A stretch of DNA of 64,000 bases from Candidatus Microgenomates bacterium (lineage in GTDB: Bacteria; Patescibacteriota; Microgenomatia; UBA8517), in the NCBI GenBank assembly GCA_049523135.1, contig JBEKNE010000001.1, positions 287,770 through 351,769 on the forward strand, read 5' to 3'. The notes under the pieces were generated by a model that was not told where the DNA came from, searched no databases, and worked only from the letters and a program-made list of their open reading frames with translations. Positions 1 through 64,000 of this stretch are shown one piece after another. The position numbers and the translations under genes are program-made. The number at the start of each line of letters is the position of its first letter. Positions within the stretch are counted from its first letter, which is position 1.

Positions 1-1
1 G

Positions 2-967
2 TCAGTCTTTTGGCAGTCGATGCGCGAATTTCTGATTGAAAAAGGGTTTTTGGAAGTTGAAACTCCTGTTTTGGAAAATACCGCAGGCGGAGCAGATGCC
101 AATCCTTTTATAACACATCATAATGCACTGGATATTGATCTTTATCTTCGTATTTCTACAGGTGAGCTTTGGCAGAAGAGGCTAATGGTTGGAGGTTTTG
201 ATAAAACCTTTGAAATCGGCAGACAGTTCAGAAACGAAGGAATAGATCGCGAGCATCTTCAGGATTATACCCAGATGGAATTTTATTGGGCTTATGCAAA
301 TTATGAAGATACTATGAAGCTGGTTGAAGAAATGTATAAATATGTGGCGGAAAAGACGTTTGGAACTTTGAAGTTTGAGATAGGAGGACATAAGGTTGAC
401 TTGGGAAGTGAATGGAAAAAAATTAATTATCGGGAGACCTTGCTTAAGGAAACCGATATAGATATCTCTAAAGCAACAGGAGAGGAACTTAAAAACGAAT
501 TAAAGAAAAGAAAAATTGAGTACGAAGAAAACGGCGAAAAAGGAAGACTTATAGACTCTCTTTGGAAGTCCGTGAGAAAAAATATTGCCGGTCCGGTCTT
601 TTTGGTTGGACATCCGGTTGAGGTTTCCCCGCTTGCAAAGAGGATGGAGAAAAGCCCCGAATTTGTTGAAAGGTATCAGATAATTATTGCAGGAAGCGAA
701 CTTGGCAATGGTTACTCCGAGCTTAACGACCCGATTGATCAGGCAAAGCGTTTTGGTGAACAGGAAAGAATGCGCAAGAAGGGAGACCTTGAAGCCCAAA
801 TGGAGGATAGTGATTTTGTAAGAGCGCTGGAATATGGAATGCCGCCGGTTTCAGGATTTGGAGTATCCGAACGGCTTTTTTCCTACTTGGCAGGAAAGTC
901 AATTCGTGAGACAGTACTATTCCCTCTCTTAAGACCGGAGGATGGAAAGAAGGTGATTATGAAATGA
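2..967 (+). CDS. lysS: Lysyl-tRNA synthetase (class II), catalytic domain; 5' end lies outside the window
   Basis: The ORF reads open to the window edge. The class II aaRS motifs and lysS-like sequence (FRNEGID, GYSELNDP, GMPPVSGFG) are recognisable in the translation. Confidence 0.9.
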   Translation, partial: SVFWQSMREFLIEKGFLEVETPVLENTAGGADANPFITHHNALDIDLYLRISTGELWQKRLMVGGFDKTFEIGRQFRNEGIDREHLQDYTQMEFYWAYANYEDTMKLVEEMYKYVAEKTFGTLKFEIGGHKVDLGSEWKKINYRETLLKETDIDISKATGEELKNELKKRKIEYEENGEKGRLIDSLWKSVRKNIAGPVFLVGHPVEVSPLAKRMEKSPEFVERYQIIIAGSELGNGYSELNDPIDQAKRFGEQERMRKKGDLEAQMEDSDFVRALEYGMPPVSGFGVSERLFSYLAGKSIRETVLFPLLRPEDGKKVIMK

Positions 968-1257
968 AAGAAGAAATGATGTGGAAAAGAATAAAGTGGA
1001 TGAAGAAAAGTGTAGCTCTTGATTTCCTCTTGAGCTTGTCATTTTCATTTTTTGGATTGCTTTTAATTTTCGGACTGGGTTTTGTATTCCCGACAATTGA
1101 TCCTTATGTTGTAATCAAATGGATTATTATCGTCTGTGCTGTTGTTTTTGTCTATTCATTTGTTAGTTTCTTGGTAATGAAGATTATGGTTATTAAGGCA
1201 AAGATGGCAACCGGAGTTTGGAAATTTGCAAAGAGTAAAAAAACTTCCAAGAAATAA
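964..1257 (+). CDS. Small predicted 2-TM membrane protein (hypothetical)
   Basis: 97-aa ORF whose ATG overlaps the lysS stop (ATGA). Two hydrophobic helices and a Lys-rich tail; no recognisable family. Confidence 0.35.
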   Translation: MKEEMMWKRIKWMKKSVALDFLLSLSFSFFGLLLIFGLGFVFPTIDPYVVIKWIIIVCAVVFVYSFVSFLVMKIMVIKAKMATGVWKFAKSKKTSKK

Positions 1258-1262
1258 TAGTA

Positions 1263-1817
1263 ATGACTAAGGAAAAAGCACTTAAGCTTTTGCGTTTAAA
1301 AATACAATCGCAAAATCTGCAGAGGCATTGTTATAGTGTTGGTGCTGTTATGTGTGCTTTGGCTGAATATTTTGGAGAAGATAAGGATTTGTGGGAAGTG
1401 GCCGGTCTTGTTCATGACATTGACTACGAAAAATATCCTGATACTCACCCCCTTAAGGGGTTAGAAATTCTTCGGAAGGAAGGTTATCCAACGGAAATTA
1501 TTGATGCAGTTGCGACCCATGCTTGGGGTTACAATGACAAATCTCCCAAGCCCAAAAACAAAATGGAGTGGTCACTATACTGTTGCGATGAACTCACAGG
1601 GCTAATTGTTGCGTGCACCCTTATCCGGCCAAGTAAAAAGATTGCAGATGTTACGGTTGATAATATTTTAAGCAAGTGGAAGTCAAAATCTTTTGCGGCA
1701 GGTGTAGACAGGAGCCAAATTGAGAAATGCGAGAAAGAACTGGGAATTCCCTTGAATGAATTTATTAGTATTTCATTAAAGGCTATGCAGGAAATCCATG
1801 AGGATTTAGGATTATAA
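1263..1817 (+). CDS. HD-domain phosphohydrolase (HDIG-like)
   Basis: HD motif (VHDIDYEKY) and a later metal-binding His-Asp region; ~180 aa, typical of stand-alone HD hydrolases. Confidence 0.65.
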   Translation: MTKEKALKLLRLKIQSQNLQRHCYSVGAVMCALAEYFGEDKDLWEVAGLVHDIDYEKYPDTHPLKGLEILRKEGYPTEIIDAVATHAWGYNDKSPKPKNKMEWSLYCCDELTGLIVACTLIRPSKKIADVTVDNILSKWKSKSFAAGVDRSQIEKCEKELGIPLNEFISISLKAMQEIHEDLGL

Positions 1818-1824
1818 TTTAAAT

Positions 1825-3069
1825 ATGCTGGATATTAATTTCATCCGCGAAAATAAGGATTTGGTGAAAAAAGGAGTTGCCGATAAACAGTTTTATCCTG
1901 GCTTGGTTGATAAGGTTTTGGATCTTGATACAGGTAGGAGAAAGTTAATTCTTGAAATAGAACAGCTTCGGGCAAAGCGCAATAAAATTGCCGAGGAGAA
2001 AAAGCCCTCCGAAGAAGGTAAGAAAATTAAGGAAGAACTGAAAGATAAAGAACCGGAGCTTGTGAAAATAACAGAGCAATATTTGGAAACTTTACAAAAA
2101 ATTCCCAATTTGCCTTCATCAAAATCCCCAATAGGTAAAAGCGACAAGGAAAATATTGAAGTCAGAAAATGGGGAACACCTACCAAATTTAATTTCAAAC
2201 CGAAAGATCATCTTGAACTTGGAAAAACGTTGGGAATACTGGACTTTGAAACGGGGGCAAAAGTTACAGGATCACAGTTTTTCTTTCTTTATGGTGACGG
2301 AGCTCTTCTCGAGCTTGCCCTGACTCACTACGTTTTTGATAAACTTGGTAAACTCGGATTTTTACCCGTAATTACGCCCGATCTTGCCAAAAGCCGATAC
2401 TACCTCGGAACCGGTTATGCACCAAAAGGCAACGAGGCTCAAACTTACACAATTGAGGGCACTGATTTGGGATTAATTGCGACGGCTGAGGTAACACTTG
2501 CCGGAGCTCATTCCGATGAAGTAATCCCTGAAGATAAACTACCTTTAAAATATGTAGGTTACTCGCACTGTTTTAGACAGGAAGCCGGAGCTTACGGAAA
2601 ATATTCAAAGGGTTTTTACAGAGTTCATCAATTTGGTAAGACGGAGATGTTTATTTACTGCAAGCCCGAGGAATCGGAAAAATTTCATGAATTAATACTG
2701 AAAATGGAGGAAGAAATTTATCAGGAACTGGGACTTCCTTATCGGGTGGTTGAAATGTGCACGGGAGATCTTGGAGCGCAGGCCTCAAGAAAATTTGATA
2801 TAGAAGTTTGGATGCCCGGAAGGGATGATTATGGGGAAGTTACCTCAACTTCTAATTGTACTGATTATCAGGCAAGAAATCTGAATATCAAATTCAGAAG
2901 GCACACTGGTGAAACAGAATATGTTCATATGCTAAATGGTACCGCGATTGTAATGTCACGTGTTCCTCTGGCAATTCTGGAAAATTTTCAACAAAAAGAC
3001 GGAAGCATTAAAATCCCCGAAGTTCTTCAAAAGTGGATGGGGAAGGAAAAGATTGAAGTTAGGAAATAA
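1825..3069 (+). CDS. serS: Seryl-tRNA synthetase
   Basis: N-terminal coiled-coil arm followed by class II catalytic motifs (GYSHCFRQEAG, FEKTEMF-like, TSTSNCTDYQARNL). Length 414 aa. Confidence 0.9.
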   Translation: MLDINFIRENKDLVKKGVADKQFYPGLVDKVLDLDTGRRKLILEIEQLRAKRNKIAEEKKPSEEGKKIKEELKDKEPELVKITEQYLETLQKIPNLPSSKSPIGKSDKENIEVRKWGTPTKFNFKPKDHLELGKTLGILDFETGAKVTGSQFFFLYGDGALLELALTHYVFDKLGKLGFLPVITPDLAKSRYYLGTGYAPKGNEAQTYTIEGTDLGLIATAEVTLAGAHSDEVIPEDKLPLKYVGYSHCFRQEAGAYGKYSKGFYRVHQFGKTEMFIYCKPEESEKFHELILKMEEEIYQELGLPYRVVEMCTGDLGAQASRKFDIEVWMPGRDDYGEVTSTSNCTDYQARNLNIKFRRHTGETEYVHMLNGTAIVMSRVPLAILENFQQKDGSIKIPEVLQKWMGKEKIEVRK

Positions 3070-3282
3070 TTATTTTCTACCGTCGCGTTTTATATGTTTT
3101 TTACAATTTTCTGCGATTCTTAGGGTTTCTGCCGGTTTTGATCCGTTTTCTCTAGGTGTTTCGCATGGCACAATTGGAGAATGTTTTTCAGACTCTTGTG
3201 GAGGTGGATTTAAATTTGGCTTTCTTTCCATGTGACAATAAATAAAGGATAATCGGAATAGATTAAATTTCAATAAGTAGAT

Positions 3283-4461
3283 TTAGCTTTCAAATTTTTT
3301 GAAATATTTTTTCCCTTGGAGTTTTTCGGGTAGATGGCTTTGGGTGTCATATTTTTCATAACCCTCTCCATAGCCAACATCTTTCATCAATTTTGTAACG
3401 GGATTTCGGATTTTGAGAGGAACCGGAAGATTGCCGAATTTATTAACATCAGCTAGAGCTTCCATGTATGCATTATAAGCACTGCGGTCTTTTTTGGCGT
3501 TTGCTAGGTAGGTAACTCCTGCTGCCAGATTTTCCTGACACTCTGGATAACCGATCTCGTTACAGGCTTGAAAAACCGCATTGGCCACAACCAGTGCAGT
3601 TGGAGAGGCAACGTCCTCTGAAGCGAATACAACCATCCTGCGGGCAATGTAGAGAGGATCCTGACCTGCAGCAACCATTCTGGCCAGATAGTAAAGAGCT
3701 GCATCGGTATCGCTTGCGCGCATTGATTTTATGAATGCCGAAATGACATTGTAAAAATCCTCTCCGCGCTTATCGAAAGTGTATTGACGTCTTTGAAGTG
3801 CGGTTTCGAGATCGGGAATTTTTATAGTGGGGGTTTTAACAAGGCTTGATGCAATTTCCAAAACATTAAGCATTACGCGGGCGTCCCCATTACTGGCTTC
3901 CAACAAAAACTTTTCTGCTTCTTTTCCTAATTTTTTCTTAACCTGTTTGAGGGCTCTGTCCAAAATTTTTAATAAATCTTTTTCTGAGAGCTGCTCTAAA
4001 ATTAAAACACGGCACCTGGAAAGAAGCGGTCCGATTACTTCAAAAGAAGGATTTTCTGTTGTGGCCCCTATCAAAATTATGTCGCCGTGTTCAACATGAG
4101 GGAGAAGCTTATCCTGCTGGGCTTTATTAAATCTGTGGATTTCATCCAAGAATATAATTGGAGAATTTGTTAATTTAAGCTGTTTTTGATCCTGAATTAA
4201 AGATTCAATGTCTTTGACTTTTGTGTTAACTGCAGAAAATTCAAAGAATTCCCGTTTTAAAGTTGCAGCGATTATTCTTGCCAGTGTTGTTTTTCCCGAG
4301 CCGGGCGGACCCCAAAAAATCAGCGACGGGAAAAAATTTGATGTTTTTGCGTTGACAAAAAGCTTGGAAATTATTCCGTCTTTTCCAACCAAGTCTTCCT
4401 GTCCGACAAAATCTTTTAAAGTTTTTGGGCGTAATTTTTCTGGGAGGGGAATATTGTTCAT
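3283..4461 (-). CDS. rarA: Replication-associated recombination protein A (AAA+ ATPase RarA/MgsA)
   Basis: Walker A GPPGSGKTT and Walker B/sensor region FLDEIHRFNKAQQD. The conserved MgsA C-terminal domain is present. Start moved to the internal ATG (MNNIPLPEKLRP...), which matches the conserved RarA N-terminus. Confidence 0.85.
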   Translation of the reverse strand: MNNIPLPEKLRPKTLKDFVGQEDLVGKDGIISKLFVNAKTSNFFPSLIFWGPPGSGKTTLARIIAATLKREFFEFSAVNTKVKDIESLIQDQKQLKLTNSPIIFLDEIHRFNKAQQDKLLPHVEHGDIILIGATTENPSFEVIGPLLSRCRVLILEQLSEKDLLKILDRALKQVKKKLGKEAEKFLLEASNGDARVMLNVLEIASSLVKTPTIKIPDLETALQRRQYTFDKRGEDFYNVISAFIKSMRASDTDAALYYLARMVAAGQDPLYIARRMVVFASEDVASPTALVVANAVFQACNEIGYPECQENLAAGVTYLANAKKDRSAYNAYMEALADVNKFGNLPVPLKIRNPVTKLMKDVGYGEGYEKYDTQSHLPEKLQGKKYFKKFES

Positions 4462-4529
4462 TGAGTATTTTATATCACCAAACAAAATCCGAAACAAGTA
4501 TGCACTTCAGCTTGCGCTATAATCAAATT

Positions 4530-5156
4530 ATGTTGGGAACGAGGGTCTTGGAAGAAAGAGAATCAAAATACAACGGCAATCTGCGCGTGATTAATACTTT
4601 TGGAATGGGAACTTATATCCAAGCGGATGGGCTTACACAGTCAGGGGGAATAGTGGAAACAATTTGGAGACAAACTATCAAGAAAGTTAAAAGTAAAAAA
4701 CCGAAAGCTAAAAATTGTCTAATCTTGGGGCTTGGTGGCGGAACTGTGGCAAAATTAATTAAAAAAAACTGGCCGGAAGTTAGAATTGCAGGAATCGAAA
4801 TAGATCCGATTATGATAGAACTCGGGAAAAAATATTTAGGACTGGATCAGTTAGAGGTTGAAACAAAAATTGGAGACGCGTTTCAAGTAAATCAAAAATT
4901 AAAAAATGAAAAGTTTGATTTAATTATTGTCGATTTATATAACGGCGATAAATTTCCCGAAAAATTTGGAACGGAAAACTATATACGGTTTATGAGGACA
5001 ATTCTTACAAGTGGGGGAATTGTCGTTTTCAATCGTTTATATTATGGAGACAAAAGGCCGGAGACGGTAAAGTTTGGAGATAAACTCAAAAAAATCTTTT
5101 CGGAAGTTGAATGGTTTTATCCTGAGGCTAATTTGATGTTTCTTTGTTCAGGGTAG
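4530..5156 (+). CDS. Spermidine-synthase-like class I SAM-dependent methyltransferase-fold protein (short form)
   Basis: Gly-rich SAM/dcSAM loop LILGLGGGTVA and an IVDLYNGD acidic motif resembling aminopropyltransferases. Start placed at the ATG 6 nt downstream of a TATAAT (4518-4523). The upstream in-frame ATG at 4500 is the alternative. Confidence 0.5.
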   Translation: MLGTRVLEERESKYNGNLRVINTFGMGTYIQADGLTQSGGIVETIWRQTIKKVKSKKPKAKNCLILGLGGGTVAKLIKKNWPEVRIAGIEIDPIMIELGKKYLGLDQLEVETKIGDAFQVNQKLKNEKFDLIIVDLYNGDKFPEKFGTENYIRFMRTILTSGGIVVFNRLYYGDKRPETVKFGDKLKKIFSEVEWFYPEANLMFLCSG

Positions 5157-5182
5157 CTTCAAACCTGCTACAATATATAGCG

Positions 5183-7900
5183 ATGCTTAATATATTTTCT
5201 AGAATTTTGGATCTTAACGCCCGCGAAATTGACAGAGTCGGAAGAATTGTTGAGGAAATTAATTCATTTGAACCGAAAGTTAAAAAACTTAAGGATAAAG
5301 ATTTTGCCAAAAAAACCGAGGAGTTCAAAGAGAGAATCTCAAAAGGCGAATCTTTGGAAAAAATTCTTCCCGAGGCTTATGCACTTGTCCGCGAAGCTTC
5401 TTATAGAATCCTCGGAATGCGGCATTACGACGTTCAGCTTATGGCTGCAGTAGCGCTTTTCGAAGGCAAAGTTGCGGAACAAAAGACCGGAGAAGGAAAA
5501 ACTTTATCGGCTGTTCCCGCACTTTATCTCCATGCTTTAACGGGACGTGGTGCCCATCTTGTTACTGTAAATGATTATCTTGCCAGAAGGGATGCCGGCT
5601 GGAATGCACCTGTTTTTAATCTTTTGGGAATGAGTGTGGGTTCGATTATTCAGGAAAATAAATCATTTGTTTATGATCCTGAATTTACCGATTCAAGTCA
5701 TGGGGATGAAAGACTTGCCCACCTTAAACCTGCAGAAAGAAAACTGGCTTACCAAAGCGATATTTTATACGGAACCAATAATGAATTTGGTTTTGATTAC
5801 CTTAGAGATAACATGGTTTCCTCATTACCTGAAATGGTCCAGCGCGGGCACTATTTTGCAATAGTTGATGAGGTGGATTCCATTTTGATTGATGAAGCCA
5901 GAACCCCGCTTATTATTTCCGCTCCTGATACGGAACCGACGGATAAATATTATAAATTTGCTTCCATGGTTGATAAGTTAAATCCGGATACGGATTATAC
6001 AATTGATGAAAAAGCCAAAAGCGCGAGCCTAACGGAAACAGGAATTACTCGAGTAGAAAAAATACTCGGAGTGGACAACCTTTATGAAAAGGACTTCGAA
6101 TCAATTCATCATATTGAAAATGCTCTCCGGGCAAGAACTTTGTATCTCCGGGATAAAGATTATGTGGTTAAAGATAATCAAGTCATAATTGTTGACGAAT
6201 TTACGGGACGTCTTATGGTCGGCCGCCGCTGGAGTGACGGACTTCATCAGGCGGTTGAAGCAAAAGAGGGTGTGACGATTCAGCAGGAAAGCAAAACCTT
6301 GGCAACAATTTCTTTTCAAAATTACTTCAGAATGTATGAGCATCTTAGCGGAATGACGGGTACCGCCGCAACCGAGGCGGAGGAATTCAGAAAAATTTAT
6401 AAGTTGGAAGTTATTGTTGTTCCGACTAATAAACCAATGATCAGGCGCGACCTGCCTGACGTGATTTATAAGACCTTGAGAGGAAAGTATGGTGCAATTG
6501 TTAATGAAATTGGGGAGTGTTATAAAAAAGGGCAACCTGTGCTTGTAGGTACAACCTCAATTGAGAAGAATGAAATAATTTCGGAATATCTTAAAAGAAA
6601 GAAAATTCCTCATAATGTTCTAAACGCCAAAAATCACGAAAAAGAGGCGGAAATTATTGCTGAAGCCGGAAAACCGAGCGCGGTAACTGTTGCCACCAAC
6701 ATGGCCGGCCGTGGAGTTGATATAGTTCTCGGCGGTGCGGCTCCCGATAGATTGCCAGGGGTTAGTAATGAAAAATTCGAGTCGTTACCGGCTTATAAGG
6801 AGTGGAAGAAAGTTCATGAAAAAGTTGTAAAAGCAGGTGGTCTTCATGTAATTGGAACTGAACGTCATGAGGCACGTCGTGTAGATAATCAGCTTAGAGG
6901 AAGAAGCGGTCGTCAGGGAGATCCCGGAAGTTCCCGTTTTTACCTTTCAATGGAAGACGATCTTATGAGAATTTTCGGAGGGGAACAAATCGGGGGAATC
7001 ATGGGCAGGCTAAATCTTCCCGAAGACCAACCGATTGAAAATTCGTTAATCAGTCGTGCTATTGAGCAGGCACAGGTAAAAGTTGAAGGATTCCATTTTG
7101 ATATCAGAAAACGTCTTGTTGAATTTGATGATGTTGCAAACCAGCAAAGAGATATTATTTATAAACTAAGGAGGAGAATTCTTGACTCGAGTGACGTTAA
7201 AAGGGAGGTTCAGGAAAAACTCCATCAGCAAATAGAAAATACCGTACTTTTGAGCAAATCCGCAACAGATGAAAAATTTGATTATGAAAGGTTAGCGGTA
7301 GGACTTGCTGATATTATTCCTTTTGATGACGCTTCTTTAAAAAGAATCAAATCTCAACTCTCAAATATTGGGTCTCAAGAAGAAATTCAAAAATTTCTTG
7401 ATACTGTTTTGATGGATGTCTACGAGAAAAGGGAAAAAGATTTGAGTGCCAAAGTAATGAGAGAAGTTGAAAAGTTTGCCTATCTAGGTTCAATTGATCA
7501 TCTTTGGATGGATCACATTGATCATATTGATGATCTCCGCGAAGGCGTAACTCTCAGGGCCTACGGGCAGAGAGATCCTTTAGTTGAATTTAAAAATGAA
7601 GCCTACAATTTGTTTGAAAATTTAGTTAATAGAATTGATGAGGAGCTATCCCACAGAATCTTCAGAATTGGAGTTGCAATGCCGCAACCTGAAATTCCTT
7701 TGAATTTGGCAAGAGAAAATATAGATAGAAGTGATATGGAGGGTTTAGCCGGTAATGCGGAGCAGACAGCCAAATCCGGTGAGCCTGCTTTTGCCAAGTC
7801 AAATGTGGTGCATAAAAAAATCGGAAGAAATGATCCCTGCTGGTGTGGAAGCGGAAAAAAGTGGAAGCATTGCCACTATCCCCAATTGCCACCGAATTAA
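5183..7900 (+). CDS. secA: Preprotein translocase ATPase SecA
   Basis: Full-length SecA with its DEAD-like motor and a C-terminal zinc-binding tail CWCGSGKKWKHCH. Start chosen at MLNIFSRILD, which aligns to canonical SecA N-termini. Confidence 0.95.
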   Translation: MLNIFSRILDLNAREIDRVGRIVEEINSFEPKVKKLKDKDFAKKTEEFKERISKGESLEKILPEAYALVREASYRILGMRHYDVQLMAAVALFEGKVAEQKTGEGKTLSAVPALYLHALTGRGAHLVTVNDYLARRDAGWNAPVFNLLGMSVGSIIQENKSFVYDPEFTDSSHGDERLAHLKPAERKLAYQSDILYGTNNEFGFDYLRDNMVSSLPEMVQRGHYFAIVDEVDSILIDEARTPLIISAPDTEPTDKYYKFASMVDKLNPDTDYTIDEKAKSASLTETGITRVEKILGVDNLYEKDFESIHHIENALRARTLYLRDKDYVVKDNQVIIVDEFTGRLMVGRRWSDGLHQAVEAKEGVTIQQESKTLATISFQNYFRMYEHLSGMTGTAATEAEEFRKIYKLEVIVVPTNKPMIRRDLPDVIYKTLRGKYGAIVNEIGECYKKGQPVLVGTTSIEKNEIISEYLKRKKIPHNVLNAKNHEKEAEIIAEAGKPSAVTVATNMAGRGVDIVLGGAAPDRLPGVSNEKFESLPAYKEWKKVHEKVVKAGGLHVIGTERHEARRVDNQLRGRSGRQGDPGSSRFYLSMEDDLMRIFGGEQIGGIMGRLNLPEDQPIENSLISRAIEQAQVKVEGFHFDIRKRLVEFDDVANQQRDIIYKLRRRILDSSDVKREVQEKLHQQIENTVLLSKSATDEKFDYERLAVGLADIIPFDDASLKRIKSQLSNIGSQEEIQKFLDTVLMDVYEKREKDLSAKVMREVEKFAYLGSIDHLWMDHIDHIDDLREGVTLRAYGQRDPLVEFKNEAYNLFENLVNRIDEELSHRIFRIGVAMPQPEIPLNLARENIDRSDMEGLAGNAEQTAKSGEPAFAKSNVVHKKIGRNDPCWCGSGKKWKHCHYPQLPPN

Positions 7901-7911
7901 TTTGTTATAAT
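7886..7911 (+). promoter_or_regulatory. Possible promoter (TTGCCA - 14 nt - TATAAT) 7 nt upstream of the FKBP ATG
   Basis: TATAAT at 7906-7911 with the ATG at 7919. The -35 spacing is suboptimal. Confidence 0.3.
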
Positions 7912-7918
7912 AACTTCC

Positions 7919-8431
7919 ATGAATAAGCAATATTTATTTGTTACGATTTTTCTTATTGTTTTAATCATTGGTGGTGTAATTTTTACCTTTTCTGGGAAAA
8001 AGGAAGAAAAGCAAGTATTACAAACCCCAACTCCTTCTGCTACTATTACTCCTGAGGCATCAGAGACGCCGGCGGCAACAGAGTCTGCTAAAATACAAAC
8101 CATGGAAGACGGATTACAAATTCAAGATGAAGTAGTGGGAACAGGGGTAGAAGCAGTAAGTGGGAAAAGCGTAACGGTAAATTATGTCGGAACTCTTACC
8201 GACGGGACAAAATTTGACAGCTCTTATGACAGAAACCAACCCTTTACCTTTACACTTGGCGCCGGTGAAGTTATTCAGGGATGGGATCAGGGAGTTGCCG
8301 GAATGAAGGTTGGAGGAAAAAGAAAATTAACAATTCCTTCGTCTCTCGGATACGGTGCGACAGGAGCCGGTGGGGCAATTCCTCCCAATGCGACTTTAAT
8401 TTTTGAAGTAGAACTTCTTAAGGTTGAATAA
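7919..8431 (+). CDS. Membrane-anchored FKBP-type peptidyl-prolyl cis-trans isomerase
   Basis: N-terminal TM helix, then a Thr/Pro/Ala-rich linker, then an FKBP domain (VTVNYVGTLTDGTKFDSSYDRNQPFTFTLGAGEVIQGWDQG...LIFEVELL). Confidence 0.8.
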   Translation: MNKQYLFVTIFLIVLIIGGVIFTFSGKKEEKQVLQTPTPSATITPEASETPAATESAKIQTMEDGLQIQDEVVGTGVEAVSGKSVTVNYVGTLTDGTKFDSSYDRNQPFTFTLGAGEVIQGWDQGVAGMKVGGKRKLTIPSSLGYGATGAGGAIPPNATLIFEVELLKVE

Positions 8432-9534
8432 TGGCAAGAAAGTTTTTTAAGTCTAGAAGTAGCAATATTCCTCTGCCGATATTTTTTCCGGATGCAACAC
8501 GGGCAGTTGTAAGGTCGATCGATACATCTGATCTTGAATCTTCAAAAACTCCGGGCGTTTTAGTAAATACTTTTCATCTTTGGCAGGAGCTTAATGAGAG
8601 CACTTTAAAAAAATTTGACGGAATCGCAAAATTCATGGGTTTTAAGGGTGGAATAATCTCTGATTCCGGGGGATTCCAAGTAATGTCTGTGATTAAATCC
8701 GGAAATGTTAAAGGAAGAATTACGGACGAAGGTGTTGTTTTTTATCCAACCAGAAAAACCAAAAAAATTTTAACTCCGGAAAAATCAATTGATTTTCAGA
8801 TTGAGTTGAAAAGCGATATGGTTATCGTACTGGATGATTTTACGAATCCGAAATCTTCATATAAAGAAGCTAGAGAGTCGGTTGAGCGGACTATCTTTTG
8901 GGCAAAGCGCAGTAAAGATGAATTTATCAAAGTTTGTGATCGGGAGAAACTTGGTGAGGCCGAAAGACCCTACATTTTGGGTGTAGTGCAAGGCGGGAAG
9001 TACCAAGATCTTAGAAAATATTGTGCGGAAGAACTGACAAAGATTGGTTTTGATGGCTTGGGTTTCGGTGGTTGGCCGATTGATGATAAAGGAAATTTTG
9101 ATCTTGATTCGGCAAAGACAATTGTCGAAAACACACCCGAAAATTATTTTTTGTACGGACTCGGAGTCGGAAAACCGGAGGATATTATTAAATGCGTCAA
9201 ATTGGGATTTAATATTTTTGATTGTGTTTTACCGACACGTGACGCGCGGCACGAGCGGCTCTATATTTACAACGCCGGATCGATTGATGAAATTAATATA
9301 ATGAAGCCCGATTTTTATTCTTTTTATAGACCCGATAGGGAAAAATGTTTAGATGATGGCTCCCCAGTAAGCCTTGCTTGTGATTGTCTTCTTTGTAAAA
9401 AATACTCAAAAGCTTATCTTGCACACCTTTTTAAAATTAACGACTTTACCGCCGGTAGGCTTGCGACGATTCATAATTTGAGATTTTATTCCATATTTAT
9501 GGAAAAACTTCGGGAAACTCTTGACAGGAAGTAG
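8431..9534 (+). CDS. tgt: tRNA-guanine transglycosylase family (queuine tRNA-ribosyltransferase-like)
   Basis: Catalytic DSGGFQ and FDCV motifs and a C-terminal zinc site CDCLLC...H. The N-terminus is shorter and more divergent than classical bacterial Tgt. Confidence 0.8.
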   Translation: MARKFFKSRSSNIPLPIFFPDATRAVVRSIDTSDLESSKTPGVLVNTFHLWQELNESTLKKFDGIAKFMGFKGGIISDSGGFQVMSVIKSGNVKGRITDEGVVFYPTRKTKKILTPEKSIDFQIELKSDMVIVLDDFTNPKSSYKEARESVERTIFWAKRSKDEFIKVCDREKLGEAERPYILGVVQGGKYQDLRKYCAEELTKIGFDGLGFGGWPIDDKGNFDLDSAKTIVENTPENYFLYGLGVGKPEDIIKCVKLGFNIFDCVLPTRDARHERLYIYNAGSIDEINIMKPDFYSFYRPDREKCLDDGSPVSLACDCLLCKKYSKAYLAHLFKINDFTAGRLATIHNLRFYSIFMEKLRETLDRK

Positions 9535-9550
9535 TGTAAGTGTTTATACT
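9521..9550 (+). promoter_or_regulatory. Sigma70-like promoter (TTGACA - 18 nt - TATACT) ~11 nt upstream of the 9562 start codon
   Basis: Perfect -35 hexamer TTGACA at 9521-9526 and TATACT at 9545-9550. No Shine-Dalgarno between the -10 and the ATG. Confidence 0.45.
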
Positions 9551-9561
9551 GCTACGCAAAT

Positions 9562-10215
9562 ATGGAAGACGAACAAAATTCGCAAAGTCAGACACAGGAA
9601 AGTCCTCAAGTTTCCAGTCCAACACAGGGAAACGGGGTTTCTTTCCCGACAGTAGGTGAACCAAAGAAAAGCGGGGGAGCAAAAACCTTGTTGATTATTG
9701 GAATTCTTATATTAGTCGGAATACTTGGATTTGTGATTTATAAAAATGCTTCTAAAGGAAGTGAGACAACTTTAACTCAGCCAACACCTTATGACAATTT
9801 AACAACTTCGGATCAGAATCAAGCTACTACGGTAGCTACGGCAACACCGGCAGCTTTCGATAGAAGTAAAATTAAAGTCCAAATTCAAAACGGAACAGGT
9901 ATTGCAGGAGAAGCAGCATATCTCCAAACTCAGTTAAAGGGATTGGGATATACAAGTGTTTCAGTTGCGAATTCCGCTCAGCAAAATTTAACCACTGCAC
10001 AGGTTAGTTTCTCGAGTTCGCTTTCACAAAGTGCGGTTGATGAGCTGACTAATGAACTTAATTCAATTTATCAAAATGTTACCAGTACGAATTCCGCGAG
10101 CCCCACTTATGATGTTGTTATCATAACAGGACTCAGAAAAGGAGCGACAGCTAAGCCTTCGGCTACACCAACTTCGACTCCGGCCGCTACGCCGACAGCT
10201 TCACCTACTCCGTAA
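9562..10215 (+). CDS. Membrane-anchored LytR_C-like domain protein with Pro/Thr/Ala-rich termini
   Basis: TM helix, a LytR_C-like core (KVQIQNGTGIAGEAAYLQTQLKGLGY) and a low-complexity C-terminal tail ATAKPSATPTSTPAATPTASPTP. Confidence 0.5.
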   Translation: MEDEQNSQSQTQESPQVSSPTQGNGVSFPTVGEPKKSGGAKTLLIIGILILVGILGFVIYKNASKGSETTLTQPTPYDNLTTSDQNQATTVATATPAAFDRSKIKVQIQNGTGIAGEAAYLQTQLKGLGYTSVSVANSAQQNLTTAQVSFSSSLSQSAVDELTNELNSIYQNVTSTNSASPTYDVVIITGLRKGATAKPSATPTSTPAATPTASPTP

Positions 10216-10237
10216 TTCTTCTGTGTTAAAATAAATT

Positions 10238-10699
10238 GTGGCAAGTATAGCTAAACTTATCGTCGGCAGTTTTACTTTAAACTTGGGAAAGTTTTCTCTC
10301 CCCGTTACCTATATTCAGGCAATTGCAGTTCTTGCCCTTATTTTTTTTCTTGTCTTAATTCTTGCGCAGTTTAGGAGGCACTATGTCAACTGGTCTTTTA
10401 AAGGAGCCCTGTTTGGAATTGTTATCGGTTTTTTATTGGCTTTAGCTCTTGAAGGATTCTTACTTGTTGGTGGGAAAACCGTACTGATAAGTGTTTTGGG
10501 CTGGAAAAACCCGCCCGCTCCAATCTCAAATGCACTTGATGCAGGAAGAAGTAAATTGCTTCAGGTTTTGGGAACGGAAACTCAGGTTTCACCGACTCTT
10601 ATACAGGATGAAGTTACTGTAACCAATGCAATTGAACTTTTTCAAAGTTTAAACCCGACTGATATAAAAAAGGTAAAGTCGATTATTTGCCAACCTTGA
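10238..10699 (+). CDS. Hypothetical polytopic membrane protein
   Basis: GTG start; 3 predicted hydrophobic helices; no family recognised. Confidence 0.4.
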   Translation: MASIAKLIVGSFTLNLGKFSLPVTYIQAIAVLALIFFLVLILAQFRRHYVNWSFKGALFGIVIGFLLALALEGFLLVGGKTVLISVLGWKNPPAPISNALDAGRSKLLQVLGTETQVSPTLIQDEVTVTNAIELFQSLNPTDIKKVKSIICQP

Positions 10700-10756
10700 T
10701 TTTTGTTCCCGCCCTTTACTTTTAACTTTTGCCTTCTTTGGATATACTTCAGATAT

Positions 10757-11806
10757 ATGCAAGATATTGATGGAAAGGTTGATCAAATGACCTCCCGTTT
10801 GAATAAATTAATTGAGGTGGTGGATATTCCGAGTAAAAAGAAGAAAATAGAGGAACTTGAGGCTAAAGCGGCTGAGCCTTCTCTTTGGAACGATCCTCAA
10901 AGTGCCCGCGGGGTTACGCAGGAGCTTTCCGACCTGAAAAAGGAGGTGGAGGAAATTACCGATCTTTCGGATACGTTGGAAATTCTGAAGGAAGTGCCGG
11001 ATGAAGCCGAGGCCAGAAAGGCCGAGAAAGCTCTCGGGAAGCTTGAGCTAATATCTTATTTATCGGGTGAATATGATGCTAAAAACGCCCTAATTTCAAT
11101 CCATGCCGGCCAGGGAGGGACTGAAGCGATGGATTGGACAAATATGCTTTACCGCATGTATCTCAGGTTCTGCGAGCGTCAGGGATGGCCTACAGAGACT
11201 CTGGATTACACGGCTGGGGAAGAAGCCGGAGTCAAAAGTGTAACTTTTAAGGTTACGGGGCACTTCGCCTATGGCTACCTTAAGGGTGAGGCAGGAACCC
11301 ACAGGCTTGTCAGACAGTCTCCATTCAATGCGGATAAGCTTAGGCAAACTTCATTCGCCTTGGTTGAAGTGATGCCTGAGCTTGCCGATACCGATCTTAA
11401 GGATATTGAGATCAAGGATACCGACCTGGATTGGCAGTTCATTCACGCAGGAGGACATGGGGGTCAGAATGTAAATAAGGTGGCGACAGCAGTCCGGCTT
11501 ACCCACGTCCCGACAGGGATTGTAATTACGGCTTCAACCGAACGTTTTCAGGAACAAAATAGAAAAGCAGCCCTGGAACTACTGCGTGCCAAGCTTTGGA
11601 TTAGGCAGCAGGAAGTTGAGAAAGGTTTGAAAAAGGAGATTAAGGGTGACTATCGTCCGGCTTCATGGGGAACTCAAATCCGAAGCTATGTTCTTCATCC
11701 ATATAAGATGGTTAAAGATCTTCGTACGGATGTGGAAATCGGAAATACTGAGGCCGTTCTTGATGGAGGAATTGATGAATTTATAGATGCTGAGTTAAAA
11801 CTCTAA
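10757..11806 (+). CDS. prfB: Peptide chain release factor 2 (contiguous ORF, no programmed +1 frameshift)
   Basis: SPF tripeptide (RQSPFNA) and GGQ motif (HAGGHGGQNVNK); aligns along its length with RF2. Start at MQDIDGKVDQ, by homology with RF2 N-termini. Confidence 0.9.
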   Translation: MQDIDGKVDQMTSRLNKLIEVVDIPSKKKKIEELEAKAAEPSLWNDPQSARGVTQELSDLKKEVEEITDLSDTLEILKEVPDEAEARKAEKALGKLELISYLSGEYDAKNALISIHAGQGGTEAMDWTNMLYRMYLRFCERQGWPTETLDYTAGEEAGVKSVTFKVTGHFAYGYLKGEAGTHRLVRQSPFNADKLRQTSFALVEVMPELADTDLKDIEIKDTDLDWQFIHAGGHGGQNVNKVATAVRLTHVPTGIVITASTERFQEQNRKAALELLRAKLWIRQQEVEKGLKKEIKGDYRPASWGTQIRSYVLHPYKMVKDLRTDVEIGNTEAVLDGGIDEFIDAELKL

Positions 11807-11854
11807 TTTGGATTTGCTTTTTTGAGTTTTTAGGTGTTATATTGAGGTTAACCT

Positions 11855-12286
11855 ATGGAACCTCAAAATAAAAATATTTTCTCCAGGATTGATTTCAAAA
11901 AAAACTGGCCGTTTATTGCAATAGGATTGGCAATTATTCTTATCGGAGTCGGAACCTCATGGTTTATTTCTACAAGGTTAATAAATCAAACCAGCAGTGG
12001 TGAAGCTGCTCCTGGAGTAAAAGTTACTTCAACTGAAGCCGGAGTGCTGGATCCAAGCGTTAAGTATGATACTGCACAGGGGGTTGTGCAGGAGGGCGGA
12101 CTAAATGGTGAGGGTACTTTTCACCTTGTTCGTGACGGCGGACCATCCGACTATGTTTATTTAACTTCAAGTGTTCTTGATCTGAGTAATTTTGTTAATA
12201 AAAAAGTACAGATTTGGGGAGAAACTCTTGCTTCCAAAAAAGTCGGCTGGCTAATGGACGTAGCCAAGGTCCAGGTAACCCAGTAA
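11855..12286 (+). CDS. Hypothetical membrane-anchored exported protein
   Basis: N-terminal TM anchor followed by a Ser/Thr/Gly-rich linker and a small beta-rich domain. Confidence 0.4.
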   Translation: MEPQNKNIFSRIDFKKNWPFIAIGLAIILIGVGTSWFISTRLINQTSSGEAAPGVKVTSTEAGVLDPSVKYDTAQGVVQEGGLNGEGTFHLVRDGGPSDYVYLTSSVLDLSNFVNKKVQIWGETLASKKVGWLMDVAKVQVTQ

Positions 12287-12341
12287 ACTTTTAACACTGG
12301 CTTTATGCCTTTTCACTTGATACCCTAAAGTATCTTGTATT

Positions 12342-13013
12342 ATGTCTCAGGAAGAAAATAATTTGATAGTTTTTAAAGATGTTACGAAAGTATTCGGTCC
12401 GCTGACTGCGCTGGACAAAGTTTCCTTTGAAGTTAAAAATGGGGAATTTGTGTTTATCACGGGTCCTTCAGGTGCGGGCAAGACTACGATCTTAAAATTA
12501 ATATTGGGTGAGCTTATTCCGGATTCGGGAGGGGTAGTTGTGGACGGATCCGATGTTGCAAAGCTGACGGAAAAAGATTTACCTTCTTACCGCCAGAAAA
12601 TAGGAACGGTTTTCCAGGATTTTAAAGTTCTTTCTGAGAGAACTGTTTTTGAAAATACTGCGGTAGCGCTTGCCGTAATTGGACTTCCCGAAAGCGAATG
12701 GGACCTAAGAGTTCAACATGTTTTAAAATTAGTTGGGCTTTCCAGAAATTCCGATCATTTTCCGTCCCAGCTTTCCGGAGGAGAACTTCAGAGAGTTTCA
12801 CTTGCGCGTGCTTTGGTAGTCAATCCTAAAATAATTTTGGCAGATGAACCGACCGGAAACTTGGATTGGGAAACTTCCGACAATCTTATGCAGCTTTTTG
12901 AGAAAATAAACAAAGAGGGTAAAACCATTATTATGGCTACGCATAATATGGAAATAGTTAAAAAATACAAAAAAAGAATTATTAATATTGTGGGTGGTAA
13001 AATAAATAAATGA
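12342..13013 (+). CDS. ftsE: Cell-division ABC transporter ATP-binding protein FtsE
   Basis: Walker A GPSGAGKTT, ABC signature LSGGELQR and Walker B ILADEPTGNLD; ~220 aa, the typical FtsE length. Immediately followed by ftsX. Confidence 0.9.
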   Translation: MSQEENNLIVFKDVTKVFGPLTALDKVSFEVKNGEFVFITGPSGAGKTTILKLILGELIPDSGGVVVDGSDVAKLTEKDLPSYRQKIGTVFQDFKVLSERTVFENTAVALAVIGLPESEWDLRVQHVLKLVGLSRNSDHFPSQLSGGELQRVSLARALVVNPKIILADEPTGNLDWETSDNLMQLFEKINKEGKTIIMATHNMEIVKKYKKRIINIVGGKINK

Positions 13014-13924
13014 ATATTCATTTTAAAACTGCTTGGGGATATATCAGACGTTCTCCATTTCAGGCGCTTGCCGTATCATTTGTTCTTACTTTAACCTTTT
13101 TTGTGGCAACTTTGGTTTCTACCCTTGTTTATTCATCCTCAAAACTTATTAATTATTTTGAAACAAGACCTCAGGTAATTGCATTCTTAAAAAGTGATGC
13201 ACAGGATTCCGATATAGCGGATCTGCAGCATAAACTTGAAGATAATCCCCACATTAAAGACGTTAAGTATGTCAGCAAAGAGGAAGCGCTTTCAATTTAT
13301 AAAAATGCCACAAGCGACAATCCGCTATTAGGACAGCTTGTTGACCCGTCGATTTTCCCGGCATCACTTGAATTTTCCGTAACGGATTTATCTTTTGCTC
13401 AAAACATAATTGATCAGGTAAAAACCGAAAATATAGTAGATTCTGTTGGTTTTACTGCAGCTCTTGGGGGTGAATCCAGTTTAAATAGTGTTATTCAGAG
13501 ACTGAAAACAATTACAACTTACGTAAGAATTGGAGGAGCGGTTTTTGTGGGACTTTTGGCCGTAACCTCGCTTGTTGTTCTTCTTGTGATTACCAGTATG
13601 AGGGTTGTAGGAAGGAGAGAGGAAGTTGACATTTTGAATCTTATCGGGGCAACAAAAGGGTTTATTAGAAGCCCGATTGTTATTGAAGCTTTTATTTATA
13701 CTATTTTCGGAGTGGTCTTGGGTTGGGCAATTGCCTTTATTGCAGTCTTGTATTCTGCACCGACTATTGTTTCTTATTTCGGAGAAATTCCCATCCTTCC
13801 CAAAGATGTCTTGGGAATTCTTGAACTTTTTGGAGTAATACTTGCAATTGAACTTTTTGTCGGTGCGGCCCTTGCACTTTCCGGAAGTTTATTGGCAGTT
13901 TCGAGGGTTAAGAAAGTAAGATGA
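13010..13924 (+). CDS. ftsX: Cell-division permease-like protein FtsX
   Basis: N-terminal TM, a large extracytoplasmic loop, and the C-terminal FtsX 3-TM bundle. Start overlaps the ftsE stop. Confidence 0.85.
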   Translation: MNIHFKTAWGYIRRSPFQALAVSFVLTLTFFVATLVSTLVYSSSKLINYFETRPQVIAFLKSDAQDSDIADLQHKLEDNPHIKDVKYVSKEEALSIYKNATSDNPLLGQLVDPSIFPASLEFSVTDLSFAQNIIDQVKTENIVDSVGFTAALGGESSLNSVIQRLKTITTYVRIGGAVFVGLLAVTSLVVLLVITSMRVVGRREEVDILNLIGATKGFIRSPIVIEAFIYTIFGVVLGWAIAFIAVLYSAPTIVSYFGEIPILPKDVLGILELFGVILAIELFVGAALALSGSLLAVSRVKKVR

Positions 13925-15126
13925 AATTGGGCTATGGTAAAAAAAAATTATTTCTCCTCTCTTTAGCAGTAGGATTTTTTTTCTTCTTAGTTGGTGAAGT
14001 TAAAGCACAAACTTCCTGTGATAGTATGTGTGATCCAAGTGACAAAACATGTTTGAGTAATTTGCAGAATCTTTGTCAGGCCAAGGTTACAGAACTTGGC
14101 AATCAGGCAAACACACTTTCAAATCAAATTGCCCAATTTAATGCGCAAATTAAACTTACCTCACTTAAAATTTCTCAAACTGAAGCTCAAATTGCTCTTT
14201 TGGGTGGAAGAATTGATCAACTTGGACAATCTTTGGATAGTCTAAATCAAGCTTTTTCAGCAAGAGTAGTAGAAACTTATAAACTTTCGAGATTTGAAAA
14301 TAATTTTATTTTTCTTCTTTCGGCATCAAATCTGACGGATGCAGTATCAAGAATGCATTATCTTGAGAAAATTCAGGAAGAAGATAGGGATTTGCTTAAT
14401 AGATTACAAACTGCTCAGTCGACCTATCAGGGACAAAAACAAAGTCAAGAAAATTTGCAAAAACAGTTGCAGGTACAGCAGTCAAGCTTAAATCAGCAAA
14501 AAGCAGCAAAAAATGAATTATTGGCGGCGACTCAGAATAGTGAAACAAAATATCAATCCCTTTTGTTACAAGCTCGAAAAGAATTAGCAGCATTATCTCA
14601 ATATGCTCTAGGTAGGACTTCGACTGCACCAAATCAAACAGTTTGTGATGACTGGGGTTGTTATTATGCACAAGGTGACCCTCAATGGGGAAATATGATG
14701 CTTGGTAATTCTGGTTATACGGTTACGCAAGCTGGATGTTTAATAACCTCAAGTGCAATGATAGCAACTCATTATAAAAGAAACTATAAAAGAAACTTGA
14801 CTCCAGCTGATGTAGATACCGATCCTTCAGCGGGTTGGTTGTCTAAGACCATTACTGTCAATGGGGTGACAATAACAAGAACAAGTATAGGTGCCGACCC
14901 TTCTAATGTAAGTACTACAATAAATAGTATTGATAGTGAATTGAATGCTGGTAGACCTGTGATTGTTGGTTTAAGTGGACCTCATTTTATAGTTTTGCGA
15001 AGTGGGTCCAAAGGAAATTATAAAATGAATGATCCTTTAGGCAAAGATATCGGATATGATAAAGACTTCTCTAGTCAATATAGCCTTTCTGACATAATAG
15101 ATGTTGAGAGTGTGAGTGTGAATTGA
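13921..15126 (+). CDS. FtsEX-associated coiled-coil peptidoglycan hydrolase (PcsB/EnvC-like) with C-terminal papain-like (C39-like/CHAP-like) cysteine peptidase domain
   Basis: Signal peptide; a Cys-rich stretch (CDSMCDPSDKTCLSNLQNLC); a long Q-rich coiled coil containing the EnvC/PcsB-type segment ARVVETYK...FLLSASNLTDAVSRMHYLEKI. The C-terminal domain carries Cys (QAGCLITSAM) and His (GPHFIVL) motifs. Start overlaps the ftsX stop (ATGA). Confidence 0.7.
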   Translation: MKLGYGKKKLFLLSLAVGFFFFLVGEVKAQTSCDSMCDPSDKTCLSNLQNLCQAKVTELGNQANTLSNQIAQFNAQIKLTSLKISQTEAQIALLGGRIDQLGQSLDSLNQAFSARVVETYKLSRFENNFIFLLSASNLTDAVSRMHYLEKIQEEDRDLLNRLQTAQSTYQGQKQSQENLQKQLQVQQSSLNQQKAAKNELLAATQNSETKYQSLLLQARKELAALSQYALGRTSTAPNQTVCDDWGCYYAQGDPQWGNMMLGNSGYTVTQAGCLITSSAMIATHYKRNYKRNLTPADVDTDPSAGWLSKTITVNGVTITRTSIGADPSNVSTTINSIDSELNAGRPVIVGLSGPHFIVLRSGSKGNYKMNDPLGKDIGYDKDFSSQYSLSDIIDVESVSVN

Positions 15127-15253
15127 AAAAATTTAGGTTATCCAACGATGCATTTGTAATTCCAATAGTACTAAATTTCGAAATTGTTACTGATTATAAT
15201 AATAAATATTTATATAGGTTTTATTAACTCCCTAATTTTTAGTATCATTAGGA

Positions 15254-15676
15254 ATGTCTAGAAAAATTTTGAAATTTCTTAATTTATGGCTTCCTCCGAT
15301 TTTGTGGGCAGCCCTTATTTTTAAGTTTTCATCGGGAAGTATTCCTGTAGCCTCGCAAGTTTTTTGGCAGGACTTTATTATTAAAAAAACCGGCCACGTT
15401 CTGCTCTTTGGCATGTTCGCACTTCTTTCTTACAGGGGACTTACCGGTGAGGGGCTAAGCCGTAAAAAAGCTGCAATTTGGTCTGTTGCTATAGCGTTTT
15501 TGTACGGCGCATCCGATGAATTCCACCAAATGTTTACCCAGGGACGGGAAGCGACTGTCAGGGACGTTTTTATAGATGGAATTGGGGCAGGCGTTGTGAT
15601 GTATCTTTTCTATAATTTTTTGCCAAGGTTGCCTAAAAAAGTTCGTCTGTTTTTGCTACAATTCGATATCCTATGA
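15254..15676 (+). CDS. VanZ-like family membrane protein
   Basis: About 140 aa with 4 TM helices; KTGHVLLFGMFALL and SDEFHQ motifs typical of VanZ-like proteins. Confidence 0.65.
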   Translation: MSRKILKFLNLWLPPILWAALIFKFSSGSIPVASQVFWQDFIIKKTGHVLLFGMFALLSYRGLTGEGLSRKKAAIWSVAIAFLYGASDEFHQMFTQGREATVRDVFIDGIGAGVVMYLFYNFLPRLPKKVRLFLLQFDIL

Positions 15677-16665
15677 AAAAAATATTGGTAACGGGCGGAG
15701 CCGGCTACATAGGATCGTTTATGGTCCGCGAACTTCAATTGAAGGGTTTTGAACCGGTTATTGTGGATAATCTGTCGCAAGGACACAAAGAATCAGTTAA
15801 AGATTTTAGATTGGAGACTATCGATTTGGTTACGGAAAAAGAAAAATTGGATGCTCTTTTAACTTCCGAAAAATTTGACGGTGTAATTCATATGGCAAGT
15901 TTTATTCAAATGGGTGAGTCATATGCAAATCCTGCTAAGTATTACAAAAATAATGTGATAGGGATGATGAATTTACTCGATTCCATGAGGAAAAGCGGAA
16001 CCAATAAAATTATTTTATCCAGCAGTGCCGGAGTTTACGGTAATCCCGTTAAGCTTCCGATTGAAGAGGATGATCCCAAAAATCCGCTTAACCCTTACGG
16101 GGAAACAAAATATATTATGGAGCGGATGCTTGAGGATTACGATGCGGCTTACGGAATTAAATTTATAGGTATCCGCTATTTTAATGCGGCGGGAGCGGCA
16201 CTCGACGGAAGCATTGGTGAGGACCATCCGGAAGAAAGCCATTTAATTCCCAATATTATTAAAAAAGCCCTAAAAGGTGAGGAAATTGAAATCTTCGGTC
16301 AGGATTATAAAACGCCTGACGGAACTAATGTCAGGGATTATATCCACGTAATGGACCTGACGGAAATACATTCTACCGCTATGCAAAAATTACTGGATGG
16401 AGCCGAGAGCAATTTTTATAATGCAGGAATCGGCAGGGGATATTCAAATAAGGAAGTAATCGACATGATAAAAACAGTAACAGGGTTGGATTTGAAAATA
16501 AAATATGGTGAAAGAAGAGCGGGGGATGCCGATACCCTTTATGCATCAATTGAAAAGATCGGACATGATTTTTCCTGGGCTCCTAAATACGGATTAAAGG
16601 AGATTGTTGAAACTGCCTATGCTTGGCACAAAAATCACCCCCAAGGGTATGCTAATATGGATTAA
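15673..16665 (+). CDS. galE: UDP-glucose 4-epimerase
   Basis: N-terminal Rossmann motif VTGGAGYIGS and the SSSAGVYG/YxxxK catalytic region; 330 aa. Confidence 0.85.
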   Translation: MKKILVTGGAGYIGSFMVRELQLKGFEPVIVDNLSQGHKESVKDFRLETIDLVTEKEKLDALLTSEKFDGVIHMASFIQMGESYANPAKYYKNNVIGMMNLLDSMRKSGTNKIILSSSAGVYGNPVKLPIEEDDPKNPLNPYGETKYIMERMLEDYDAAYGIKFIGIRYFNAAGAALDGSIGEDHPEESHLIPNIIKKALKGEEIEIFGQDYKTPDGTNVRDYIHVMDLTEIHSTAMQKLLDGAESNFYNAGIGRGYSNKEVIDMIKTVTGLDLKIKYGERRAGDADTLYASIEKIGHDFSWAPKYGLKEIVETAYAWHKNHPQGYANMD

Positions 16666-17570
16666 TGACCCTTTTTGAAACCCTAAGACATATATTTGTT
16701 CCTCACGAGAGTAATAACCAGAAGGCAAAGCTACTGCACCCAGAAGGTTTATTCCTAATTATTATTGGGCTTATTTTTTATCAGCTAATGTTGGGCTTTA
16801 TCCATAAGGCGTTTCCGGAAGTATTGGGGTATGCGGCCAATATTTCTCCATCCGAAGTAATCAGTTTGACAAATCAGGAGAGAGTTGAAAACGGTCTGGC
16901 TCCCCTTAACGCAAATTCCACATTGTCCCAAGCTGCGGTGGCTAAGGGTAATGATATGCTTGCCAAGGGCTATTGGGCTCATTTTGCGCCCGACGGGACT
17001 TCACCTTGGAGCTTCTTTTTGAAATTCGGGTATAAGTATGAATATGCGGGAGAAAACTTGGCTCGGGATTTCCCGGATGCCGCCTCGGCCGTTACCGCCT
17101 GGATGAATTCCCCTTCCCATAGAGAAAACATTTTAAATCCCAACTATCAGGATATCGGTATCGGAGTTGTTGAAGGAAACTTGGCGGGTGTGGATACGAC
17201 CATAATTGTTCAATTTTTTGGAACTCCACTGGGAAGTCAGGCTTCAGTACCCGTTGTGCAGGCTAAAGAAGAAACAACCGTTTTGGGTGCCAAGCCGACC
17301 TATGTGCCTTCCCCAACCGCAACTCCCGGTGCGGCAGTTGTCTATGAAGCCACTTCGGCGGCTATCGTTTCATTTATTTCACCTTTCACTTCAACTAAAA
17401 GTATTTCGCTTCTGGTTACGGGAATCTTGATTTTGGTTCTGTCTGCCGATCTCATTATTGTTAGAAGAAAAAGGATTGCCAGGATTGGAGGAAGAACCCT
17501 GGCGCATTTGGCATTTTTCGGAATGATTTTAGCGGTTATACTGATACTGAAAGCGGGGCAGGTCATATGA
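16665..17570 (+). CDS. CAP/SCP (YkwD-like) domain protein flanked by N- and C-terminal TM helices
   Basis: CAP-domain motifs (GYWAHFAPDG, AWMNSPSHRENIL). A Pro/Thr/Ala-rich linker sits before the C-terminal hydrophobic segment. Confidence 0.7.
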   Translation: MTLFETLRHIFVPHESNNQKAKLLHPEGLFLIIIGLIFYQLMLGFIHKAFPEVLGYAANISPSEVISLTNQERVENGLAPLNANSTLSQAAVAKGNDMLAKGYWAHFAPDGTSPWSFFLKFGYKYEYAGENLARDFPDAASAVTAWMNSPSHRENILNPNYQDIGIGVVEGNLAGVDTTIIVQFFGTPLGSQASVPVVQAKEETTVLGAKPTYVPSPTATPGAAVVYEATSAAIVSFISPFTSTKSISLLVTGILILVLSADLIIVRRKRIARIGGRTLAHLAFFGMILAVILILKAGQVI

Positions 17571-17827
17571 AAGAATTTATAAAAGATTTATCTCACTATT
17601 TAGTACTTTTTGGGATACTTTTGGCAGGATTTACCGGACTTATAATTTTTTCCTATGATAAGTCTTTTCAAATTGCCGTATCTTTAGCCTTGGTTGCGGC
17701 TTACGTTTCATGGGGAGTGGTACACCACTATCTTCACAAAGATCTGCATTTCGAAGTAGTTCTGGAATATCTTGTTGTTGCGGTATTGGGGTTTGTAATT
17801 ATTTTTTCAATAATAGTTAGGACGTGA
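17567..17827 (+). CDS. Small 2-3 TM membrane protein (hypothetical)
   Basis: 86-aa hydrophobic ORF whose start overlaps the upstream stop (ATGA). Confidence 0.35.
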   Translation: MKEFIKDLSHYLVLFGILLAGFTGLIIFSYDKSFQIAVSLALVAAYVSWGVVHHYLHKDLHFEVVLEYLVVAVLGFVIIFSIIVRT

Positions 17828-17866
17828 TTTACTTAATATAAGCGTGATATACTTCTATCTACAGCC

Positions 17867-18757
17867 ATGAAAAAGGTAACTAAAGCAGTAATTCCGGCGG
17901 CAGGCTTCGGTACGAGATTTTTACCCCAAACCAAGGCTATGCCCAAAGAGATGCTTCCGATCGTGGATAAACCGATAATTCAATATATTGTTGAGGAACT
18001 GGTTGATGCAGGAATAAAAGACATAATTATTGTAACAGGCTACCACAAGCGTACTATTGAGGACCATTTTGACTATCCGAATCTTGATTTGGTTGAGAAT
18101 CTTAAGATGGGTGGAGACAAGAAACGCCCGCTTTTGGAAGAGGTTGAAAAAATTGCGGATTTGGCTAATTTTATCTATGTCAGGCAAAAAGGCCCTTACG
18201 GTAACGGCACGCCACTACTCAACGTTAGGGATATAATCGGAGACGAACCTTTTATTTATACCTGGAGCGATGACTTTATCGTTGCCCATCCCTCAAGATT
18301 TAAACAGCTGATTGCAGCCTATGAAAAGTACGGATATAGCTGTCTTAGCGGTGTAAAAGCGATTAAAGATGAAGATTATGACAGATATGGTTTTGTCGGC
18401 GGAAAGAGTCTCGAGCCCGGGGTTATTGATGCCAATGTGATTATAGAAAAGCCTGGTAAAGAAAACGCCCCTTCCGATCTGGCCACTGTTTCGGGATTTT
18501 TATTCACTCCCGATATTTTTGATTGTTTGGACAGAGCTTTAGCCAGGCTTGAAGACGGTCGGGAATTTTATTATGTGGATGCCCTGAAACTTATGCTTGA
18601 GGATGGGAAGCATGTGCTTGGGGTAGAAATAAAGGACGGCAAATACTATGATACCGGCAATAAGCTTGAGTACCTAAAAACTGTAGTTGAATTTGCTCTG
18701 AAACACCCGGATATGGGTGAAAAATTTAGAGATTATCTCAAATCCCTGGAGTTTTAA
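17867..18757 (+). CDS. galU: UTP--glucose-1-phosphate uridylyltransferase
   Basis: AVIPAAGFGTRFLPQTKAMPKEMLPIVDKPIIQY, the canonical GalU N-terminus; 296 aa. Confidence 0.9.
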   Translation: MKKVTKAVIPAAGFGTRFLPQTKAMPKEMLPIVDKPIIQYIVEELVDAGIKDIIIVTGYHKRTIEDHFDYPNLDLVENLKMGGDKKRPLLEEVEKIADLANFIYVRQKGPYGNGTPLLNVRDIIGDEPFIYTWSDDFIVAHPSRFKQLIAAYEKYGYSCLSGVKAIKDEDYDRYGFVGGKSLEPGVIDANVIIEKPGKENAPSDLATVSGFLFTPDIFDCLDRALARLEDGREFYYVDALKLMLEDGKHVLGVEIKDGKYYDTGNKLEYLKTVVEFALKHPDMGEKFRDYLKSLEF

Positions 18758-18772
18758 GATTCTTCCTCAAAA

Positions 18773-18801
18773 TTGATCCGGATTGCTCCTAGCAGTATAA
18801 T
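18773..18801 (+). promoter_or_regulatory. Sigma70-like promoter (TTGATC - 17 nt - TATAAT) 10 nt upstream of the ATG at 18812
   Basis: Hexamers at 18773-18778 and 18796-18801; no SD; implies a near-leaderless transcript. Confidence 0.45.
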
Positions 18802-18811
18802 TTGAACCTAT

Positions 18812-19312
18812 ATGAATGAAAAAGACGGTCTATTTATAAGTCCCACCAAAGGTAGGATGACTTCTTCTGAGGCTATTGAGGATATATCAAAATTTATAAA
18901 TGAAATGCCTGAAAAGTTTTACCGGATCGTAATAGGTTCGGATTCTCAGGCCAAAAGGACCAACGGTAAAAGCGAAGTTGACTATGTTACGGCTTTGATA
19001 GTCCATCGGGAAGGCTGTGGAGCCAGGTATTTTTGGAGGAAGGAAAAAGTTTTTCAGACTCCAATTCTGAGGGATAAAATTTATAGAGAAACTTCAATGT
19101 CGCTTGCCACCGCCGAGGAAGTAGTTCCTCTCCTTAGGGAAGCTATTTCCCCCACAAAATATAATTTTGAGATCCATATTGATGTTGGACCCTTGGGTCC
19201 TACCCGCGATATGATAAACGAGGTAACCGGTATGGTTCAGGGAAACGGCTTCAAAGCCAAAACCAAGCCCGAGAGCTGGGGAGCTTCAACTGTTGCGGAT
19301 AAACACACCTAA
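18812..19312 (+). CDS. Hypothetical protein (possibly YkuK/DUF458-like RNase-H-like fold; assignment from memory only)
   Basis: 166-aa ORF preceded by TTGATC-17-TATAAT. No motif I can assign firmly. Confidence 0.45.
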   Translation: MNEKDGLFISPTKGRMTSSEAIEDISKFINEMPEKFYRIVIGSDSQAKRTNGKSEVDYVTALIVHREGCGARYFWRKEKVFQTPILRDKIYRETSMSLATAEEVVPLLREAISPTKYNFEIHIDVGPLGPTRDMINEVTGMVQGNGFKAKTKPESWGASTVADKHT

Positions 19313-19325
19313 ATACCCTGTAGTC

Positions 19326-19354
19326 TTGACTTTTAGATTCAGTAGTGGTAGCAT
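19326..19354 (+). promoter_or_regulatory. Possible promoter (TTGACT - 17 nt - TAGCAT) driving a ~135-nt leader for the GC-rich Nudix-like gene
   Basis: Hexamers at 19326-19331 and 19349-19354; a strong AAGGAG RBS lies downstream at ~19481-19486. Confidence 0.35.
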
Positions 19355-19422
19355 CTCTCCGTTCGTGGAATAACTCGCCCTTTCAAATCAGCTTCAAATT
19401 ACACCCTAAATTCATTTTAGAG

Positions 19423-19437
19423 GTGCCCGAACAATTT
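19423..19437. repeat. Left arm of an inverted-repeat pair flanking the GC-rich gene (GTGCCCGAACAATT)
   Basis: A perfect 12-nt reverse-complement match (GTGCCCGAACAA vs TTGTTCGGGCAC at 20183-20194), extending to 15 nt with one mismatch. GC-rich in an AT-rich background. Confidence 0.6.
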
Positions 19438-19494
19438 TGGGTAAAAAACTGTTATAAATCTATATTTTGAAAAGCCAAGAAAAGGAGAAAAGAA

Positions 19495-20181
19495 ATGGCT
19501 ACTCAGAAGTTCGTTCCTGTAAGTGAAATCGATTCCAAACTTCTTCCGAAAATTCAAAATTACCTTCCAAGGTATGAGAACGGCATTTTTGTCGGTCTCG
19601 GAAAAACCGGGAAAGATTCGTACATTCGTGGATTCGTCTGCGATGTCGAAGATGACGGAACGATCGTAAAAGTCAGGTACGATGCCCTCAAGAAATTTGA
19701 TGGGCTTGTCGGCGAAGACGGTCATGCGACTCCAAGCGCGGTTATGGTGGTTGCGGAAAGTCGTGCAGACGGCATCTATCTCTATTGTGCCCCTGAGTAT
19801 CGCGTCTTTATCTATGACCATGTTAATAATCAACTTGGTGTTACAGTAGAAGGCTTTGCGGGCGGATTTACGGAAAAAGGTAAGGAACCGGCGGAGACGG
19901 CATTGGAAGAGGTTCTTCAGGAACATGGTATTGTTGTCGGAGCCGTTTGGCCTATTGTGCGAATCGGATATGCCTCGGATAATCGAGCCATGACTGAGAC
20001 GTGCATTGAATATTATCTTGGTATGTTTGAACGCCAGGTCGGCCAAGATCTACAAGGGGATGAAGTTATCCAAAAAACCGAAGCAATTCGTGTCGATCAC
20101 TTTGTTCCCGGTCTTGACGGTATCGTCGATACGGCTTACGCTTTCTTGGTTTCGCACCTCAAGCTTGTCAAGCCAATGTAA
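19495..20181 (+). CDS. Nudix-fold protein with degenerate Nudix box; GC-rich, probably horizontally acquired
   Basis: Strong AAGGAG RBS 8 nt upstream of ATG. The segment GGFTEKGKEPAETALEEVLQEHGI aligns position-by-position with the Nudix box but has K, E and Q at three catalytic positions. GC content is clearly higher than in neighbouring genes. Confidence 0.6.
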   Translation: MATQKFVPVSEIDSKLLPKIQNYLPRYENGIFVGLGKTGKDSYIRGFVCDVEDDGTIVKVRYDALKKFDGLVGEDGHATPSAVMVVAESRADGIYLYCAPEYRVFIYDHVNNQLGVTVEGFAGGFTEKGKEPAETALEEVLQEHGIVVGAVWPIVRIGYASDNRAMTETCIEYYLGMFERQVGQDLQGDEVIQKTEAIRVDHFVPGLDGIVDTAYAFLVSHLKLVKPM

Positions 20182-20194
20182 TTTGTTCGGGCAC
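20180..20194. repeat. Right arm of the inverted-repeat pair (AATTTGTTCGGGCAC), abutting the stop codon of the Nudix-like gene
   Basis: See the left arm; the arm centres are 758 bp apart. Confidence 0.6.
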
Positions 20195-20202
20195 TTCTGG
20201 CG

Positions 20203-20261
20203 CCAGCCCCTCTTGGGAATACTGTATCAATTGCTGCTACTGATACAAAAGAGGTGGCTGG
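20203..20261 (+). other. Branched stem-loop: 12-bp GC-rich outer stem with one bulged T, enclosing a 34-nt loop that contains a nested 6-7 bp hairpin (GTATCA...TGATAC)
   Basis: CCAGCCCCTCTT (20203-20214) pairs with AAGAGG-T-GGCTGG (20249-20261). Inner stem 20224-20229/20241-20246. Confidence 0.45.
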
Positions 20262-20279
20262 TTGTCATGAAGAAGTTGC

Positions 20280-20340
20280 CTGTGCGGTTGTAAGAATTTT
20301 AATTTACAAAAATTAAAAGATCCCAACCGCACAGCAAGAA
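20280..20340 (+). terminator. Second branched stem-loop (11-bp outer stem CTGTGCGGTTG/CAACCGCACAG with a nested perfect 9-bp AT hairpin) followed by a T-rich tract; probable intrinsic terminator for the 19495..20181 transcript
   Basis: Outer stem 20280-20290/20324-20334; inner TTTTAATTT-acaa-AAATTAAAA at 20297-20318; downstream sequence ...attttcatttttta. Confidence 0.4.
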
Positions 20341-20427
20341 TAAAGTATTTTCATTTTTTATATACAAACTTCATGTTTGTTGAAGCAATTCAAGACCAAT
20401 TCCTATTTTTCGAATCTTAATTGAAGA

Positions 20428-20456
20428 TTGCATCTCGTCGTTTCTTTTGCTACTAT
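20428..20456 (+). promoter_or_regulatory. Sigma70-like promoter (TTGCAT - 17 nt - TACTAT) 7 nt upstream of the rfbF ATG (leaderless-type)
   Basis: Hexamers at 20428-20433 and 20451-20456; ATG at 20464; no SD. Confidence 0.45.
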
Positions 20457-20463
20457 TTAAGCC

Positions 20464-21255
20464 ATGCAGACAGTTATTTTGTGCGGCGGCAAGGGCACAA
20501 GAATGAAAGAAGAGACGGAATTTCGTCCCAAGCCACTGGTTGAGATAGGTGGTATACCAATCCTCTGGCATATTATGCAAATCTACATGTACTATGGTTA
20601 TAACGACTTCATCTTGGCGTTAGGATATAAGGGAAACATGATCCGCGACCTATTTAAGGAGTGGTATACAAATACGAACGATTTCTCCATTGATATGTCT
20701 ACCGGTAAGACTACGGTTTTGAGTAATAGGCAGAGAAATTTTAAAGTCACTTTGGTAGAGACCGGGGACACACCCGATAAAGAAATCTTAACCGGTGAGA
20801 GAATTTTAAGGACAGCCCCATACATTAAAGGTGATGAATTTATGCTTACCTATGGTGACGGGGTTTCCGATATCGATATAAAGAAAGTCGTAGACTTTCA
20901 TCATAAGATGGGAACTCTGGCTACTGTTTCAGGTGTCCATCCCAAATCCAGATTCGGCCTTGTCGAAAGAGATAATAAAACAGGACTGGTTACTCAGTTT
21001 AGTCAGTATCCTGTCATGCGTGAGTATATAAGTGGAGGTTTTATGGTTTTTAAAAGAAAAGCCTTGGACTATTTTACAGACGGTCAGATGGAAGAAGGTT
21101 TGGGTCATCTTGCTGAAGACAAGCAGTTATCAATGTATATTCACGAAGGATTCTGGAAGGCTGTTGATACATATAAAGAATTGGAACAACTTAATCAGCT
21201 TTGGTATGATGGCCGTCCTTGGGCCGTATGGGAGAAAAAAGATAATCAGAAATGA
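20464..21255 (+). CDS. rfbF: Glucose-1-phosphate cytidylyltransferase
   Basis: Near-collinear similarity to Salmonella RfbF/Yersinia DdhA: MQTVILCGGKGTRMKEE..RPKPLVEIGGIPILWHIM ... LTYGDGVSDIDI ... GGFMVF. Confidence 0.9.
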   Translation: MQTVILCGGKGTRMKEETEFRPKPLVEIGGIPILWHIMQIYMYYGYNDFILALGYKGNMIRDLFKEWYTNTNDFSIDMSTGKTTVLSNRQRNFKVTLVETGDTPDKEILTGERILRTAPYIKGDEFMLTYGDGVSDIDIKKVVDFHHKMGTLATVSGVHPKSRFGLVERDNKTGLVTQFSQYPVMREYISGGFMVFKRKALDYFTDGQMEEGLGHLAEDKQLSMYIHEGFWKAVDTYKELEQLNQLWYDGRPWAVWEKKDNQK

Positions 21256-22319
21256 AGGAAGACCTTGGAAAATTTTTTAAGGGTAAAAAAGTCCTTATAA
21301 CAGGTCATACCGGCTTCAAGGGAGCTTGGCTTGCCGAAGTTCTCACTCTCTGGGGAGCCAAAGTAATCGGAGTATCTCTGGAGCCATACACGGAACCCAA
21401 TCTCTACACTGTTCTTAAACTTGGTGAAAAGGTAAATAATTATTTTGCCGATATCACGGATCAAAGGAGGCTGGCGGATATTTTTGCAAAAGAACAGCCG
21501 GAAATTGTTTTTCACTTGGCAGCCCAAGCAATAGTCAAGATAAGTTATGAGGATCCTCTCCGTACATTTAGGGCAAATGTCATAGGATCTGCAAATGTAC
21601 TTCAAACAATCCGCGAGACAAAATCGGTTAAAACCGGAGTAATGATAACTTCTGACAAGGTTTACGAAAATAAAGAGTGGGTACATCCGTACCGTGAGAT
21701 AGACAGGCTTGGAGGGCACGATCCGTACAGTGCCAGTAAAGCCGCAGCGGACATTATTGATCAGTCTTTCATAAAATCTTTTTTCACTGAGGAAACTGAT
21801 CCCTTTGTCGGTATTACCCGTGCGGGAAATGTCATTGGAGGTGGGGATTGGTCGCCTTACAGAATTATTCCGGACGTGGTACGTGCAATTTACGAAAAAG
21901 GCGAAGCTGTCGTAATTCGAAACCCTCAGTCAATTAGGCCTTGGCAGTTTGTTTTGGAGCCGCTTTCCGGTTATCTTCTTCTTGCCAAAAAACTATTTGA
22001 AGGTGACAGGTCATTAATAACCACTTGGAATTTTGGTCCGCATCAGGGCAATTTTGTAACTGTTTCTGAGTTGGTTGAAGCCGGAGTTAAAATTCTCGAC
22101 AAGGGTTCATACAAAGTTGTGCCCGATAAGAGTTTTCACGAATCAACATTTTTAAAACTCGATATTTCCAAAGCCCACGATCTCCTTGGCTGGAGTCCAA
22201 AACTGGATATCAAAGAAACATTGGGATACACATACGATTGGTATAAAAATTATTATGAGCATCTGAAGTCTCCAACTGAATTTACCGATAAGCAGATAAC
22301 CGAATATTTTTCTAAATAA
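21252..22319 (+). CDS. rfbG: CDP-glucose 4,6-dehydratase
   Basis: KVLITGHTGFKGAWL Rossmann motif, YSASKAA catalytic region, RAGNVIGGGDW and IRPWQFVLEPLSGY motifs shared with RfbG/DdhB. Start overlaps the rfbF stop. Confidence 0.9.
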   Translation: MKEDLGKFFKGKKVLITGHTGFKGAWLAEVLTLWGAKVIGVSLEPYTEPNLYTVLKLGEKVNNYFADITDQRRLADIFAKEQPEIVFHLAAQAIVKISYEDPLRTFRANVIGSANVLQTIRETKSVKTGVMITSDKVYENKEWVHPYREIDRLGGHDPYSASKAAADIIDQSFIKSFFTEETDPFVGITRAGNVIGGGDWSPYRIIPDVVRAIYEKGEAVVIRNPQSIRPWQFVLEPLSGYLLLAKKLFEGDRSLITTWNFGPHQGNFVTVSELVEAGVKILDKGSYKVVPDKSFHESTFLKLDISKAHDLLGWSPKLDIKETLGYTYDWYKNYYEHLKSPTEFTDKQITEYFSK

Positions 22320-22852
22320 TGATTTTCACTCCAACAAAAATTGACGGAATGTTTGAAGTTACTCTTGAACCCCATGAAGACGAAAGAGGTTATTTCAGAC
22401 GTATGTTTGCCGAAGAGGAATTTGCAAAGGCGGGGATAACCGATTTCAAAATAGTCCAAATTAATCAAGCTTATACAAAATCTGCCGGGGTTTTGCGGGG
22501 ACTTCACTGGCAGACGGAACCAAAACTGGAAGCGAAATACTTCCAATGTTTAAATGGAGAGATCTTTGATGTTGTGGCAGATACAAGACTGGATTCAAAA
22601 ACTTATGGTGTCTGGGCGGGTTTTCATCTCAAGAGTGACGAAAAGAAACTTTTGTTTATTCCCGGAGGCGTTGCCCATGGATATGAAACATTAACAGATA
22701 ATTGCATGGTTCAATATATGGTTTCGGAATTTTATTCGCCTGAGGTAGAAAAAGGTATCAGATGGAATGACCCCACATTTAATATTGAATGGCCTCTTGA
22801 ACCCACCTTCATGTCCGAAAAAGATAAAAATCTGCCGGATTTTAAAAAATGA
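22319..22852 (+). CDS. RmlC-like cupin sugar-nucleotide 3,5-epimerase (predicted to act on the CDP-4-keto-6-deoxyhexose)
   Basis: About 177 aa; ERGYFRRMF and RGLHWQ motifs of the dTDP-4-dehydrorhamnose 3,5-epimerase family. Confidence 0.8.
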   Translation: MIFTPTKIDGMFEVTLEPHEDERGYFRRMFAEEEFAKAGITDFKIVQINQAYTKSAGVLRGLHWQTEPKLEAKYFQCLNGEIFDVVADTRLDSKTYGVWAGFHLKSDEKKLLFIPGGVAHGYETLTDNCMVQYMVSEFYSPEVEKGIRWNDPTFNIEWPLEPTFMSEKDKNLPDFKK

Positions 22853-23718
22853 AAAATAAAGTATTGATATTGGGTTCTCAGGGAACACTTGGACAATCTT
22901 TGGTTAATGAATTTCAAAAGAATGGGTATGAAGTGGTTGCATGGGATAGGGGTGACTTGGATGTCACTGCTCCCGACGCTCCAAAAAAGATTAAGGATCT
23001 CCATCCTCAAATAATAATTAATGCTATTGCCTATAATGCGGTAAATAAGATGGAGACTGATGAAAATGAGAGAAAAATTGCGTTTCTGATTAACGCTAAA
23101 GCCCCCGGAATTCTGGCAAATACAGCGAAAAGTATTGGAGCGATTTTTGTTCATTATTCCACGAGTTATGTATTTCCCGGAGATAAAAAAGAAGGGTACA
23201 GGGAAACAGACACTCCGGGCCCTGTAGATATTTATGGTGAATCTAAGCTGGAAGGCGAGAAAGCAGTAGAAAAAGTTGGAGGCAAATATTATATCTTAAG
23301 GCTTTCCCGTCTTTTTGGTGTAAAAGGTGCAAGTGAGATGAGCAAAAGAACATTCGTGGATATTATGATTACCGAGATTGACAAGAGTGAATTGGAAGTT
23401 GGCGACACGGAGGTTAGTTCACTGACCTACGCTCCCGACTTGGCGAAGGTGACAAGAAAAATTGTCGAAGAAAATAAACCTTATGGCATCTACCACTCCG
23501 CAAACGAGGGACTGTGTACCTGGTATGAATGGGCAAAAGAAATTTTCAAAGATTTGGGTAAAGGACCAAAAGTAATTCCCGCAAAACACACTCTAACACC
23601 AGGTGGAGTAAAACATCCCCAATATTCGGGTCTTATAAATACAAAACTTTCCAAGCAAAGAACATGGCAGGAAGCTTTGAAGGAGTTTATAGAAGCGGAG
23701 TATAAAAATCAAAAATGA
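22849..23718 (+). CDS. RmlD-like NAD(P)H-dependent 4-ketoreductase (dTDP-4-dehydrorhamnose reductase family)
   Basis: N-terminal Gly-rich dinucleotide-binding motif ILGSQGTLGQ, a YSTSYVF/YGESK catalytic region, and RmlD-like length. Confidence 0.8.
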   Translation: MKNKVLILGSQGTLGQSLVNEFQKNGYEVVAWDRGDLDVTAPDAPKKIKDLHPQIIINAIAYNAVNKMETDENERKIAFLINAKAPGILANTAKSIGAIFVHYSTSYVFPGDKKEGYRETDTPGPVDIYGESKLEGEKAVEKVGGKYYILRLSRLFGVKGASEMSKRTFVDIMITEIDKSELEVGDTEVSSLTYAPDLAKVTRKIVEENKPYGIYHSANEGLCTWYEWAKEIFKDLGKGPKVIPAKHTLTPGGVKHPQYSGLINTKLSKQRTWQEALKEFIEAEYKNQK

Positions 23719-24305
23719 CTGAAAAAACAAGCGGTTTTGATGATGGTGATGACCAAAAAGTTATCGACATCTTAAATAAATGGGACGGAGGGCCACTTTC
23801 CGACAAGCTTTTTACAAAGTTTGCGGAGATGGCTCCCCAGACGAGTGTAATAACGGTGGTGTTCAGGAAAGATGGAGATATGCTTGAGACACTGCTTCTG
23901 AAAAGACCTGAAACCGATCCGATTTGGCCTGGAGTTTTGAACTTGCCCGGAAAAATGTTCAGAAAAATTGATTTTGTGAGGGAGGATAACCATCCTGAGA
24001 GGGGTCCTATCGGGAGGATTGAGAAAGACGAAATAGGTTCAAATTTTACCCAAAAACCTGAATTTGCCGGAGTGGCTTTCCAGGACACAAAACGCGGTCC
24101 GACAATCGTTTTAGTTTATGTAATTAATGAAGACGTAAAACTACCGAAAGGTGGAGAATGGCACAATGTGGATGAACTTAAGAATTTACCCAATTTGATA
24201 GAAACGGAACGGGTTGCTATTGATGTGGCTCTAAAAAGTCATTTGGCAGGTTCAAACCACTTACCTTCTTTATATCCTGTGGAATTCCAGAAGAAATCGG
24301 CCTGA
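23715..24305 (+). CDS. Hypothetical protein, possible degenerate Nudix-like sugar-nucleotide hydrolase
   Basis: Last gene of the translationally coupled CDP-sugar operon. The WPGVLNLPGKMFRK segment resembles the start of a Nudix box but lacks canonical catalytic residues. Confidence 0.4.
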   Translation: MTEKTSGFDDGDDQKVIDILNKWDGGPLSDKLFTKFAEMAPQTSVITVVFRKDGDMLETLLLKRPETDPIWPGVLNLPGKMFRKIDFVREDNHPERGPIGRIEKDEIGSNFTQKPEFAGVAFQDTKRGPTIVLVYVINEDVKLPKGGEWHNVDELKNLPNLIETERVAIDVALKSHLAGSNHLPSLYPVEFQKKSA

Positions 24306-25210
24306 CTCACTTTTTTGTAGAGCCAGAGTGGAGCTCTATGGTAGCAAAGTCTGCCGAATTGATATCCCAGCCAACCAAAGGCCAGCTGGAAAAATGCAGT
24401 GGGTAACATAAGCGGTTCCTCTTTTAGTACATTGATTAGCAGATATTTGGCGTACGAAGCTCCGCGCGCCTGGTCTCCTCCTTTTCCTAAATTTAAAGTT
24501 TGGTGCCATTGTTTTCTGTACATTCCGGTATCAAAATGCCTGACAAACTCTTTTGCCGGGGAATAGTTATGTGAGTGTTCGACAACCGCATCGGCAGCGT
24601 AAGCGACTTTATAACCCTTTTTAAGCAGCATCGCTACGGCGATAGTGTCTTCTCCCGAGAGAGTCCATCTGAATCCGCCGATGTCGTCAAGAGCTCTATT
24701 AAGATAGGCGGCACAGGAGTCCGAACAAAAAATTGTATAGACACCATATTTTTTTGCATCACCTATACCTCTAATATTACTTTCTTCCGGAAAATTAAAT
24801 TTTCTTCCCAGCCTGGCAATAACATTTGCCCCCGGGTGGGCTACTTGCCTTGCATAAGAGACTGCGGCTTTCCCATCGATAATAGGTTTGACTAATTTCG
24901 AAAGCATTTCCTTATCCTTCGGGTAGGCATCAGGCGTCATCATGACGACAATATCGGTTCCCAGTTTTTTTCTGCAAAGCTCGCGGGCACTTCCATGATT
25001 CATTTCAATCCTTGGAATTACTAAAGTGTCGGCTTCCATCTTTTTTGCCAACTCAATCGTTCCGTCATTGGAACTGGAGTTAAAAACAAGAACTTTTGGT
25101 CTAAGTGGCGAATTCAAAAGCGGAGGTAAGCATTTATCAAGATGACGGATATCTTTAAATGTGATAACGGCAACTCCAATACTCATCTTTTTAGGCCGTT
25201 TTTTGTCCAT
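24239..25210 (-). CDS. GT2-family glycosyltransferase
   Basis: The N-terminal GT-A domain begins at SIGVAVITFKD and the TDIVVMMTPDAYP segment lies within it. Start set to the internal ATG (MDKKRPKK...). Confidence 0.7.
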   Translation of the reverse strand: MDKKRPKKMSIGVAVITFKDIRHLDKCLPPLLNSPLRPKVLVFNSSSNDGTIELAKKMEADTLVIPRIEMNHGSARELCRKKLGTDIVVMMTPDAYPKDKEMLSKLVKPIIDGKAAVSYARQVAHPGANVIARLGRKFNFPEESNIRGIGDAKKYGVYTIFCSDSCAAYLNRALDDIGGFRWTLSGEDTIAVAMLLKKGYKVAYAADAVVEHSHNYSPAKEFVRHFDTGMYRKQWHQTLNLGKGGDQARGASYAKYLLINVLKEEPLMLPTAFFQLAFGWLGYQFGRLCYHRAPLWLYKKVSQADFFWNSTGYKEGKWFEPAK

Positions 25211-25275
25211 AATTGTGATTAATATTATACAACGTTGCGTAGGAGGGTATCGGTAGGGTATCATTTCTCTAGCGT

Positions 25276-26226
25276 ATGAGTACGAAAAAGGTGGGTATTT
25301 CAGTCGTAATTGTCAGTTGGAACACCAAGGAAATAACAGATACATGCTTGGCTTCAATGAAGAAGGCTGTGGATTATGTTAAGGATAGGGCAAATGTCGA
25401 GGTAATTGTGGTTGAAAACGCCTCAGAAGACGGGTCTTTTGAGATGATTGCTAAAAAACACCCCTGGGTTAAGTTAAAGTCCTCGGGTGCCGACTTAGGT
25501 TATGGTAAAGGAAATAATTTTGGATATAAACTTTGCGATTCAAAAAATGAATATCTGCTTCTTCTTAATAACGACGCTTATGTAAATGAAGATACCCTGG
25601 CCAGATCGTTGGATTTTATGGCTGGTCACCCCGATTGTGGCGTACTTGGCTGCCAACTTAGATTTTTAGACGGCAGATTCCAACCCTCGGCCGGTTTCTT
25701 GCCGACCCCGGCTTCGGTTTGGTCCTGGATTTGGGGGTTAAGCCTCGTTCCGGGAGTCAAATTGTTTTTCAAACCATTTCATCCTGCCGATAAGGATTTC
25801 TTTAAAAAAGACCGTGAAGTTGGTTGGACAATGGGAGCTTTCTTGTTTATGAAAATGGAGGTCTTTAAGGATAGCAAAGGCTTTGATGAAAACTTCTTTA
25901 TGTATATGGAAGAAGTGGAATGGTGCAGACGCGCCAAAAAAGCAGGTTATAGAATCTTTTATACGCCAAGTTTCTGGGTGACCCATGTAGATAAGGCAAG
26001 TGCGATGGGTAAACCCGAAGAGCTTGCAAAGATCTTTAGGCGCGAGATTTTAGGGTTTGTTTATTACCTAAACAAAAATTACAAAAACCAATCTTGGTGG
26101 TTTATTCCGGCGATTAAGGCCGGAATTGCCTTGCGTTTATTGGCTTTTACTTTGTTAGGTAATAAAATGAGGCAAGACGCTTATAAGCAAACGCTTGAGC
26201 AATTCGGGAAAGCGCTTTCAAACTAA
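25276..26226 (+). CDS. GT2-family glycosyltransferase (rhamnosyltransferase-like)
   Basis: ISVVIVSWNT ... VVENASEDGS ... LLLNNDAY motifs, the DxD region, and a C-terminal amphipathic/TM tail. Confidence 0.8.
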   Translation: MSTKKVGISVVIVSWNTKEITDTCLASMKKAVDYVKDRANVEVIVVENASEDGSFEMIAKKHPWVKLKSSGADLGYGKGNNFGYKLCDSKNEYLLLLNNDAYVNEDTLARSLDFMAGHPDCGVLGCQLRFLDGRFQPSAGFLPTPASVWSWIWGLSLVPGVKLFFKPFHPADKDFFKKDREVGWTMGAFLFMKMEVFKDSKGFDENFFMYMEEVEWCRRAKKAGYRIFYTPSFWVTHVDKASAMGKPEELAKIFRREILGFVYYLNKNYKNQSWWFIPAIKAGIALRLLAFTLLGNKMRQDAYKQTLEQFGKALSN

Positions 26227-26235
26227 ATTTAATAT

Positions 26236-28011
26236 ATGACAGAACTTAAAAAAGTGGCACTTGTTACGGTTAACTTTGGTAAACCTGATGACACTTTGGA
26301 TCTTCTTAAAACCGTCAGAACTCTTGATACAAAGGGGTTGGATTTTAAGATGGTCGTGGTTGATAAAACTCCGGATACATGGATTGGTGACGCAATCCCC
26401 AAGGATTTTCCTGATATCGAAATAATTCAGGCCGGTTGTGATAAAGGTTTTACCGGTGGGTACAACCTCGGAATGAGATATGCTGCCGCATGGGGTGCAG
26501 ATTATATAGCTATTATCAATAACGATACACTGATTGGGGATCCTCAGATTCTCAAAAAATTTATTGAGGTGTTGGACGAAAATAGAGACGGGGTTGTGTC
26601 GCCAAAAATATATTTTGCAAAAGGCTACGAATTTAAAGACAGATATGCAAAAAAGGATTTGGGACATGTAATTTGGTATGCGGGAGGGGAATTTGATTGG
26701 GCAAATGTTCGCTCGGTTCACAAGGGAATTGATGAGGTTGATGAAGGTAAATATGACGCAGTCACAAAGACCGGTTTTGTAACCGGATGTTGTTTTATGG
26801 TGAAGCGGCATACTCTGGAAAAAGCCGGATACTTCGATGAAGACCTGTTTGCTTATTTTGATGACAACGATTGGCAACAGCGAATCTTAAAAATTGGAGG
26901 AGCTCTTTATTATCATGGCGGAACGCATATTTATCATAAAGTTTCCCAGACAATGGGGATTGGCTCCGAACAGACGGATTATTTATTAACAAGGAATAGA
27001 CTCTATTTCACTTTTAAGTATGCAAAACCCCGTGTTAAATTCGCGGTTTTTAGGGAGATGATAAGACAGCTTGTAACGGGTCGGCCTGCACAGAAAAAAG
27101 GCGTTATGGATTTTATTAAAGGAGTTAAGGGACACTCTCCTTATAAAATTCCGTCAGAAGGACTCTACCATTATCCTGTCAGGCTTTCTGTAATTGTCTC
27201 CAGTTATAAAACAAGTGCTCTTACGTCTGAGCTTCTAAAGAGCATTTATAGGGAGGGATCCGGTTTTGATCCAAAGCAGGATGAAGTTATTGTTTTGGAT
27301 AACGCAACCGATGACGACTTTTCAGTTGTTACTAAAAATTTTCCACAAGCAAGATACCTTAGGAATGTTGTTAATAAGGGTTTTGTCGGCGGAAACAATC
27401 GACTTTTTGAATACTCGCGCGGTGAGCTGGTCTTGATGTTTAATACAGATATAGAAGTAAAAGGTAACAGTATTGGGGAACTCATTAGGACTAGCCGCGA
27501 GTTTAATGATGAGGCAGTGTTAACCGGTAGACTTCTTTTCCCTGACGGAAGCCCGCAGGATTGTTGCTTTAATTTACCTACCATACGCGGTGTTCTTAAG
27601 GAATATTTATTAAAGCAAAAAGGCAGTTTCTTTATGTTTTTGCCGAAAGGAGATAATCCTGTAAGAGTTGAGGGTGGAGTAATGGCCGACTTTTTGATTC
27701 CCCGCAAGGTAATAAACAAAATTGGGGTATTGAATAGGAAGCTTTTTATGTACTTTGAAGACATTGACTATTGCAGAAGACTTAAAAAAGCTAAAATTCC
27801 GGTCTATTACATTCCAAAGGCTGAGTTTTATCATCACCACGGAGCAACAGCCAAGAAGATTGGTAAGCCGGCGATTAATACACAAATAATTGAAAGTTCA
27901 AAGATCTATCACGGTAAGTTCCGTTATGCTCTTATTACGGCCGCGTTGTGGTTTGTGCAAAAAGTAAATATTGTTACATCTCCAAAATCGAGGTGGGAAA
28001 AAGATAAATAA
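26236..28011 (+). CDS. Tandem two-domain GT2 glycosyltransferase
   Basis: Two successive GT-A modules (VALVTVNFGK...IAIINNDTL and LSVIVSSYKT...VLMFNTDIEV), each with its own DxD-like segment. Confidence 0.8.
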   Translation: MTELKKVALVTVNFGKPDDTLDLLKTVRTLDTKGLDFKMVVVDKTPDTWIGDAIPKDFPDIEIIQAGCDKGFTGGYNLGMRYAAAWGADYIAIINNDTLIGDPQILKKFIEVLDENRDGVVSPKIYFAKGYEFKDRYAKKDLGHVIWYAGGEFDWANVRSVHKGIDEVDEGKYDAVTKTGFVTGCCFMVKRHTLEKAGYFDEDLFAYFDDNDWQQRILKIGGALYYHGGTHIYHKVSQTMGIGSEQTDYLLTRNRLYFTFKYAKPRVKFAVFREMIRQLVTGRPAQKKGVMDFIKGVKGHSPYKIPSEGLYHYPVRLSVIVSSYKTSALTSELLKSIYREGSGFDPKQDEVIVLDNATDDDFSVVTKNFPQARYLRNVVNKGFVGGNNRLFEYSRGELVLMFNTDIEVKGNSIGELIRTSREFNDEAVLTGRLLFPDGSPQDCCFNLPTIRGVLKEYLLKQKGSFFMFLPKGDNPVRVEGGVMADFLIPRKVINKIGVLNRKLFMYFEDIDYCRRLKKAKIPVYYIPKAEFYHHHGATAKKIGKPAINTQIIESSKIYHGKFRYALITAALWFVQKVNIVTSPKSRWEKDK

Positions 28012-28012
28012 A

Positions 28013-37702: not shown

Positions 37703-38419
37703 ATGAATAAAGTTTCCGCAATAGTTCTTGTTGGTAGAAGTACTGATAAAAATTTGCTCGAAAAATGTCTGAACTCTCTAAGTTGGACTGATGAAATAGT
37801 TAAAATTAATACAGAGAATGTACCCGGTAATTTTGCGGACTGGAGAAATGAAGGGGCAAAAAGAGCCAAGGGTGAGTGGCTTTTTTACGTTGATACCGAC
37901 GAGGAGGTGACCCTAAAACTTAAAGAAATTATCCTTCAAGTAATCGGGTCTAATGAATTTTCAGGTTATGCAATTTCAAGACGGAATATATTTTTAGGCC
38001 ACGAAATGCATTGGGGCGGGTGGTATCCGGATTTTGTCTTAAGACTTATCAGGAAAGATAAACTAAAGGCATGGAAAGGTGAACTTCATGAACAGCCCGA
38101 AATAGTAGGTACGATTTGTCATCTGAAAGAACCTCTTATTCATAGAAGTCATAGAAGTTTAACTGAGATGGTAGAGAAAACGAACAAATGGTCTGAAATT
38201 GAAGCAAAACTTTTATACGATTCGGGACACCCAAAGATGAATATCTTCAGATTTTTTACAGCAGGTTTTCGTGAAGCATGGTATAGAGGAGTAGTGCACT
38301 TAGGTTTTTTGGACGGAACAGTAGGGGTAATAGAGATAGTTTACCAAACCTACAGCCGGCTGATTACTTATTCTAAACTTTGGGAACTACAACTTAAAAA
38401 TGCGCGCGGCAATTTATAA
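37703..38419 (+). CDS. WaaE-like GT2 paralog, diverged (nucleotide-binding D-x-S-T-D segment replaced)
   Basis: Collinear with 36806..37702 (YVDTDEEV, GWYPDFVLRLIRK). It lacks the VVDxxSTD motif and is ~60 aa shorter. Confidence 0.55.
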   Translation: MNKVSAIVLVGRSTDKNLLEKCLNSLSWTDEIVKINTENVPGNFADWRNEGAKRAKGEWLFYVDTDEEVTLKLKEIILQVIGSNEFSGYAISRRNIFLGHEMHWGGWYPDFVLRLIRKDKLKAWKGELHEQPEIVGTICHLKEPLIHRSHRSLTEMVEKTNKWSEIEAKLLYDSGHPKMNIFRFFTAGFREAWYRGVVHLGFLDGTVGVIEIVYQTYSRLITYSKLWELQLKNARGNL

Positions 38420-39428
38420 TCCATATCTAGATACGTTAGGGGGAGGGGAACGATATACTCTTTCTTTTGCAAAAGTACTTACCGACTTGGGTTGGCAGAC
38501 AGATCTAGAGTGGAAAGATTTGGGGATATTAAAAAGTCTTTCGGAGCGATTTGGAATGGATCTATCCGGAATAAACATTGTAGAGGATGTAAAAAAAGGA
38601 GATGGTTATGATCTTTGTTTTTGGGTTTCGGATGGAAGCGTTCCATTACTCCACGGCAGAAACAACATTCTCCATTTTCAGGTGCCGTTTCATAATGTGG
38701 GTGGAAAAAGTCTGCTTAATAAAATGAAATTTTTTAGGATTAATAAAATTGTCTGCAACTCGCGTTTTACAAAAGAGATAATCGATAAGGAATATGGCGT
38801 TGATAGTATAGTGATTTATCCGCCGGTAGGTATTGAAAACATAAAACCTAAGAGGAAGGAAAATATTATTCTATATGTAGGTAGATTTTCAAAAATACTT
38901 CAAAGCAAAAGACAAGATGTCCTTATTAAAGCCTTTAAGAAAATTTACAATAATGGATTTTCGGATTGGAAACTAATTCTTGCAGGTGGGGCGGAGGTTG
39001 GAAATGACGGTTGTGTTGATGAGTTAGAGAAGCTTTCTGAAAATTACCCTATTGAAATATTGGTTAGCCCAAGTTATAAGGAGCTAAAGGATTTATATGG
39101 AAAGGCGAAGTTTTTTTGGAGTGCAGCTGGTTTTGAGGAAAATGAAACAAAAAATCCGGAAAAAGTTGAGCATTTTGGAATAACTGTTGTCGAAGCAATG
39201 GCGGGTGGTGCAGTACCAGTTGTCTATAATGCGGGTGGTTATAAAGAAGTTGTTGAGAATGGGAAAACAGGGTTTCTGTGGAATAGGACTTCAGAACTAA
39301 CTAGATTTACTACTTCCTTGGCTGAAGATCCAAAATCTTTTAGAGAGATGCAAGTTCATATAAAAGAAAGAGCGAAAAAATATGACTATAACATTTTTAA
39401 AGAAAGGATTAAGGAAATTCTTAAATAA
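38400..39428 (+). CDS. GT4-family (GT-B) glycosyltransferase
   Basis: The C-terminal EX7E region EHFGITVVEAMAGGAVPVV...GKTGFL is typical of GT4. Confidence 0.8.
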   Translation: MRAAIYNPYLDTLGGGERYTLSFAKVLTDLGWQTDLEWKDLGILKSLSERFGMDLSGINIVEDVKKGDGYDLCFWVSDGSVPLLHGRNNILHFQVPFHNVGGKSLLNKMKFFRINKIVCNSRFTKEIIDKEYGVDSIVIYPPVGIENIKPKRKENIILYVGRFSKILQSKRQDVLIKAFKKIYNNGFSDWKLILAGGAEVGNDGCVDELEKLSENYPIEILVSPSYKELKDLYGKAKFFWSAAGFEENETKNPEKVEHFGITVVEAMAGGAVPVVYNAGGYKEVVENGKTGFLWNRTSELTRFTTSLAEDPKSFREMQVHIKERAKKYDYNIFKERIKEILK

Positions 39429-41766
39429 GTTTTGGCCCATATTTGCAATACTTGTTGTTGTAGCTGTATTTTTTTACCCCGTTTTTTTAAAAAAACTTGC
39501 TCCAATTCCCGGTGATTTTATAGTTGGAACTTATTTCCCTTGGTTGGATTATAAATGGGGATACTTAGTTAGGGTTCCTGTTAAAAATCCCATAACTTCC
39601 GATGTAGTCTCAATAATTTACCCCCTAAGAAGTTATGCAGTTGACATCCTTAAAACTGGGCATCTGCCTTTATGGAACCCGTTTATGTTTGCAGGAACAC
39701 CACTGCTTGGGGATTTTCAGGTAGGAGTGCTTTCTCCCACAATATTTACCTATTTTATATTGCCAAAAATTTGGGCGTGGAGTGCTCAAGTAATTTTGCA
39801 ACCAGTTCTTGCTGCCATTTTTTGTTATTTACTTTTGCGGAATTTTGGCCTGAAGAAAATTGAGTCTATTTTTGGGGGAATATTTTTTGCGTTTAGTGCA
39901 TTTAATATAATTTGGATGGAATGGAACACGAATACCTTAACGGCAGCTTTTATCCCACTAGTTATATTATTTTTGGATAAGTTTATTGATACTAACAAGT
40001 TATTTTGGGGGGTATTACTGTCATTCAGTATTGAGTTACAGGTACTTTCTGGGTATCCACAGTTGGTTATATTTACAATATTTTTTCTCGGGCTATTTCT
40101 TCTCTTTCGATTAGATAGACTTAACAAGGTTAAAGCATTTTATATTTTTATTTTTATACTTCTTGGTATTTTGCTTTCCTCAATTGTTTCAGTGCCAGCA
40201 TCTGAACTGATATTAAATTCTCAGAGAAAATATGCAATTTTAGATAAAGATTTAATATATTTTCCTTGGCAAAACTTAATTACTTTTTTGGTTCCTGACT
40301 ATTTTGGAAATTCTGCAACCTATAACTACTTCGGAGCTGGCAATTATACAATAAATACTGGTTATACAGGATTAATTGTTTTATATCTTGCAGTCATTGG
40401 GGCCTTTAAGTATTGGAGGGAAAGGAAAGTAAAATTTTTGGTTGCAACATTCTTGTTGGCTCTTCTATTTGCTTTGCCAACTCCTTTGGGTAAAGCACTT
40501 TTTAACTCACCAATTCCTGGGATTTCTCTCTCTTCGAATACAAGAATTTTGGTATTCACGAATTTTTCCTTAGCAGTTCTTGCCGCTTTGGGTATTTCAG
40601 CCCTTCTAAAGAAAGAGAAAATTCATAGCGTCTTCTTTTTTACTATGCCTTTATTAATAATTCTTTTAATTATTTTTGGCATAACCCATTTTTTTGGTGT
40701 GAACAAAAGCGTTTCTCTGAGAAATATGATTTTGCCGGTTGGTTTAGCAATATTTGCTTCATGTTTGATTTTTGTTAGGGAAAGATTGTTTAGGAGTAAT
40801 CTATTGAGACAACTGTTGGTAATAACTCTGTGTTTAGTCGCGGTATTTGAGCTTTTTAGATATGGCTGGAAGTACACTCCTTTTTCTTCACCAAATCTTG
40901 TTTTTCCAAAAACACCCGTTTTAGACTTTCTTGATAATAAGAATGGCATCTTTCGAGTATCTACTGGGAATGCAATTCCAATGAATATGTGGATTCCCTA
41001 TGGTTTTGAATCTGTTTCTGGATATGATGCTTCGTACCCTATACAGTGGGCAAGGTTTTTTGATGCAATTCGAGGTGGAAATTTAGATAAACCTTCTTAT
41101 AGCTATTATGCGCAGTTTGATCAATATTTTAGTCCTTGGTTTGATTTGTTAAATAACAAATATTTGCTTACCCTGGATCCCTCGGAAACACATGATATAT
41201 CCAACCCAGATCTTTTTTATCAGATTGAAAAAAGTCAAAAGTTTGAGAAGGTATTTCAGGACAAATCAGTTGTTATCTATCAGAATAATAGTGTCTTACC
41301 GCGAGCTTTTTTGGTCTCGGATTGGGAATATGTTTCTGAAGATCAAACTCTTTCCGTCTTAACAGATCCCGATTTTCCGGTAGAGAAGAAAATAGTTTTA
41401 AATGTACCCATACCACTTGATAAAAATCAGAAAATAACTGGCGAGGTGGCTTATGAATCTTATTCACCCGAGGATAGTGTTATCCGTGTTACAACAAATA
41501 AAGAAGCCCTTCTTTTTGTATCTGATACTTGGTATCCGGGTTGGAATGTTACCGTAGACGGAAAGAAATCTACTTTATATAAAGCAGATTATACATTTCG
41601 GGCAGTTCTTGTTCCCGTAGGATCCCATAAAGTAGAATTTTATTTTAAACCGAAGTCCGTAATGATCGGTAAGATACTATCATTTACTACTTTAATATTG
41701 TTAGTTGTGTTATTAATTTTTGAGAGACAACTTACATTAAGAATAAATAAGAACGAGAAGACATAA
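39382..41766 (+). CDS. YfhO-family GT-C membrane glycosyltransferase (long form, ~790 aa)
   Basis: About 14 TM helices, then a C-terminal extracytoplasmic domain ending in the YfhO-type module WYPGWNVTVDGKKSTLYKADYTFRAVLVPVGSHKVEFYF and a final TM helix. Confidence 0.7.
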   Translation: MTITFLKKGLRKFLNKFWPIFAILVVVAVFFYPVFLKKLAPIPGDFIVGTYFPWLDYKWGYLVRVPVKNPITSDVVSIIYPLRSYAVDILKTGHLPLWNPFMFAGTPLLGDFQVGVLSPTIFTYFILPKIWAWSAQVILQPVLAAIFCYLLLRNFGLKKIESIFGGIFFAFSAFNIIWMEWNTNTLTAAFIPLVILFLDKFIDTNKLFWGVLLSFSIELQVLSGYPQLVIFTIFFLGLFLLFRLDRLNKVKAFYIFIFILLGILLSSIVSVPASELILNSQRKYAILDKDLIYFPWQNLITFLVPDYFGNSATYNYFGAGNYTINTGYTGLIVLYLAVIGAFKYWRERKVKFLVATFLLALLFALPTPLGKALFNSPIPGISLSSNTRILVFTNFSLAVLAALGISALLKKEKIHSVFFFTMPLLIILLIIFGITHFFGVNKSVSLRNMILPVGLAIFASCLIFVRERLFRSNLLRQLLVITLCLVAVFELFRYGWKYTPFSSPNLVFPKTPVLDFLDNKNGIFRVSTGNAIPMNMWIPYGFESVSGYDASYPIQWARFFDAIRGGNLDKPSYSYYAQFDQYFSPWFDLLNNKYLLTLDPSETHDISNPDLFYQIEKSQKFEKVFQDKSVVIYQNNSVLPRAFLVSDWEYVSEDQTLSVLTDPDFPVEKKIVLNVPIPLDKNQKITGEVAYESYSPEDSVIRVTTNKEALLFVSDTWYPGWNVTVDGKKSTLYKADYTFRAVLVPVGSHKVEFYFKPKSVMIGKILSFTTLILLVVLLIFERQLTLRINKNEKT

Positions 41767-41836
41767 ATATTTACTATTTCAACCGTTGTTTGTGAGCTTG
41801 CTGGGATGTAAAATACTTCAAATATCTTGATTTAAA

Positions 41837-42733
41837 ATGGGTAAATTGAATGTTTCGATAATTATCCCGAATTATAACGGTAGCCAACTTCTTCGTAAAA
41901 ATCTGCTGGCCGTAGTTGCCGCAAGTGAGTATGCACCCAATCGAGTCTTGGAAATCATAGTAGTTGATGATGGATCTCAAGATAATAGTGTTCGTTTTTT
42001 GAAGAAGAACTATCCTGCTATTAGACTTTTTAGGCATAAGGTTAATAGAGGGTTTTCTGCAGCTGTGAATACTGGAGCAAGAGCGGCTAAGGGAGAGTTA
42101 ATAATACTTATTAATAGTGATGTAATTCCAAGTAAAGATTTTTTGGCTCCAGCCCTGAGACTTTTTGAAAATAAGAAAGTATTTGCTGTTTCACTTCATG
42201 AAAAGGGTTTTGGTTGGGCCAAGGGAAGTTTTTCCGATGGGTTTATACAGTTGGGAATGGGAGAAGAAACTCCCGAGTCCCATAGCAGTTTTTATGTGAG
42301 TGGCGACAGTGGGGTTTTTAGAAGAAAATATTGGATAGAATTGGGAGGAATGGATGAAAAGCTTCTTTCACCATTTTATTGGGAAGATATTGATCTTTGT
42401 TATAGAGCTGAAAAAAGAGGATATTTAAATCTTTGGGAGCCGGAGGCAAATGTTATCCATAATCATGAATCGACAATCAGTAAGCTTCCTAAATCTTACG
42501 TTCAAAGAATTAAGGAAAGAAATCAGTTATTGGTTATTTGGAAGAATATCCAAAGCCCCACCCTTATCCGAAAACATTTTGCCGGAGTTTTTAAAAGAGT
42601 TATACAGCACCCCGGATATTTTAGGATTGTTTTAATGGCTTTGGGAAAATTGGGGATAGTTTTGAAGGAAAGGAAAAAAGAAATTAAACTTAGTAGCATT
42701 TCGGATGAAGCGGTGTTTTCAAAATTTGGATGA
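41837..42733 (+). CDS. GT2-family glycosyltransferase
   Basis: VSIIIPNYNGSQLL ... IVVDDGSQDNS ... ILINSDV motifs. Confidence 0.8.
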   Translation: MGKLNVSIIIPNYNGSQLLRKNLLAVVAASEYAPNRVLEIIVVDDGSQDNSVRFLKKNYPAIRLFRHKVNRGFSAAVNTGARAAKGELIILINSDVIPSKDFLAPALRLFENKKVFAVSLHEKGFGWAKGSFSDGFIQLGMGEETPESHSSFYVSGDSGVFRRKYWIELGGMDEKLLSPFYWEDIDLCYRAEKRGYLNLWEPEANVIHNHESTISKLPKSYVQRIKERNQLLVIWKNIQSPTLIRKHFAGVFKRVIQHPGYFRIVLMALGKLGIVLKERKKEIKLSSISDEAVFSKFG

Positions 42734-44217
42734 ATATGAAAAAATATTTAAAGTATCTTCCAATTGTTTTAATTCTAGCATTGGCATTTTTCTTGCGGGT
42801 TTATAAAGCCAAGGAATTATTTAACTATGATCACGATAATGATTTAGCATTTTGGATTGTTAAAGATGTTTTGGTTAATCATCATTTGAGACTTATCGGG
42901 CAGCAAACTTCCGTAACGGGAGTTTTTATTGGAGCACTATTTTATTATTTACAAATACCTTTTTATCTAATCGGAAAAATGGATTCTTATCCTACAGTTT
43001 TTTTAACAGTCATCTTAGGAACTTTTTCTGTTTTTAGTTTTTATTTTGTTTTCTCCAAAATTTTTGGCAAAAAGGTTGGTTTAATCGGAGCTTTGATATA
43101 TGCAGTATCCCAACTGATAGTTTTTTCAGATAGGGAAGTGGTTCCGACAATGCCTGTAATGGTCTGGACAGTGTGGTATCTCTATGATTTGTTTTTAATT
43201 TACAAAGGAAAGCAAAAGACCGGATTTATTCTTTTTGGAATTCTTATTGCTTTAATCTGGCATATAAACCTTGCTTTATATGTAATTTCTCCATTAGCAG
43301 TTCTTGCATGGATTTTATCAAAGAAGAAAATTCAATGGAGATATTTTTTCCTGGGGATAGGATTATTGATAGTTTTAAGCGCACCGCTAATTATTTTTGA
43401 AGCTAGGCATAACTTTCAGCAAACAAAGGCAGTGATAGCCTCAGTAACAACAAACCGGAATTTAATACCACAAACGTCAACCGGCTGGGCAAAACTTGAT
43501 AGGGTAATGCAGTTAGTTGAAGAGAATACAAGGAATATTTTTCTACCATCAATTTCACAAGTTCCGGATAAGTTGGCATTTATTATGCTAGTTGGTTCAT
43601 TTTTGTTTTTAATTGCAGCTAAGAAAATTTCAAAGGAGATGGCTTTAACATTTTTCCTTTGGCAGATTTTTTATGTTAGCTTTTTTACTGCAAATTCCTT
43701 GAATTTATCTGAATACTATCTAGACGGTATGAATGTTATTTGGATTGCTGTTGCCTCACTGACCCTAGGATGTTTTTTTGAGAAACGGATTTTGAAAGCA
43801 GTGGGAGTTTTAGTATTAGCTTCTTATTCAATCTGGAATATCTATTTGGTATTGAATTCTAAAGGAAGCCAAATGGGTTATGTAGAAAGGAAAGCAATTG
43901 TCAAATATATTAATGAGGATGCGGAAGCGCACGGTTATCCGTGTATTTCCATATCATATATTACAAATCCTGGTTATAACCTTGGATATAGATACTTTTT
44001 CTATCTTGATAATATGCACGTAAATGATCCCAAAAGCGGGAGCCCTGTTTATACTATCGTTTTTCCACTTTCTCTGGTTGATAAATTTGATAAGCGTTTT
44101 GGAGTCTTGGGATTAATACTTCCTGATTATATTAAGTATAATAAGAAGGATGTGGATAAAAGCTGCCAGGGAGAAAATGCAAATCTGACTGATCCAATGT
44201 TTGGTTATACGGAATAA
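42730..44217 (+). CDS. GT-C membrane glycosyltransferase, PMT_2/ArnT-like (family A1 paralog)
   Basis: NYDHDNDLAFW loop motif and QQTSVTGVFIGALFYYL shared with 32001.. and 34506..; polytopic. Confidence 0.7.
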   Translation: MNMKKYLKYLPIVLILALAFFLRVYKAKELFNYDHDNDLAFWIVKDVLVNHHLRLIGQQTSVTGVFIGALFYYLQIPFYLIGKMDSYPTVFLTVILGTFSVFSFYFVFSKIFGKKVGLIGALIYAVSQLIVFSDREVVPTMPVMVWTVWYLYDLFLIYKGKQKTGFILFGILIALIWHINLALYVISPLAVLAWILSKKKIQWRYFFLGIGLLIVLSAPLIIFEARHNFQQTKAVIASVTTNRNLIPQTSTGWAKLDRVMQLVEENTRNIFLPSISQVPDKLAFIMLVGSFLFLIAAKKISKEMALTFFLWQIFYVSFFTANSLNLSEYYLDGMNVIWIAVASLTLGCFFEKRILKAVGVLVLASYSIWNIYLVLNSKGSQMGYVERKAIVKYINEDAEAHGYPCISISYITNPGYNLGYRYFFYLDNMHVNDPKSGSPVYTIVFPLSLVDKFDKRFGVLGLILPDYIKYNKKDVDKSCQGENANLTDPMFGYTE

Positions 44218-45720
44218 ATGATGAAATATATTAAAAATAATTGGATTTATATTTTGGGAGCAGTTCTTATATTGGCACTTTTTTCCCTAAGATTTTTCCA
44301 TTTAACAATCATTCCGGTTTTTGCGGATGAGGCAATCTATATCCGTTGGGCACAAGTGATGAAAGCGGAGGAGACTTTGAGATTTCTTCCACTTTCTGAC
44401 GGCAAAGAGCCTCTTTTTATGTGGGTAGCAATTGCATTTTTGAAATTTATCCGCGATCCATTGGTTGCGGGAAGAATTGTTTCAATTCTTTCGGGCTTTG
44501 GGACAATGATTGGAGTTTCTCTTCTGTCATATTTATTATTCAAAAACAAAAAAGTTGCTCTTGCCGCGGCATTAATTTATGCAGTTTCTCCATTTAGTTT
44601 CTTTTTTGACCGGATGGCTTTAGTTGACTCTATGCTTACAATGTTTGGAGTCTGGACATTTGTTTTTGCATACCTTTCCTTTACGGAGGAAAGATTGGAC
44701 TATGCAATGATAGCTGGTTTTACCCTAGGTGGTGCATGGCTGACCAAATCTCCTGCACTTTTCTTTGCTATCATGCTTCCAACCTTGTGGTTATTTATAA
44801 AATCTCCCAAGACATTAATTAAAGTAATTCCATTGACTTTGGTGACGCTAATAATCGGCTATGGAATGTTTAATGTACTGCGGCTTGGACCCAATTTTGA
44901 ACTTATTGCCAGCAGGAATTTGGATTATGTTTATCCGTTAAATCATTTTTTGGTAAGCCCTTTGGATCCTCTTAAACCATTTTTAATCGCATCTTGGCAA
45001 TGGCTTACCACAATGGGACCATGGTCGTTATTAATTTTGGCTTTGATTGGCTGTGTAATTAATTTTAAGAAGCATTGGAAGGAGTTAACCATTTTACTGA
45101 TTTGGTTTTTGGGTCCGATTATAGTTCAATCGGAATTTGCTAAGGTTTTGACTGCACGTTATATTCTTTTTTCAGTTCCGTTTTTAGTAATTATTTCCGC
45201 CTCTGTATTTTTGGAAAAACGCAGGAATTTAGTAAAAATTTTAGTGGTAATATTGGCATTTTTTATTGGCCAGTCGTTAATTTTTGATTATCAGCTTTTG
45301 GAAAATCCACAAAAAGCCAATTTACCTAGAAGTGAAAGATCGGGGTATTTGGAGGAATGGACTTCCGGGTATGGAATTAAGGAAACATCCGTTTATCTTA
45401 GAAATCTGCAAAATTCAAACCCTAGAGTGAAAATAGTTGCTGGAACGGAAGGGTATTTTGGAACCCTTCCTGATGGGCTTGAAATATACCTTAATGACAT
45501 GCCCCAGATAACTATTGTAGGTGTGGGATTAGGTATTGGTAAAGTTCCCGATCCTTTAAGTTCTGCAAGGAAAGCGGGAGATGAAACATTCTTGGTAATT
45601 AATCAATCGAGGCTAAATGCGGATCCCTTAAAAATTGGTTTTGATATAATTGCTTCTTATCCAAAGGCATACCGTCCTGACGGGACCCGTGACAGCCTTC
45701 TGCTTCTCAAAGTAAGATAA
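44218..45720 (+). CDS. GT-C membrane glycosyltransferase, classic ArnT/GT83-like
   Basis: FADEAIYIRWAQVM first-loop motif followed by multiple TM helices; 500 aa. Confidence 0.75.
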   Translation: MMKYIKNNWIYILGAVLILALFSLRFFHLTIIPVFADEAIYIRWAQVMKAEETLRFLPLSDGKEPLFMWVAIAFLKFIRDPLVAGRIVSILSGFGTMIGVSLLSYLLFKNKKVALAAALIYAVSPFSFFFDRMALVDSMLTMFGVWTFVFAYLSFTEERLDYAMIAGFTLGGAWLTKSPALFFAIMLPTLWLFIKSPKTLIKVIPLTLVTLIIGYGMFNVLRLGPNFELIASRNLDYVYPLNHFLVSPLDPLKPFLIASWQWLTTMGPWSLLILALIGCVINFKKHWKELTILLIWFLGPIIVQSEFAKVLTARYILFSVPFLVIISASVFLEKRRNLVKILVVILAFFIGQSLIFDYQLLENPQKANLPRSERSGYLEEWTSGYGIKETSVYLRNLQNSNPRVKIVAGTEGYFGTLPDGLEIYLNDMPQITIVGVGLGIGKVPDPLSSARKAGDETFLVINQSRLNADPLKIGFDIIASYPKAYRPDGTRDSLLLLKVR

Positions 45721-45752
45721 ATTATTACCTTCAGGCATGCTACAATTGAAGG

Positions 45753-47255
45753 GTGGAAGAAGATGCTTTTGGAGGTCATATTGATCCTACATCCGAGATA
45801 AACCTTGAGACTGTTAAAGGAAGAACAGTAAAAGGGATAGTTGCCTTAACCCAACAGTATTTTGGCGTTTATATAATCACCATAATTGCCTACTTCTTCC
45901 TGGGTAAATTTTTGAACCCTGTGCTTTTTGGGACATTTGGGGTAGTCTCGGCAATTATCAACTTTTTGGTTTACTTTTCCGATATCGGGTTAGCAGCTTC
46001 CTTAATTCAGAAAAAAGAAAAGATTACTCAAGAAGACTTGAGAACAACTTTTACAATTCAGCAAATCCTTGTATTTACCCTGGTAGCAATTGTTATCGGT
46101 GCAACTTCTCTTATAAGACGGTTTTACAACCTGGATCAGAGTTCCGTATATCTTCTTTATGCACTTTGTTTTTCTTTCATAATGTCCTCACTTAAATCAG
46201 TGCCGTCGGTAATCTTGGAGAGACATTTAAAATTCGAAATAATTGCCCTTTCAGCAGTTATAGAAACCACGGTTTACAATGTAATTTTGGTATTTTTTGC
46301 TTGGAAAGGGTTTGGAATTACCAGTTTTACTATTTCGGTAATTGCGAGAGGAATCATTGGTGTAATAGTTTTGTATTTGTTTCAGCCATGGAGACCGGTG
46401 CTCCAGATATCCAGACCGTCACTTAAAAAACTTCTTGTTTTTGGAATTCCTTATCAAATAAACACGTTTATTGCCGTTGTTAAAGATGATGGATTAACTC
46501 TAATTTTGGGTAGAGTAATAGGATTGGGACCTCTTGGAATTCTTTCCTGGGCCCAAGGATGGATTCAAATGCCCCTGAGAGTAATTCTTGATAATGTAAC
46601 CAGAGTTACTTTCCCTGCCTTTTCCAGAATGCAGGATAAAACCGATGAATTAAAAAAGAGCGTAACAAGTTCTATCTTTTTTATTACCTTTTTAGTTTTC
46701 CCTGCGGTTACCGGAATTGTTATTTTGGCCCCTATTGTTTTTCAGACGATACCTAAATTCCAGCAGTGGATGCCTGCAGTTATCCCTCTTACTTTTCTTG
46801 CGGTGAATGTTCTTTTTGCCGCGGTTACGACACAATTAACCAATCTTCTCAATGCAGTGGGTAAGATCAAAATAACTTCAGGCCTCATGATAATGTGGAC
46901 TGCTTTAACTTGGATTCTTGTTCCCTATTTAGGGGTGAAATATGGAGTAAATGGAGCCTCGTTAGGTTATGCGATTGTTGGAGCATCTTCGGTTGTGGCA
47001 ATAGCAATAGCGAAAAGATATGTTGATTTTTCTCTATCGGAAAGTACTCTTAAACCGCTTTTAGCTTCATTTGTAATGGGAGTAACCTTGTTCGTTTTGA
47101 GAAGATTTTTACCTGTTAATCTTTACTCAATATTTATATTGACTATAGTGGGAATGGTGACTTATTTTGCTTCAATTTTTGCTCTTGTCGGGATGTCGAT
47201 AGTTACAGACGTTAAGAGAGTTGTCGGATTAATAATTCACAAAAATGAAGCTTAA
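45753..47255 (+). CDS. Wzx-like MOP-superfamily polysaccharide/oligosaccharide flippase
   Basis: GTG start directly after an in-frame TGA. 12-14 TM helices with the MOP/Wzx N-terminal pattern (KG..VKG...L.....FG...). Confidence 0.7.
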   Translation: MEEDAFGGHIDPTSEINLETVKGRTVKGIVALTQQYFGVYIITIIAYFFLGKFLNPVLFGTFGVVSAIINFLVYFSDIGLAASLIQKKEKITQEDLRTTFTIQQILVFTLVAIVIGATSLIRRFYNLDQSSVYLLYALCFSFIMSSLKSVPSVILERHLKFEIIALSAVIETTVYNVILVFFAWKGFGITSFTISVIARGIIGVIVLYLFQPWRPVLQISRPSLKKLLVFGIPYQINTFIAVVKDDGLTLILGRVIGLGPLGILSWAQGWIQMPLRVILDNVTRVTFPAFSRMQDKTDELKKSVTSSIFFITFLVFPAVTGIVILAPIVFQTIPKFQQWMPAVIPLTFLAVNVLFAAVTTQLTNLLNAVGKIKITSGLMIMWTALTWILVPYLGVKYGVNGASLGYAIVGASSVVAIAIAKRYVDFSLSESTLKPLLASFVMGVTLFVLRRFLPVNLYSIFILTIVGMVTYFASIFALVGMSIVTDVKRVVGLIIHKNEA

Positions 47256-48933
47256 TTGGAAAAAGTGGCTTTTGATTTTGGTTGGGTCGATCACATGGTC
47301 TTTAACCATGGTCAGAAGTGGCTTAACTTATTCTTTTGGAATAGGCTTTTGGGGAGCAAACGGGCACGATGGAATTTGGCATATTGCACTAATTAAAAGT
47401 TTGGCTAAGGGAAATTTCCAAATGCCAATTTTTTCCGGTTGGGGAATACAAAATTACCATATCGGCTTTGATTTACTTCTTTCATATATAGTCAGGTTTA
47501 CCAAAATCTCCCCATCTTTCCTGTATTTTCAGATAGTTCCTCCACTGCTCGCTCTTTTTATAGGTTTTCTGACGTATAAATTTGTTTATCTTTGGAGAAA
47601 GTCTGAAGGTCAGTCACTTCTCGCAGTATTTTTCGTGTATTTCGGTGGAAGTTTTGGATGGCTTATCTCACTGATCAGCAATCAGGGTTGGGGAGGGGAA
47701 AGCATGTTCTGGTCTCAGCAGTCAATCTCCACCCTTATTAATCCCCCTTTTGCACTTTCTTTAATAATAATTCTTGCCGGATTAATTTATCTGAAAAAAT
47801 ATTTGGAAAAGAAATTGTTGTTAAATTTTTGTCTTACGGTTTTCTTTTTCGGCATATCGATTTTTATTAAAGTTTATGCAGGTCTTTTGGTGTTAATATC
47901 AATTTTGGTTGCTTCTATCTGGCAAGTTATCAAAAAGAAGAATTATTCTTTGCTTGGGATAACTTTAGTATCCGGGATAATATCTCTACTCTTATTTTTG
48001 CCGTTTAATAAATCGTCTGCCAATTTAATTTCCTTTAATCCTTTCTGGTTTTTACAAACAATGCTTATTGCGGCGGATCGGCTGGATTGGCAAAAGCTAT
48101 ATTCGGCAATGACAACTTATGCAAGCGGACATATTTGGATAAAAGCAGTGCTTGCTTATGGCTTGGCATTTATAATTTTTATTCTTGGTAATTTCGGTAC
48201 CAGGATTATCGCTCTAAAATCATTATTCAAAAAACCTAAAAAGTTATTATTGGCAGGCCCTATCGAAATCTTCATTTTTACTCTTATTGCGGCAGGTATA
48301 ACTGTACCCATGCTTTTTACTCAAAAAGGAACAGCATGGAATACGATCCAGTTTTTATATTACTCGCTGATTTTTGCAGGAATAGTGGCAGGGATAGAAA
48401 TAGATAGTTGGGTTAATAATTTATCTTTGTTCAAAAAGAGTTTAATAATAATTGTTTTTGTATTGATTACAATTCCGACCACTATTGCCTCAATGGATAA
48501 TTATTTCCCGGTTAAGCCTCAATCAATGCTTCCAACTAGTGAGGTTGAGGCTTTGAAATTTCTCTCGACCCAACCTGATGGAGTAGTTTTAACTTATCCG
48601 TTTGATGCGGATAAAGCTCTGGCGGCAAAACCCCCAAGACCTTTATATCTCTATACGTCCACAGCTTATGTTTCTGCTTTTTCCGGAAAGACAACCTTTT
48701 TAGAGGATCAGATAAATTTAGATATTATGCAATATCCCTGGCAGGAGAGAAGAGCTTCCGTTGAAGACTTCTTAAATATGGCAAATACTTTTACGGCCCA
48801 ATCTTTTCTCAAGGAAAACGATATATCATATGTTTACTGGATTACGGGTCAGCATGCAAAAATACCTGATGTTAATTTGAGTCTCATGCCTATATTTAAA
48901 AACAGTGATGTAACAATTTTCAAGGTAAAGTAA
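47245..48933 (+). CDS. Uncharacterised polytopic membrane protein, 'NGHDGxWH' family (family B; candidate polymerase/ligase or GT-C)
   Basis: Many TM helices plus a ~150-aa C-terminal soluble domain. Clear paralog of 54065..55903, sharing GANGHDGIWHIAL, FGGSFGW..GGESMFW and the C-terminal VVLTYPFD...AFSGKTTF motifs. Confidence 0.5.
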   Translation: MKLNWKKWLLILVGSITWSLTMVRSGLTYSFGIGFWGANGHDGIWHIALIKSLAKGNFQMPIFSGWGIQNYHIGFDLLLSYIVRFTKISPSFLYFQIVPPLLALFIGFLTYKFVYLWRKSEGQSLLAVFFVYFGGSFGWLISLISNQGWGGESMFWSQQSISTLINPPFALSLIIILAGLIYLKKYLEKKLLLNFCLTVFFFGISIFIKVYAGLLVLISILVASIWQVIKKKNYSLLGITLVSGIISLLLFLPFNKSSANLISFNPFWFLQTMLIAADRLDWQKLYSAMTTYASGHIWIKAVLAYGLAFIIFILGNFGTRIIALKSLFKKPKKLLLAGPIEIFIFTLIAAGITVPMLFTQKGTAWNTIQFLYYSLIFAGIVAGIEIDSWVNNLSLFKKSLIIIVFVLITIPTTIASMDNYFPVKPQSMLPTSEVEALKFLSTQPDGVVLTYPFDADKALAAKPPRPLYLYTSTAYVSAFSGKTTFLEDQINLDIMQYPWQERRASVEDFLNMANTFTAQSFLKENDISYVYWITGQHAKIPDVNLSLMPIFKNSDVTIFKVK

Positions 48934-48935
48934 AG

Positions 48936-50621
48936 ATGTTTAAAAATCTTATTAATAATAAAATATTTTGGGTAATCATTATTACACTCTTAACTATTCC
49001 GACATTTTGGAGCATGTGCAGAGCAGGCTACTTTCCGATGCAGGATGACCTTCAGGCTTTTAGGATTTATGAGATGGATAAATGCTGGCAGGATTTTCAA
49101 ATTCCCTGTCGTTGGGTTCCAGATGCCGGATATGAATATGGTTACCCGCAATTTAACTATTATCCTCCGAGTGTTTACTACGTGGGAGAAGCCATCCATA
49201 AAGTGGGATTTCAATTTATTGATTCAGTAAAAATACTCTTTGCATTAGGTTTTGTTCTGTCTGCACTTGCAATGTTCCTTTTGGTTAGCGATATTCTGGG
49301 GAATTTTCCAGGATTTGTGTCCGCTCTTATCTATACGTACGTTCCCTATAAAGCTGTTGATGTTTATGTAAGAGGTGACATGAGTGAATTTTGGTCAATG
49401 GTATTTTACCCGTTGGTTTTTTGGGCCGTTTATAAAATTATTAGGACAGCAAAGTGGAGGTATATAGCTTTGCTCGCCGTTTCTCTGGGACTGCTTTTTA
49501 TGACGCACCTTCTCATGTCTATGATTTTTTCTTTGTCGGCAGCCGTGTGGACTCTCTATTGGTTAATTAAAGAAAAGAAGTTCAAACGAATTTATAGAGT
49601 TATTGCCGGGGTTGCCTTGGGGTTTGGTTTTGCGGCATTTTATGTTTTACCAGTAATTCTTGAGAGGCAATATGCCCACACGGAGACACTTACTGAAGGC
49701 TATTTCGGTTATCAACAGCATTTTGTGAACCTTTATAAATTGTTTATTTCCAGAGAATGGGGGTATGGGTCTTCTGGCTTTCCTAATGAGAAGTTAAATC
49801 TTTCGACGGGGTTGATTCAGTGGATATTTGGGCTTATTACAATCGGAATTGCAAGTCTTTATATATTACTTAAGAAAAAGAAAGAGCATCTTTACCTTGT
49901 TCTCACTTTGGGTGCACTTGAGCTTTTTACTCTTTTTATGATTCATGTAAAGTCCAGTTTTATTTGGAATGCTATCCCAATTCTTTCCTGGCTGCAATTT
50001 CCGTGGCGGTTTTTGGCTATCAGTATTTTCCTTTTGGCAATTTTAGCCGGAATTGGGGTTTATCTTATACCAAAATTTAAAGTTTGGGTTGGGTTAGCAA
50101 TTATCTTAATAGCTTTCGTGCTTAACGTCGGTTATTTTATACCGAAGGCTTGGGAGAATATTACTGATGCTGACAAGTTCTCAGGAGTTTCGTGGCAAAA
50201 GGAGCTTACAATCAGCATTTTTGATTACTTGCCGATATATGCTAAACTTCCGCCGATAACCGCCGCTCCCGCTACTCCCGAGGTTCTTGAGGGAATGGCG
50301 ACGTTTTCAAATTATACAAAAGGCAGCGATTTCCAAAGGGGAATTATCAATACCGGTAAAAATGGAGCGCTAATAAGGCTTCCGCTTTTTGACTTCCCAG
50401 GGATGGTTGCAAAAATTGACGGAAATGTTGTTGCCCATGTTAACAATAATTGTCAGGGTGAGGAATTTTGCTTGGGGCTTATTACTTTTGAAGTACCTAG
50501 TGGAGAACATAAAATTGAAGTAGAATTAACAGATACGCTGGTGCGGAGGGTTGGCAATTATTTATCAATTGTTTCGTTAGTTGCCGTTGGCGGACTTTAT
50601 ATTTTTAAAAGAAAGAAATGA
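48936..50621 (+). CDS. YfhO-related short-form GT-C membrane protein (family C)
   Basis: First-loop FPMQDDLQAFRIYEMD. The C-terminal module FDFPGMVAKIDGNVV...EVPSGEHKIEVEL plus a terminal TM matches the C-terminus of the YfhO-like gene at 39382... Confidence 0.55.
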   Translation: MFKNLINNKIFWVIIITLLTIPTFWSMCRAGYFPMQDDLQAFRIYEMDKCWQDFQIPCRWVPDAGYEYGYPQFNYYPPSVYYVGEAIHKVGFQFIDSVKILFALGFVLSALAMFLLVSDILGNFPGFVSALIYTYVPYKAVDVYVRGDMSEFWSMVFYPLVFWAVYKIIRTAKWRYIALLAVSLGLLFMTHLLMSMIFSLSAAVWTLYWLIKEKKFKRIYRVIAGVALGFGFAAFYVLPVILERQYAHTETLTEGYFGYQQHFVNLYKLFISREWGYGSSGFPNEKLNLSTGLIQWIFGLITIGIASLYILLKKKKEHLYLVLTLGALELFTLFMIHVKSSFIWNAIPILSWLQFPWRFLAISIFLLAILAGIGVYLIPKFKVWVGLAIILIAFVLNVGYFIPKAWENITDADKFSGVSWQKELTISIFDYLPIYAKLPPITAAPATPEVLEGMATFSNYTKGSDFQRGIINTGKNGALIRLPLFDFPGMVAKIDGNVVAHVNNNCQGEEFCLGLITFEVPSGEHKIEVELTDTLVRRVGNYLSIVSLVAVGGLYIFKRKK

Positions 50622-52312
50622 AGAACTTTTCAAAAATTATAAAAGCTTTAAGTAAATTTTGGTGGGTTTTGATTTTGCTGTGTTTAATTCCTTCTTTCAA
50701 CAGGTTAATTCACAAAGGCTTTTTCCCGACTCAGGATTATATATATGTTGCCCGGATTTATGAGATGGATAAATCTCTCAAAGATGGGCAATTTCCGGTA
50801 AGGTGGGTTCCGGATTTTCGCTACGGTGAACCGCTTTTTAATTATTATGCGCCACTTCCTTATTATTTGGGATCTGTAATTCACACTTTCAATTTCAGTT
50901 TTCTTGATACCTCCAAGATTCTCTATGCACTGGGATTGATTCTTTCGTTTGGTACAATGTACATTCTTGGAAAAGAACTTTGGGGAAAGGCGGGGGGATT
51001 GATATCCGGCTTTGTTTATCTTTATGCTCCCTACCGGGCGGTGGATATTTTTGTTAGGGGAGATATTTCGGAGAGCTGGGTATTTGTATTTTTCCCGCTT
51101 TGTTTTTGGGCGGCTTTGAGATTGTCAAAAAAGGTTAACGGCAAAAATATTTTTCTTCTCGCAATATCTTTAGCCGGACTTTTCTTTACGCATAATGTGA
51201 TGACCATGCTTTTTGCTCCGTTTTTTGCGCTTTGGATACTTTATTTAGTTTGGGATAGAAAGAAATTTAGTCTGATTTATCCTCTGGTATTTTCTTCAGT
51301 TTTGGCCGCAGGTGTCGCAGCAAGCTTTCTTCTACCGGCATTTTTTGAAAGATCGTATATTCAGACGCAGCACTTGACGGGAGGATATTTTGATTTCAGA
51401 GGACATTTTGTGGAACTTAAGCAATTCTTTTCAACTTTCTGGGGATATGGCGCCTCGGTTTGGGGTCCGGAAGACGGCATGTCTTTCCAGGTTGGGGTAG
51501 TCCAATGGGTGACGATTGGGTTGACTCTTGTTTTTGCATTTATAAAAAGAAAGCAGATTATAAAAGATCGGACAATATATCTTCTCGTGGTGGTTTTTGC
51601 ATCATTTCTTTTCTCCCTATTTATGCAACATAACAGATCAACTTTTATTTGGCTTGCGGTACCCATGCTTCAATATGTCCAGTTTCCGTGGAGATTTCTG
51701 GCAATAACAGTTTTCTTTGTTGCGGTTTTTGCCGGAAGTTTGGCGAAATTACTACCCAAGTATAAATATGCAATATTAACTTTGGTGGTGATCTCTTGTA
51801 TTGCTTTTACTTATAACTATTTCAGACCCGAAAGTTATTATGATGATGCAACCGATGCTGGTTATATTTCCCAGCAAACCCTTTCGATTGACGATAAACT
51901 TCCCAAAGATTACTTGCCTATTTGGGTGAAAAAAATAACATCTCCAAAGATAACTCAACCGCAGATAGTCAGCGGCCAAGCGAATGCTTCGGATTATTCC
52001 GCAAGGAGCAACTCCGCAACCTTTAACATAAATGTTGAAAAGAATTCAGTAATTGATGTTCCTTTGACATATTTTCCAGGATGGGTAGCCGAACTAAACG
52101 GGAAGAAAATTTCTTTAATGGATCCGTCGGACCTTGGAATCATCAGATTTTCGGTACCGGAAGGAAATTATAAAATTTCTCTTTATTTGGGTAATACTCC
52201 GCTTAGGGAAGCAGCTAATATTATTTCCGTTATATCTATTCTGGGTTGTCTTGTCTTTGTTTTGTATAAAGGTCCATTATGTGTCTGGAGAAAAGGCGAT
52301 AAAAATAATTAA
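50618..52312 (+). CDS. YfhO-related short-form GT-C membrane protein (family C paralog)
   Basis: FPTQDYIYVARIYEMD, and the C-terminal YFPGWVAELNGKKISL...SVPEGNYKISLYL module plus terminal TM. Tandem paralog of 48936... Confidence 0.55.
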   Translation: MKNFSKIIKALSKFWWVLILLCLIPSFNRLIHKGFFPTQDYIYVARIYEMDKSLKDGQFPVRWVPDFRYGEPLFNYYAPLPYYLGSVIHTFNFSFLDTSKILYALGLILSFGTMYILGKELWGKAGGLISGFVYLYAPYRAVDIFVRGDISESWVFVFFPLCFWAALRLSKKVNGKNIFLLAISLAGLFFTHNVMTMLFAPFFALWILYLVWDRKKFSLIYPLVFSSVLAAGVAASFLLPAFFERSYIQTQHLTGGYFDFRGHFVELKQFFSTFWGYGASVWGPEDGMSFQVGVVQWVTIGLTLVFAFIKRKQIIKDRTIYLLVVVFASFLFSLFMQHNRSTFIWLAVPMLQYVQFPWRFLAITVFFVAVFAGSLAKLLPKYKYAILTLVVISCIAFTYNYFRPESYYDDATDAGYISQQTLSIDDKLPKDYLPIWVKKITSPKITQPQIVSGQANASDYSARSNSATFNINVEKNSVIDVPLTYFPGWVAELNGKKISLMDPSDLGIIRFSVPEGNYKISLYLGNTPLREAANIISVISILGCLVFVLYKGPLCVWRKGDKNN

Positions 52313-52315
52313 TCT

Positions 52316-53515
52316 GTGAAAAAATTATTAATTTTGGCAATTGTATTGCGAGTTTTGGTGGCAGCATTTTTTTTCCATCCGGATATTAAAACTTTTAACT
52401 ACCAAGCTTCATTTTTAAAACAAGGGGTTTTTAATATCTATTCTTATTTAGTTGACAATAAAGCGCGTTTGCCTCTGAAGGATAATTTCGTTTATTTTCC
52501 TCTAACATATTTTACCCTTGGTGGATATCAAGCCGCCATCTCGCCAATATTGGGTAGGGGATTTGATAGTTGGTTAGGAAATCCTGACTCCGCCACTATG
52601 GTTACCAATCCGAATATCTTCGGATATATGTTGGCCTTAAAATTGCCATATTTGGTTTTGGATATTCTGGTGGCATACATGCTTTTGAAGTTTATTGAGG
52701 ATAGGAAGAAGGCTCAAAAAGCATTTCTAATTTGGCTCTTTAATCCCATCACAATAATACTTATTTATGTTTATGGGAATATTGATATTTTTCCGGTTGT
52801 TCTTACTGTTTTTTCCCTCCTGCTTATTAAAAAAGACAAGCTGAAGTCTGCGGTAGCCATCTTGGGACTGGCTGCGGGTTTTAAGCTTTATCCTCTGCTT
52901 TTGGTGCCTTTTTTGGCTCTTGCCGGCAAAAATACTAAGGAAAAAATTTGGTTGGTGGCAATTCCCTTTTTAATATTCGGGGCAATATGTGTTCCATTTT
53001 TGTCTGGAGCTTTTGTTCAATCGGCGTTAATCTCCGGTCTTACAACAGGAACCTTTAGCCCGAGTTTTAGCGTTGGATTCGGCGAATCAATAATTGTGGG
53101 TTTGGTCGGAATGACGGTTCTTTTTTTCTATGAAATGCTGATAAATAAAAAACCCAACGTTTTAATTTATTGGATAGCGCTTTTGATGATCATCTTTTCT
53201 TTTTCCCATTTCCATATTCAGTGGCTTTTGTGGGTTGCACCGTTTATAACAATAATTTTGGCGGAGGATAGCGACCTTACCTTGTTAATTTCTTCAGTTT
53301 CAGTAATGGCAGTTGCGATCCCTCTTTTGTACGAAGATCGTTTTATGACGATGGGGCTTTTGCGTACCTTTAGTCTTTATTACGATATGTTGCCAACACC
53401 GTTTGTGGTTATACAAAGAGTGTTTGACCCTTATAATTTGCAGAGCATTTTACATTCTATGATGGCAGGTGGCACACTGGTTATGATATATAGACTATTT
53501 AAAGTAAAATCATGA
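52316..53515 (+). CDS. GT-C membrane glycosyltransferase, GT87/DUF2029-like
   Basis: GTG start; about 10 TM helices; AAGFKLYPLLLVP motif. Related to 30085..31275. Confidence 0.55.
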   Translation: MKKLLILAIVLRVLVAAFFFHPDIKTFNYQASFLKQGVFNIYSYLVDNKARLPLKDNFVYFPLTYFTLGGYQAAISPILGRGFDSWLGNPDSATMVTNPNIFGYMLALKLPYLVLDILVAYMLLKFIEDRKKAQKAFLIWLFNPITIILIYVYGNIDIFPVVLTVFSLLLIKKDKLKSAVAILGLAAGFKLYPLLLVPFLALAGKNTKEKIWLVAIPFLIFGAICVPFLSGAFVQSALISGLTTGTFSPSFSVGFGESIIVGLVGMTVLFFYEMLINKKPNVLIYWIALLMIIFSFSHFHIQWLLWVAPFITIILAEDSDLTLLISSVSVMAVAIPLLYEDRFMTMGLLRTFSLYYDMLPTPFVVIQRVFDPYNLQSILHSMMAGGTLVMIYRLFKVKS

Positions 53516-54108
53516 AAAAGCTTATTTGGTTTACCAGTATTTTTATTTTAGTTTTAATATTTATAGTCCCCGCAATTATGGTGTTAGGAATTAAGATAAT
53601 TCCTTCTGATGTTCAACCACCCCTTCAATATACACAAGATGTTTATCAGGATCTCTACATATCTCAGGAATTTACCAGTCTTTTACCAAATCTTACAGAT
53701 ATTGGTATGTCCATCAAAAACCCAAATCTTAAAGATCAAAATGATATAACTCTTTCTTTGTACGATCAGAATGGGCAGCTGGTTAGGACTTCAAAACTAA
53801 ATGGACTAAATATTGGCGATGGAGCTTTCGTTAAATTCCAATTTAGTCCTATTATAGATTCCCTGAATCAGAGATATTCGTTTACCATAATGTCTCCGTC
53901 CTCCTATCCTGAAGATTTATTTGAACTTTTTTACACGGATGACAAGCCTTCGTGGATAGGTCAGATGCAATTTAACGGTAAGAATGTGGTCGGAGGGCTT
54001 TCGTTTGTAACTTTTCACCAACCTGTAAGTAAGATTGGTTTGATTAAGAGTATCTATTCCGATTTCATTTCCAGATTTCTACATCTTCATTCTCAAAAAT
54101 CAATTTAA
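53512..54108 (+). CDS. Hypothetical membrane-anchored exported protein inside the GT-C array
   Basis: Start overlaps the upstream stop. N-terminal TM anchor followed by a beta-rich ~170-aa domain. The 3' end overlaps the convergent gene by ~44 nt. Confidence 0.4.
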   Translation: MKKLIWFTSIFILVLIFIVPAIMVLGIKIIPSDVQPPLQYTQDVYQDLYISQEFTSLLPNLTDIGMSIKNPNLKDQNDITLSLYDQNGQLVRTSKLNGLNIGDGAFVKFQFSPIIDSLNQRYSFTIMSPSSYPEDLFELFYTDDKPSWIGQMQFNGKNVVGGLSFVTFHQPVSKIGLIKSIYSDFISRFLHLHSQKSI

Positions 54109-55903
54109 GCCCTATCTTTGACGGGTCAACGACGGGTTTCATTGCTTTGGGGTAGTAAAGAATATTTGCACTGGATTTTTCAAAAGCCGATTTCACTTCA
54201 TTGATATTTTTATCCGAAAATACGGTAGTTTTTATATCCAACCTTGGTTTCCAATTATAGCCCATGATATCCACTTGTTCGTAGTCGTCCATGAAAGTTC
54301 TTCTATCCGAAAATGCGGCGAGGTAAGATGTATCAAACCAATCCCAAATATTTGGAGTATCTCCTCCGAGATTAAGATATGGATTGTATGGAGGAGTTAG
54401 TATTACCGAATTTTGTGGAGTATCTTTCTTTAAGAAATTTATTGCTTGCAGTTCCTGTGCGCTTATCATTGCGTAAGCCGGTCGGGAATAAAATTCATAA
54501 AGTAGGCCAACTTGAGTCGGAATCATTAAGAGAATGATCATAGGTATAAGTAGTTTGTATTTAGAAGTAAGCTTGGAAACTTCTATACCTGCCAGAATTC
54601 CGAAAAAGAGCAAAAAGTATTGTAAAAATTGAATGGTGTTACTAGCTATACCATTCTGCAGGAATAGGAGAGGAAAGATAATCGATAGTGCAATTGCAAC
54701 CTTAATAAATAAGTGTGTTTTCAAATACTGACGTAGCCCCAGGAATCTCATACCCAGGTTACCGAAAAAGAAAATCAAGAAGGCAATACCTTCGTACTCA
54801 ATTACTCTTAAAATAGATTTGATTCCTCCATGGGCTACGTAAAATTCCCTTCTGAGTTCCAAGTCTAGCCAATTAAGCCTAGAAGGTTCTACCACCATTG
54901 TCCGTATATACCACCAAGGTTGGAAAATTAGAAACGAGGTTGAATTGGAGGCGTTTGGAAAATATAGGAATACAGATAAAGCTCCACTTATGATGGTCAG
55001 GAATATAAGTGTTATATCCTTTTTCCTAAAAAACTTCCATAGACTATAAATGCCGAGGGAAATTAGAGCTATAATTCCGGCATAAACTTTAAAACTGACT
55101 AGGGTTCCAAAAAGGATTATACAAATTATAAATAAGATATTTCTTTTCTTTTTATCTTTTTCCCGCTCTAAACTTATCAAAAAATATAAAGCGGTAAAAA
55201 TCAGAAAATCCGATGCTATTTGAGGAGAATTTCCGCTTGCACTTTGTGGCTGGCTGGCCCAGAAAATACTTTCTCCGCCGATGGTTCTATTTTTTAGATA
55301 AGTAACGATAAATCCAAAACTTCCGGCGAAATAGGAAAAAATTGTTGACCAGATAGCAGCTGATTTTTCCCCATCAGCTTTTTTTATCAGAAAGTATGCA
55401 GATACACCAAAGAACAGAGAGTAAATAAAAGGAAATATGCGAAAATATAAATCAATGTTGTTAACCGGTGTATATTTACTTACAACCGCTGGCAATATAT
55501 CACTGAAGAAATGATAGTTGACGAGTTTTTCTCCGGCAAGAACAGGATTTTGGAAAGGCCAGCCTCTTTTTATTTCATTCATAAGGGCAATATGCCAGCT
55601 TCCGTCGTGTCCATTAGAACTCCAAAAAAGTAAGTCTCCTGCTTTATCAAAAGTTCCACTTGGGGAAATCACCGCTAATTGTCCCGCAATACCAACAACA
55701 AAGACCAAAATTGTAATGATGGCGGTTAAATCAAATTTGACCCTAATAGATTTAACTATTTTAATGAATGACTTTGCTGCCAGTATTACCCCGATAATTA
55801 CAATTGGGATAATAAGATATAATCCGTGAATTAATATTAAAAGATAGGAGATAAGTGTTAATGTGGCAAATGCAGCAATTCCACTCATTAGTATTTCTTC
55901 CAT
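54065..55903 (-). CDS. Uncharacterised polytopic membrane protein, 'NGHDGxWH' family (family B paralog)
   Basis: SSNGHDGSWHIAL, FAGSFGF...GGESIFW and a C-terminal VILTPPYN...AFSDRRTF domain, collinear with 47245... Start set at the internal ATG (MEEILMSG...); the longest ORF begins with TTG at 55936. Confidence 0.5.
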   Translation of the reverse strand: MEEILMSGIAAFATLTLISYLLILIHGLYLIIPIVIIGVILAAKSFIKIVKSIRVKFDLTAIITILVFVVGIAGQLAVISPSGTFDKAGDLLFWSSNGHDGSWHIALMNEIKRGWPFQNPVLAGEKLVNYHFFSDILPAVVSKYTPVNNIDLYFRIFPFIYSLFFGVSAYFLIKKADGEKSAAIWSTIFSYFAGSFGFIVTYLKNRTIGGESIFWASQPQSASGNSPQIASDFLIFTALYFLISLEREKDKKKRNILFIICIILFGTLVSFKVYAGIIALISLGIYSLWKFFRKKDITLIFLTIISGALSVFLYFPNASNSTSFLIFQPWWYIRTMVVEPSRLNWLDLELRREFYVAHGGIKSILRVIEYEGIAFLIFFFGNLGMRFLGLRQYLKTHLFIKVAIALSIIFPLLFLQNGIASNTIQFLQYFLLFFGILAGIEVSKLTSKYKLLIPMIILLMIPTQVGLLYEFYSRPAYAMISAQELQAINFLKKDTPQNSVILTPPYNPYLNLGGDTPNIWDWFDTSYLAAFSDRRTFMDDYEQVDIMGYNWKPRLDIKTTVFSDKNINEVKSAFEKSSANILYYPKAMKPVVDPSKIGLKLIFENEDVEIWK

Positions 55904-55929
55904 ATATAAATTATATATAATAGTAGCAT

Positions 55930-57345
55930 ATGGCAAAGAAGTTGTGGCTAATTCTTCTCGGAATTGTAACTCTGGGGTTTGTTATAAGGGTTTACAAAAT
56001 TCAATCCCTTCCTATGTATGGTGACGAGTTGACGATGGTTTATGATGAATACTCCATTCTTAAAACCGGAATGGATGCAACAGGTCAAAAATTTCCCTTA
56101 ACTTTCAAGATGGGAGCAGGACGACCTGGTGGGTATATTTATTTTTCTGTTCCATTTGTTGCAGTTTTCGGACCCACGCTTTGGGGAGAAAGAACACTAT
56201 CCCTACTTTCAGGTCTTGGGATTATAGTCCTGATGTATTTCTTGGGTAAAAAACTTTTTAACGAAAAAGTTGGGATAATAGCATCTCTTCTTACTGCTGT
56301 TTGTCCTTGGGACATTTATCTAAGTCGGGCCGGTTTTGAGGCGCATTTTGCTTTATTTTTGGCGCTTTTGGGAGTAGTATTTTTTCTTGATAAAAAATAT
56401 ATTGGGTGGGCAATTGCATGGGGACTCACCATTTTTACGTATCCAACCTTTAAATTAACTCTTCCTTTAATGTTAATTTTTCTAGTTTTTTGGAAAGGAA
56501 TTAAAGATATTGTTAAGGATAAAATTTTTTGGATAGGAATTGTTGTTCTTGCAGTTTTCGGATTAATAATCGGTTATCAAACGTTTTTTGCGGGAAGCGA
56601 GCAAAGATTTTTCTCACTAAATATTTTTTCTGATGAAACCATAAAAAACAACATTATTCAGACTGTTGACAATGACAGGAATTTTGCGACATTGCCAATA
56701 GTTTTTAAGGATATATTTATAAATAGAGAAATTGAATATGGAAGGCTTCTTCTTGATAATTATGTAGCCAATCTTTCTCCGGATTTTCTATTTTTGAGGG
56801 GTGATGGACAACCACGCGACAATCCGGGAGAAATGGGAATGCTTTATTTAATTGATTTTCCGCTCTTGATTGCAGGTTTGGTTCTTCTTTGGAAAGATGA
56901 AAGAAAAAAATTTACTCTTCTTTTGGCTTGGATTTTAATTACCCCTTTAGCAACAATGTTTTTTATGAATCCGCATGCACTGAGAAATGATTTGATGATA
57001 CCACCACTGCTTGTAATTATTTCCTACGCTTTTACAAAGATATCAAGAAAGTTTACTTATGTTGCAATCGCTCTTATTGCAATTCAACTAATTTATATAT
57101 TAGTACATATTTACAATATTGCCCCTGCAAAGTTTGTATCGTTTTGGTCGGCGGATGCGGAATCGGTTGCTTTGAAAGCTATCCAGGCTCAAAAATCGGG
57201 ACAAAAAGTAACCTTAAATGTAACAAAAGTAGATAATATTGAATATGCATATGAAGTTTATGCGAAACTAGATCCGCGGGAAGTTATTGCCCAGTCGGGC
57301 AAATTTCCTAAAGTTTATGGCAATGTTACAATTACTGACAAATAA
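55930..57345 (+). CDS. GT-C membrane glycosyltransferase, ArnT/PMT-like (family A2)
   Basis: First-loop YGDELTMVYDEYSIL motif; polytopic; 471 aa. Confidence 0.7.
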   Translation: MAKKLWLILLGIVTLGFVIRVYKIQSLPMYGDELTMVYDEYSILKTGMDATGQKFPLTFKMGAGRPGGYIYFSVPFVAVFGPTLWGERTLSLLSGLGIIVLMYFLGKKLFNEKVGIIASLLTAVCPWDIYLSRAGFEAHFALFLALLGVVFFLDKKYIGWAIAWGLTIFTYPTFKLTLPLMLIFLVFWKGIKDIVKDKIFWIGIVVLAVFGLIIGYQTFFAGSEQRFFSLNIFSDETIKNNIIQTVDNDRNFATLPIVFKDIFINREIEYGRLLLDNYVANLSPDFLFLRGDGQPRDNPGEMGMLYLIDFPLLIAGLVLLWKDERKKFTLLLAWILITPLATMFFMNPHALRNDLMIPPLLVIISYAFTKISRKFTYVAIALIAIQLIYILVHIYNIAPAKFVSFWSADAESVALKAIQAQKSGQKVTLNVTKVDNIEYAYEVYAKLDPREVIAQSGKFPKVYGNVTITDK

Positions 57346-58849
57346 TCTCAAAAAATTGAAGATATTTGTAAAATCAAAATGGTTTAAAATTTTTGTATTT
57401 GCGTTGGTCTTTGTCTTTACTTTTATCCTTCGTGCTCATAATTATGAAAGAACACCAACTTCTAACCATCTCGATGAACAGTTATATGCACTTTCCGGGA
57501 TTTATTTGGTAGAAACCGGGACACCGGTTTCCTGGTCAACCTTAAATTATCCCAAAAGTGCTGAAGTCTTTTCTGGACTTTTAACTTATAAAGGAGGACA
57601 ACCATCAGCTTACGTGACACTTTTCAGACCCTGGCTTGATGAGCCACCTCTGTTCTCTCTTTTGGTAGGGGAGTCAGCGCATATATTCCATGTAGACAGA
57701 ACCGGTTGGATACCCTCTTCATATATCAGATTTCCGATAGTTATAATTTCTGCTTTTACCTCAATACTGATTTTTTTGATAGCCATGGAAGTTAGCGGAT
57801 TTTGGACGGGTATTTTGACAATGCTTATCTACGGAACTGAACCAATTATGGTTTTTGCATCACGTACGGCAATGCCCGAGACTCTTATCGCATTTTTCTT
57901 TTGCTTAATGATCTATTTGCTTCTGAAGTTTATGAAGAATAAAAGTTTTTGGTATATTGTTCCTATCCCAGTTTTTGCAGGACTTTCTGGACTTTCCAAA
58001 CCAACTGGTTATTTTATTTTAGGTCTTGCAATCTATGTTGTTTTTTCAGAGTTTTATAAACTGAAACCTATTAAATGGGACAAGGTAGTTAAATATTTAT
58101 TATATTTGGTGCTAGCTACTGTTCCATTTGTTTTGATATACATTTGGTATGGGAATCACTTCAATTCTGAAATATTCAAGAGTATAGTCTTAACTCAGGG
58201 TTTTAGACCTGCTGGTTTTAATAGTCTTGCTTGGTTTTTCATAACTCCCAGTGCAGATACAACAATTCTTAGAAGTGCTTGGTATGTTTTTTGTCTTGTA
58301 TCAGCTGCTTTCTTTATCTTTCAGCCAAAAGAAAAAGTAAAGCAGCTTATTAGTCTCAGCTTTATCTATTGGGTGGTGGTTGTAATGCTTTCAGGGGGTG
58401 AAAATGATCTGCTTTCTTGGTATAGATTTCCTGCTTTTCCATTCCTTGCAATACTCGGGGCATGGGGGGTTGAATATATTTATGAAAAAGCTGACTTTTT
58501 TGCATCTTTCTTTGGCGTAGGATTTTTGCTGGGTAGCAGAATGCTTTTAGTAAATGCTTTTAGGCCAAATGTGTCTGCTGATACCTTTCGCTTTTCTTTT
58601 TCGATGCTTTTAGCACCGTCTTTACTTAACACAATCTTTAATAGGAGGTGGCTTAAGTTTCTGAGTCGGATTGTTATCGTTGGAGTGGTAGTTGTAGGAA
58701 TGTGGTGGAATGTTAAATATATTTACAATGCTTACGAACTTGATTGTGAGAGTCAGACTTGTCCCATGGTACCCTCAACAATTCTTTCCAGCCTGCATTA
58801 TCCTGTTATCTGGCGCTTCTTTGTACTTGGAGATTCGGTTCTGCACTAA
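57317..58849 (+). CDS. GT-C membrane glycosyltransferase, ArnT/PMT-like (family A2)
   Basis: HLDEQLYALSGIYL loop motif and multiple TM helices. Start at the internal ATG; it overlaps the upstream gene by ~29 nt. Confidence 0.65.
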   Translation: MAMLQLLTNNLKKLKIFVKSKWFKIFVFALVFVFTFILRAHNYERTPTSNHLDEQLYALSGIYLVETGTPVSWSTLNYPKSAEVFSGLLTYKGGQPSAYVTLFRPWLDEPPLFSLLVGESAHIFHVDRTGWIPSSYIRFPIVIISAFTSILIFLIAMEVSGFWTGILTMLIYGTEPIMVFASRTAMPETLIAFFFCLMIYLLLKFMKNKSFWYIVPIPVFAGLSGLSKPTGYFILGLAIYVVFSEFYKLKPIKWDKVVKYLLYLVLATVPFVLIYIWYGNHFNSEIFKSIVLTQGFRPAGFNSLAWFFITPSADTTILRSAWYVFCLVSAAFFIFQPKEKVKQLISLSFIYWVVVVMLSGGENDLLSWYRFPAFPFLAILGAWGVEYIYEKADFFASFFGVGFLLGSRMLLVNAFRPNVSADTFRFSFSMLLAPSLLNTIFNRRWLKFLSRIVIVGVVVVGMWWNVKYIYNAYELDCESQTCPMVPSTILSSLHYPVIWRFFVLGDSVLH

Positions 58850-58895
58850 TTTGTCGGAAAAATTTTACTTGCAGTTTTGAAGCTGGTACCATTGA

Positions 58896-60554
58896 ATGAG
58901 AATGAAAAAAGTCATTTACCCCGCGCTTTTAAGTTTGGTTTTGGTCTTAGCTTTCTTTTTGAGGTTCTACAAACTCACCAGCGATCCGCCATCTCTGAAT
59001 TGGGATGAGGTTGCAATCGGATACAATGCCTATTCAATCCTGAAAACAGGGAAAGATGAGTGGGGAGTAAAGCTTCCTTTAAATTTTGAATCATATAGCG
59101 AATATAAACTTCCTACCCAGATCTATGCCTCAATACCGGCGATTGCTATATTTGGGCTTAATGACTTTTCGGTGAGAATAACTCCTGTGATTTATGGTGT
59201 ACTAACGGTTCTGTCTGTATATTTTTTGACTTACGCCCTTTTTAAGAAAAAAAGCGTTGCTCTACTTACCGCTTTTTTGGTTGCAACTTCAGCTTGGCAT
59301 ATTCAGCTCACACGTGCGTCTTTCGAATCTTCATTTTCGGTTCTTTGGGTAGTTCTTGGACTTTGGCTCTTAATTTTGGGATTTAAAAAACCCAAGTATT
59401 GGATAGTTTCTGCCATTCCATTTGCGATTTCTGTTTATACATATAATAGTGCTAGGGTTTTTACTCCACTTTTCCTTCTTGCGATTCTATTGATTTACAG
59501 AAAAGAATTTCTTAAAAACGTCAAGTATGCTGTCGCTGCCACCATTTTACTTTTTGTTTTGGTTGCACCTCTGATACCAATTATTCTTAATGGTCAGGCA
59601 ACCGATCGGTACAAGCTAGTTAGTATTACCAACGACCCAGGTCTTATTCCGCGAATTGATCAGGCCAGGAATAACTCAAAATTACCACCTCTTTTGACTA
59701 AACTTGTCTATAACAGAGTAACTTATGTAAGTATCTATTTTACCGAAAATTACTTGGCCCATTTTACGCCAAACTTTCTTTTTATTAGTGGTGCTGGGCA
59801 TAAGCAGCATAATGTTCAGGGAATGGGGGAACTCTACCTTTTTCAAGCGCCGTTTATTCTCGTAGGACTATATTTTCTTTTCAAAAAGAAAGTGCCTTTC
59901 AGGTGGCTTCTACTAAGTTGGCTCTTGATTGCTTTTATTCCTGTTGCCACAACCGATGATAGTATTCCCAATGCTTTGCGAACTATTATTGCTGAACCCT
60001 TTTACGAACTTATAACTGCATATGGAATTTATGAGGTGTACTTGTGGGCTAAAGATAAAAAAATAACAAGTTATGTTCTCTGGGGGGCAACAATAATTCT
60101 TGCTTCTTACAATTTTTATCATTACCTTTATCTTTTTTATGACGTCTATCCATATAAATATTCTGAAGATTGGCAATATGGATATGAACAGGCGGTTTCA
60201 TATATTCAAAAAAATTACAGTAAGTATGATTTGATTGTTTTTACCCGAACTTATGGTGAGCCATATATGTTTACTCTTTTTTATCTCAAATATGATCCTG
60301 CTGAATTTCAAAATAATCCGAACTTGGACCGTTTTATAGCCAACAATTGGGAATGGGTTTTGAAGTTTGATAAGTTTTATTTTCCCGATTTGGGAGATCC
60401 CGGAACGCACTATCAGGATATAGTTAAAGCAAATCCTGGCAAAAAGATTCTTTTTATAGGTAAACCTGGGGACTTTCCGGCGGGTACTCCGATTTTGGAA
60501 CAAATAAATTTCTTGGATGGAAAAGGTGACTTCCAGATTACAGATATAAAATGA
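58896..60554 (+). CDS. GT-C membrane glycosyltransferase, ArnT/PMT-like (family A2, tandem paralog 1 of 3)
   Basis: LNWDEVAIGYNAYSIL loop motif. Conserved C-terminal segment DWQYGYEQAVSYI...GEPYMFTLFYLKYDP shared with the next two genes. Confidence 0.7.
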   Translation: MRMKKVIYPALLSLVLVLAFFLRFYKLTSDPPSLNWDEVAIGYNAYSILKTGKDEWGVKLPLNFESYSEYKLPTQIYASIPAIAIFGLNDFSVRITPVIYGVLTVLSVYFLTYALFKKKSVALLTAFLVATSAWHIQLTRASFESSFSVLWVVLGLWLLILGFKKPKYWIVSAIPFAISVYTYNSARVFTPLFLLAILLIYRKEFLKNVKYAVAATILLFVLVAPLIPIILNGQATDRYKLVSITNDPGLIPRIDQARNNSKLPPLLTKLVYNRVTYVSIYFTENYLAHFTPNFLFISGAGHKQHNVQGMGELYLFQAPFILVGLYFLFKKKVPFRWLLLSWLLIAFIPVATTDDSIPNALRTIIAEPFYELITAYGIYEVYLWAKDKKITSYVLWGATIILASYNFYHYLYLFYDVYPYKYSEDWQYGYEQAVSYIQKNYSKYDLIVFTRTYGEPYMFTLFYLKYDPAEFQNNPNLDRFIANNWEWVLKFDKFYFPDLGDPGTHYQDIVKANPGKKILFIGKPGDFPAGTPILEQINFLDGKGDFQITDIK

Positions 60555-62122
60555 AAAGAATAGAAATTATTTTTTTGTCGGTTATCGTAGTTATTGCAGC
60601 CGTTATACGTTTTATCGCAATAACCAGTATTCCTCCTTCATTGGATTGGGATGAGGCCTCAGTTGGATACGATGCTTATTCGATTTTACAAACCGGCAAA
60701 GACCAGTGGGGAAAGATTTTTCCTATTGTTTTTCAATCTTTCGGTGAATTTAAATACCCTATCCATATTTATTTTACGGCTTTGACTACGTGGATATTCG
60801 GATATGGCACTTTTTCGGTTAGAGTCGGGTCGGCATTTTTTGGAGTTATAAATATTGTACTGTTATTTTTCCTCGTTTGGATTTTGACGAAGAGTAAAAC
60901 GGTTGCATTTACGGCAAGTTTACTTATGGCATTTTCCCCTTGGGCGATTCAATTCTCCAGAGTTAATTGGGAAACAAATTTTGGGCTTTTCTTTTTCTTT
61001 TTGGGGATAATTTATTTCTTTAAAGGTTTGGAAAAGAAAAGATGGTTTATCCCTCTTTCTTTTCTGCTTTTTGGGATCGACCTTTTTACTTATAATGCTG
61101 CAAAGGTTTTTATACCTTTATTTGTTTTTGCTTTGGTAGTTATTTATTGGAAAGATCTACTTCAGAATAAATTTTATTCAATAATAGGTGCCTTGATATT
61201 TTTTGGCTTTATCTTAGTTAATGTTTTTCAGCCCGACTTATCTGGCATTGGTCGTTTGGGTCAAGTAGTTTTTCCGGACAGTGAGATTAAGTCCACATAC
61301 CTATATAAATTGACAAAGCACGAAAAAGTAGGCATGCTTCAGCTTGTCGCTCAAAATTATTTATTCCACTTTACACCTCAATTCCTTTTTATTTCGGGTG
61401 ATTCCAACCCAAGACATTCAATACAAACAGTAGGGGAACTTTACTGGTTTGATGCCATATTATTGCCTATTGGTTTCTATTACATAATTAGAAATAACAA
61501 GAAATGGTCATGGCTTTTACTTGTCTGGTTTTTTCTGGCTCCAATTCCGGCATCAATAGCGACGGAAGCTCCACATGCATCGCGTACAATGTTTGCAATT
61601 GGAGGGTGGCAGGTTGTTTCGACATTGGGTTTTTGCTGGTTGTTGGACTTAGCTAAAAAGCTTAAATTCCAATTGTGGTTTGTTACAATTTCAACTTTAG
61701 TGTTTTTACTCTTTACCGAAAATTATCTTTTTAAATATTTTGGGGCTTATTCCGTAAACTATTCGAGTGATTGGCAATATGGTTATATGAAAATATTTAC
61801 GGGCTATAAAAATGATTTTGGCAGATACAACCACATCGTTGTCTCCGATCAAGATGGACAGCCATATATTTTTGCCCTTTTTTACCTTAAATATAACCCT
61901 GATTTGTTCAGGGAAACCGTTGTCTATAACCCGGAAAACGATTGGGGAGCCTCGACCGTAAAAAGTTTTGATAAGTTTGTATTTAAAAAGGTTGAAAATT
62001 CTGATTTACAAAAAAATACTTTAATTTTTGCTACGCCTATGGATATGATTACAAATGCGACACCATTGGGAGTTATTAGGAATTTGGACGGAAGCGTAGC
62101 TTTTTGGGTTTATTCTAAATGA
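60551..62122 (+). CDS. GT-C membrane glycosyltransferase, ArnT/PMT-like (family A2, tandem paralog 2 of 3)
   Basis: LDWDEASVGYDAYSIL and DWQYGYMKIF...GQPYIFALFYLKYNP motifs; ATGA overlap with the upstream gene. Confidence 0.7.
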   Translation: MKRIEIIFLSVIVVIAAVIRFIAITSIPPSLDWDEASVGYDAYSILQTGKDQWGKIFPIVFQSFGEFKYPIHIYFTALTTWIFGYGTFSVRVGSAFFGVINIVLLFFLVWILTKSKTVAFTASLLMAFSPWAIQFSRVNWETNFGLFFFFLGIIYFFKGLEKKRWFIPLSFLLFGIDLFTYNAAKVFIPLFVFALVVIYWKDLLQNKFYSIIGALIFFGFILVNVFQPDLSGIGRLGQVVFPDSEIKSTYLYKLTKHEKVGMLQLVAQNYLFHFTPQFLFISGDSNPRHSIQTVGELYWFDAILLPIGFYYIIRNNKKWSWLLLVWFFLAPIPASIATEAPHASRTMFAIGGWQVVSTLGFCWLLDLAKKLKFQLWFVTISTLVFLLFTENYLFKYFGAYSVNYSSDWQYGYMKIFTGYKNDFGRYNHIVVSDQDGQPYIFALFYLKYNPDLFRETVVYNPENDWGASTVKSFDKFVFKKVENSDLQKNTLIFATPMDMITNATPLGVIRNLDGSVAFWVYSK

Positions 62123-63720
62123 AAAATTATATTAAATATCTACTACTGACATTAATAGTAATTGGGGCTGCTTTTTTAAGGATCTATAAACTTACTCAAG
62201 TGCCTTCATCTCTTAACTGGGATGAAGTAGCAGCAGGGTATAATGCTTTCACAATTGCCAATTGGGGTGAGGATGAGTATGGCAACAAATTTCCTCTTGT
62301 TTTTAGATCATTTGGGGACGATAAACATCCAGTCCATATTTATATAACTGCATTTTTCGTAAAGATTTTTGGTTTGAATGAATTTACAACAAGATTTCCC
62401 AGTGCTCTTTTTGGAACTTTGACAGTGGTTGCAATTTATTTTCTTATAAAATTGATGTTTAAAAACGAACTTGCTGGTATTCTCTCTGCTCTTTTTCTGG
62501 CAATTTCACCTTATCACTTGCAATTTTCCAGAGGCCTTTGGGAGATTACATTTGCTGTATTTTTTTATATTTTAGCTCTACTACTTTTCTATCTAGGAAT
62601 TAAAAAGAAATCTTGGCTTCTGCCCCTGTCTTGTTTCAGTTTTGGGATTTCATTTTTCTCTTATCACTCATCAAAAGTTATGGTGCCTCCGACAATTCTT
62701 CTTTTGTCCGTTTTATATTTTAAAGACATAATTAAAAACAAAACAGCACTTATTTTCAGCGGTTTGGTAATACTTCTTTTTACAGGCTTAACTATCCATG
62801 ACCCAAGGATTTTAGGTTTTGCCAGGATCGAGCAAAATCAAATACCCCAAAGTGAACTTGATGCAACCGTTCTGTACAAAAAAACTCACAATCAGTATTT
62901 GGCTATGGTGGAGGTTACTCTGAATCATTATAAAACATATTTCTACCCAAGTTATTTGTTTGTCACGGGGGATAGTAATCCTAGGAATGCCGTGCAGAAC
63001 TTTGGAGAGTTTTATAAAGTTGATGCATTTTTAGTTTTGGCTGGAATTGTGTATCTTATTTGGAAGAGGCCAAGAGAAGGATTGGTTTTGGCATTATGGC
63101 TTGTCTTGGCTCCTATTGCGGCTGCTTTTGCAGGTGGTCCACAAAATGCAATTAGAGCCGGTTTTATGATGGGTGGTGTTAATATCCTTGCTGCTTTAGG
63201 GGCAAGTGGTTTTATTAGTTTTATTAAGAATAAAATTTGGTATGTTGTTGCTGGTCTTATTATTTTAGTTCCTCTTTTTACGGAATTTGGAATGTATTTG
63301 AAATATTACTATACGGAATACTCGAATAAATATGCGATCGAATGGCAGTATGGCATGAAACAGATTGTTGAATATTTAAAAGCTAACCCAAATTACATTC
63401 AAGTGTATATGGATAATATTAGACAGCAGCCGTATATCTTTTTCTTGTACTACTTTAAGACACCTCTTCCGGATTTGCTCAATACAGTACATTATGACGA
63501 CAGCCGGTCAAAAAGTTATAACACAGTAGTATCCTTTGGAGAATATCAGTTCGGTGGAAACTGGAATATAATAGATAGCTATCCAAACGATGATGTTTTG
63601 TACATAATGACACCAAGCTATTATGGGGGACTGAGGTATATCAGTCAATTTGATGTTAAAGATTTGATTAAATATCCAAACGATGCTAACGCGTTTTATA
63701 TTGTAGAAGCAAAACAATGA
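62119..63720 (+). CDS. GT-C membrane glycosyltransferase, ArnT/PMT-like (family A2, tandem paralog 3 of 3)
   Basis: LNWDEVAAGYNAFTI and EWQYGMKQIV...QQPYIFFLYYFKTP motifs; ATGA overlap with the upstream gene. Confidence 0.7.
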   Translation: MKNYIKYLLLTLIVIGAAFLRIYKLTQVPSSLNWDEVAAGYNAFTIANWGEDEYGNKFPLVFRSFGDDKHPVHIYITAFFVKIFGLNEFTTRFPSALFGTLTVVAIYFLIKLMFKNELAGILSALFLAISPYHLQFSRGLWEITFAVFFYILALLLFYLGIKKKSWLLPLSCFSFGISFFSYHSSKVMVPPTILLLSVLYFKDIIKNKTALIFSGLVILLFTGLTIHDPRILGFARIEQNQIPQSELDATVLYKKTHNQYLAMVEVTLNHYKTYFYPSYLFVTGDSNPRNAVQNFGEFYKVDAFLVLAGIVYLIWKRPREGLVLALWLVLAPIAAAFAGGPQNAIRAGFMMGGVNILAALGASGFISFIKNKIWYVVAGLIILVPLFTEFGMYLKYYYTEYSNKYAIEWQYGMKQIVEYLKANPNYIQVYMDNIRQQPYIFFLYYFKTPLPDLLNTVHYDDSRSKSYNTVVSFGEYQFGGNWNIIDSYPNDDVLYIMTPSYYGGLRYISQFDVKDLIKYPNDANAFYIVEAKQ

Positions 63721-64000
63721 TTAAACTCTCAGTTATTCTGGCTACGAGGAATGAAGAAGAAAATATTGGCAGGTGTTTAGAGTCTGTCAAAAATATTGTC
63801 GATGAGATAATTGTGGTTGATGAAAATTCAACTGATAAAACCCGCGAAATTGCCGAAAAAAATGGAGCGAAAGTATTTTTGGAACCCCATCATGATATTT
63901 TTCATATAACTAAAGAAAAGGCTTTGGAAAAAGCGACAGGGGATTGGATACTTCAACTTGATGCGGATGAGGTTGTAACCTCTGAACTGTCGAAAGAAAT
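63717..64000 (+). CDS. GT2 glycosyltransferase, WaaE/KdtX-like; 3' end outside window
   Basis: MIKLSVILATRNEEENIGRCLESV...DEIIVVDENSTDKTREIAEKNGAKVF...ILQLDADEVV; paralog of 36806... ATGA overlap with the upstream stop. Confidence 0.7.
   Translation, partial: MIKLSVILATRNEEENIGRCLESVKNIVDEIIVVDENSTDKTREIAEKNGAKVFLEPHHDIFHITKEKALEKATGDWILQLDADEVVTSELSKE

Follow-up and report, generated by a model that had tools for sequence, protein, structure and literature searches.

The two hairpins that follow a NUDIX-fold gene in the 64-kb stretch of Microgenomates DNA analysed here (the window) are best read as one domain, in the 3' UTR, of a conserved RNA architecture that acts in cis and is centred on that one gene, in which a helix between the 5' and 3' UTRs would serve as a clamp or switch. 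We give this reading a probability of roughly 60%. The architecture is conserved on the plus strand as RNA: a promoter, a 5' UTR, a clamp around the open reading frame (ORF), a first hairpin standing on a basal helix (P1) and a second hairpin. Confidence in the structure is high and confidence in the mechanism is modest; most likely, the element is a cis-acting mRNA switch or clamp that would affect 3'-end formation, processing or stability.

The two hairpins in the window and in related genomes

The hairpins lie in a 282-nt gap within a tightly packed stretch, where nearly all genes are on the plus strand and the GC content is 34-43%. On its 5' side the gap is flanked by an ORF of 228 aa (19495-20181) and on its 3' side by an rfbF-like nucleotidyltransferase gene (20464-21255), the first of a long sugar/glycosyltransferase cluster. 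No tRNA was found in the hairpin region, and no second copy of the element was found in the 64-kb window. The gene and the parts of the hairpins are as follows.

19495-20181, plus strand: ORF of 228 aa within the long-range helix; NUDIX fold of the ADP-ribose pyrophosphatase (NUDT5) type, by fold comparison
20194-20272, plus strand: P1 and hairpin 1 together (RNAfold, covariance-model alignment)
20194-20199 with 20266-20272, plus strand: basal helix P1, CUUCUG / CAuGAAG, which carries hairpin 1
20203-20214 with 20249-20261, plus strand: outer stem of hairpin 1, CCAGCCCCTCTT / AAGAGG(T)GGCTGG, with one bulged T
20223-20229 with 20241-20247, plus strand: inner stem of hairpin 1 in the window, (T)GTATCA / TGATAC(A)
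20224-20240, plus strand: conserved apical hairpin of hairpin 1, with an AUUGC loop
20276-20337, plus strand: hairpin 2, with the base UUGCC(U)GUGCGGU / ACCGCAC(R)GCAA, a middle stem and an A/U apical stem
within 20276-20337, plus strand: outer stem of hairpin 2, CTGTGCGGTTG / CAACCGCACAG
20297-20305 with 20310-20318, plus strand: inner or apical stem of hairpin 2, TTTTAATTT / AAATTAAAA

All of the stems named in the initial annotation are present in the sequence, and RNAfold returns them for 20195-20360 as two adjacent nested hairpins. The plus strand folds at -56.8 kcal/mol, compared with -34.7 +/- 3.8 kcal/mol for 200 dinucleotide shuffles (z = -5.9, none of the 200 as good), and the minus strand gives z = -6.0. 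Both outer stems enclose loops of 33-34 nt that contain nested hairpins, which had been described as a repeated two-level design. The likeness is superficial, however: hairpin 1 is variable and covarying, whereas hairpin 2 has an invariant base of 12 bp. Two other details of the annotation apply to the window but do not extend to its relatives. The inner GTATCA/TGATAC stem of hairpin 1 is specific to the window's lineage, and the conserved inner hairpin is the overlapping, AUUGC-capped GUAuCA-AUUGC-UGcUAC, which has a U.C mismatch in the window and is perfect in L008 and other relatives. The T-rich run after hairpin 2 begins 9 nt 3' of its extended stem (UUGC/GCAA, ending at 20337), or 12 nt 3' of the CAACCGCACAG strand, and is not conserved.

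The element, about 165 nt long, was found in 16 distinct Microgenomates/Patescibacteria lineages, in the same place in each, immediately 3' of the stop codon that closes a NUDIX-type gene. Contigs with an identical ORF (L001-L007) have a gap that is 100% identical and, without variation, are uninformative for covariation. At the loci of ORF homologues with 44-90% identity, the gap after the stop codon opens with the same UUUGUUCGGGCRC, followed by a long hairpin whose stem sequences differ between lineages; in most of these loci a further hairpin comes next, on the shared base UUGCC(U)GUGCGG...CCGCACGGCAA. When metagenome contigs were scanned for the exact pattern of the hairpin-2 base, 56 loci matched, of which about 43 are GC-rich chance matches. 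The other 13 are genuine elements and, with duplicates, two elements already known and one incomplete copy set aside, contribute 7 new lineages. The pattern matched once per contig, on contigs of up to 256 kb and always in the same gene neighbourhood, and several of the loci found in this way have an upstream ORF without detectable similarity to that of the window.

A sequence-only MAFFT alignment of 15 elements misaligned hairpin 1, and RNAalifold recovered hairpin 2 alone from it; a covariance-model alignment was used in its place for the 3' element. The model, built from 8 sequences, has exactly one full-length plus-strand match in each of 15 loci (65-181 bits) and a 16th match in L077, a 771-kb NCBI contig. 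It has no other plus-strand match in the rest of the 64-kb window, and its minus-strand matches are weak and correspond to the palindrome of hairpin 2. In the model-fitted alignment 90.4% of cells are paired, as against 81% after shuffling and 44-53% when the partners are slid. Changes on both sides are seen in 25 of 48 pairs, a number reached by none of 500 shuffles, and these compensatory pairs include 17 of the 21 in P1 and the outer stem of hairpin 1 and 6 of the 8 in its apical stem. Cells with G.U outnumber cells with A.C by 53 to 12, which indicates that the plus-strand transcript is the strand that folds. When folded alone, each hairpin 1 and hairpin 2 arm gives a z value between -4.1 and -7.3.

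The base of hairpin 2 behaves differently, in that it has no compensatory change and only one-sided substitutions of the G.U type, so that the case for its pairing comes from thermodynamics and the G.U patterns. Half of the loci were ascertained by a pattern that fixed residues of this base, and its near-invariance is seen also in the 7 loci that were reached via proteins rather than by the DNA pattern. The middle stem, which covaries, and the apical stem differ in sequence and keep their pairing in every lineage. Between the hairpins the consensus is CAYGAAG-UUUU, with UUUU present after P1 and hairpin 1 in 9 of 15 lineages.

The proposal of a structured RNA, specifically a 3' UTR element, is therefore well founded, given conservation in at least 16 lineages, compensatory changes at homologous loci and the predominance of G.U over A.C on the plus strand. 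It corresponds to no Rfam family in the sequences scanned: with Rfam 15, the interval 19000-21500 of the window gave noise-level miRNA/CRISPR matches only (E <= 10), and ten homologous loci gave nothing at E <= 0.1. The alternative proposal, that the hairpins belong to an acquired cassette, fails on comparison with L008. The ORF of this locus is 90% identical to that of the window, and the same element is followed by rho rather than by rfb-type sugar genes, with similarity to the window stopping directly 3' of hairpin 2. Elsewhere the gene 3' of the element is rfbF, rho, an MFS transporter or another NUDIX gene, the last assigned by Pfam. Because the similarity to L008 ends directly after hairpin 2 and the downstream gene varies, the element is assigned to the upstream NUDIX gene.

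A long-range helix between the two untranslated regions

The segment that opens the gap, directly after the stop codon, is complementary to the 5' UTR of the same gene. This was first seen by eye on folding the other gaps of the window: the GGUGCCCGAACAA of the 5' UTR is exactly complementary to the UUGUUCGGGCAC that comes after the stop codon. The features that bear on this pairing are listed below.

19326-19354, plus strand: predicted promoter of the NUDIX-type gene, TTGACT, 17 nt, TAGCAT, with an upstream TG (promoter scan)
19374-19401, plus strand: conserved 5' UTR block with the consensus UUGCYCUUUAAAAU..AGCUUCAAAUU, seen in the 5' UTR alignment
19402-19425, plus strand: local 5' hairpin, CACC-CUAAA / UUUAG-a-GGUG (RNAalifold and helix scan)
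19417-19434, plus strand: 5' arm of the long-range helix, UUAGAGGUGCCCGAACAA, in the 5' UTR (RNAduplex, inverted-repeat list (I8), covariation)
20181-20200, plus strand: 3' arm of the long-range helix, AUUUGUUCGGGCACUUCUGG, which begins in the last base of the stop codon TAA (20179-20181)
20338-20344, plus strand: GAAUAAA (consensus GAACAAA), which copies the GAACAAA of the 5' arm

Both arms lie outside 20203-20340, the interval covered by the earlier observation. In the window, 19417-19434 pairs with 20183-20200 over 18 bp at -30.3 kcal/mol (RNAduplex), across a distance of about 760 nt, and this is the only such bracket in the window. A partner is present 620-890 nt upstream in all 16 of the loci with enough upstream sequence, and the stop codon is at most 3 nt from the 3' arm in 14 of the 16. 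Pairs were counted on an ungapped MAFFT alignment of the two arms, which was not fitted to the structure. By this count, the helix has 19 pairs and 89.8% of cells are paired, as against 37-54% when the arms are slid (16 loci), and 10 of the 19 pairs have changes on both sides, which none of 500 shuffles reached. Compensatory examples are UUAUUC/GAAUAA in L008, GGACAC/GUGUCC in L059 and UUUGGGC/GCCCAAA in L013, L014 and L076; in L019 and L020 the arms are wholly different yet complementary (UUCAAGGU/ACCUUGAA).

The helix was also recovered by other means. RNAalifold on concatenated UTR alignments picks it over the local alternatives, and it ranks first, with 15 columns that are 97% paired, in a blind search for conserved helices. 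Cofolding of the two UTRs gives -93.5, compared with -85.1 when they are folded separately, and is thus better by about 8 kcal/mol. The minimum free energy (MFE) fold of the full 1-kb mRNA does not choose the helix, such long MFE folds being unreliable. Cells of the helix with G.U outnumber those with A.C by 42 to 4, and one G.U pair is kept in 15 of the 16 loci. This asymmetry, together with the conserved G.U, excludes a DNA-level inverted repeat or a protein operator as the feature under selection.

Sequence around the arms is conserved as well. The predicted transcription start lies near 19361, and the same -35, extended -10 and upstream TATCCTATAA-like box are found in 15 of 16 aligned loci and also in L038 and L077; L029 is without the TTGAC -35. 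Most of the 5' UTR, about 130 nt, is conserved in nearly all loci, and the promoter and 5' UTR are more conserved than the protein that they precede. Conserved sequence runs about 90 nt past the 5' arm and about 150 nt past the 3' arm. The Shine-Dalgarno sequence AAAGGAG (19481-19487) lies outside the 5' arm (19417-19434), with a spacing that varies between loci; because it is not in the clamp, a direct effect on translation initiation is not evident.

Each arm has a second, local partner. The local 5' hairpin sequesters half of the 5' arm and has compensatory variants of its own (CUUAA/UUAAG in L013 and L014, CCUAA/UUAGG in L059), and CUUCUG is common to the 3' arm and the 5' strand of P1. 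The long-range helix and these local pairings are mutually exclusive. Since each arm also has a local partner, the RNA could adopt either an open or a clamped state. Each strand of the conserved G.U pair in the clamp is Watson-Crick paired in its local alternative, which would fit a sequence that serves two partners.

A further local helix, P0, can be drawn between UUUGUUC (20182-20188) and the GAACAAA copy after hairpin 2, and would close a three-way junction. P0 is weak, with pairing in 75% of its cells and compensatory change in 2 of its 7 pairs; when single sequences are folded, the MFE structure includes it in 7 of 15 lineages. Both of its strands are conserved, for reasons that may be unrelated to P0. 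A closed three-way junction with an unpaired GGGCAC was demoted when the partner of UUUGUUCGGGCAC was found in the 5' UTR. Two additional contacts were set aside, each of which fits some sequences without covariation: a helix between AGCUUC in the 5' UTR and the freed GAAGUU, which appears in the cofold of the window, and a kissing contact between the loop of hairpin 1 and the 5' UTR (AAUUGC/GCAAUU).

The clamp, hairpin 1 and hairpin 2 are separable modules, of which hairpin 1 is the constant one. Thus L012, L019 and L020 have the clamp and hairpin 1, followed by a run of U (U4-U7), without hairpin 2. L038 has lost both arms of the clamp together and keeps both hairpins.

Alternative readings, known systems and a possible mechanism

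The best placed of the rival readings, though an improbable one, is that hairpins 1 and 2 form a stable small RNA of about 150 nt, derived from the 3' UTR or released by cleavage of the clamp, that acts in trans or with a protein partner, possibly the NUDIX-fold protein. A small RNA or ribonucleoprotein of this sort is compatible with much of the evidence. The two-hairpin domain persists without the clamp in L038, the base of hairpin 2 and the junction residues are conserved in sequence, as for a specific binding site, and the element is more conserved than the neighbouring protein and occurs once per contig (contigs up to 256 kb), like a dedicated gene. However, there is no space for a promoter of its own between the stop codon and the element, and hairpin 2 is dispensable in L012, L019 and L020.

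Next in order, and also unlikely, is a plain pair of tandem transcription terminators of the NUDIX gene, whether intrinsic or of the 'I-shaped' kind without a U-tract, with the branching incidental. The hairpins are at the 3' end of the gene and, at several loci, lie just ahead of what reads by eye as the promoter of the next gene. A U-tract is found in relatives, as UUUU after P1 and hairpin 1 in 9 of 15 lineages and as the U4-U7 run after hairpin 1 in L012, L019 and L020, where hairpin 1 may well terminate transcription. In the window, by contrast, AAGUUGCC follows P1 and hairpin 1 and GAAUAAAG follows hairpin 2, so that a U-tract adjoins neither stem; the T-rich run lies 9 nt beyond the extended stem of hairpin 2, where an intrinsic terminator has its U-tract 0-2 nt from the stem. 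Such terminators also have a short GC-rich stem with a loop of 3-8 nt rather than loops of 33-34 nt with nested hairpins, and neither hairpin was called when 19000-21500 was scanned for terminators. A terminator normally changes more quickly than coding sequence, whereas the base of hairpin 2 is invariant across lineages whose upstream proteins no longer align. Finally, terminators leave unexplained a covarying helix between the 5' and 3' UTRs that shares a strand with P1.

Far less probable is an element that acts as DNA, such as an integron attC-like site, the terminal inverted repeats of a mobile NUDIX cassette or a REP/MITE repeat, which would be in line with the recombination-related DNA structure raised in the initial annotation. 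Imperfect palindromes with a bulged base do lie beside a region of variable gene content, and an inverted repeat does flank the ORF. The element is nevertheless present as a single copy in the 64-kb window and once per contig, with one match per locus in the same neighbourhood and synteny fixed across lineages, rather than as an array of cassettes that each end in attC or as many copies in unrelated intergenic regions. A regular-expression search of both strands for the attC core RYYYAAC...GTTRRRY found no match overlapping 20100-20450, and the GGTTG/CAACC of hairpin 2 in the window has no conserved counterpart in relatives. Nor is the repeat terminal, since conserved sequence extends beyond both arms. 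The fixed G/A difference between the arms (G.U in 15 of 16 loci) and the ratio of 42 G.U to 4 A.C are meaningful only for plus-strand RNA, as each conserved G.U wobble becomes an A.C mismatch in the opposite strand.

Equally improbable is a 5' leader or riboswitch of the downstream gene (rfbF here, rho elsewhere): a structured RNA does lie upstream of that gene, and rho, perhaps the ancestral next gene, is found within about 1.3 kb downstream in 11 loci (L008, L012, L016, L018, L019, L020, L029, L035, L070, L073 and L077), but the downstream gene differs between close relatives where a riboswitch keeps a constant association (rfbF, rho, MFS and NUDIX genes all occur), no Rfam family matches, and several loci have, by eye, a promoter-like TTGACA or TGnTAnnAT between hairpin 2 and the downstream start codon, which would put the element outside that transcript.

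Other classes were considered and rejected. Core sequences of hammerhead or twister-type junctions are absent by eye; for retron msr/msd and diversity-generating retroelement (DGR) hairpins, the Pfam matches of the neighbours include no reverse transcriptase, and no pair of template and variable repeats was seen by eye. A read-through coding extension is contradicted by a frame, relative to the stop codon, that is not conserved (by eye), and SRP RNA, 6S RNA and 5S rRNA were likewise set aside by eye.

The closest parallels to a clamp around a gene come from a few well-studied RNAs. In the icaR mRNA of Staphylococcus aureus, the 3' UTR pairs with its own 5' UTR at the Shine-Dalgarno region, and the duplex is linked to RNase III cleavage and control of expression (PMC3868564; review PMC7821165). 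As in icaR, the 3' UTR here pairs with the 5' UTR of its own bacterial mRNA, through a helix of 18-19 bp. In contrast to icaR, the 5' arm lies about 45 nt upstream of a Shine-Dalgarno sequence that stays free, the 3' arm adjoins the stop codon, each arm faces a conserved local competitor, a pair of large conserved hairpins comes next, and the design is conserved with covariation across a CPR clade. In type I toxin mRNAs of the hok type, a fold-back between the 5' and 3' ends (fbi/tac) locks the mRNA, and alternative local pairings make up the active fold (PMC9841398). The competition between a long-range 5'-3' helix and local pairings is shared with hok. The enclosed ORF, however, encodes a NUDIX-fold protein of 190-300 aa and not a small toxin, neither arm is terminal, the 5' arm lying within the 5' UTR and the 3' arm short of the transcript end, and a scan of the region found no antisense promoter for a hok-type antisense RNA.

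A third parallel is with processing stems. The RNase III stems that bracket 16S and 23S rRNA bring together complementary sequences hundreds of nucleotides apart into a duplex of about 20 bp around a functional RNA, and the RNase III sites of phage T7 early mRNA are branched hairpins with internal loops. The likeness lies in distant complementary arms and a duplex of about 20 bp that encloses RNA; here, however, a single protein-coding ORF is enclosed, the helix competes with local structures, and cleavage is postulated. With intrinsic terminators and 3' stabiliser stem-loops the element shares GC-rich hairpins at the 3' end of a gene and, in the relatives without hairpin 2, a U-run after hairpin 1. 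It differs from them in its branched loops of 33-34 nt, the lack of an adjacent U-tract in the window, the invariant base of hairpin 2 and a P1 strand that is shared with a long-range helix.

Full-text literature searches for CPR or NUDIX-associated RNA motifs found no description of the element, and neither did a look-up of terms in the paper on 224 motifs. The architecture in Microgenomates (CPR) is previously undescribed, although the kind of long-range helix is itself known from icaR, hok and the rRNA stems. To our knowledge, long-range pairing between 5' and 3' UTRs is on record for only a few bacterial mRNAs, mostly from a single species each and with no phylogenetic backing. In the present case the clamp and a two-hairpin domain of about 165 nt are maintained, with clear covariation, throughout a clade of uncultivated CPR bacteria, while the enclosed protein diverges until its sequence is no longer recognisable. 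The element is a well-defined candidate for a new RNA family, for which a model can be built from the present alignments, and, in organisms about whose gene regulation almost nothing is known, it provides a case in which translation-coupled mRNA folding can be tested. For annotation, the lesson is that an odd terminator beside a variable gene cluster can be the exposed end of a larger RNA architecture.

Under the preferred reading of a cis-acting clamp or switch, the transcript would run from the promoter through a 5' UTR of about 130 nt, the ORF, AUUUGUUCGGGCACUUCUGG, hairpin 1, CAYGAAG-UUUU and hairpin 2 to GAACAAA, and the long-range helix would place the whole ORF in a closed loop. We infer that the transcript switches between two folds: an open state with the local hairpins and a complete hairpin 1 on P1, and a clamped state with the 5'-3' helix and a hairpin 1 without its base. 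A ribosome that terminates at the stop codon next to the 3' arm would melt the clamp or block it, and the choice of state could set 3'-end formation at hairpins 1 and 2. Alternatively or in addition, by analogy with the processing stems, the duplex of about 20 bp may be offered to RNase III-type processing. By this route the element would determine how stable and how abundant the NUDIX mRNA is, and would insulate the gene that comes next, in many lineages rho. For hairpin 2, the invariant base suggests a sequence-specific partner, and it is most likely a sequence-specific site for a protein or nuclease, or a 3' stabiliser.

A more far-reaching version can be put forward only tentatively, namely that this is a closed-loop mRNA switch of a new kind, with a clamp opened by the ribosome, from which an RNA comprising hairpins 1 and 2 is also excised as the partner of a protein. 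Translation of a fast-evolving NUDIX-fold gene would then be coupled to the 3'-end formation or decay of its own mRNA, and the partner of the excised RNA might be the NUDIX-fold protein itself. If so, the element would represent a clade-wide ribonucleoprotein or regulatory module of CPR bacteria without a counterpart in model bacteria.

The enclosed gene

The assignment of the ORF in the window to a NUDIX fold of the NUDT5 type was made by fold comparison only. Its AlphaFold2 model (pLDDT 81) matches NUDT5/ADPRase in a Foldseek search against the PDB (E of about 6e-6, TM 0.45-0.5), and the assignment is to be read as a prediction from that model. By sequence, the ORF has a weak, sub-threshold Pfam match to NUDIX (E = 0.0034), its homologues carry PF00293, and its NUDIX box looks degenerate by eye. 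The L029-type ORF matches the Pfam NUDIX family above the gathering score (28.2 vs 21.1 bits, E 2e-6). The L070-type family has no Pfam or NCBIfam match, and profile-profile comparison gave no significant similarity between the NUDIX alignment and the other families of upstream ORFs. An AlphaFold2 model of the L070-type protein, of moderate confidence (pLDDT 69), matched NUDIX folds alone, and weakly (E of about 1e-2). Across the loci, with ORF lengths of 190-300 aa, the encoded proteins appear to be NUDIX-fold proteins that have drifted too far for their sequences to be recognised, while the RNA on either side can still be identified.

Promoter of the NUDIX-type gene and its stop codon

Conservation around the promoter of the gene for the NUDIX-type protein, at window positions 19310-19354 and at the equivalent site in relatives, reaches well past the hexamers, and includes an additional box.

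19310-19354: promoter box (T)ATCCTATAA(C/T), which immediately adjoins TTGAC(T/A)TTT, followed by TGnTAnnAT

The extended conservation is present in the compared loci L008, L012-L016, L018-L020, L035, L038, L059, L064, L070, L076 and L077, and is absent from L029 at the equivalent place. The box may be an UP element or the site of a regulator.

At the other end of the gene, L018 (3104-3118) and L070 (2881-2895) each carry two in-frame TAA codons at a spacing of four codons, the second of which immediately adjoins the 3' arm of the clamp, the long-range helix between the 5' and 3' UTRs. It looks as if the TAA that contacts this arm is the ancestral stop in both loci.

Genes downstream of the element

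The RNA element that follows the stop codon is itself followed by a long cluster of sugar-nucleotide and glycosyltransferase genes in the window (20464-64000), L013 and L014, whereas in the close relatives L008 and L077 the place of the window's cluster is taken by rho. The breakpoint between the two arrangements lies no more than a few bases from the end of hairpin 2, the second branched hairpin of the element.

Genes 3' of the element start 6-10 nt past an extended -10 element, both in the window and in L015 (3195-3219), L018, L029, L038 and L059.

Just 3' of hairpin 2: extended -10 sequences before downstream genes, TGCTACAAT, TGCTAGAAT and TGTTAGAAT
20425-20466: stretch with the extended -10 element before the downstream gene in the window, TGCTACTAT

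This spacing suggests that the downstream mRNAs would be leaderless or nearly so. Where the gene after the element is rho, it is preceded by a separate promoter, TTGACA...TATACT, and has a 5' leader with the conserved motif TGTAACTTCGAGTTTGTCCGGA (L008 3040-3128, L016 3350-3494, L012 3800-3885 and L020 3290-3376). Through this motif-bearing leader, rho may regulate its own expression in these CPR bacteria.

Other repeats and a gap

A scan of metagenome contigs with the exact pattern of the hairpin-2 base found three unrelated GC-rich contigs, L025 (650-760), L060 and L062, with a nested palindrome, GTAGCACAGGCACTCTTGCCTGTGCGG...CCGCACAGCAAAGAGTGGCTGTGCTAC, that differs from the element. The palindrome probably represents a repeat family from a different phylum and shares the hairpin-2 base by chance.

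Within the window, five copies of an apparent direct repeat family, GTTGATxxxxxxTCxACTGA..., are found at 25411-25455, 28786-28830, 36128-36172, 36905-36949 and 63816-63860; these are most likely a motif conserved among paralogous genes for glycosyltransferases, and not a repeat at the DNA level. In a crude gene map, positions 4498-5143 (646 nt) lack any ORF of at least 70 aa; in a region that is compact elsewhere, no other gap comes close to this one in size.

Follow-up and report, generated by a model that had tools for sequence, protein, structure and literature searches.

A GT-C-rich gene cluster likely to assemble an envelope glycan in Microgenomates bacteria

Gene content and extent of the cluster

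The window, the whole 64,000-nucleotide stretch analysed here, carries from position 20464 to its end a CDP-glucose/6-deoxyhexose module, GT2 glycosyltransferases, one GT4, a Wzx/MOP flippase and 16 enzymes of GT-C fold. Gene content at these coordinates was examined for each ORF with Pfam and NCBIfam. In all, 31 of the 35 complete ORFs are related to glycosylation, much as an earlier note on this DNA had read almost every gene; trmD, a DHH/DHHA1 protein and two ORFs of unknown function make up the rest. The GT2 census gave nine complete genes and, from 63717, a tenth that the window end truncates, which, together with single GT4 and Wzx genes, agrees with the claimed set of about ten, one and one. 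The earlier note placed the start of the cluster at rfbF: the sugar-nucleotide module does lie there, but GalE and a GalU-like gene are found already upstream, and this GalE probably supplies the cluster.

15673..16665 (+) GalE, UDP-glucose 4-epimerase; TIGR01179 386 bits, above cutoff; Pfam Epimerase
17867..18757 (+) GalU-like UTP-glucose-1-phosphate uridylyltransferase; TIGR01099 261 bits, below cutoff 327; NTP_transferase
20464..21255 (+) glucose-1-phosphate cytidylyltransferase-like (RfbF-like); TIGR02623 6.7e-75, full length, 252 bits vs cutoff 300
21252..22319 (+) RfbG, CDP-glucose 4,6-dehydratase; TIGR02622 446 bits, above cutoff
22319..22852 (+) RmlC-type 3,5-epimerase; PF00908 2.9e-58; TIGR01221 above cutoff
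22849..23718 (+) RmlD-type 4-reductase; PF04321 1.1e-67; TIGR01214 225 bits vs cutoff 224

As the earlier note had anticipated, the array runs past the window end. A 633-kb contig of the same population (L001), with one mismatch to the window in 11,882 bases, extends the cluster by at least 9.7 kb, encoding the full GT2 (283 aa), a GT4, an epimerase, a GT2 plus DUF2304 and another GT2, in addition to a 395-aa GT-C-like protein, methyltransferases and two polytopic proteins. The cluster is larger than 50 kb, about one twentieth of a genome this size, a share that an ultra-small bacterium of groundwater type (Woesebacteria, Candidate Phyla Radiation) would be investing in a complex surface sugar. 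No published description of such a cluster was found in the searchable literature.

Soluble glycosyltransferases and candidate lipid-phosphate-sugar synthases

The GT2 and GT4 genes comprise soluble enzymes and candidate polyprenyl-phosphate sugar synthases; loci and identities given below refer to 80 related loci.

24239..25264 (-) GT2a; PF00535 1.7e-10
25276..26226 (+) GT2b; PF00535 3.5e-13
26236..28011 (+) GT2c2, two GT2 domains; PF00535 9e-22, two stretches
28666..29814 (+) DPMS-type polyprenyl-phosphate sugar synthase; PF00535, then GtrA-like TM domain PF04138
31264..32004 (+) PPS1, GtrB/ArnC-like polyprenyl-phosphate sugar synthase; best PDB matches GtrB, ArnC, DPMS
36005..36751 (+) PPS2, DPMS/GtrB-like polyprenyl-phosphate sugar synthase, conserved core; PDB DPMS 5mlz 9e-16, GtrB 1e-15
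36758..37702 (+) GT2d, cytoplasmic GT2, conserved core; PF00535 2.8e-21; 74 loci, median 56% identity
37703..38419 (+) GT2e, divergent GT2, conserved core; PF00535 marginal, 23.7 bits vs cutoff 23.3; 77 loci
38400..39428 (+) GT4 (GT-B fold), conserved core; PF00534 1.7e-24; 68 loci, median 56% identity
41837..42733 (+) GT2f, cytoplasmic GT2, conserved core; PF00535 1.1e-26; 68 loci, median 55% identity
63717..64000 (+) 5' part of a further GT2 (283 aa in full); translation; full gene on L001

GT2e is a paralogue of GT2d (3e-25). The closest solved relatives of the three candidate synthases are GtrB (sll0501), ArnC and P. furiosus DPMS, in line with their earlier designation as lipid-phosphate-sugar synthases. 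The protein encoded at 28666-29814 aligns end to end with P. furiosus DPMS (5mlz), residues 3-369 matching 24-372 at 5e-36. PPS1 is closest to GtrB sll0501 (1e-18) and ArnC (9e-17), with ArnC also its top NCBIfam match, below cutoff, and the median identity of PPS2 across loci is 57%.

The GT-C enzymes

Pfam and fold searches together identified 16 GT-C enzymes, one more than the 15 of the earlier note: nine PMT_2-like, three YfhO-like, one GT87, one Gpi18-like and two members of an orphan family D, which are listed further below.

30085..31275 (-) M396, Gpi18-like GT-C; no Pfam match; GT-C fold by structure search
31986..33542 (+) B1, PMT_2-like; PF13231 1.3e-11; acidic motif FLGDEGRD past TM1
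34506..36008 (+) B2, PMT_2-like; PF13231 1.6e-06; D40, D44 conserved
39382..41766 (+) YfhO-family GT-C, 794 aa; PF09586 1.9e-21; 12 hydrophobic segments
42730..44217 (+) B3, PMT_2-like; PF13231 25.8 bits vs cutoff 26.1; hhalign 100% with B1, B2
44218..45720 (+) P44, PMT_2/PMT-like, conserved core; PF13231 2.8e-12; PF02366 8.9e-09; FADE motif
48936..50621 (+) C1, YfhO/PTPS_related; PF10131, PF09586, PF13231; 40% identity with C2
50618..52312 (+) C2, YfhO/PTPS_related; PF09586 3.5e-09; PF10131
52316..53515 (+) GT87-like GT-C; PF09594 25.6 vs cutoff 25; PF05007 PIG-M 25.0 vs 23.4 bits
55930..57345 (+) A1, PMT_2-like; PF13231 1.1e-08; paralogy within family A
57287..58849 (+) P57, PMT_2/PMT-like; PF13231 4.1e-12
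58896..60554 (+) A2, PMT_2/PMT-like; PF13231 4e-11; NWDE motif
60551..62122 (+) A3, PMT_2/PMT-like; PF13231 1.3e-10
62119..63720 (+) A4, PMT_2-like; PF13231 4.4e-18

GT-C Pfam matches were obtained for 13 of the 16, with 12 above the gathering score, and the claimed division into five GT-C families at the sequence level is backed by profile-profile comparison, in which the Wzx profile, used as the negative control, matched none of them. Each family has an acidic motif 10-25 residues past TM1 and basic N-terminal tails, which accords with the proposal of outward-facing acidic loops. The opposite reading, that the polytopic proteins are transporters or other non-glycosyltransferases and the cluster an impression from weak motif reading, could draw on the three proteins at first without a Pfam or NCBIfam assignment; as these too proved to have a GT-C fold in fold searches, it is refuted by the Pfam matches, the folds and the negative Wzx control, and we regard it as extremely improbable.

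The nine PMT_2/PMT matches are also consistent with PMT/Pgf-type protein O-glycosylation, in which paralogues specialised by substrate or by successive sugar would modify many secreted and membrane proteins on disordered segments rich in Ser/Thr. PgfS is the top NCBIfam match of both PPS2 and the GT2-GtrA protein, the C-terminus of the 794-aa YfhO-family protein (39382-41766) is most similar to PgfM1/PgfM2, and S/T/P-rich tails occur on neighbouring envelope proteins: the protein at 9562-10215 ends with ATPTSTPAATPTASPTP, and that at 16665-17570 has a similar stretch. However, the NCBIfam scores are all far under the equivalog cutoffs, MIR domains are absent, and the breadth of PMT_2 extends to enzymes that modify lipids and polysaccharides, ArnT among them. 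We consider this explanation improbable.

The Wzx flippase and family D

45753..47255 (+) Wzx/MOP flippase; PF13440 (Polysacc_synt_3) 2.6e-51; 14 hydrophobic segments
47245..48933 (+) D1, orphan GT-C family D, STT3-like fold; fold search; adjoins Wzx
54065..55936 (-) D2, second family D member; 33% identity to D1, 6e-89; hhalign 100%

The flippase matches MOP flippase and O-glycosylation flippase models, both below cutoffs; the latter match (1.4e-32) is a further point for protein O-glycosylation. Structural searches with models of the two unannotated families, family D and M396, returned exclusively GT-C enzymes as top matches. The predicted fold of family D is nearest to STT3, PglB and AglB, enzymes that attach glycans to proteins. 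Five residues, D42, D76, E152, R279 and R320, do not vary among 57 sequences. The charge bias fits an N-in topology, the positive-inside rule placing the acidic loops and the invariant residues outside. D1 directly follows Wzx 63 times across the 80 loci, and in a single case (database protein P0280) Wzx and a D domain are fused in one chain. Given the STT3/PglB/AglB-like fold and the position of the gene right after wzx, we tentatively propose family D as a candidate glycan transferase.

The structural neighbours returned for these two models also include AftA, AftB, AftD and PimE. Such likeness recalls a mycobacterial-style lipoglycan or wall heteropolysaccharide (LM/LAM or arabinogalactan-like), in which linkage-specific GT-Cs would extend a glycolipid or lipid-linked primer into a polymer outside the membrane, with polyprenyl-phosphate sugars as donors. 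The numerous GT-Cs, drawn from several families with GT87 (to which PimE belongs) and a Gpi18/PIG-V-like member among them, are consistent with it, as is the finding of neither Wzy nor a protein-directed motif. Nevertheless, Emb/Aft-specific Pfam families were unmatched, the GT87 score is marginal (25.6 vs 25), decaprenyl-phosphoarabinose pathway genes are absent from the DNA examined, and the Wzx adjacency with an STT3-like family D suits en bloc transfer at least equally. We consider this reading as improbable as protein O-glycosylation.

A proposed outer-face glycan pathway

We propose that the cluster very probably encodes an outer-face glycan pathway driven by GT-C enzymes. Activated sugars would come from GalE, GalU and the branch leading from CDP-glucose to a CDP-6-deoxyhexose. 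From these, the soluble block GT2d-GT2e-GT4-GT2f and other GT2s would assemble an oligosaccharide on polyprenyl phosphate at the inner membrane face, which the Wzx/MOP flippase would carry to the outside. Family D might then receive the flipped lipid-linked glycan and transfer it to the acceptor, for which a surface protein, a wall polymer and a lipid anchor are all candidates; the hand-over from Wzx to family D is put forward tentatively. The three DPMS/GtrB-like synthases (four with the downstream gene) would produce polyprenyl-phosphate monosaccharides, the donors with which the PMT_2-like, YfhO-like, GT87 and Gpi18-like GT-Cs would extend and branch the glycan outside, each probably forming one linkage. 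A scheme of a GT-A lipid-sugar synthase, a GtrA-type or Wzx-type flippase and a GT-C has been published (PMC8035078).

Several observations count against this explanation. The ~58 kb examined yielded neither an initiating phosphoglycosyltransferase (PglC/WbaP or WecA/MraY type) nor a Wzy polymerase or chain-length regulator, and none was found among the unknown ORFs that recur in the 80 related loci. PPS1 and PPS2, two of the three synthases, have no TM helices, and residue 271, which is E in 53 of 57 homologues, is Q in D1.

Conservation across relatives

The family D marker is present in 446 species genomes, and the related loci, with a median of eight GT-C-like ORFs per 21.6 kb, retain a syntenic core. 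Gene labels in these loci denote the best match among paralogues and do not by themselves prove orthology. The order GT2d→GT2c2→GT2e→GT4 recurs in 61-65 of the 80 loci, whose informatively named records all belong to the Microgenomates group, so that the earlier view of core chromosome rather than a mobile island holds. The cluster is a lineage-wide trait, probably inherited vertically and shared across Microgenomates, not peculiar to one genome. The locus is likely where a Woesebacteria-type member of this group (Patescibacteria/CPR) encodes envelope-glycan assembly on its chromosome.

The conserved core consists of PPS2, P44 (median identity 51%), Wzx, D1, GT2d, GT2e, GT2f, GT4, B2 and B3; M396 is the cluster's most conserved gene. 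The fast-evolving periphery comprises the A-family array, a variable tandem array opened by A1, together with P57 (one weak counterpart among 80 loci), D2 and GT87. This division, read from gene conservation, suggests a constant inner glycan and a variable outer part.

Gene neighbourhoods also bear on a different arrangement, in which many independent multi-component transmembrane glycosylation systems, resembling CsbB/YfhO, GtlA/GtlB and CsdAB/CD/EF of Firmicutes, share a polyprenyl-phosphate sugar pool. Every GT-C would transfer one sugar to an acceptor of its own (teichoic-acid-like polymers, wall polysaccharide or proteins), with no single stepwise product. Synthase genes directly adjoin GT-Cs as in known GT-A/GT-C pairs, both in the window (PPS1-B1, B2-PPS2) and in 29 related loci (PPS2-P44); such systems use the YfhO and PMT_2 families, and in L. 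lactis one lipid-sugar pool and one flippase serve several GT-Cs (PMC8035078). By contrast, at least 16 GT-C genes face three or four synthases, the genes run co-directionally over 23 kb, so tightly packed that stop codons overlap the following starts, and the soluble GT2/GT4 block and Wzx are conserved alongside the GT-Cs across the class, which argues for a common lipid-linked intermediate. We regard independent systems as rather unlikely, though somewhat less so than the two alternatives above.

Embedded and unassigned genes

23715..24305 (+) soluble 196-aa protein, overlaps the rmlD stop codon; no Pfam/NCBIfam match
28013..28642 (-) trmD, housekeeping, outside the pathway; PF01746 1.5e-54
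33539..34522 (+) DHH/DHHA1 phosphoesterase (NrnA-like); PF01368, PF02272; NrnA model 116 bits, below cutoff 350
53512..54108 (+) 198-aa protein (u198), one N-terminal TM helix; no family match

The earlier note took trmD and "nrnA" for embedded housekeeping genes. This stands for trmD; the DHH gene, which is syntenic with the cluster and adjoins a B-family GT-C in all 16 loci where it was seen, may instead be related to it. In close relatives, u198 accompanies GT87 and D2, with six homologues in the order GT87-u198-D2.

Gene content and extent of the cluster

The 35 complete ORFs at 20464-63720 were translated and searched against Pfam, and part of them also against NCBIfam. The main features are:

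20464-23718, sugar-nucleotide module
28666-29814, GT2-GtrA protein, putative polyprenyl-phosphate sugar synthase
30085-31275, minus strand, M396, Gpi18-like GT-C
31264-32004, PPS1, putative polyprenyl-phosphate sugar synthase
33539-34522, DHH/DHHA1 gene
36005-36751, PPS2, putative polyprenyl-phosphate sugar synthase
31986, 34506 and 42730 (starts), B1, B2 and B3, PMT_2-like GT-C
39382 (start), YfhO, YfhO-like GT-C
45753-47255, Wzx flippase
47245-48933, D1, GT-C family D
48936 and 50618 (starts), C1 and C2, YfhO-like GT-C
52316 (start), GT87
54065-55936, minus strand, D2, GT-C family D
55930-63720, A1-A4 and, between A1 and A2, P57, tandem PMT_2-like GT-C

The first four genes form the sugar-nucleotide module, encoding an RfbF-like glucose-1-phosphate cytidylyltransferase, a CDP-glucose 4,6-dehydratase, an RmlC-type and an RmlD-type enzyme, the last three above their NCBIfam cutoffs. 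The module is a hybrid in which CDP-glucose enzymes (RfbF-like, RfbG) are followed by RmlC-/RmlD-type enzymes, whose normal substrates are dTDP sugars; this composition suggests a CDP-linked 6-deoxyhexose as product. A soluble 196-residue ORF without family match (23715-24305) overlaps the rmlD stop codon. GT2 domains occur in nine complete genes, one of them two-domain and one marginal, and a tenth gene is truncated by the window end. Together with the single GT4 gene and the Polysacc_synt_3 protein in the Pfam search, these agree with the roughly ten GT2 genes, one GT4 and Wzx flippase of the earlier note. The flippase scores 175 bits against PF13440 (cutoff 23) and has 14 hydrophobic segments, as a Wzx/MOP protein should.

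The upstream flank at 1-15 kb is composed of housekeeping genes according to Pfam, including aminoacyl-tRNA synthetases, SecA, TGT, a release factor, FtsE/FtsX and a PcsB-like hydrolase. FtsE, FtsX and the PcsB-like protein, a coiled-coil protein carrying a C39-like peptidase domain, make up a cell-division hydrolase module (12342-15126). By function, GalE (15673-16665, above the NCBIfam cutoff) and the GalU-like gene at 17867-18757 are already part of sugar activation. In addition, a LytR_C-domain membrane protein (9562-10215) ends in a Ser/Thr/Pro/Ala-rich tail (ATPTSTPAATPTASPTP), which the linker of a CAP-domain protein (16665-17570) resembles. Segments of this S/T/P-rich kind are typically O-glycosylated in streptococci and Actinobacteria, and the two products are possible acceptors, a hint towards protein O-glycosylation.

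As the earlier note had expected, the array continues past the window end. The locus L001 (contig Ga0427927_000010, 633,165 bp, JGI metagenome 3300038416) overlaps 52119-64000 of the window, differing at one of 11,882 bases, and adds 9.7 kb carrying further glycosylation genes. In window coordinates, the cluster thus extends at least from 20.4 to 73.7 kb.

Genes of L001 past the window end
1: GT2, 283 aa
2, 3: GT4; epimerase
4: PPS-like GT2, 223 aa, then a 110-aa DUF2304 membrane protein (L001 14370-15375, window-equivalent 66488-67493)
5: GT2
6: 395-aa polytopic protein (X395), TNDD motif; matches PMT_2-like profiles with 85-97% probability
7: SAM methyltransferase (L001 17601-18257, window-equivalent 69719-70375)
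8: methyltransferase-GT2 fusion
9: two polytopic proteins, one weakly PMT_2-like (84% probability)

The PPS-like GT2 and its DUF2304 partner resemble GacI/GacJ, in which a small membrane protein accompanies a GT-A enzyme.

Five families of GT-C enzymes

Pfam matches to GT-C families were found in 13 polytopic proteins: nine match PMT_2 (several also PMT), three YfhO/PTPS_related and one GT87. The three polytopic proteins without any Pfam or NCBIfam match are D1, D2 and M396, of which D1 and D2 are paralogues of 33% identity. Sequence or fold matches to established GT-C families bring the total to 16 GT-C-fold genes; the GT-C abundance described earlier thus stands, whereas the listed number of 15 was one too low. 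The proteins are polytopic in the manner of GT-C enzymes (8-13 TM helices), with 6-12 hydrophobic segments among the 16 proteins in a crude hydropathy scan and 11 TM helices in the D1 model (DSSP).

In each GT-C family, a short basic N-tail precedes TM1, and an acidic motif follows it by 10-25 residues, in the first extracytoplasmic loop: NWDE in the A family, GDE/YDQGRD/YDHDND in B, FADE in the PMT_2-like P44, MQDD/TQD in C, PGD in YfhO, GHD in D and HPD in GT87. These motifs are at least 93% conserved in the family alignments, with the exception of B1, which aligns poorly. From the co-location with DPMS/GtrB-like synthases, we infer that the GT-C enzymes of the cluster use lipid-phosphate-linked sugar donors.

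Profile-profile comparison, using profiles built from orthologues in related loci, joined the A and B families, P44, P57 (also PMT_2-like) and the downstream X395 with C1, C2 and YfhO in one PMT_2/YfhO network at probabilities above 90%. The comparison left family D, GT87 and M396 isolated, each without a sequence-level link to the network. The five GT-C families proposed earlier were thereby reproduced. That the polytopic proteins are transporters instead is rejected by the Pfam GT-C matches and the GT-C fold, and by the Wzx profile, a negative control with zero matches in the profile-profile comparison.

Structural neighbours of M396 include ALG12, ALG9, ALG3 and GPI-MT-I. It has 2,256 homologues, the best 120 of which show 70% identity or more, compared to 25-50% for the other GT-Cs of the cluster, a degree of conservation that suggests an essential, invariant step.

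Family D resembles oligosaccharyltransferases in predicted fold

Family D (D1) has more than 1,500 close homologues in a collection of 5.8 billion proteins and forms 1,686 clusters at 50% identity in a library of 1.84 billion representatives. Among the matches listed, all source names read "hypothetical protein" and the taxa are exclusively Patescibacteria, Microgenomates or "uncultured bacterium"; none of the homologues carries a GT-related Pfam domain. The family has zero matches in Pfam, STT3 (PF02516) included, and NCBIfam, which places it outside STT3 at the sequence level. Against all PDB sequences, phmmer with a single sequence and a 57-sequence profile returned chance matches only. Family D was resolved by structure prediction only.

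Structural neighbours of family D, each with the two values returned for the match
STT3B: 20.5, 429
Pmt4: 18.8, 326
Pmt2: 18.0, 332
PglB: 17.4, 420
AglB: 16.9, 395
ALG12: 16.8, 344
AftA: 16.7, 442
ArnT: 16.5, 420

Among known folds, STT3/PglB/AglB come closest to the predicted one, and the resemblance extends to the C-terminal globular domain: in the model, an N-in TM core is followed by an external C-terminal α/β domain, as in oligosaccharyltransferases (OST) of the AglB type. The WWDYG motif occurs nowhere in the 57-sequence alignment, and visual inspection of the strand-loop where it would be expected revealed (V/I)(V/I)LTYP(F/Y)D. Seven residues are invariant in the 57 sequences (D42, D76, E152, R279, R320, E433 and R502), the first five of which are predicted to lie outside or at the interface. 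With TM helices taken from the model, the short cytoplasmic loops of D1 contain 7 Lys/Arg in 24 residues, compared to 5 in 86 for the short external loops. This bias places the invariant acidic residues and the C-terminal domain on the outer side, and bears out for family D the outward-facing acidic loop motifs that the earlier note had assumed.

Residue 271, the EL4 Glu of the external loop motif PFWFLE(T/S)MM, is Glu in 53 of the 57 members; it is Gln in D1 of the window genome and in its closest homologue, and Arg in D2.

In other lineages, family D proteins (database homologues P0242, P0258 and P0280) carry a fused secreted domain of ~450 residues at the N-terminus. P0280 (1639 aa) combines Wzx, this domain and the D domain in a single chain. 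Two related loci encode it separately, in an ORF of its own that lies between Wzx and D1 (L028 7920-9983, L040 7893-9956). This extracytoplasmic domain has neither a Pfam match nor an informative PDB match, and is absent from the window.

Putative lipid-phosphate-sugar synthases

In searches of PDB sequences, the best solved relatives of all three putative synthases are GtrB sll0501, ArnC and the DPMS of P. furiosus, GT-A enzymes that make lipid-phosphate-linked sugar donors. The 382-residue protein at 28666-29814 aligns end to end with DPMS 5mlz (5e-36), including the GtrA-like TM domain (GtrA_DPMS_TM), a predicted membrane anchor; no TM helix is predicted in the 246- and 248-residue proteins. 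All three stay below the NCBIfam equivalog cutoffs (PgfS, ArnC, PpgS or Dol-P-hexose transferase), with best scores of 70-77 bits against 370-529. Given these top PDB matches, the earlier assignment of three lipid-phosphate-sugar synthases, and of GT2 kinship to Dpm1/GtrB, holds at family level.

Conservation of the locus in related genomes

The family D alignment was searched against one genome per species and found encoded in 446 species genomes. The best 80 loci were taken with 10-kb flanks, and their ORFs were labelled by best phmmer match to the window proteins, a label denoting the best match among paralogues rather than proven orthology. By the family D marker, the closest genomes are MAGs named Candidatus Woesebacteria or Microgenomates (identity up to 72%), and all informatively named records among the 80 loci belong to the Microgenomates group (Patescibacteria group). 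Dozens of MAG records with the locus (e.g. L007, L008, L011 and L012) are titled "uncultured Gammaproteobacteria bacterium", almost certainly a placeholder or wrong taxonomy.

The locus is syntenic across the 80 loci of related species, as the earlier note had proposed to check, with the recurrent order B1-DHH-B2-(B3)-PPS2-P44-C1..-Wzx-D1-GT2d-GT2-GT2e-GT4-YfhO-(B2)-methyltransferase-GT2f-GT2-A2. The rearranged order of the window is common to its closest relatives (L006-L009, L033 and L081). Wzx is directly followed by D1 63 times, and in 61-65 loci GT2d, GT2, GT2e and GT4 succeed one another in this order. The median locus of 21.6 kb contains 18 ORFs, 15 of which match window glycosylation genes and 8 of which are GT-C-like (range 4-11). 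Median identities split the locus into a conserved core and a variable periphery.

Median identity of locus genes in the related loci
Core: PPS2 57%; GT2d 56%; GT4 56%; GT2f 55%; Wzx 53%; P44 51%; D1 49%
Periphery: A family 28-31%; GT87 31%; B1 25%; P57 almost without counterpart

A 198-residue ORF with one N-terminal TM helix and no family match (53512-54108) accompanies GT87 and D2 in close relatives.

Integrase and transposase are absent from the Pfam matches, and the tRNA and Rfam scans of the window are empty. With the synteny in 80 loci, the lack of integrase, transposase and tRNA rejects a mobile genomic island and settles the earlier assignment to the core chromosome. Of the two housekeeping genes thought to be embedded in the cluster, trmD indeed looks like a true insert. 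The second, called nrnA, is the DHH/DHHA1 gene (NrnA-like, below cutoff); in each of the 16 loci in which it was detected, its neighbour is a B-family GT-C, so that it may serve the cluster functionally instead of being an unrelated insert.

Proposed mechanism

Gene content, folds and synteny were read against the established knowledge of these families, from which the mechanism is inferred. Lipid-phosphate-linked sugars, which enzymes of the GtrB, DPMS and ArnC kinds produce, are the donors that GT-C enzymes use at the extracytoplasmic face, and the flipping of lipid-linked oligosaccharides is the task of Wzx proteins. The soluble GT2/GT4 block conserved beside Wzx suggests that a lipid-linked oligosaccharide would be assembled inside and flipped by Wzx. 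Family D would take over the flipped intermediate. Three or four different polyprenyl-phosphate sugars would then serve the PMT_2, YfhO, GT87 and Gpi18-like enzymes as donors for lengthening or decorating the glycan. The underlying scheme of GT-A synthase, flippase and GT-C has been reviewed (PMC8035078).

Given the fixed Wzx-D1 adjacency, the Wzx-D fusion in P0280 and the STT3/PglB/AglB-like fold, we tentatively regard family D as the best candidate for the enzyme receiving the Wzx-flipped intermediate. Caution is advised by LTYPFD in place of WWDYG, the lack of STT3 sequence signal, and Gln271 in D1 where 53 of 57 members have Glu. Less likely still, family D might be a new branch of OST-type GT-C without WWDYG that transfers the oligosaccharide en bloc to proteins or the wall in Microgenomates, within a dolichol-like bacterial pathway making the surface coat of these ultra-small cells. 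If so, the Dpm1-like synthases, the ALG/GPI-mannosyltransferase-like GT-Cs and family D would constitute a bacterial pathway organised like the eukaryotic/archaeal dolichol pathway.

The start of the glycan may be encoded elsewhere in the genome. Pfam searches of 15.6-73.7 kb gave zero matches to Bac_transf, Glycos_transf_4, Wzy_C and Wzz; the initiator, Wzy and chain-length regulator of a Wzx/Wzy pathway were not found within this range. The unassigned ORFs that recur in the 80 loci, inspected in their eight largest groups, likewise yielded no initiating phosphoglycosyltransferase, Wzy or Wzz; among them are a SAM methyltransferase, an ABC transporter and additional polytopic proteins of GT-C-like type. 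Alternatively, the glycan might start from a polyprenyl-monophosphate hexose, as with AglJ of Haloferax; AglJ-model matches in the cluster are weak (NCBIfam).

Comparison with known systems

The Gram-positive transmembrane systems (CsbB/GtcA/YfhO, GtlA/GtlB, CsdAB/CD/EF and GacI/J/K/L; PMC8035078) and streptococcal Pgf share the same three roles and families, namely a GtrB/DPMS-type GT-A, a GtrA-like or Wzx-type flippase and an outer YfhO-/PMT_2-type GT-C. However, these characterised systems comprise one to three GT-A/GT-C pairs per genome, each GT-C adding one decoration (PMC8035078), compared to 16-18 GT-C genes of five families in one locus with a soluble GT2/GT4 block, in a genome below 1 Mb.

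N-glycosylation pathways (eukaryotic ALG/Dpm1/Rft1/STT3, Haloferax AglJ/G/I/E/D, AglR, AglS and AglB, and Campylobacter Pgl) follow a similar overall logic of inner soluble GTs, Dpm1/AglD-like synthases, a MOP-type flippase and outer GT-Cs, with ALG12/ALG9/ALG3/GPI-MT-I near M396 and STT3/PglB/AglB near the family D fold. They differ in that family D has neither STT3 sequence similarity nor WWDYG, and the locus lacks an initiating GlcNAc-1-P or diNAcBac-1-P transferase.

To our knowledge, mycobacteria are the one well-known bacterial example of a single envelope glycan being built from polyprenyl-phosphate sugars by over a dozen linkage-specific GT-Cs. Their LM/LAM and arabinogalactan pathways (PimE, MptA-C, AftA-D and EmbA-C, with Ppm1 and DPA donors) share GT87 with the cluster, in which no Emb/Aft-family sequence matches were found. 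The mycobacterial GT-C genes are comparable in number but scattered over a 4.4-Mb genome, five times larger, whereas those described here form one syntenic locus in an unrelated lineage. Wzx/Wzy O-antigen, capsule and S-layer loci likewise contain an Rfb/Rml-type sugar module, several GT2/GT4 and Wzx; here, by contrast, Wzy, Wzz, WaaL and an initiating transferase were not detected, and GT-C enzymes dominate.

The components are of known kinds, their arrangement is not: at least 16-18 GT-C genes of five families occupy one locus of at least 53 kb, and two of these families are missing from Pfam and NCBIfam. No description of the locus was found in the searchable literature, most subscription journals lying outside its coverage; the nearest statement concerns a Parcubacterium with 20 glycosyltransferases (PMC5220378), and the composition and biogenesis of the CPR/Patescibacteria envelope have been described as unclear (PMC5220378). 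The complete relatives CP055307.1 and CP066693.1 have genomes of 0.90-0.92 Mb. CPR/Patescibacteria live attached to, or dependent on, other cells, which makes the surface central to their biology. Since the locus takes up ~5-6% of a ~0.9 Mb genome and is conserved across hundreds of species genomes, it offers a concrete genetic handle on the CPR envelope. Family D extends the STT3/PglB/AglB-like structural class to a new bacterial lineage with Wzx as fixed partner, a partnership open to specific biochemical experiments without culturing the organism.

The conserved core likely specifies an invariant inner glycan, and the fast-diversifying GT-C array is a candidate for surface variation, host recognition or phage evasion. 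A SAM-dependent methyltransferase of ~218 residues recurs in 37 of the 80 related loci, mostly just before GT2f, and hints at a methylated sugar in the conserved glycan.

Follow-up and report, generated by a model that had tools for sequence, protein, structure and literature searches.

The 64,000-nucleotide stretch of a Candidatus Microgenomates (Patescibacteria) bacterium analyzed here (the window) contains a translationally coupled operon of five genes, in which DdhA- and DdhB-type enzymes are joined by RmlC- and RmlD-type enzymes and a Nudix-fold protein. The sequence affinities of these proteins suggest that the operon probably makes a CDP-activated 6-deoxyhexose by means of RmlC- and RmlD-type enzymes adapted to CDP.

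Organization and conservation of the operon

All five open reading frames lie on the plus strand and their stop and start codons overlap at each of the four junctions. The preliminary description had 4-nt overlaps throughout, which is accurate for three junctions (ATGA), the ddhB/rmlC junction being a 1-nt overlap (TAATG). Its coupling of DdhA/DdhB-type to RmlC-/RmlD-type enzymes in an E1/E3-free setting is borne out. An identical five-gene order was recovered in two sets of related loci, L010/L011 (RmlC 78% identical) and L012 (RmlC 65% identical, with a differing upstream context). An RmlD-type reductase, a Nudix-fold gene and the lack of a mutase are features seen among Microgenomates and in related contigs, most of which are untyped.

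The called genes of the 64-kb window include none with DegT/E1, FNR-type E3, RmlA, RmlB or Glf domains, and those Pfam-less frames that are large enough for an E1 or E3 encode polytopic membrane proteins. The E1/E3 genes that would have overturned the earlier reading are thus missing from the window, and because of this lack of E1 (DdhC) and E3 (DdhD) deoxygenation at C3 is not expected. Likewise, the sugar should remain a pyranose, since no FAD mutase is encoded in the window. A GalE and a GalU-like gene are also present.

The linkage of RmlC-like genes to ddhA/ddhB extends well beyond these organisms. Such a gene adjoins ddhB in 18 of 70 diverse ddhB loci, and ddhA/ddhB-type genes occur in 30 of the 38 metagenomic loci that carry a related RmlC-like gene with at least 2.5 kb upstream of it, as against rmlA in one. 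Three Patescibacteria-like loci (L013, L095 and L131) pair true DdhA and DdhB with RmlC and RmlD, and in L013 the DdhA scores 317 bits, above the family cut-off, and the RmlD 271 bits. These frequencies, taken together with a precedent in the Campylobacter jejuni HS:41 locus (PMC12369002), show the arrangement to be less exceptional than the preliminary description suggested.

The probable cytidylyltransferase and the dehydratase

In the HS:41 system the sequence of CDP-glucose formation, 4,6-dehydration, epimerization by an RmlC-like enzyme and 4-reduction was demonstrated in 2025, with enzymes that in vitro were specific for CTP and CDP-glucose and active on CDP-4-keto-6-deoxyglucose (PMC12369002). 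Gene 1 (20464-21255, 263 aa) encodes a predicted glucose-1-phosphate cytidylyltransferase of the DdhA/RfbF type. Its best family in profile searches is TIGR02623 (251.8 bits, E=6.7e-75, full length, 1-256 of 255), followed at 66 bits by the second-best family; the score lies below the NCBI equivalog cut-off of 300.25, which counts against the CDP assignment. The product matches S. typhi RfbF (PDB: 1tzf) with E=1.6e-58, retaining the GGxGTR motif and the equivalents of K25 and R111, and is 42.9% identical over 266 aa to the CTP-specific HS41.21. These matches, along with a score of only 33.8 bits against rmlA_long, indicate an RfbF-type enzyme and not a thymidylyltransferase, in keeping with the assignment in the preliminary description. 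Public gene calls place the start 13 codons downstream (250 aa), with loss of the GGxGTR motif; the 263-aa version has the correct start.

The product of gene 2 (21252-22319, 355 aa), a CDP-glucose 4,6-dehydratase of the DdhB/RfbG type, scores 446.1 bits against TIGR02622 (cut-off 278.45), the next model, for the dTDP-glucose dehydratase, reaching only 109 bits. It is 46.3% identical to the characterized HS41.20 over 341 aa, has matches in 2616 clusters (50% identity) at E<=1e-30, and is predicted to make CDP-4-keto-6-deoxy-D-glucose.

An RmlC-like epimerase and its putative nucleotide signature

Gene 3 (22319-22852, 177 aa) codes for a cupin of the RmlC family of NDP-4-keto-6-deoxyhexose epimerases, in a clade linked to ddhA/ddhB. 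It scores 196.7 bits against PF00908 (dTDP_sugar_isom) and 164.9 bits against TIGR01221 (RmlC; cut-off 155.75), and alignments show that it keeps the catalytic His63, Lys73, Tyr133 and Asp169. It shares Arg28 and Glu71 with HS41.19, a CDP epimerase proven biochemically (32% identity, E=1.5e-30), at positions where E. coli RfbC has Glu28 and Gln71 and the Methanothermobacter thermautotrophicus RmlC (PDB: 1ep0) has Glu28. From the S. enterica RmlC structure, we take Glu28 to be the partner of thymine N3. Residue 28 lies two positions past Phe26, which in M. tuberculosis RmlC stacks on the thymidine (PMC3639364).

Among the 185 genes of the RmlC family that the retrieved loci supplied, Glu28 is present in all 46 that are linked only to rmlA/B and Arg or Lys28 in 59 of the 60 linked only to ddhA/B, with Gln71/Glu71 co-varying with residue 28, a clean contingency drawn from a biased sample, because the Glu28 sequences came mostly from a viral scan whose search pattern itself contained that Glu and the metagenome scan for RmlC-like genes used motifs from gene 3's own subfamily. 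In a neighbor-joining tree (no bootstrap) gene 3 falls outside the canonical RmlC clade. Taken strictly, the dTDP-4-dehydrorhamnose 3,5-epimerases are set apart from it by the lack of rmlA/rmlB in the window and by Arg28/Glu71 in place of Glu28/Gln71; conversely, its adjacency to ddhA/ddhB, its Arg28/Glu71 pair and its homology to HS41.19 place it in the CDP-4-keto-6-deoxyglucose epimerase clade. Thus, for the RmlC part, the search for nucleotide-discriminating residues advised earlier yields a pair that tracks ddhA/B linkage and is present in HS41.19. Gene 3 would act on the CDP-4-keto sugar, epimerizing it at C3, C5 or both.

The RmlD-like reductase and the configuration of the product

Gene 4 (22849-23718, 289 aa) specifies an RmlD-family NAD(P)H-dependent 4-ketoreductase, with 228.6 bits against PF04321 and a marginal pass against TIGR01214 (RmlD; 225.2 bits, cut-off 224.05). 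Its matches to RmlD structures are strong (PDB: 1vl0, E=1.7e-45; 3sc6, E about 1e-45), and the STS...YGESK motif of the Ser/Thr-Tyr-Lys triad is present. A six-residue insertion (about 158-163) is common to other ddhA-linked RmlD-type proteins and is missing from 13 of 14 RmlD proteins of rml-only loci. BLASTP detected no match between this protein and the HS:41 reductase HS41.18. The enzyme would reduce C4 of the epimerized CDP-4-keto-6-deoxyhexose.

A different outcome of the same CDP pathway is the most durable of the alternatives, and we regard it as rather unlikely: through mono-epimerization, or selection of another epimer by the reductase, the product might be, for instance, CDP-6-deoxy-L-altrose or a 3-epimer such as CDP-6-deoxy-D-gulose or D-allose. 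The RmlC-fold mono-epimerases have identical catalytic residues and are therefore indistinguishable by sequence, and among the PDB matches of gene 3 are 4hn0, a 3-epimerase, and an enzyme of the 5-epimerase type. Set against this is the membership of gene 4 in the RmlD family, given its TIGR01214 and 1vl0 matches. To our knowledge, characterized members of that family reduce L-lyxo-4-hexuloses, that is, 3,5-epimerized substrates. The missing similarity to the HS:41 reductase and the lack of a mutase in the window point in the same direction. The HS:41 epimerase itself exchanges C3-H as well as C5-H, but only the C5 epimer was isolated (PMC12369002), namely 6-deoxy-L-altrose, owing to the reductase's selectivity at C3. 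The preliminary description had predicted an analogue of L-rhamnose or 6-deoxy-L-talose; this goes too far, in that stereochemistry is not derivable from sequence and the same class of epimerase leads to the altro sugar in HS:41.

Other nucleotides

The products of genes 3 and 4 score just above the NCBI dTDP equivalog cut-offs, and are so named in public records, which counts against the CDP reading. It is conceivable on this basis that they serve dTDP-L-rhamnose synthesis with RmlA and RmlB encoded elsewhere, the absence of the latter having been established for the 64-kb window, and that the DdhA/DdhB product is used otherwise, their adjacency being fortuitous. Two loci (L042 and L046), in which a ddhAB set lies beside an rmlABCD set, indicate that such neighbors can occur; in both, however, the RmlC adjoining rmlA has Glu28, and Arg28/Glu71 is seen in none of the 46 genes linked only to rmlA/B. 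The overlapping genes, an order kept in relatives, and the consequence that the operon would have no consumer for CDP-4-keto-6-deoxyglucose further make this very improbable. A lack of CTP specificity in gene 1, with the entire pathway based on a different nucleotide (UDP or dTDP, for example), as gene 1's sub-cut-off TIGR02623 score and the known promiscuity of RmlA-type enzymes (PMC9415975) might allow, is extremely unlikely given that TIGR02623 exceeds every other nucleotidyltransferase model by >185 bits in a full-length alignment, that the related HS41.21 rejected UTP, ATP and dTTP (PMC12369002), that gene 2 is unambiguously of the CDP-glucose type, and that the gene 3 signature is that of the CDP enzyme.

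The Nudix-fold protein and the adjacent glycosyltransferases

The Nudix-like fifth gene noticed earlier (23715-24305, 196 aa) does encode the Nudix alpha/beta/alpha fold, with a degenerate box. The latter reads R101-I-E-K-D-E106-I-G, in which R101 and E106 are the only invariant residues, with Ile in place of the +1 Glu. The canonical GX5EX7REUXEEXGU box and PF00293 are absent, no Pfam family matches at E<=10, a profile comparison with Gmm is not significant (hhalign E=0.17), and the Gln-His catalytic pair of Gmm is not evident. The protein is a candidate CDP-sugar hydrolase or binding protein.

Three GT2 genes with the Pfam Glycos_transf_2 domain follow, one on the minus strand (24239-25264) and two on the plus strand (25276-26226 and 26236-28011). 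They adjoin the operon in L010/L011 and L012 as well. It is by this association that they become candidates for using the CDP-sugar; the earlier proposal to that effect goes further than the conserved synteny warrants. The operon heads a cluster of about 40 kb that includes about ten GT2 and at least 12 GT-C (PMT_2/YfhO-type) glycosyltransferase genes.

Predicted pathway and its implications

From the families, operon structure, synteny and signature we infer the catalytic steps, nucleotide, stereochemistry, acceptor and role of gene 5 as follows. Gene 1 would convert CTP and glucose-1-phosphate to CDP-D-glucose, from which gene 2 would generate CDP-4-keto-6-deoxy-D-glucose. Next, the CDP-specialized RmlC-fold enzyme would exchange the C3 and C5 protons by way of its His63/Tyr133 pair, and reduction at C4 by gene 4 would fix the product as a CDP-6-deoxy-L-hexose, most likely of the L-rhamno or L-talo configuration and possibly L-altro. 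Gene 5, with its Gmm-like degenerate box, probably binds or hydrolyzes the CDP-sugar and so controls its pool, in the manner of the gmm that follows gmd-fcl in E. coli, and the adjacent conserved GT2 enzymes probably use the sugar for a surface glycopolymer.

A bolder version can be offered tentatively, as something we consider possible but do not favor: the product is the undescribed CDP-beta-L-rhamnose or CDP-6-deoxy-L-talose, made through a CDP-adapted RmlD-type reductase; the Glu28 to Arg and Gln71 to Glu changes are a general, predictive thymine-to-cytosine switch; and the Nudix-fold partner is a new Gmm-analogous CDP-sugar hydrolase or sensor. Neither "CDP-L-rhamnose" nor "CDP-rhamnose" had a match in the searched literature. 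Positions 28 and 71 are predicted to provide a simple sequence rule separating CDP-type from dTDP-type epimerases, and were the switch general, many public "dTDP-4-dehydrorhamnose 3,5-epimerase" names beside ddhA/B would carry the wrong nucleotide. More broadly, an RmlC- or RmlD-family gene lying beside ddhA/ddhB has probably been assigned the wrong nucleotide where its annotation specifies dTDP. The operon also offers a concrete candidate for the source of the characteristic sugar of a Microgenomates surface glycopolymer.

Comparison with known systems

The dTDP-L-rhamnose pathway (RmlA-RmlB-RmlC-RmlD) shares with the operon the same four-step chemistry and, in steps 3 and 4, the folds and catalytic residues. 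It differs in its first two steps, which in the window are of the CDP type, in the Glu28/Gln71 of its epimerase, and in a reductase generally lacking the six-residue insertion. The CDP-3,6-dideoxyhexose pathways of Salmonella and Yersinia (Abe/Prt/Tyv, AscE/AscF) begin with DdhA and DdhB, and their ascarylose branch ends with an epimerase and a reductase, but they depend on E1 (DdhC, PMP/[2Fe-2S], DegT fold) and E3 (DdhD, FNR-like), which the window lacks. The gmd-fcl-gmm module of E. coli colanic acid, in which genes for making GDP-L-fucose precede one for the Nudix enzyme GDP-mannose mannosyl hydrolase, uses another nucleotide, and its Gmm is not significantly matched by gene 5. Clusters of ddhA, ddhB, a C-methyltransferase and an RmlC-like gene in Pseudomonas, Acidobacteria, Methanoculleus and Patescibacteria loci may correspond to CDP-3-C-methyl-6-deoxyhexoses, such as the CDP-vinelose of Azotobacter. 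They share the DdhA/DdhB start and an Arg28-type epimerase, with an RmlD-type reductase in L013 and L095; the operon, having no C-methyltransferase, is a minimal version of them.

The closest parallel is HS:41, with three like initial steps (43%, 46% and 32% identity), an Arg28/Glu71 epimerase and C4 reduction next. The operon departs from the HS:41-type CDP-fucofuranose/6-deoxy-altrofuranose pathway in having an RmlD-family reductase non-homologous to HS41.18 at the BLASTP level, no Glf-type FAD pyranose/furanose mutase in the window, an extra co-conserved Nudix-fold gene, a patescibacterial host and, probably, another product configuration. Its chemistry should not surprise specialists, as a pathway of the type that it extends was demonstrated in 2025; the probable CDP-6-deoxyhexose operon is a modest variant of the chemistry characterized in Campylobacter in that year.

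The probable CDP-sugar operon and its family assignments

The five genes likely specify a pathway for a 6-deoxyhexose derived from CDP-glucose, in which the steps after the dehydratase are completed by CDP-adapted members of the RmlC and RmlD families. The main rival lies within this CDP frame and posits a different epimer, for instance 6-deoxy-L-altrose, in place of the CDP analogue of L-rhamnose or 6-deoxy-L-talose put forward in the preliminary description; a literature search for CDP-L-rhamnose, CDP-rhamnose and CDP-6-deoxy-L-talose found none of them, and the terminal reductase is of the RmlD type.

Five same-strand ORFs and their families, as originally described, were recovered from ORF coordinates and profile searches with small corrections only. 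Gene 1 (ddhA; 20464-21255, +) has the glucose-1-phosphate cytidylyltransferase profile TIGR02623 as its best match, over the full length (251.8 bits, short of the 300.25 equivalog cut-off), and S. typhi RfbF (1tzf, E=1.6e-58) as its best solved relative. A nucleotide other than CTP, for which the score below the cut-off might be held to speak, is unlikely. Gene 2 (ddhB; 21252-22319, +) encodes a CDP-glucose 4,6-dehydratase (TIGR02622, 446.1 bits against a cut-off of 278.45). Gene 3 (22319-22852, +) is an RmlC (TIGR01221, 164.9 bits against 155.75; PF00908, 196.7 bits), with M. thermautotrophicus RmlC (1ep0, E=5e-41) as its best solved relative, and gene 4 (22849-23718, +) an RmlD (TIGR01214, 225.2 bits against 224.05; PF04321, 228.6 bits), best matched by the solved RmlDs 1vl0 and 3sc6 (E about 1e-45). 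Gene 5 (23715-24305, +) found no match in the profile search. The 4-nt overlaps once ascribed to all junctions are present as ATGA at three of them; at ddhB/rmlC the overlap is 1 nt (TAATG). Promoter-like sites around the operon are fewer than in shuffled sequence, and the terminator scan yielded nothing convincing on the + strand.

In the public annotation of identical contigs, gene 1 begins 13 codons further along, which omits 20464-20502 and gives a protein of 250 aa that lacks the MQTVILCGGKGTR nucleotide-binding motif (GGxGTR). Because the 263-aa ORF, motif included, aligns from position 1 of both TIGR02623 and 1tzf, the longer start is the correct one.

Residues distinguishing ddhA/B- from rmlA/B-linked epimerases

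In an alignment of the RmlC-family genes of the loci collected here, two positions separate those linked to ddhA/B from those linked to rmlA/B: residue 28 (Arg versus Glu) and residue 71 (Glu versus Gln), in the numbering of the window protein. With further canonical genes from a scan of viral contigs, 185 genes were tallied. Glu28 occurs with rml-only neighbors in 46 genes, with ddh-only neighbors in none, with both in 2 (embedded in the rml set) and with neither in 35; the corresponding counts for Arg, Lys or Tyr28 are 0, 60 (55 Arg, 4 Lys and 1 Tyr), 1 and 40. Position 71 divides along the same line as residue 28. The split holds across 106 informative loci with a single Tyr28 as the sole exception, in a sample where one viral-scan pattern itself included that Glu (residue 28) and the metagenome patterns were derived from the window's own subfamily. 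Candidate residues for discriminating the nucleotide, a check proposed earlier, emerge from this comparison, and the window epimerase carries Arg28/Glu71. In E. coli RfbC the pair is Glu28/Gln71, and 1ep0 likewise has Glu28; HS41.19, the epimerase of a characterized C. jejuni CDP-sugar pathway, reads DERGYFERYFC...PPFCETK, that is, Arg28 and Glu71. It also has Cys31, which is typical of ddh-linked epimerases (92% of a 96-gene ddh-linked clade). A dTDP-rhamnose pathway, as the RmlC and RmlD profile scores might by themselves suggest, is unlikely.

In the S. enterica RmlC structure the equivalent of residue 28, Glu29, presumably accepts the thymine N3-H. Arg28 would be a donor suited to N3/O2 of cytosine, with Glu71 as a possible acceptor for its N4 amino group; a literature search for the cytosine contacts of RfbF found no paper. 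Two positions separate residue 28 from the preceding Phe26, and the strand concerned reaches into the active site of the partner subunit. In M. tuberculosis RmlC, where stacking involves Phe26 and Tyr138, Phe26 stacks on thymidine (PMC3639364). The RmlD-type proteins linked to ddhA share, in a small sample, a 6-residue insertion at about residues 158-163 of the window protein, which E. coli RfbD and 13 of 14 rml-only RmlDs lack. We regard the residue 28/71 rule as the most useful by-product of this analysis.

Conservation and distribution of the ddhA/B-RmlC pairing

The proposal that relatives would show the same gene order is borne out: all five genes occur in identical order in two comparison sets, L010/L011 (RmlC 78% identical) and L012 (RmlC 65% identical), and in both are followed by three GT2 genes, the upstream context of L012 being different. 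We surveyed ddhB in one genome per species, using a diverse DdhB alignment as seed, and obtained 70 loci with sufficient downstream sequence. The ddhA gene is present in 62 of these, and an RmlC-like gene adjoins ddhB in 18 (26%), including loci from Pseudomonas, Pontibacter, Leptolyngbya, Methanoculleus, Acidobacteria and Bacteroidales. None of the 18 has an RmlD-type reductase partner; the epimerase is accompanied by a C-methyltransferase and another SDR, by a DRL-type oxidoreductase or by a DegT enzyme. A metagenome scan that took relatives of the window RmlC as seeds listed matches of at most 54% identity, the closest relatives thus falling outside the sample; among the matches listed, 38 loci have at least 2.5 kb upstream, with ddhA/ddhB-type genes in 30 and rmlA in 1. 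The pairing of ddhA/B with RmlC-like genes is thus widespread, and public annotation of these genes probably names the wrong nucleotide in most cases.

An RmlD-type reductase together with ddhA/B and the epimerase was found in the window's own clade and in loci L013, L095, L096 and L131, the first of them from a Patescibacteria MAG (DdhA 317 bits, DdhB 474 bits, RmlD 271 bits). In a midpoint-rooted neighbor-joining tree built without bootstrap support, the rmlA-linked epimerases (E. coli RfbC and those of L042, L046, L168 and L170) form one clade; the window epimerase falls elsewhere, in a sub-clade in which every member of sufficient flank length has an RmlD-type neighbor.

Several variant clusters were uncovered in these surveys. 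A recurrent assembly of ddhA, ddhB, C-methyltransferase (Methyltransf_13/14), RmlC-like epimerase and reductase genes occurs in Pseudomonas, Acidobacteria, Methanoculleus and Patescibacteria-like contigs (L013, 2911-7415; L072, 6222-10696; L044, 1350-5914; L064, 6983-9837; L095, 1975-7534), and its product is probably a CDP-linked 3-C-methyl-6-deoxyhexose, resembling the branched sugar vinelose. In Pontibacter and Leptolyngbya (L020, 8826-10172; L061, 8825-10123) a DRL-type oxidoreductase (GFO_IDH_MocA/DRL_cat) takes the place of an SDR reductase after the ddhA-ddhB-RmlC-like trio, and this arrangement is another uncharacterized variant. On a 720 kb metagenome contig (L096, 2966-7397) ddhA precedes an SDR and then RmlC(Arg28)-RmlD; the SDR is a poor match to both DdhB and RmlB (43 bits to GalE), and a divergent RmlB-like gene scores 220 bits. 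This locus may represent a different dehydratase solution to the same pathway.

The Nudix-fold protein

Gene 5 has 21 homologs, of which the two with a source name are from Microgenomates and several share contigs with epimerase homologs; it directly follows the reductase in every relative whose locus was read. Its Nudix identity derives from fold comparison only: a PDB profile search with the family recovered no Nudix protein, and its Nudix box is degenerate (R101-I-E-K-D-E106-I-G), with R101 and E106 alone invariant. The box of E. coli GDP-mannose mannosyl hydrolase (Gmm), RLTMAELG, shows an identical pattern of losses, and Gmm occupies the equivalent position in gmd-fcl-gmm. Since the hhalign comparison with Gmm was not significant, we offer as a hypothesis, not as a finding, that gene 5 may be a CDP-sugar hydrolase or binder controlling the pool. 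Its 3' end overlaps a convergent GT2 ORF (24239-25264, minus strand) by 67 nt (24239-24305), and the overlapping C-terminal tail is poorly conserved (pLDDT <50). Just upstream of the operon, a 228-aa ORF (19495-20181, +), unrelated to gene 5 by BLASTP and absent from the syntenic relatives L010-L012, gives a weak, below-threshold NUDIX match (PF00293, E=0.0034) and carries a degenerate box (GGFTEKGKEPAETALEEVLQEHG).

Genomic context

The nearest homologs carry the names Candidatus Microgenomates and Patescibacteria, and Pfam matches among the called genes of the window include tRNA synthetases, SecA, TGT, RF-1 and FtsEX. The two genes upstream of the operon that might have been RmlB and RmlA are instead GalE (386 bits) and GalU-like (260.7 bits, short of the 326.8 equivalog cut-off). 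Pfam searches of the called genes in the 64 kb found no DegT (E1), FNR-like (E3), RmlA, RmlB or Glf domain, and the large ORFs devoid of Pfam matches have 7 to 10 predicted transmembrane segments; within the window, the reported absence of the 3-deoxygenation enzymes E1 and E3 therefore stands.

Downstream are more than a dozen PMT_2-type GT-C genes and roughly ten GT2 genes, along with YfhO, a flippase, a GT4 and a GT2-GtrA fusion. Within the very large glycosylation cluster at 28666-63720, the GT2-GtrA fusion is of the polyprenyl-phosphate glycosyltransferase type, about a dozen PMT_2/PMT GT-C genes stand in tandem, the flippase is of the Wzx type, and one YfhO gene is joined by two YfhO/PTPS-like ones; the GT4 and several polytopic proteins lacking Pfam matches are also present. 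This content suggests that, for a bacterium with a small genome, lipid-linked glycosylation outside the cytoplasm takes place on a large scale. Among the glycosyltransferases lie a tRNA m1G methyltransferase-family gene (28013-28642, -), its position kept in L010 and L012, and a DHH/DHHA1 phosphoesterase gene (33539-34522, +).

Relationship to the C. jejuni HS:41 pathway

The pathway of C. jejuni HS:41 was shown in vitro by Simons, Narindoshvili and Raushel (2025; PMC12369002). HS41.21 forms CDP-glucose and rejects UTP, ATP and dTTP; HS41.20 converts the product to CDP-4-keto-6-deoxyglucose; HS41.19, which bears the annotation dTDP-4-dehydrorhamnose epimerase, catalyzes exchange of H3 and H5; and the reductase HS41.18 yields CDP-D-fucose or, with the epimerase present, CDP-6-deoxy-L-altrose, after which a mutase yields the furanoses (PMC12369002). 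Against the sequences in the supplement of PMC12369002, the gene 1 product shares 42.9% identity with HS41.21, that of gene 2 46.3% with HS41.20 and that of gene 3 32.1% with HS41.19; BLASTP finds no match between the gene 4 reductase and HS41.18. The window operon is thus a variation on the kind of pathway proven in C. jejuni, from which it differs in its reductase family, its additional Nudix-fold gene, its lack of a mutase and its Patescibacteria host.

Follow-up and report, generated by a model that had tools for sequence, protein, structure and literature searches.

An unclassified GT-C class A protein family in Microgenomates-group Patescibacteria, with one type linked to a Wzx flippase gene

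Introduction

The Microgenomates and their relatives are uncultivated bacteria with tiny genomes, and their cell surfaces are scarcely known. The window analyzed here, a stretch of 64,000 nucleotides from a Candidatus Microgenomates bacterium, encompasses rmlABCD-type genes, several GT2 glycosyltransferases, and a 32-kb island with 15 GT-C enzymes. Two proteins encoded in this island, denoted A and B, were described in the initial annotation as polytopic membrane proteins outside any named family, and one of them follows a Wzx flippase gene. This arrangement raises the question of what these proteins are and what A might do with a glycan that the flippase would export. A literature search on GT-C enzymes or oligosaccharyltransferases (OSTs) in Patescibacteria, the CPR, or Microgenomates yielded nothing relevant.

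Paralogy of A and B

ORF A (47245..48933, forward strand) encodes 562 amino acids, and ORF B (54065..55903, reverse strand, with alternative starts at 55888 or 55936) encodes 612. The longest version of B begins with TTG at 55936; the database protein identical to B (P0121) consists of 607 amino acids, in agreement with an ATG start at 55888. The proposal that the two genes are paralogs on opposite strands is borne out by a BLASTP alignment of 540 residues with 33% identity (E 2e-90), far beyond chance, and, judging by their sequences, A and B are full-length, ancient paralogs. The N-terminus of B contains an extra hydrophobic segment, without a counterpart in A, that we read as about two transmembrane (TM) helices.

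All the shared motifs that had been pointed out are present. The early loop motif is FWGANGHDGIWH in A (47347..47382, forward strand), and its counterpart in the A/B alignment is FWSSNGHDGSWH in B (55592..55627, reverse strand). The mid-protein block reads FGGSFGW...GGESMFW in A and FAGSFGF...GGESIFW in B, and the C-terminal motifs are VVLTYPF and AFSGKTTF in A against VILTPPY and AFSDRRTF in B. The C-terminal soluble domain, previously put at about 150 amino acids, is real and spans about 136 in A (residues 427–562; 48523..48933, forward strand), with a mixed alpha/beta structure in the model. The two copies were also said to flank a YfhO-short pair, which indeed lies between them, but not alone: the intervening genes number four, namely, two PTPS_related/YfhO-like genes, one GT87-like gene, and one gene for a 198-aa single-pass membrane protein.

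A family without a name in domain databases

The inability of the initial annotation to place these proteins was well founded. Searches of Pfam and NCBIfam with A and B gave no match, Pfam searches with 37 family members one by one at E <= 10 gave no recurrent match, only noise, and the family profile matched nothing above noise among all PDB sequences. With clustering at 50% identity, the family breaks down into about 1,685 clusters, and every named match comes from Microgenomates or Patescibacteria; B has more than 648 orthologs. The best reading is that A and B represent a GT-C class A (GT-C_A) family that had not been classified before, found here only in Microgenomates-group Patescibacteria (candidate phyla radiation).

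A and B were compared with several known families; the closest known systems are STT3/AglB/PglB, ALG12/ALG9, AftA, lactococcal WpsG/WpsJ, and Wzy/WaaL. The ArnT/PMT-type enzymes (PMT_2, PF13231; PMT, PF02366) gave no Pfam match, and hhalign comparison of the family with the nine PMT_2 paralogs in the window reached a probability of 43% over only 95 columns, in the region of TM2–TM5, which is too weak for placement, as is the 4% probability obtained against the YfhO/PTPS paralogs. For the ER mannosyltransferases ALG12 and ALG9 (GT22), identity is about 10%, with no Pfam match. Dol-P-Man is the donor of these eukaryotic enzymes, and we know of no ALG enzyme with a His-rich motif in loop 1. The N- and C-terminal Pfam domains of AftA (GT85), the mycobacterial arabinofuranosyltransferase with decaprenyl-P-arabinose as its donor, are absent, and we are not aware of any pairing of AftA with a MOP flippase. 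The initial annotation had suggested a Wzy-like polymerase or ligase, or another GT-C class; the latter part of this suggestion fits the class A fold described below, whereas homology to Wzy polymerases or O-antigen ligases is rejected, given that there is no Wzy_C match in Pfam and that the fold is not the class B fold of the Wzy/WaaL/SEDS-like type. The sole likeness to Wzy and WaaL is the genomic position after Wzx.

Predicted fold and topology

By definition, a GT-C_A enzyme starts with a conserved seven-helix TM module, continues with a variable module at the C-terminus, and has two helices in its first luminal loop, the catalytic base being on the first of them (PMC13503287). The AF2 model of A displays this organization, with seven helices in the conserved module (residues 5–23, 90–118, 121–133, 167–189, 192–208, 210–231, and 235–251) and four in the variable module (298–329, 339–357, 364–390, and 395–420), and the first outer loop (EL1) is predicted to contain two helices (37–54 and 74–86), with D42 in the first. 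On topology, which had been proposed as a check, the model has 11 TM helices, and lysine and arginine are biased toward the inside, accounting for 15 of the 57 residues in predicted inner loops compared to 6 of the 110 in short outer loops. Our reading for A and B alike puts the N-terminus inside, the C-terminal domain outside the membrane, and the putative active site facing outward, with the same 7 + 4 arrangement of helices.

The model of A is significantly similar to the solved structures of GT-C_A enzymes, and the catalytic members of this class score far above PIG-U. The single-sugar transferases ALG12, AftA, and ArnT score as high as the oligosaccharyltransferases, so that an oligosaccharide donor and a monosaccharide donor are not separable by fold. 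The C-terminal domain of A is modeled as a globular fold of the OST central-core type.

Candidate active site

Conservation was assessed among 123 diverse representatives with 28–50% identity to A. A set of polar or charged residues of the outer face, together with the acid at the canonical catalytic position, is 92–100% conserved, as one would expect if they formed an active site. As for the proposed check of His and Asp residues, in EL1 D42 is conserved in 99% of the representatives, H46, in the same helix, in 98%, and Y71 and H72 in 100%. In the EL2 motif GGESMFW (47692..47712, forward strand), E152, F155, and W156 are conserved in 94, 97, and 99%, respectively, and K209, in the TM5–TM6 loop, is invariant (100%). 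The outer loop that contains the EL2 motif (residues 145–166) is modeled with low confidence (pLDDT <50 at residues 151–164) and is probably mobile.

In the model, the candidate active site is probably formed by H41-D42...H46 on the first helix of loop 1, N70-Y71-H72...D76 at the second, the mobile EL2 segment G-E152-S-x-F-W-x-x-Q, and K209/Y211 in the TM5–TM6 turn. We propose D42 as the catalytic acid of A; by analogy with solved GT-C_A enzymes, it would act as a catalytic base or a metal ligand. In PglB and ArnT, the catalytic acids are D56 and D55, respectively. In ALG12, the catalytic acid is E35, and the phosphate-binding R185 is located in the TM5–TM6 loop (PMC13503287). By the same kind of analogy, K209, perhaps along with R279, would bind the phosphate group of a donor linked to polyprenyl phosphate.

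Linkage of A-type genes to Wzx

The claim that A lies directly downstream of Wzx holds, and the two genes are even closer than adjacent. The MOP/Wzx-type flippase gene (45753..47255, forward strand; PF13440, E 2.6e-51; PF01943, E 5.7e-25) overlaps the start of A, which begins 11 nt before the flippase stop codon. The sub-threshold NCBIfam matches of this flippase are to MOP flippase, O-glycosylation flippase, and TuaB models, with no MurJ model among them. A Wzx flippase gene is located directly upstream of the A-type gene, on the same strand and mostly overlapping it, in 67 of 71 loci, while the other neighbors shuffle. Given that A is almost always coupled to Wzx, its probable role is to link the sugar chain, once flipped, to the cell surface.

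In one case (P0282), a single protein combines the family domain with Wzx and a soluble domain; since the genes overlap, this lone fusion could be an artifact of assembly or gene calling. Certain A-type members carry a fused outer domain of deacetylase/hydrolase-like (DUF3863-like) character, which tblastn did not detect in the window. A scan of positions 45000–57000 for promoters and terminators revealed nothing beyond the shuffle expectation.

Proposed role and alternative explanations

The reading that we favor, and to which we give an even chance, is that A and B are catalytically active GT-C_A glycosyltransferases, A transferring a Wzx-flipped, lipid-linked glycan and B having a different, Wzx-independent specificity. 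Paralogy, fold, topology bias, residue conservation, and gene linkage are observations, while catalysis, the roles of the residues, the donor, and the acceptor are inferred. Under this scenario, cytoplasmic GT2/GT4 enzymes of the island would assemble a polyprenyl-P(P)-linked oligosaccharide, Wzx, the translationally coupled partner of A, would flip it, and A, working at the outer face, would pass it on to an acceptor, possibly a protein, a growing chain, or a glycan of the cell wall. An isoprenoid-phosphate-linked donor is suggested by the context, that is, the Wzx flippase and the GT2s of the island, several of which show sub-threshold similarity to polyprenyl-P glycosyltransferases in NCBIfam. 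Counting against this reading, a scan of the window ORFs with 150 aa or more revealed no initiating phosphoglycosyltransferase of the WecA or WbaP type.

The logic would resemble that of a flippase with an oligosaccharyltransferase or that of Lactococcus lactis, where the Wzx-family flippase WpsG and the GT-C enzyme WpsJ are proposed to equip rhamnan with an oligo- or polysaccharide delivered on C55-P, and where another GT-C-fold enzyme, WpsI, polymerizes C55-P-oligosaccharide subunits (PMC9574508). A Wzx-family flippase gene adjoins a GT-C-fold gene, as in the WpsJ-type four-component system, in the window and in those 67 of 71 related loci, and the window resembles the lactococcal locus, by gene layout and published description, also in its rml genes and GT2s (PMC9574508). 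The lactococcal model is based on genetics and on the structural chemistry of the wall polysaccharide, and no initiator pair of the WpsA/WpsB type, which makes a C55-monophosphate-linked primer, and no WpsB/GacJ-like partner were identified in the window.

Alternatively, A might be a single-sugar transferase similar to ALG enzymes, ArnT, or AftA, using a polyprenyl-monophosphate monosaccharide made by a GtrB/ArnC-like GT2 of the island and adding one residue outside to the Wzx-flipped oligosaccharide or to a wall polymer, such that Wzx supplies the acceptor and not the donor. The fold comparison is compatible with this possibility, which we nevertheless consider doubtful: the island already contains nine PMT_2-type, one YfhO, two PTPS-like, and one GT87-like enzymes for such donors, and only the A type is strictly paired and translationally coupled with Wzx, whereas the other GT-C genes shuffle. 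Furthermore, in the three-component systems known to us, the GT-C enzymes are paired with GtrA-type rather than MOP flippases. Systems of this kind are among the subjects of a review (PMC9574508). The position of A directly after Wzx, the lack of a detectable Wzy_C/EpsG-type protein in the scanned window ORFs, and the precedent of WpsI (PMC9574508) would also be compatible with A replacing Wzy, that is, polymerizing flipped repeat units outside, with B or another enzyme as the ligase. This is unlikely in view of the class A fold, the absence of a recognizable Wzz/WpsH-like chain-length regulator beside A, and the C-terminal domain, which resembles the acceptor-binding unit of oligosaccharyltransferases and no polymerase feature.

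A further possibility is that A is a true protein oligosaccharyltransferase, a very divergent bacterial relative of STT3/AglB/PglB (GT66, PF02516) that glycosylates secreted or S-layer proteins en bloc. PF02516 gave no match in A, B, and 35 relatives (E <= 10), and the PDB profile search retrieved no OST chain. The solved STT3/AglB/PglB structures have 13 TM helices, compared to the 11 of the A model. The OST motifs WWDYG and DK/MI are absent: the first strand of the C-terminal domain is followed by T-[YP]-P-[YF]-[DN], 27–65% conserved, with no conserved WWD, and the family has a signature of its own, H-D-x-x-W-H, N-Y-H, G-E-S-x-F-W, and K-x-Y. We therefore reject GT66 membership. The protein oligosaccharyltransferase explanation is quite improbable. 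That A is a non-catalytic GT-C-fold protein, either a scaffold or substrate-presenting subunit as PIG-U/GAB1 in GPI transamidase or an accessory subunit of the flippase, appears very improbable, given the conserved acid and outer-face residues and the low standing of PIG-U in the fold comparison.

Returning to the transfer of flipped glycans by A, a more specific version can be put forward tentatively, as a minority view of our own. The A type might be the transferase of a Wzx-dependent pathway without Wzy, WaaL, or LCP enzymes, a bacterial relative of the STT3/AglB oligosaccharyltransferases that lacks the peptide-binding WWDYG motif, either through loss or from the outset. In Microgenomates it would transfer entire lipid-linked glycans to a protein or wall polymer, in some cases once the fused outer DUF3863-like domain has trimmed or deacetylated them. 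If so, the final step in building surface glycans would have a new enzymatic solution, and the A type might connect the oligosaccharyltransferases in evolution with the remaining GT-C enzymes. Transfer of whole glycans would broaden the set of en-bloc glycan transferases, which, to our knowledge, so far consists of OSTs, WaaL/PglL-type ligases, LCP enzymes, and, as proposed, WpsJ.

A large family unnamed in domain databases is now defined, with a modeled fold and topology and a candidate active site, and its signature can be used to annotate thousands of "hypothetical proteins". The A type, with its near-obligate gene pairing, emerges as a concrete candidate for the consumer of Wzx-flipped glycans among Microgenomates and their relatives.

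The B type and its neighbor

B-type members never have a Wzx partner or a fused deacetylase/hydrolase-like domain, and because of the missing partner, the argument from Wzx coupling covers only the A half of the finding. B would be an older paralog within the same island, its specificity differing from that of A and not depending on Wzx. In related loci, B holds a conserved, lone position on the opposite strand. The gene for the 198-aa protein (53512..54108, forward strand), which has no match in Pfam, NCBIfam, or PDB, converges on B and overlaps it by 44 nt at the 3' end. This gene adjoins B in loci L001, L003–L005, L029, L077, and L078, and versions of 191–207 aa are present in L082 and L083.

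Two paralogous membrane proteins of an unclassified family

The two related membrane proteins, denoted A (47245..48933, plus strand; an open reading frame of 562 aa) and B (54065..55903, minus strand; 612 aa), align with 33% identity across 540 residues (BLASTP, E 2e-90), so that the paralogy proposed in the initial annotation is beyond doubt. All the motifs quoted there are found in both A and B, respectively: FWGANGHDGIWH and FWSSNGHDGSWH at the early position, FGGSFGW...GGESMFW and FAGSFGF...GGESIFW in the mid-protein block, and further, VVLTYPF and VILTPPY as well as AFSGKTTF and AFSDRRTF. The longest reading of B begins at a TTG codon at 55936, and the database protein identical to B consists of 607 aa, consistent with an ATG start at 55888.

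The pair had been considered unplaceable by sequence, which is correct for databases dated 2025-2026. Neither A nor B matched a Pfam-A or NCBIfam model, 37 aligned family members produced no recurrent Pfam match even at E <= 10, and the family profile matched none of the sequences of solved structures. In profile-profile comparisons with the paralogs encoded in the surrounding GT-C gene array (hereafter, the island), the probability was only 43%, over 95 columns, for the nine PMT_2-type proteins and 4% for the YfhO/PTPS-like ones. Given these negative searches and weak paralog comparisons, we treat the family as unclassified; our search found no literature on it.

The family is large. For A, word-indexed searches retrieved more than 1521 relatives, and for B, more than 648; each is annotated as “hypothetical protein”, and every named one is from Patescibacteria, Microgenomates, or Woesebacteria. 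An exhaustive HMM search, run against 1.84 billion representatives, yielded 1685 clusters at E <= 1e-3, 905 of these at E <= 1e-30, and, when one genome per GTDB species was scanned, a relative was present in 446 genomes, the named ones being Woesebacteria, Microgenomates, Blackburnbacteria, and Amesbacteria. Many TPA_asm records of metagenome-assembled genomes titled “uncultured Gammaproteobacteria bacterium” (L003, L004, L007, L008, and others) carry a Microgenomates-type island with proteins 46-70% identical to A; this label looks to be wrong or a placeholder. Clustering resolves three groups: A-type proteins of about 560 aa, which form one clade; B-type proteins of about 640-670 aa, which form several clades and are never fused; and fusion proteins of 1000-1160 aa, which group with the A type only.

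GT-C_A fold and a conserved outer polar cluster

The AlphaFold2 model of A, built on the 37-sequence alignment (mean pLDDT 86.2, pTM 0.89), contains seven transmembrane (TM) helices (residues 5-23, 90-118, 121-133, 167-189, 192-208, 210-231, and 235-251), an extended outer loop (252-297), a second group of four TM helices (298-329, 339-357, 364-390, and 395-420), and a C-terminal alpha/beta domain (427-562), with two helices (37-54 and 74-86) in the first outer loop. By definition, a GT-C_A protein has a variable module after seven conserved TM helices, and its first luminal loop contains two helices, with the catalytic base on the first (PMC13503287). The model agrees with this definition and shows all three testable features of the class: the seven helices with the module after them, the two-helix first loop with the acidic residue D42 on its first helix, and significant structural similarity to solved GT-C_A enzymes. 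ALG9 and ALG12 have the same layout of 7+4 TM helices plus a C-terminal domain (PMC13503287). The lower entries of the fold-similarity list for the model are, in order, Pmt4, ALG9, Pmt2, DPY19, PIG-M, AftB, AftD, and ALG3. Among the residues of the predicted cytoplasmic loops, 15 of 57 are lysine or arginine, vs 6 of 110 in the short outer loops; this bias supports a topology with the N-terminus inside, in which loops 1 and 2 and the C-terminal domain face outward. B differs from A by an additional hydrophobic segment at the N-terminus, which we read as about two TM helices.

Across 123 diverse representatives (28-50% identity to A), the conservation of His and Asp residues, a check named in the initial annotation, is high at D42 (99%), H46 (98%), and H72 (100%), as it is at Y71 (100%), E152 (94%), W156 (99%), and K209 (100%). 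Also conserved in at least 90% of the sequences are G26, N70, F155, Q159, N166, Y211, P266, W268, D278, G315, N316, R320, Q360, N366, Q369, Y475, and D488; H41 (86%), D76 (88%), and R279 (87%) fall just under this cut-off. This conservation therefore defines a four-part family signature: loop 1 carries [FY]-W-G-x-x-G-H-D-[GA]-x-W-H on its first helix and N-Y-H...D at its second, the second outer loop carries G-E-[ST]-x-F-W-x-x-Q, and the turn between TM5 and TM6 carries K-x-Y. The only low-confidence stretch of the model (residues 151-164) is in the second outer loop, which is probably a mobile lid. A and B are polytopic proteins of the GT-C_A fold; at the canonical active-site position, they carry a polar cluster that faces outward and is strongly conserved. 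We assigned putative residue roles from topology. An arginine in the TM5-TM6 loop of ALG12 binds the donor phosphate (PMC13503287), and in the topology of A this place is taken by K209. The presumed positional counterpart of the WWDYG motif of oligosaccharyltransferases (OST), T-[YP]-P-[YF]-[DN], is poorly conserved (27-65%).

A-type genes are coupled to a flippase

As initially noted, A directly follows Wzx: it starts 11 nt before the stop codon of a MOP/Wzx-type flippase gene (45753..47255, plus strand; PF13440, E 2.6e-51). Sub-threshold NCBIfam matches of this flippase include “MOP flippase family”, “O-glycosylation flippase”, and TuaB; no MurJ model is among its NCBIfam matches. We mapped the window proteins onto 80 related loci, 71 of which had enough upstream DNA. 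In 67 of the 71, the A-type gene is immediately preceded by a Wzx gene in the same orientation, with an overlap of about 4-19 nt in most (extrapolated from tblastn alignments), and three further loci have a single PMT_2-like gene in between. Because this adjacency persists while the order of the other neighbors (PMT_2, PTPS-like, YfhO, GT87-like, and GT2) varies between genomes, the Wzx-A pair is the conserved unit, and the A type is genetically locked to the flippase.

The A type is often also tied to an outer glycan-modifying domain. In about 30 of 150 listed representatives, the family core is preceded by a signal anchor, a soluble domain of ~400 aa, and one more TM helix. This domain is flanked by two TM helices, and a Lys/Arg-rich linker comes after it, an arrangement that places it on the cell exterior. 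It is DUF3863-like, with the fold of 3lm3, is related to CE4 deacetylases, GH57, and ArnD, and also occurs standalone, in proteins of about 610 aa, in Daviesbacteria. In two loci, it is encoded by a separate 687-aa gene (L024, 7920..9983; L036, 7893..9956) between Wzx and A, with all three genes overlapping. The domain, fused or as such an insert, is seen in the database relatives P0242, P0259, P0282, and P0391, and is absent from the window. In a single case, P0282 (1639 aa), Wzx, the DUF3863-like domain, and the family core are apparently joined; this may be a genuine Rosetta-stone fusion, or overlapping genes may have been miscalled or misassembled.

In the window, L001, and the distant genomes L082 and L083, the B-type gene (54065..55936, 18478..20298, and, in both of the latter, 10001..11866) has no Wzx nearby and is the lone opposite-strand gene in a long co-directional GT-C array, divergent from a PMT_2 gene and convergent with a ~200-aa gene and a GT87-like gene. 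In the window, the start codons of B and the PMT_2 gene are only about 26-41 nt apart, and the 3' ends of B and the convergent gene (53512..54108) overlap by 44 nt. This gene is kept beside B in related genomes; its 198-aa product has a single TM helix at the N-terminus and a domain on the outer side, matches nothing in Pfam, NCBIfam, or PDB, and is a possible accessory subunit. A and B had been described as flanking a pair of short YfhO genes; the pair is present, although not alone, as the interval holds four genes: two PTPS_related/YfhO-like, one GT87-like, and the 198-aa protein gene.

Proposed function

From the suggested roles of a Wzy-like polymerase or ligase, or another GT-C class, the GT-C assignment stands, and membership in the Wzy/WaaL family does not, a tested defining feature being absent. 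More broadly, for each of the GT66/OST, Wzy/WaaL, PMT/ArnT, and AftA families, at least one tested defining feature is lacking.

A and B would act on the outer face as inverting glycosyltransferases whose sugar or glycan donor is carried on polyprenyl phosphate, with D42 as a putative base or metal ligand and K209, together with R279, as a candidate phosphate clamp. We give about an even chance to the entire chain of inference in its most likely form, in which A would use up the lipid-linked oligosaccharide that Wzx delivers, moving it onto a wall polymer, a protein, or a growing chain. The documented parallel is in L. lactis, where the GT-C enzyme WpsJ comes after the Wzx-family flippase WpsG and attaches a C55-P-linked oligo- or polysaccharide to rhamnan (PMC9574508).

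Fold similarity is unable to separate this oligosaccharide transfer from its rivals because single-sugar and en-bloc enzymes score alike. A single-sugar transferase similar to ALG12, AftA, or ArnT, for which the Wzx product would be the acceptor, is a possible but doubtful alternative. It is unlikely that A is a polymerase replacing Wzy; WpsI of L. lactis, also acting after WpsG, is a GT-C polymerase (PMC9574508). We regard a genuine protein oligosaccharyltransferase as distinctly unlikely. A non-catalytic scaffold seems highly improbable.

Within a known fold class, we describe the family as new at the level of sequence and of its motif set; what is also new is the fixed partnership with a MOP flippase, with or without the DUF3863-like domain. 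A further GT-C family in candidate-phyla bacteria would be no great surprise to a glycobiologist; the near-obligate Wzx coupling, the OST-like C-terminal unit that lacks WWDYG, and the family size make it a worthwhile and directly testable target.

The glycan island and its upstream genes

Positions 31986..63720 encode 15 GT-C-type proteins (nine PMT_2, one YfhO, two PTPS_related, one GT87-like, A, and B), nearly all co-directional, an unusually dense array for a small-genome bacterium (15 genes in 32 kb). The scanned window ORFs of at least 150 aa included neither an initiating enzyme of the WecA or WbaP type nor a Wzy_C protein. Upstream of the island, rmlA/B/C/D-type genes (17867..23718) comprise two nucleotidyltransferases, two dehydratase/epimerase-family genes, RmlC (PF00908, E 2.9e-58), and RmlD (E 1.1e-67); this dTDP-rhamnose-type set suggests a rhamnose-containing surface glycan. 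Several GT2s, some with sub-threshold similarity to polyprenyl-phosphate glycosyltransferases, one GT4, and one GT2 catalytic domain fused to a GtrA/DPMS-type TM domain (28666..29814) are also encoded there. The fusion is a candidate polyprenyl-phosphate sugar synthase, and possibly also a flippase, feeding the PMT_2-type enzymes. A 396-aa ORF (30085..31275, minus strand) with a TTG start and no Pfam match, in a region with almost all genes on the plus strand, is possibly not a genuine gene. Closely preceding the glycan island, 12342..15126 encodes an FtsE-like ABC ATPase, an FtsX-like permease, and a PcsB-like coiled-coil/peptidase protein, which together make up a cell-division hydrolase module.

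Follow-up and report, generated by a model that had tools for sequence, protein, structure and literature searches.

Two compact GT-C paralogs of a Microgenomates bacterium have the membrane core as well as the C-terminal beta-sandwich module in common with a long YfhO-family protein

The window, that is, the whole stretch of 64,000 nucleotides analysed here, comes from a Microgenomates (Patescibacteria) bacterium. It contains one long and two short YfhO/PF10131-type genes within a larger gene cluster. The features to which we refer below are the following.

28666..29814, + strand, GT2 fused to a GtrA/DPMS transmembrane domain (Pfam Glycos_transf_2 E 9e-27 and GtrA_DPMS_TM E 9.8e-13)
36005..36751, + strand, small GT2 of 248 aa (Pfam Glycos_transf_2 E 3.4e-29)
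39382..41766, + strand, long YfhO-family GT-C protein of 794 aa (Pfam YfhO E 1.9e-21, 76.6 bits)
40534..41376, + strand, middle segment of the long form only (aa ~385-665; hhalign, hydropathy, A2_mid profile)
41425..41763, + strand, C-terminal module of the long protein (aa 682-794; AF2, Pfam YfhO profile 760-835, NCBIfam PgfM1/PgfM2 C-terminal matches)
45753..47255, + strand, Wzx-type polysaccharide flippase (Pfam Polysacc_synt_3 E 2.6e-51)
48936..50621, + strand, short YfhO/PF10131-type GT-C paralog 1 of 561 aa (ORF list, PF10131, identity to paralog 2)
50283..50618, + strand, C-terminal module of paralog 1 (aa 450-561; alignment A3, matches to short-only and long-only profiles)
50618..52312, + strand, short YfhO/PF10131-type GT-C paralog 2 of 564 aa
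50720..50815, + strand, first predicted extracytoplasmic loop motif of paralog 2 (aa 35-66, FFPTQDYIYVARIYEMDKSLKDGQFPVRWVPD; invariant columns of alignment A1, AF2 secondary structure, alignment to the long-form loop)
51962..52189, + strand, predicted beta-sandwich of paralog 2 (aa 449-524; AF2 strands, hhalign to the long-family C-terminus with E 4e-16)
52199..52264, + strand, predicted final transmembrane helix of paralog 2 (aa 528-549), followed by a basic tail (AF2 helix, A1 conservation, hydropathy peak at 532-550)

The cluster also holds other GT2 enzymes, a GT4, RmlD and many GT-C genes. It is syntenic in a relative with a 942-kb genome, where the GT2-GtrA gene is present too. From its domain content, the product of this last gene is a probable polyprenyl-phosphate-sugar synthase that would supply the donor substrate, and the small GT2 at 36005..36751 is a second candidate for a lipid-phosphate-sugar synthase.

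The two short genes encode full-length paralogs (40% identity over 551 aa, E 5e-133), the stop of the first and the start of the second overlapping by 4 nt. With Pfam YfhO (PF09586, cutoff 28.5 bits), the long protein scored 76.6 bits and 50618-52312 scored 36.1 bits, while 48936-50621, with 25.1 bits over profile positions 93-383, fell below the cutoff. Both short proteins passed the cutoff of PF10131 (26.4 bits), with 31.8 bits for 48936-50621 (E 7e-8, profile 1-307) and 32.3 bits for 50618-52312, the coverage being confined to positions 1-314 of 621. On the 835-position YfhO model, the short forms occupied positions ~93-383 and ~757-822, about 370 positions being missing from the middle, while the long protein occupied 97-595 and 760-835. 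The long protein had 881 homologs, nearly all annotated as PF09586; the short forms had more than 2,400, most annotated as PF10131 and bearing NCBI names to match. PF10131 (PTPS_related), the family of the '6-pyruvoyl-tetrahydropterin synthase-related' membrane proteins, belongs to the GT-C clan CL0111 and is misnamed for historical reasons. The family is listed as 'function unknown' (PMC7801869).

All three proteins end in a module of about 100 aa, in which a predicted beta-sandwich of about 70 aa, with the motif [FY]PG[WM]...[DN]G...G-x-[HY]-K-[VI], leads into a single transmembrane helix and then a basic tail. The ORF translations contain DTWYPGWNVTVDGKKSTLYKADYTFRAVLVPVGSHKVEFYF near the C-terminus of the long protein, TYFPGWVAELNGKKISL followed by GNYKISLYL in 50618-52312, and FDFPGMVAKIDGNVVAHV followed by GEHKIEVEL in 48936-50621, and in each case the chain continues into a hydrophobic helix and then a tail rich in K and R. 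The module of 48936-50621 is a divergent subtype, with FPGM in place of FPGW and a 7-aa insertion that contains two cysteines (NNNCQGEEFCLG; alignment A3); its transmembrane helix lies at aa ~539-557 and its tail reads FKRKK. A similar FPG + CxGxxxC variant of the module was also seen in the related locus L025.

The original prediction held that the C-terminal segment of the long protein recurs in 50618-52312 and, more weakly, in 48936-50621, and this was borne out. BLASTP aligned the C-termini of the long protein and 50618-52312 over 175 aa (E 2e-7), and in a Smith-Waterman comparison of the beta parts the z score was 13.8, none of 2000 composition-preserving shuffles matching the observed score. 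The match between the long protein and 48936-50621 was weak as a pair: the BLASTP alignment (E 0.005) extended over 41 aa, mostly transmembrane helix, and for the beta parts z was 3.8, with 9 of 2000 shuffles reaching the observed score. It was secured by profiles. One built from the short family without the window proteins matched 48936-50621 with E 1.7e-20 and the long protein with E 2.4e-12, and the converse search, with a profile of the long family only, recovered 50618-52312 (E 2.6e-6) and 48936-50621 (E 2.2e-4) among the 247 window ORFs, the next best ORF having E > 0.1. Profile searches of these 247 ORFs disclosed no fourth carrier of the module, so that there are exactly three. When the C-termini of the two families were compared profile to profile with hhalign, the match covered 102 columns (Prob 98.7%, E 4.2e-16); the similarity thus spans the whole module and is far above what composition would give, rather than being limited to a few residues.

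In the Pfam YfhO model, the module occupies positions ~750-835. In isolation, that of the long protein matched positions 760-835 (E 3.6e-13), while the isolated C-terminus of 48936-50621 gave no match to Pfam YfhO and was seen only with the family-specific profiles. The C-termini of PgfM1 and PgfM2 also matched the module of the long protein (E 5.5e-8 and 1.5e-8). These matches to NF047589 and NF047590 comprise only the last ~75 residues and reach 31-33 bits against cutoffs of 1400 and 1500, indicating that the proteins are not equivalogs. No NCBIfam match was obtained with the short forms.

Structure prediction (AF2) of the long-protein module gave a compact beta-sandwich of eight strands (aa ~687-755) followed by a transmembrane helix (aa ~758-793), with a pLDDT of 93.9. 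In the model of the whole 50618-52312 protein (pTM 0.89), strands were placed at 449-463, 466-484, 489-493, 496-498, 508-513 and 516-524, and the beta-sandwich includes FPGW, NGKK and G-N-Y-K-I. Hydropathy and AF2 place the module between the 11th predicted helix and the final transmembrane helix, after which comes the K/R-rich tail; the module is thus most likely extracytoplasmic, as had been proposed. The closest structural matches were beta-sandwich domains attached to carbohydrate-active enzymes. Searches of PDB sequences with the single proteins and with the short-family and module profiles found no relative. The sole marginal match to the module profile, an 89-aa chain of a Ser/Thr kinase (9k1u_D, E 0.008), shared PG..V.(L)DG...G.Y, which we take as a generic motif of small beta-sandwiches and not as homology.

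The N-terminal halves had been described as different, which is how they look by eye and in pairwise BLAST. With hhalign, residues 1-348 of the short form aligned with residues 10-384 of the long form over 329 columns (Prob 99.2%, E 1.8e-19), so the membrane cores, which are multi-helical and have the GT-C fold, are homologous and that description does not hold. The RIYEMD loop of the short forms also has a long-form counterpart, ARIYEMDKsLKDGQFPVRWVPD being paired with PLRSYAVDiLKTGHLPLWNP. When the C-terminal halves were compared in the same way, only residues 433-558 of the short form aligned, to residues 665-789 of the long form. The three proteins are thus collinear at both ends and differ in the middle, which comprises residues ~385-665 in the long form versus ~349-433 in the short ones. 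The segment specific to the long form contains about four additional hydrophobic helices (389-492) and a soluble region of about 190 aa with no short-form counterpart, and a profile made from it (A2_mid) matched long-type relatives only.

In an alignment of 52 short-family members (A1), D40, R46, P60, R62 and W63 (50618-52312 numbering) were invariant. D40, which corresponds to D37 in 48936-50621, sits directly after helix 15-31 in the AF2 model and, judging from this conservation, is a candidate catalytic acid or base. The equivalence of the loop-1 Asp between the two families is ambiguous, since hhalign pairs D40 of the short form with D56 of the long form, yet D45 is the invariant one in the latter.

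The module profile matched 71,238 representative proteins at E <= 1e-3. Carriers were surveyed among the 150 best-scoring of these more than 71,000 matches, and rare pairings of the module with other cores may occur beyond them. Two core profiles derived from the window detected a short- or long-type core upstream of the module in 64 of the 69 carriers of at least 450 aa. The other five were P0294, which is a full-length Pfam YfhO protein, three proteins in which we found no core, and P0368, a MucBP repeat protein that was discarded as a spurious match, only 26 profile positions being matched, repeated seven or eight times. Carriers with several modules were [core-module]n fusions. In P0299, P0272, P0307, P0371 and P0297, Pfam sees the module alone; the long-core profile found a core in the first two but not in the last three.

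We also looked at 80 related loci. Among their complete ORFs matching the short-core profile, 157 of 163 contained the module; the six without it were fragments, a fusion whose module is degenerate, and PMT_2 or other GT-C types cross-matched by the core profile. Two to four tandem copies of the short form were present in 50 of the 80 loci. The module was not found on any PMT_2, GT87 or unclassified GT-C protein, of which there are roughly a dozen in the window, nor on any in the related loci.

Taken together, we consider it probable (about 0.85) that the three genes belong to one YfhO (PF09586)/PF10131 lineage of GT-C transferases, in which the tail was inherited with the core and not recombined onto different cores, because the compact form lacks only the middle helices and the large soluble domain. 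In this lineage, an N-terminal multi-helix GT-C core with an Asp-containing first external loop is followed by an external beta-sandwich and a final transmembrane helix. The 794-aa protein is its canonical long form and the ~560-aa pair are tandem paralogs of a compact form. The absence of the module from the other GT-C proteins of the window and its presence in nearly all short-core ORFs of the related loci mean that it behaves as a vertically inherited hallmark of YfhO/PF10131 rather than as a shuffled cassette. Since membrane core and tail are both common to the long relative, we are dealing with an ordinary gene family rather than with any novel mix-and-match architecture.

What the module does is a separate question. 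It may be a structural brace rather than an acceptor-binding domain, the beta-sandwich packing on the core and the last helix completing the helix bundle or the lipid-phosphate donor site; we give this somewhat less than an even chance. The residues that long and short forms have kept in common are structural ones, namely P, G, W, G and, ahead of the helix, a small residue, though the acceptors probably differ, and the high pTM of the whole 50618-52312 model suggests that the module does not move with respect to the core. In the short family, R530 is invariant and N534 nearly so (alignment A1), both at the outward-facing start of the final helix, where they could take part in donor binding or packing. 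Mycobacterial AftD (PDB 6wbx), a solved GT-C enzyme, offers a parallel, its chain re-entering the membrane through TM12 after the soluble domains; however, its beta-sandwiches are described as carbohydrate-binding modules (bioRxiv 10.1101/2019.12.22.885152), and the nearest structural matches of our module, on carbohydrate-active enzymes, also speak against a mere brace. The two roles are in any case compatible with each other. The likeness to AftD is one of architecture and not of shared family: PDB sequence and profile searches detected no sequence similarity, and AftD, unlike the short forms, is ~1,400 aa long, with three CBMs and an additional bundle of four helices to which acyl carrier protein binds. 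A bolder proposal, that the beta-sandwich and its re-entrant helix are an ancient, defining element of the YfhO/PF10131 clade, functionally analogous to the last CBM and TM12 of AftD, with the invariant Arg serving the lipid-phosphate donor or acceptor site, seems to us rather unlikely as a whole.

The original prediction had favoured a modular architecture with a common acceptor-binding module on different membrane cores, which we take as a mobile cassette, the beta-sandwich and helix being recombined onto different GT-C cores. The idea that YfhO binds its acceptor through extracellular carbohydrate-binding domains is put forward speculatively in a review (PMC8035078). The module is compact and predicted to fold separately, and in Pfam terms P0263, P0353, P0307, P0371 and P0297 have no YfhO core or only weak matches to other families. 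However, P0263 (DUF2079) and P0353 (DUF7657) proved to have a long-type core by family profile (E 6e-56 and 4e-61) and were dropped as examples of non-YfhO cores. Together with the homology of the cores, loop-1 motif included, the collinearity at both ends and the distribution of the module among the carriers and loci surveyed, this makes the cassette quite improbable in general, and for the three window proteins it is already contradicted. Chance likeness of beta-rich hydrophobic sequences, to which one could appeal for the weak long/48936-50621 pair, is practically negligible given the shuffling result for 50618-52312, the hhalign score, the leave-family-out profiles that match just three of 247 ORFs, and the fact that Pfam YfhO independently matches that segment.

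YfhO-family enzymes transfer GlcNAc to LTA/WTA together with CsbB and GtcA (PMC8035078, PMC5836110), and they glycosylate proteins as well as teichoic acids, PgfM1 and PgtC2 acting in protein O-glycosylation (PMC12041528). The window genes lie near putative lipid-phosphate-sugar synthases of the GT2 type and a GtrA domain, a setting like that of the CsbB/GtcA/YfhO three-component systems (PMC8035078, PMC5836110). YfhO of B. subtilis, S. aureus and L. monocytogenes, hosts unlike the Microgenomates bacterium studied here, has a homologous GT-C core and the same terminal beta-sandwich and transmembrane helix, but the short forms are ~230 aa shorter and lack the part corresponding to profile positions ~384-756, with its additional helices and large external domain.

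In keeping with this published work, we infer that cytoplasmic GT2 enzymes of the cluster would load a sugar onto polyprenyl phosphate, that the lipid-linked sugar would then be flipped, and that each GT-C enzyme, working on the external side of the membrane, would pass it to a glycan or protein of the cell surface. The loop-1 Asp (D40 or D37) may take part in catalysis. The final helix would return the chain to the cytoplasm, and the beta-sandwich with this helix would probably act as a cap or brace on the outside of the core, where it may also touch the acceptor.

The significance of these data lies mainly in annotation: Microgenomates proteins labelled '6-pyruvoyl-tetrahydropterin synthase-related' by NCBI are compact YfhO-type GT-C glycosyltransferases, and the [FY]PGW beta-sandwich with its terminal helix is a dependable signature of the YfhO/PF10131 lineage. 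With its confidently predicted structure, the compact ~560-aa form could suit a first experimental structure and biochemistry of this branch. Were the module indeed an ancient clade-defining element, the ~560-aa proteins would be the minimal working version of the clade, and the tandem arrays of two to four paralogs, including the subtype with a Cys-Cys loop that has lost the Trp, would lend themselves, as a compact system, to work on the diversification of acceptor specificity. That GT-C paralogs are so densely arrayed is in line with these small-genome bacteria investing heavily in surface glycosylation.

The two short YfhO/PF10131-type GT-C proteins are encoded by ORFs lying on the same strand with a 4-nt overlap, and share 40% identity along their full length (E 5e-133):

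48936-50621, + strand: short paralog 1, ORF of 561 aa
50618-52312, + strand: short paralog 2, ORF of 564 aa

The strings quoted in the original prediction were present in the ORF translations, and the C-terminal module that it ascribed to both short forms and to the long YfhO-family protein (39382-41766, 794 aa) was found in all three. The long protein matched 50618 with a BLASTP E of 2e-7 over 175 aa, and the beta part, taken without the hydrophobic helix, scored 13.8 SD by Smith-Waterman over 2000 composition-preserving shuffles. Its similarity to 48936 was weaker, as predicted (pairwise E 0.005; z 3.8, 9/2000 shuffles), and was settled by the fact that family profiles matched across families: a short-family profile built only from other members of that family found 48936 (E 1.7e-20) as well as the long protein (E 2.4e-12), while a profile made from long-family members alone found 50618 (E 2.6e-6) and also 48936 (E 2.2e-4). 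None of the remaining window ORFs (247 ORFs in all) scored better than E ~0.1 with the module profiles. Profile-profile comparison of the C-termini of the two families gave Prob 98.7% and E 4.2e-16 over 102 columns. In a multiple alignment, the common pattern began with several strands and went on with [FY]PGW, [DN]G and G-x-[HY]-x-[VI], followed by a short linker in which a Gly is conserved, then by a hydrophobic helix and finally a basic tail. The C-terminal similarity is confirmed as real and statistically solid.

The claim that the N-terminal halves differ did not hold. When the short- and long-family alignments were compared with hhalign, residues 1-348 of the short form aligned with 10-384 of the long form (Prob 99.2%, E 1.8e-19). 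The RIYEMD motif, regarded as a mark of difference, has a counterpart in the long form, since hhalign paired the short loop motif ARIYEMDKsLKDGQFPVRWVPD with PLRSYAVDiLKTGHLPLWNP; 48936 also matched positions 93-383 of the Pfam YfhO model directly. Beyond the core, alignment of the two families was confined to the final ~124 columns (short 433-558, long 665-789). The middle of the long form holds an extra ~280 residues, comprising about four hydrophobic helices (389-492) and a soluble region of ~190 aa, as compared with ~85 residues in the short forms. With homologous cores and aligned ends, the three proteins are, as judged from these alignments, collinear versions of one architecture, and a modular design with one module on different membrane cores is unsupported.

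The module is, by profile match, already part of a catalogued family model. Positions 760-835 of the Pfam YfhO model (835 positions) corresponded to the tail of the long protein (E 3.6e-13) and positions 756-822 to that of 50618. The same segment of the long protein was matched by NCBIfam PgfM1 and PgfM2, which are streptococcal YfhO-type enzymes. The window proteins are GT-C paralogs of the ordinary YfhO/PF10131 type, already catalogued, and the tail that they share is a family hallmark.

The module profile matched 71,238 representative proteins with E <= 1e-3, of which 25,418 reached E <= 1e-10. In the 69 listed matches with a length of 450 aa or more, the module was C-terminal in proteins of ~550 aa or ~750-830 aa, or repeated 2-4 times in proteins of 1,000-3,300 aa. 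A short- or long-type core profile found a core upstream in all but five of these 69: Pfam identifies P0294 as a full-length YfhO, P0297, P0307 and P0371 had no core detected with these profiles, and P0368 was rejected as spurious. In the listed multi-module proteins a core preceded most module copies, which indicates [core-module]n fusions; P0242 (3329 aa), P0243 (3051 aa), P0241 (1670 aa) and similar proteins carry 2-4 consecutive units of YfhO-type core, beta-sandwich and helix. These very long proteins could reflect either genuine fusions or tandem arrays that were read through in gene calling.

A scan of species-representative genomes yielded 547 relatives of the short family, and 80 loci were kept. 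Two to four short-type genes lay within 6 kb in 50 of the 80, and the module was present on 157 of the 163 complete ORFs matched by the short-core profile. The other six comprised fragments, PMT_2 proteins that the core profile cross-matched, and a single fusion (L025) whose degenerate module, with FPG lacking the Trp and a CxGxxxC loop, resembles that of 48936. A relative with a 942-kb contig had the same cluster layout, tandem short pair included. Judged by this carriage, the upstream cores and the tandem loci, core and module are co-inherited, with tandem paralogy as the norm. In two loci, single ORFs of ~720 aa (L008 1474-3645; L012 787-2949) fuse an N-terminal GT2 to a PMT_2-type GT-C, so that one polypeptide unites a cytoplasmic GT-A with a membrane GT-C. 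Many MAGs with this Patescibacteria-type cluster (L006, L010-L012, others) carry the record title 'uncultured Gammaproteobacteria bacterium' (binchicken assemblies), which looks like a labelling artefact.

The AlphaFold2 model of the short family (52 sequences; pLDDT 87.5, pTM 0.89) showed helices up to residue 401, six strands (449-524) and a helix (528-549); the long protein's module, modelled alone (pLDDT 93.9), folded into eight strands and then a long helix. Counting 12 helices from the secondary structure of the model, and given the K/R-rich N-terminus and tail behind the last helix, we infer that the loop behind helix 1 and the beta-sandwich are extracytoplasmic. In paralog 1 the module (50283-50618) has lost the FPGW Trp and gained a two-Cys loop, C-x-G-x-x-x-C; the same variant occurs in the Shapirobacteria fusion protein of L025 (about 1990-2190), and it may be disulfide-stabilised. 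The PG-x-V-x-DG...G-x-Y part of the module profile also marginally matched PDB chain 9k1u_D (E 0.008), which belongs to a Ser/Thr protein kinase, is 89 aa long and may resemble small PEGA-like beta-sandwich domains.

The module may be an external carbohydrate-binding domain: a review speculates on such domains in YfhO (PMC8035078), and the AftD beta-sandwiches were called CBMs (bioRxiv 10.1101/2019.12.22.885152). On the other side, the two families have conserved residues of a structural kind in common, and an invariant Arg lies at the outer end of the final helix; a role of the module as a brace or donor-site element would also fit these features.

The short pair lies within a ~35-kb + strand block made up almost wholly of glycosylation genes: at least 12 multi-helix proteins matching PMT_2, PMT or GT87, several GT2 enzymes, one GT4, a Wzx-type flippase, RmlD and a fusion of GT2 with a GtrA/DPMS transmembrane domain. 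GT-C-like genes are unusually dense at 31986-63720 (at least 14, nearly all on one strand), and many genes of this run have a stop codon overlapping the next start.

31986, 34506, 42730, 44218, 55930, 57287, 58896, 60551, 62119: PMT_2/PMT genes of the run
52316: GT87-like gene of the run
39382, 48936, 50618: YfhO-type genes of the run
47245-48933, + strand, and 54065-55936, - strand: unclassified GT-C-like genes of the run
28666-29814, + strand: GT2-GtrA/DPMS transmembrane fusion, 382 aa

The last of these, kept in a relative's syntenic cluster (L005 2831-4018), probably acts as the lipid-phosphate-sugar synthase that serves the GT-C enzymes. The two unclassified genes, on either side of the short pair, encode multi-helix membrane proteins that are paralogs of each other (562 and 623 aa; 33% identity, E 2e-90), with a common NGHDG-WHIAL motif and no match in Pfam or NCBIfam; they may represent a family of membrane proteins for glycan processing that has yet to be described. 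A relative has an unannotated 1154-aa gene in a comparable position, after the flippase. The 198-aa protein encoded at 53512-54108 (+) has a single N-terminal hydrophobic helix and no Pfam match; in a relative's cluster (L004/L005), a similar-sized gene without Pfam match, of which only the first part is within the locus, occupies a comparable position just downstream of a Mannosyl_trans-like gene. GC content was ~36%. Exact copies of the region were found in JGI, Logan and ENA metagenome assemblies, and the nearest named relatives were Daviesbacteria, Woesebacteria, Shapirobacteria, Collierbacteria and other Microgenomates/Patescibacteria.

In the YfhO-family literature, CsbB/GtcA/YfhO glycosylate LTA and WTA (PMC8035078, PMC5836110), and GtrB/PgtC2 and PgfS/PgfM1 perform protein O-glycosylation (PMC12041528). 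Together with homology and gene context, this points to a best-supported mechanism in which a cluster GT2 would make a polyprenyl-phosphate sugar, which would then be flipped, and each GT-C paralog would move the sugar, outside the membrane, onto a surface polymer or protein. The paralogs would probably serve different acceptors or linkages.
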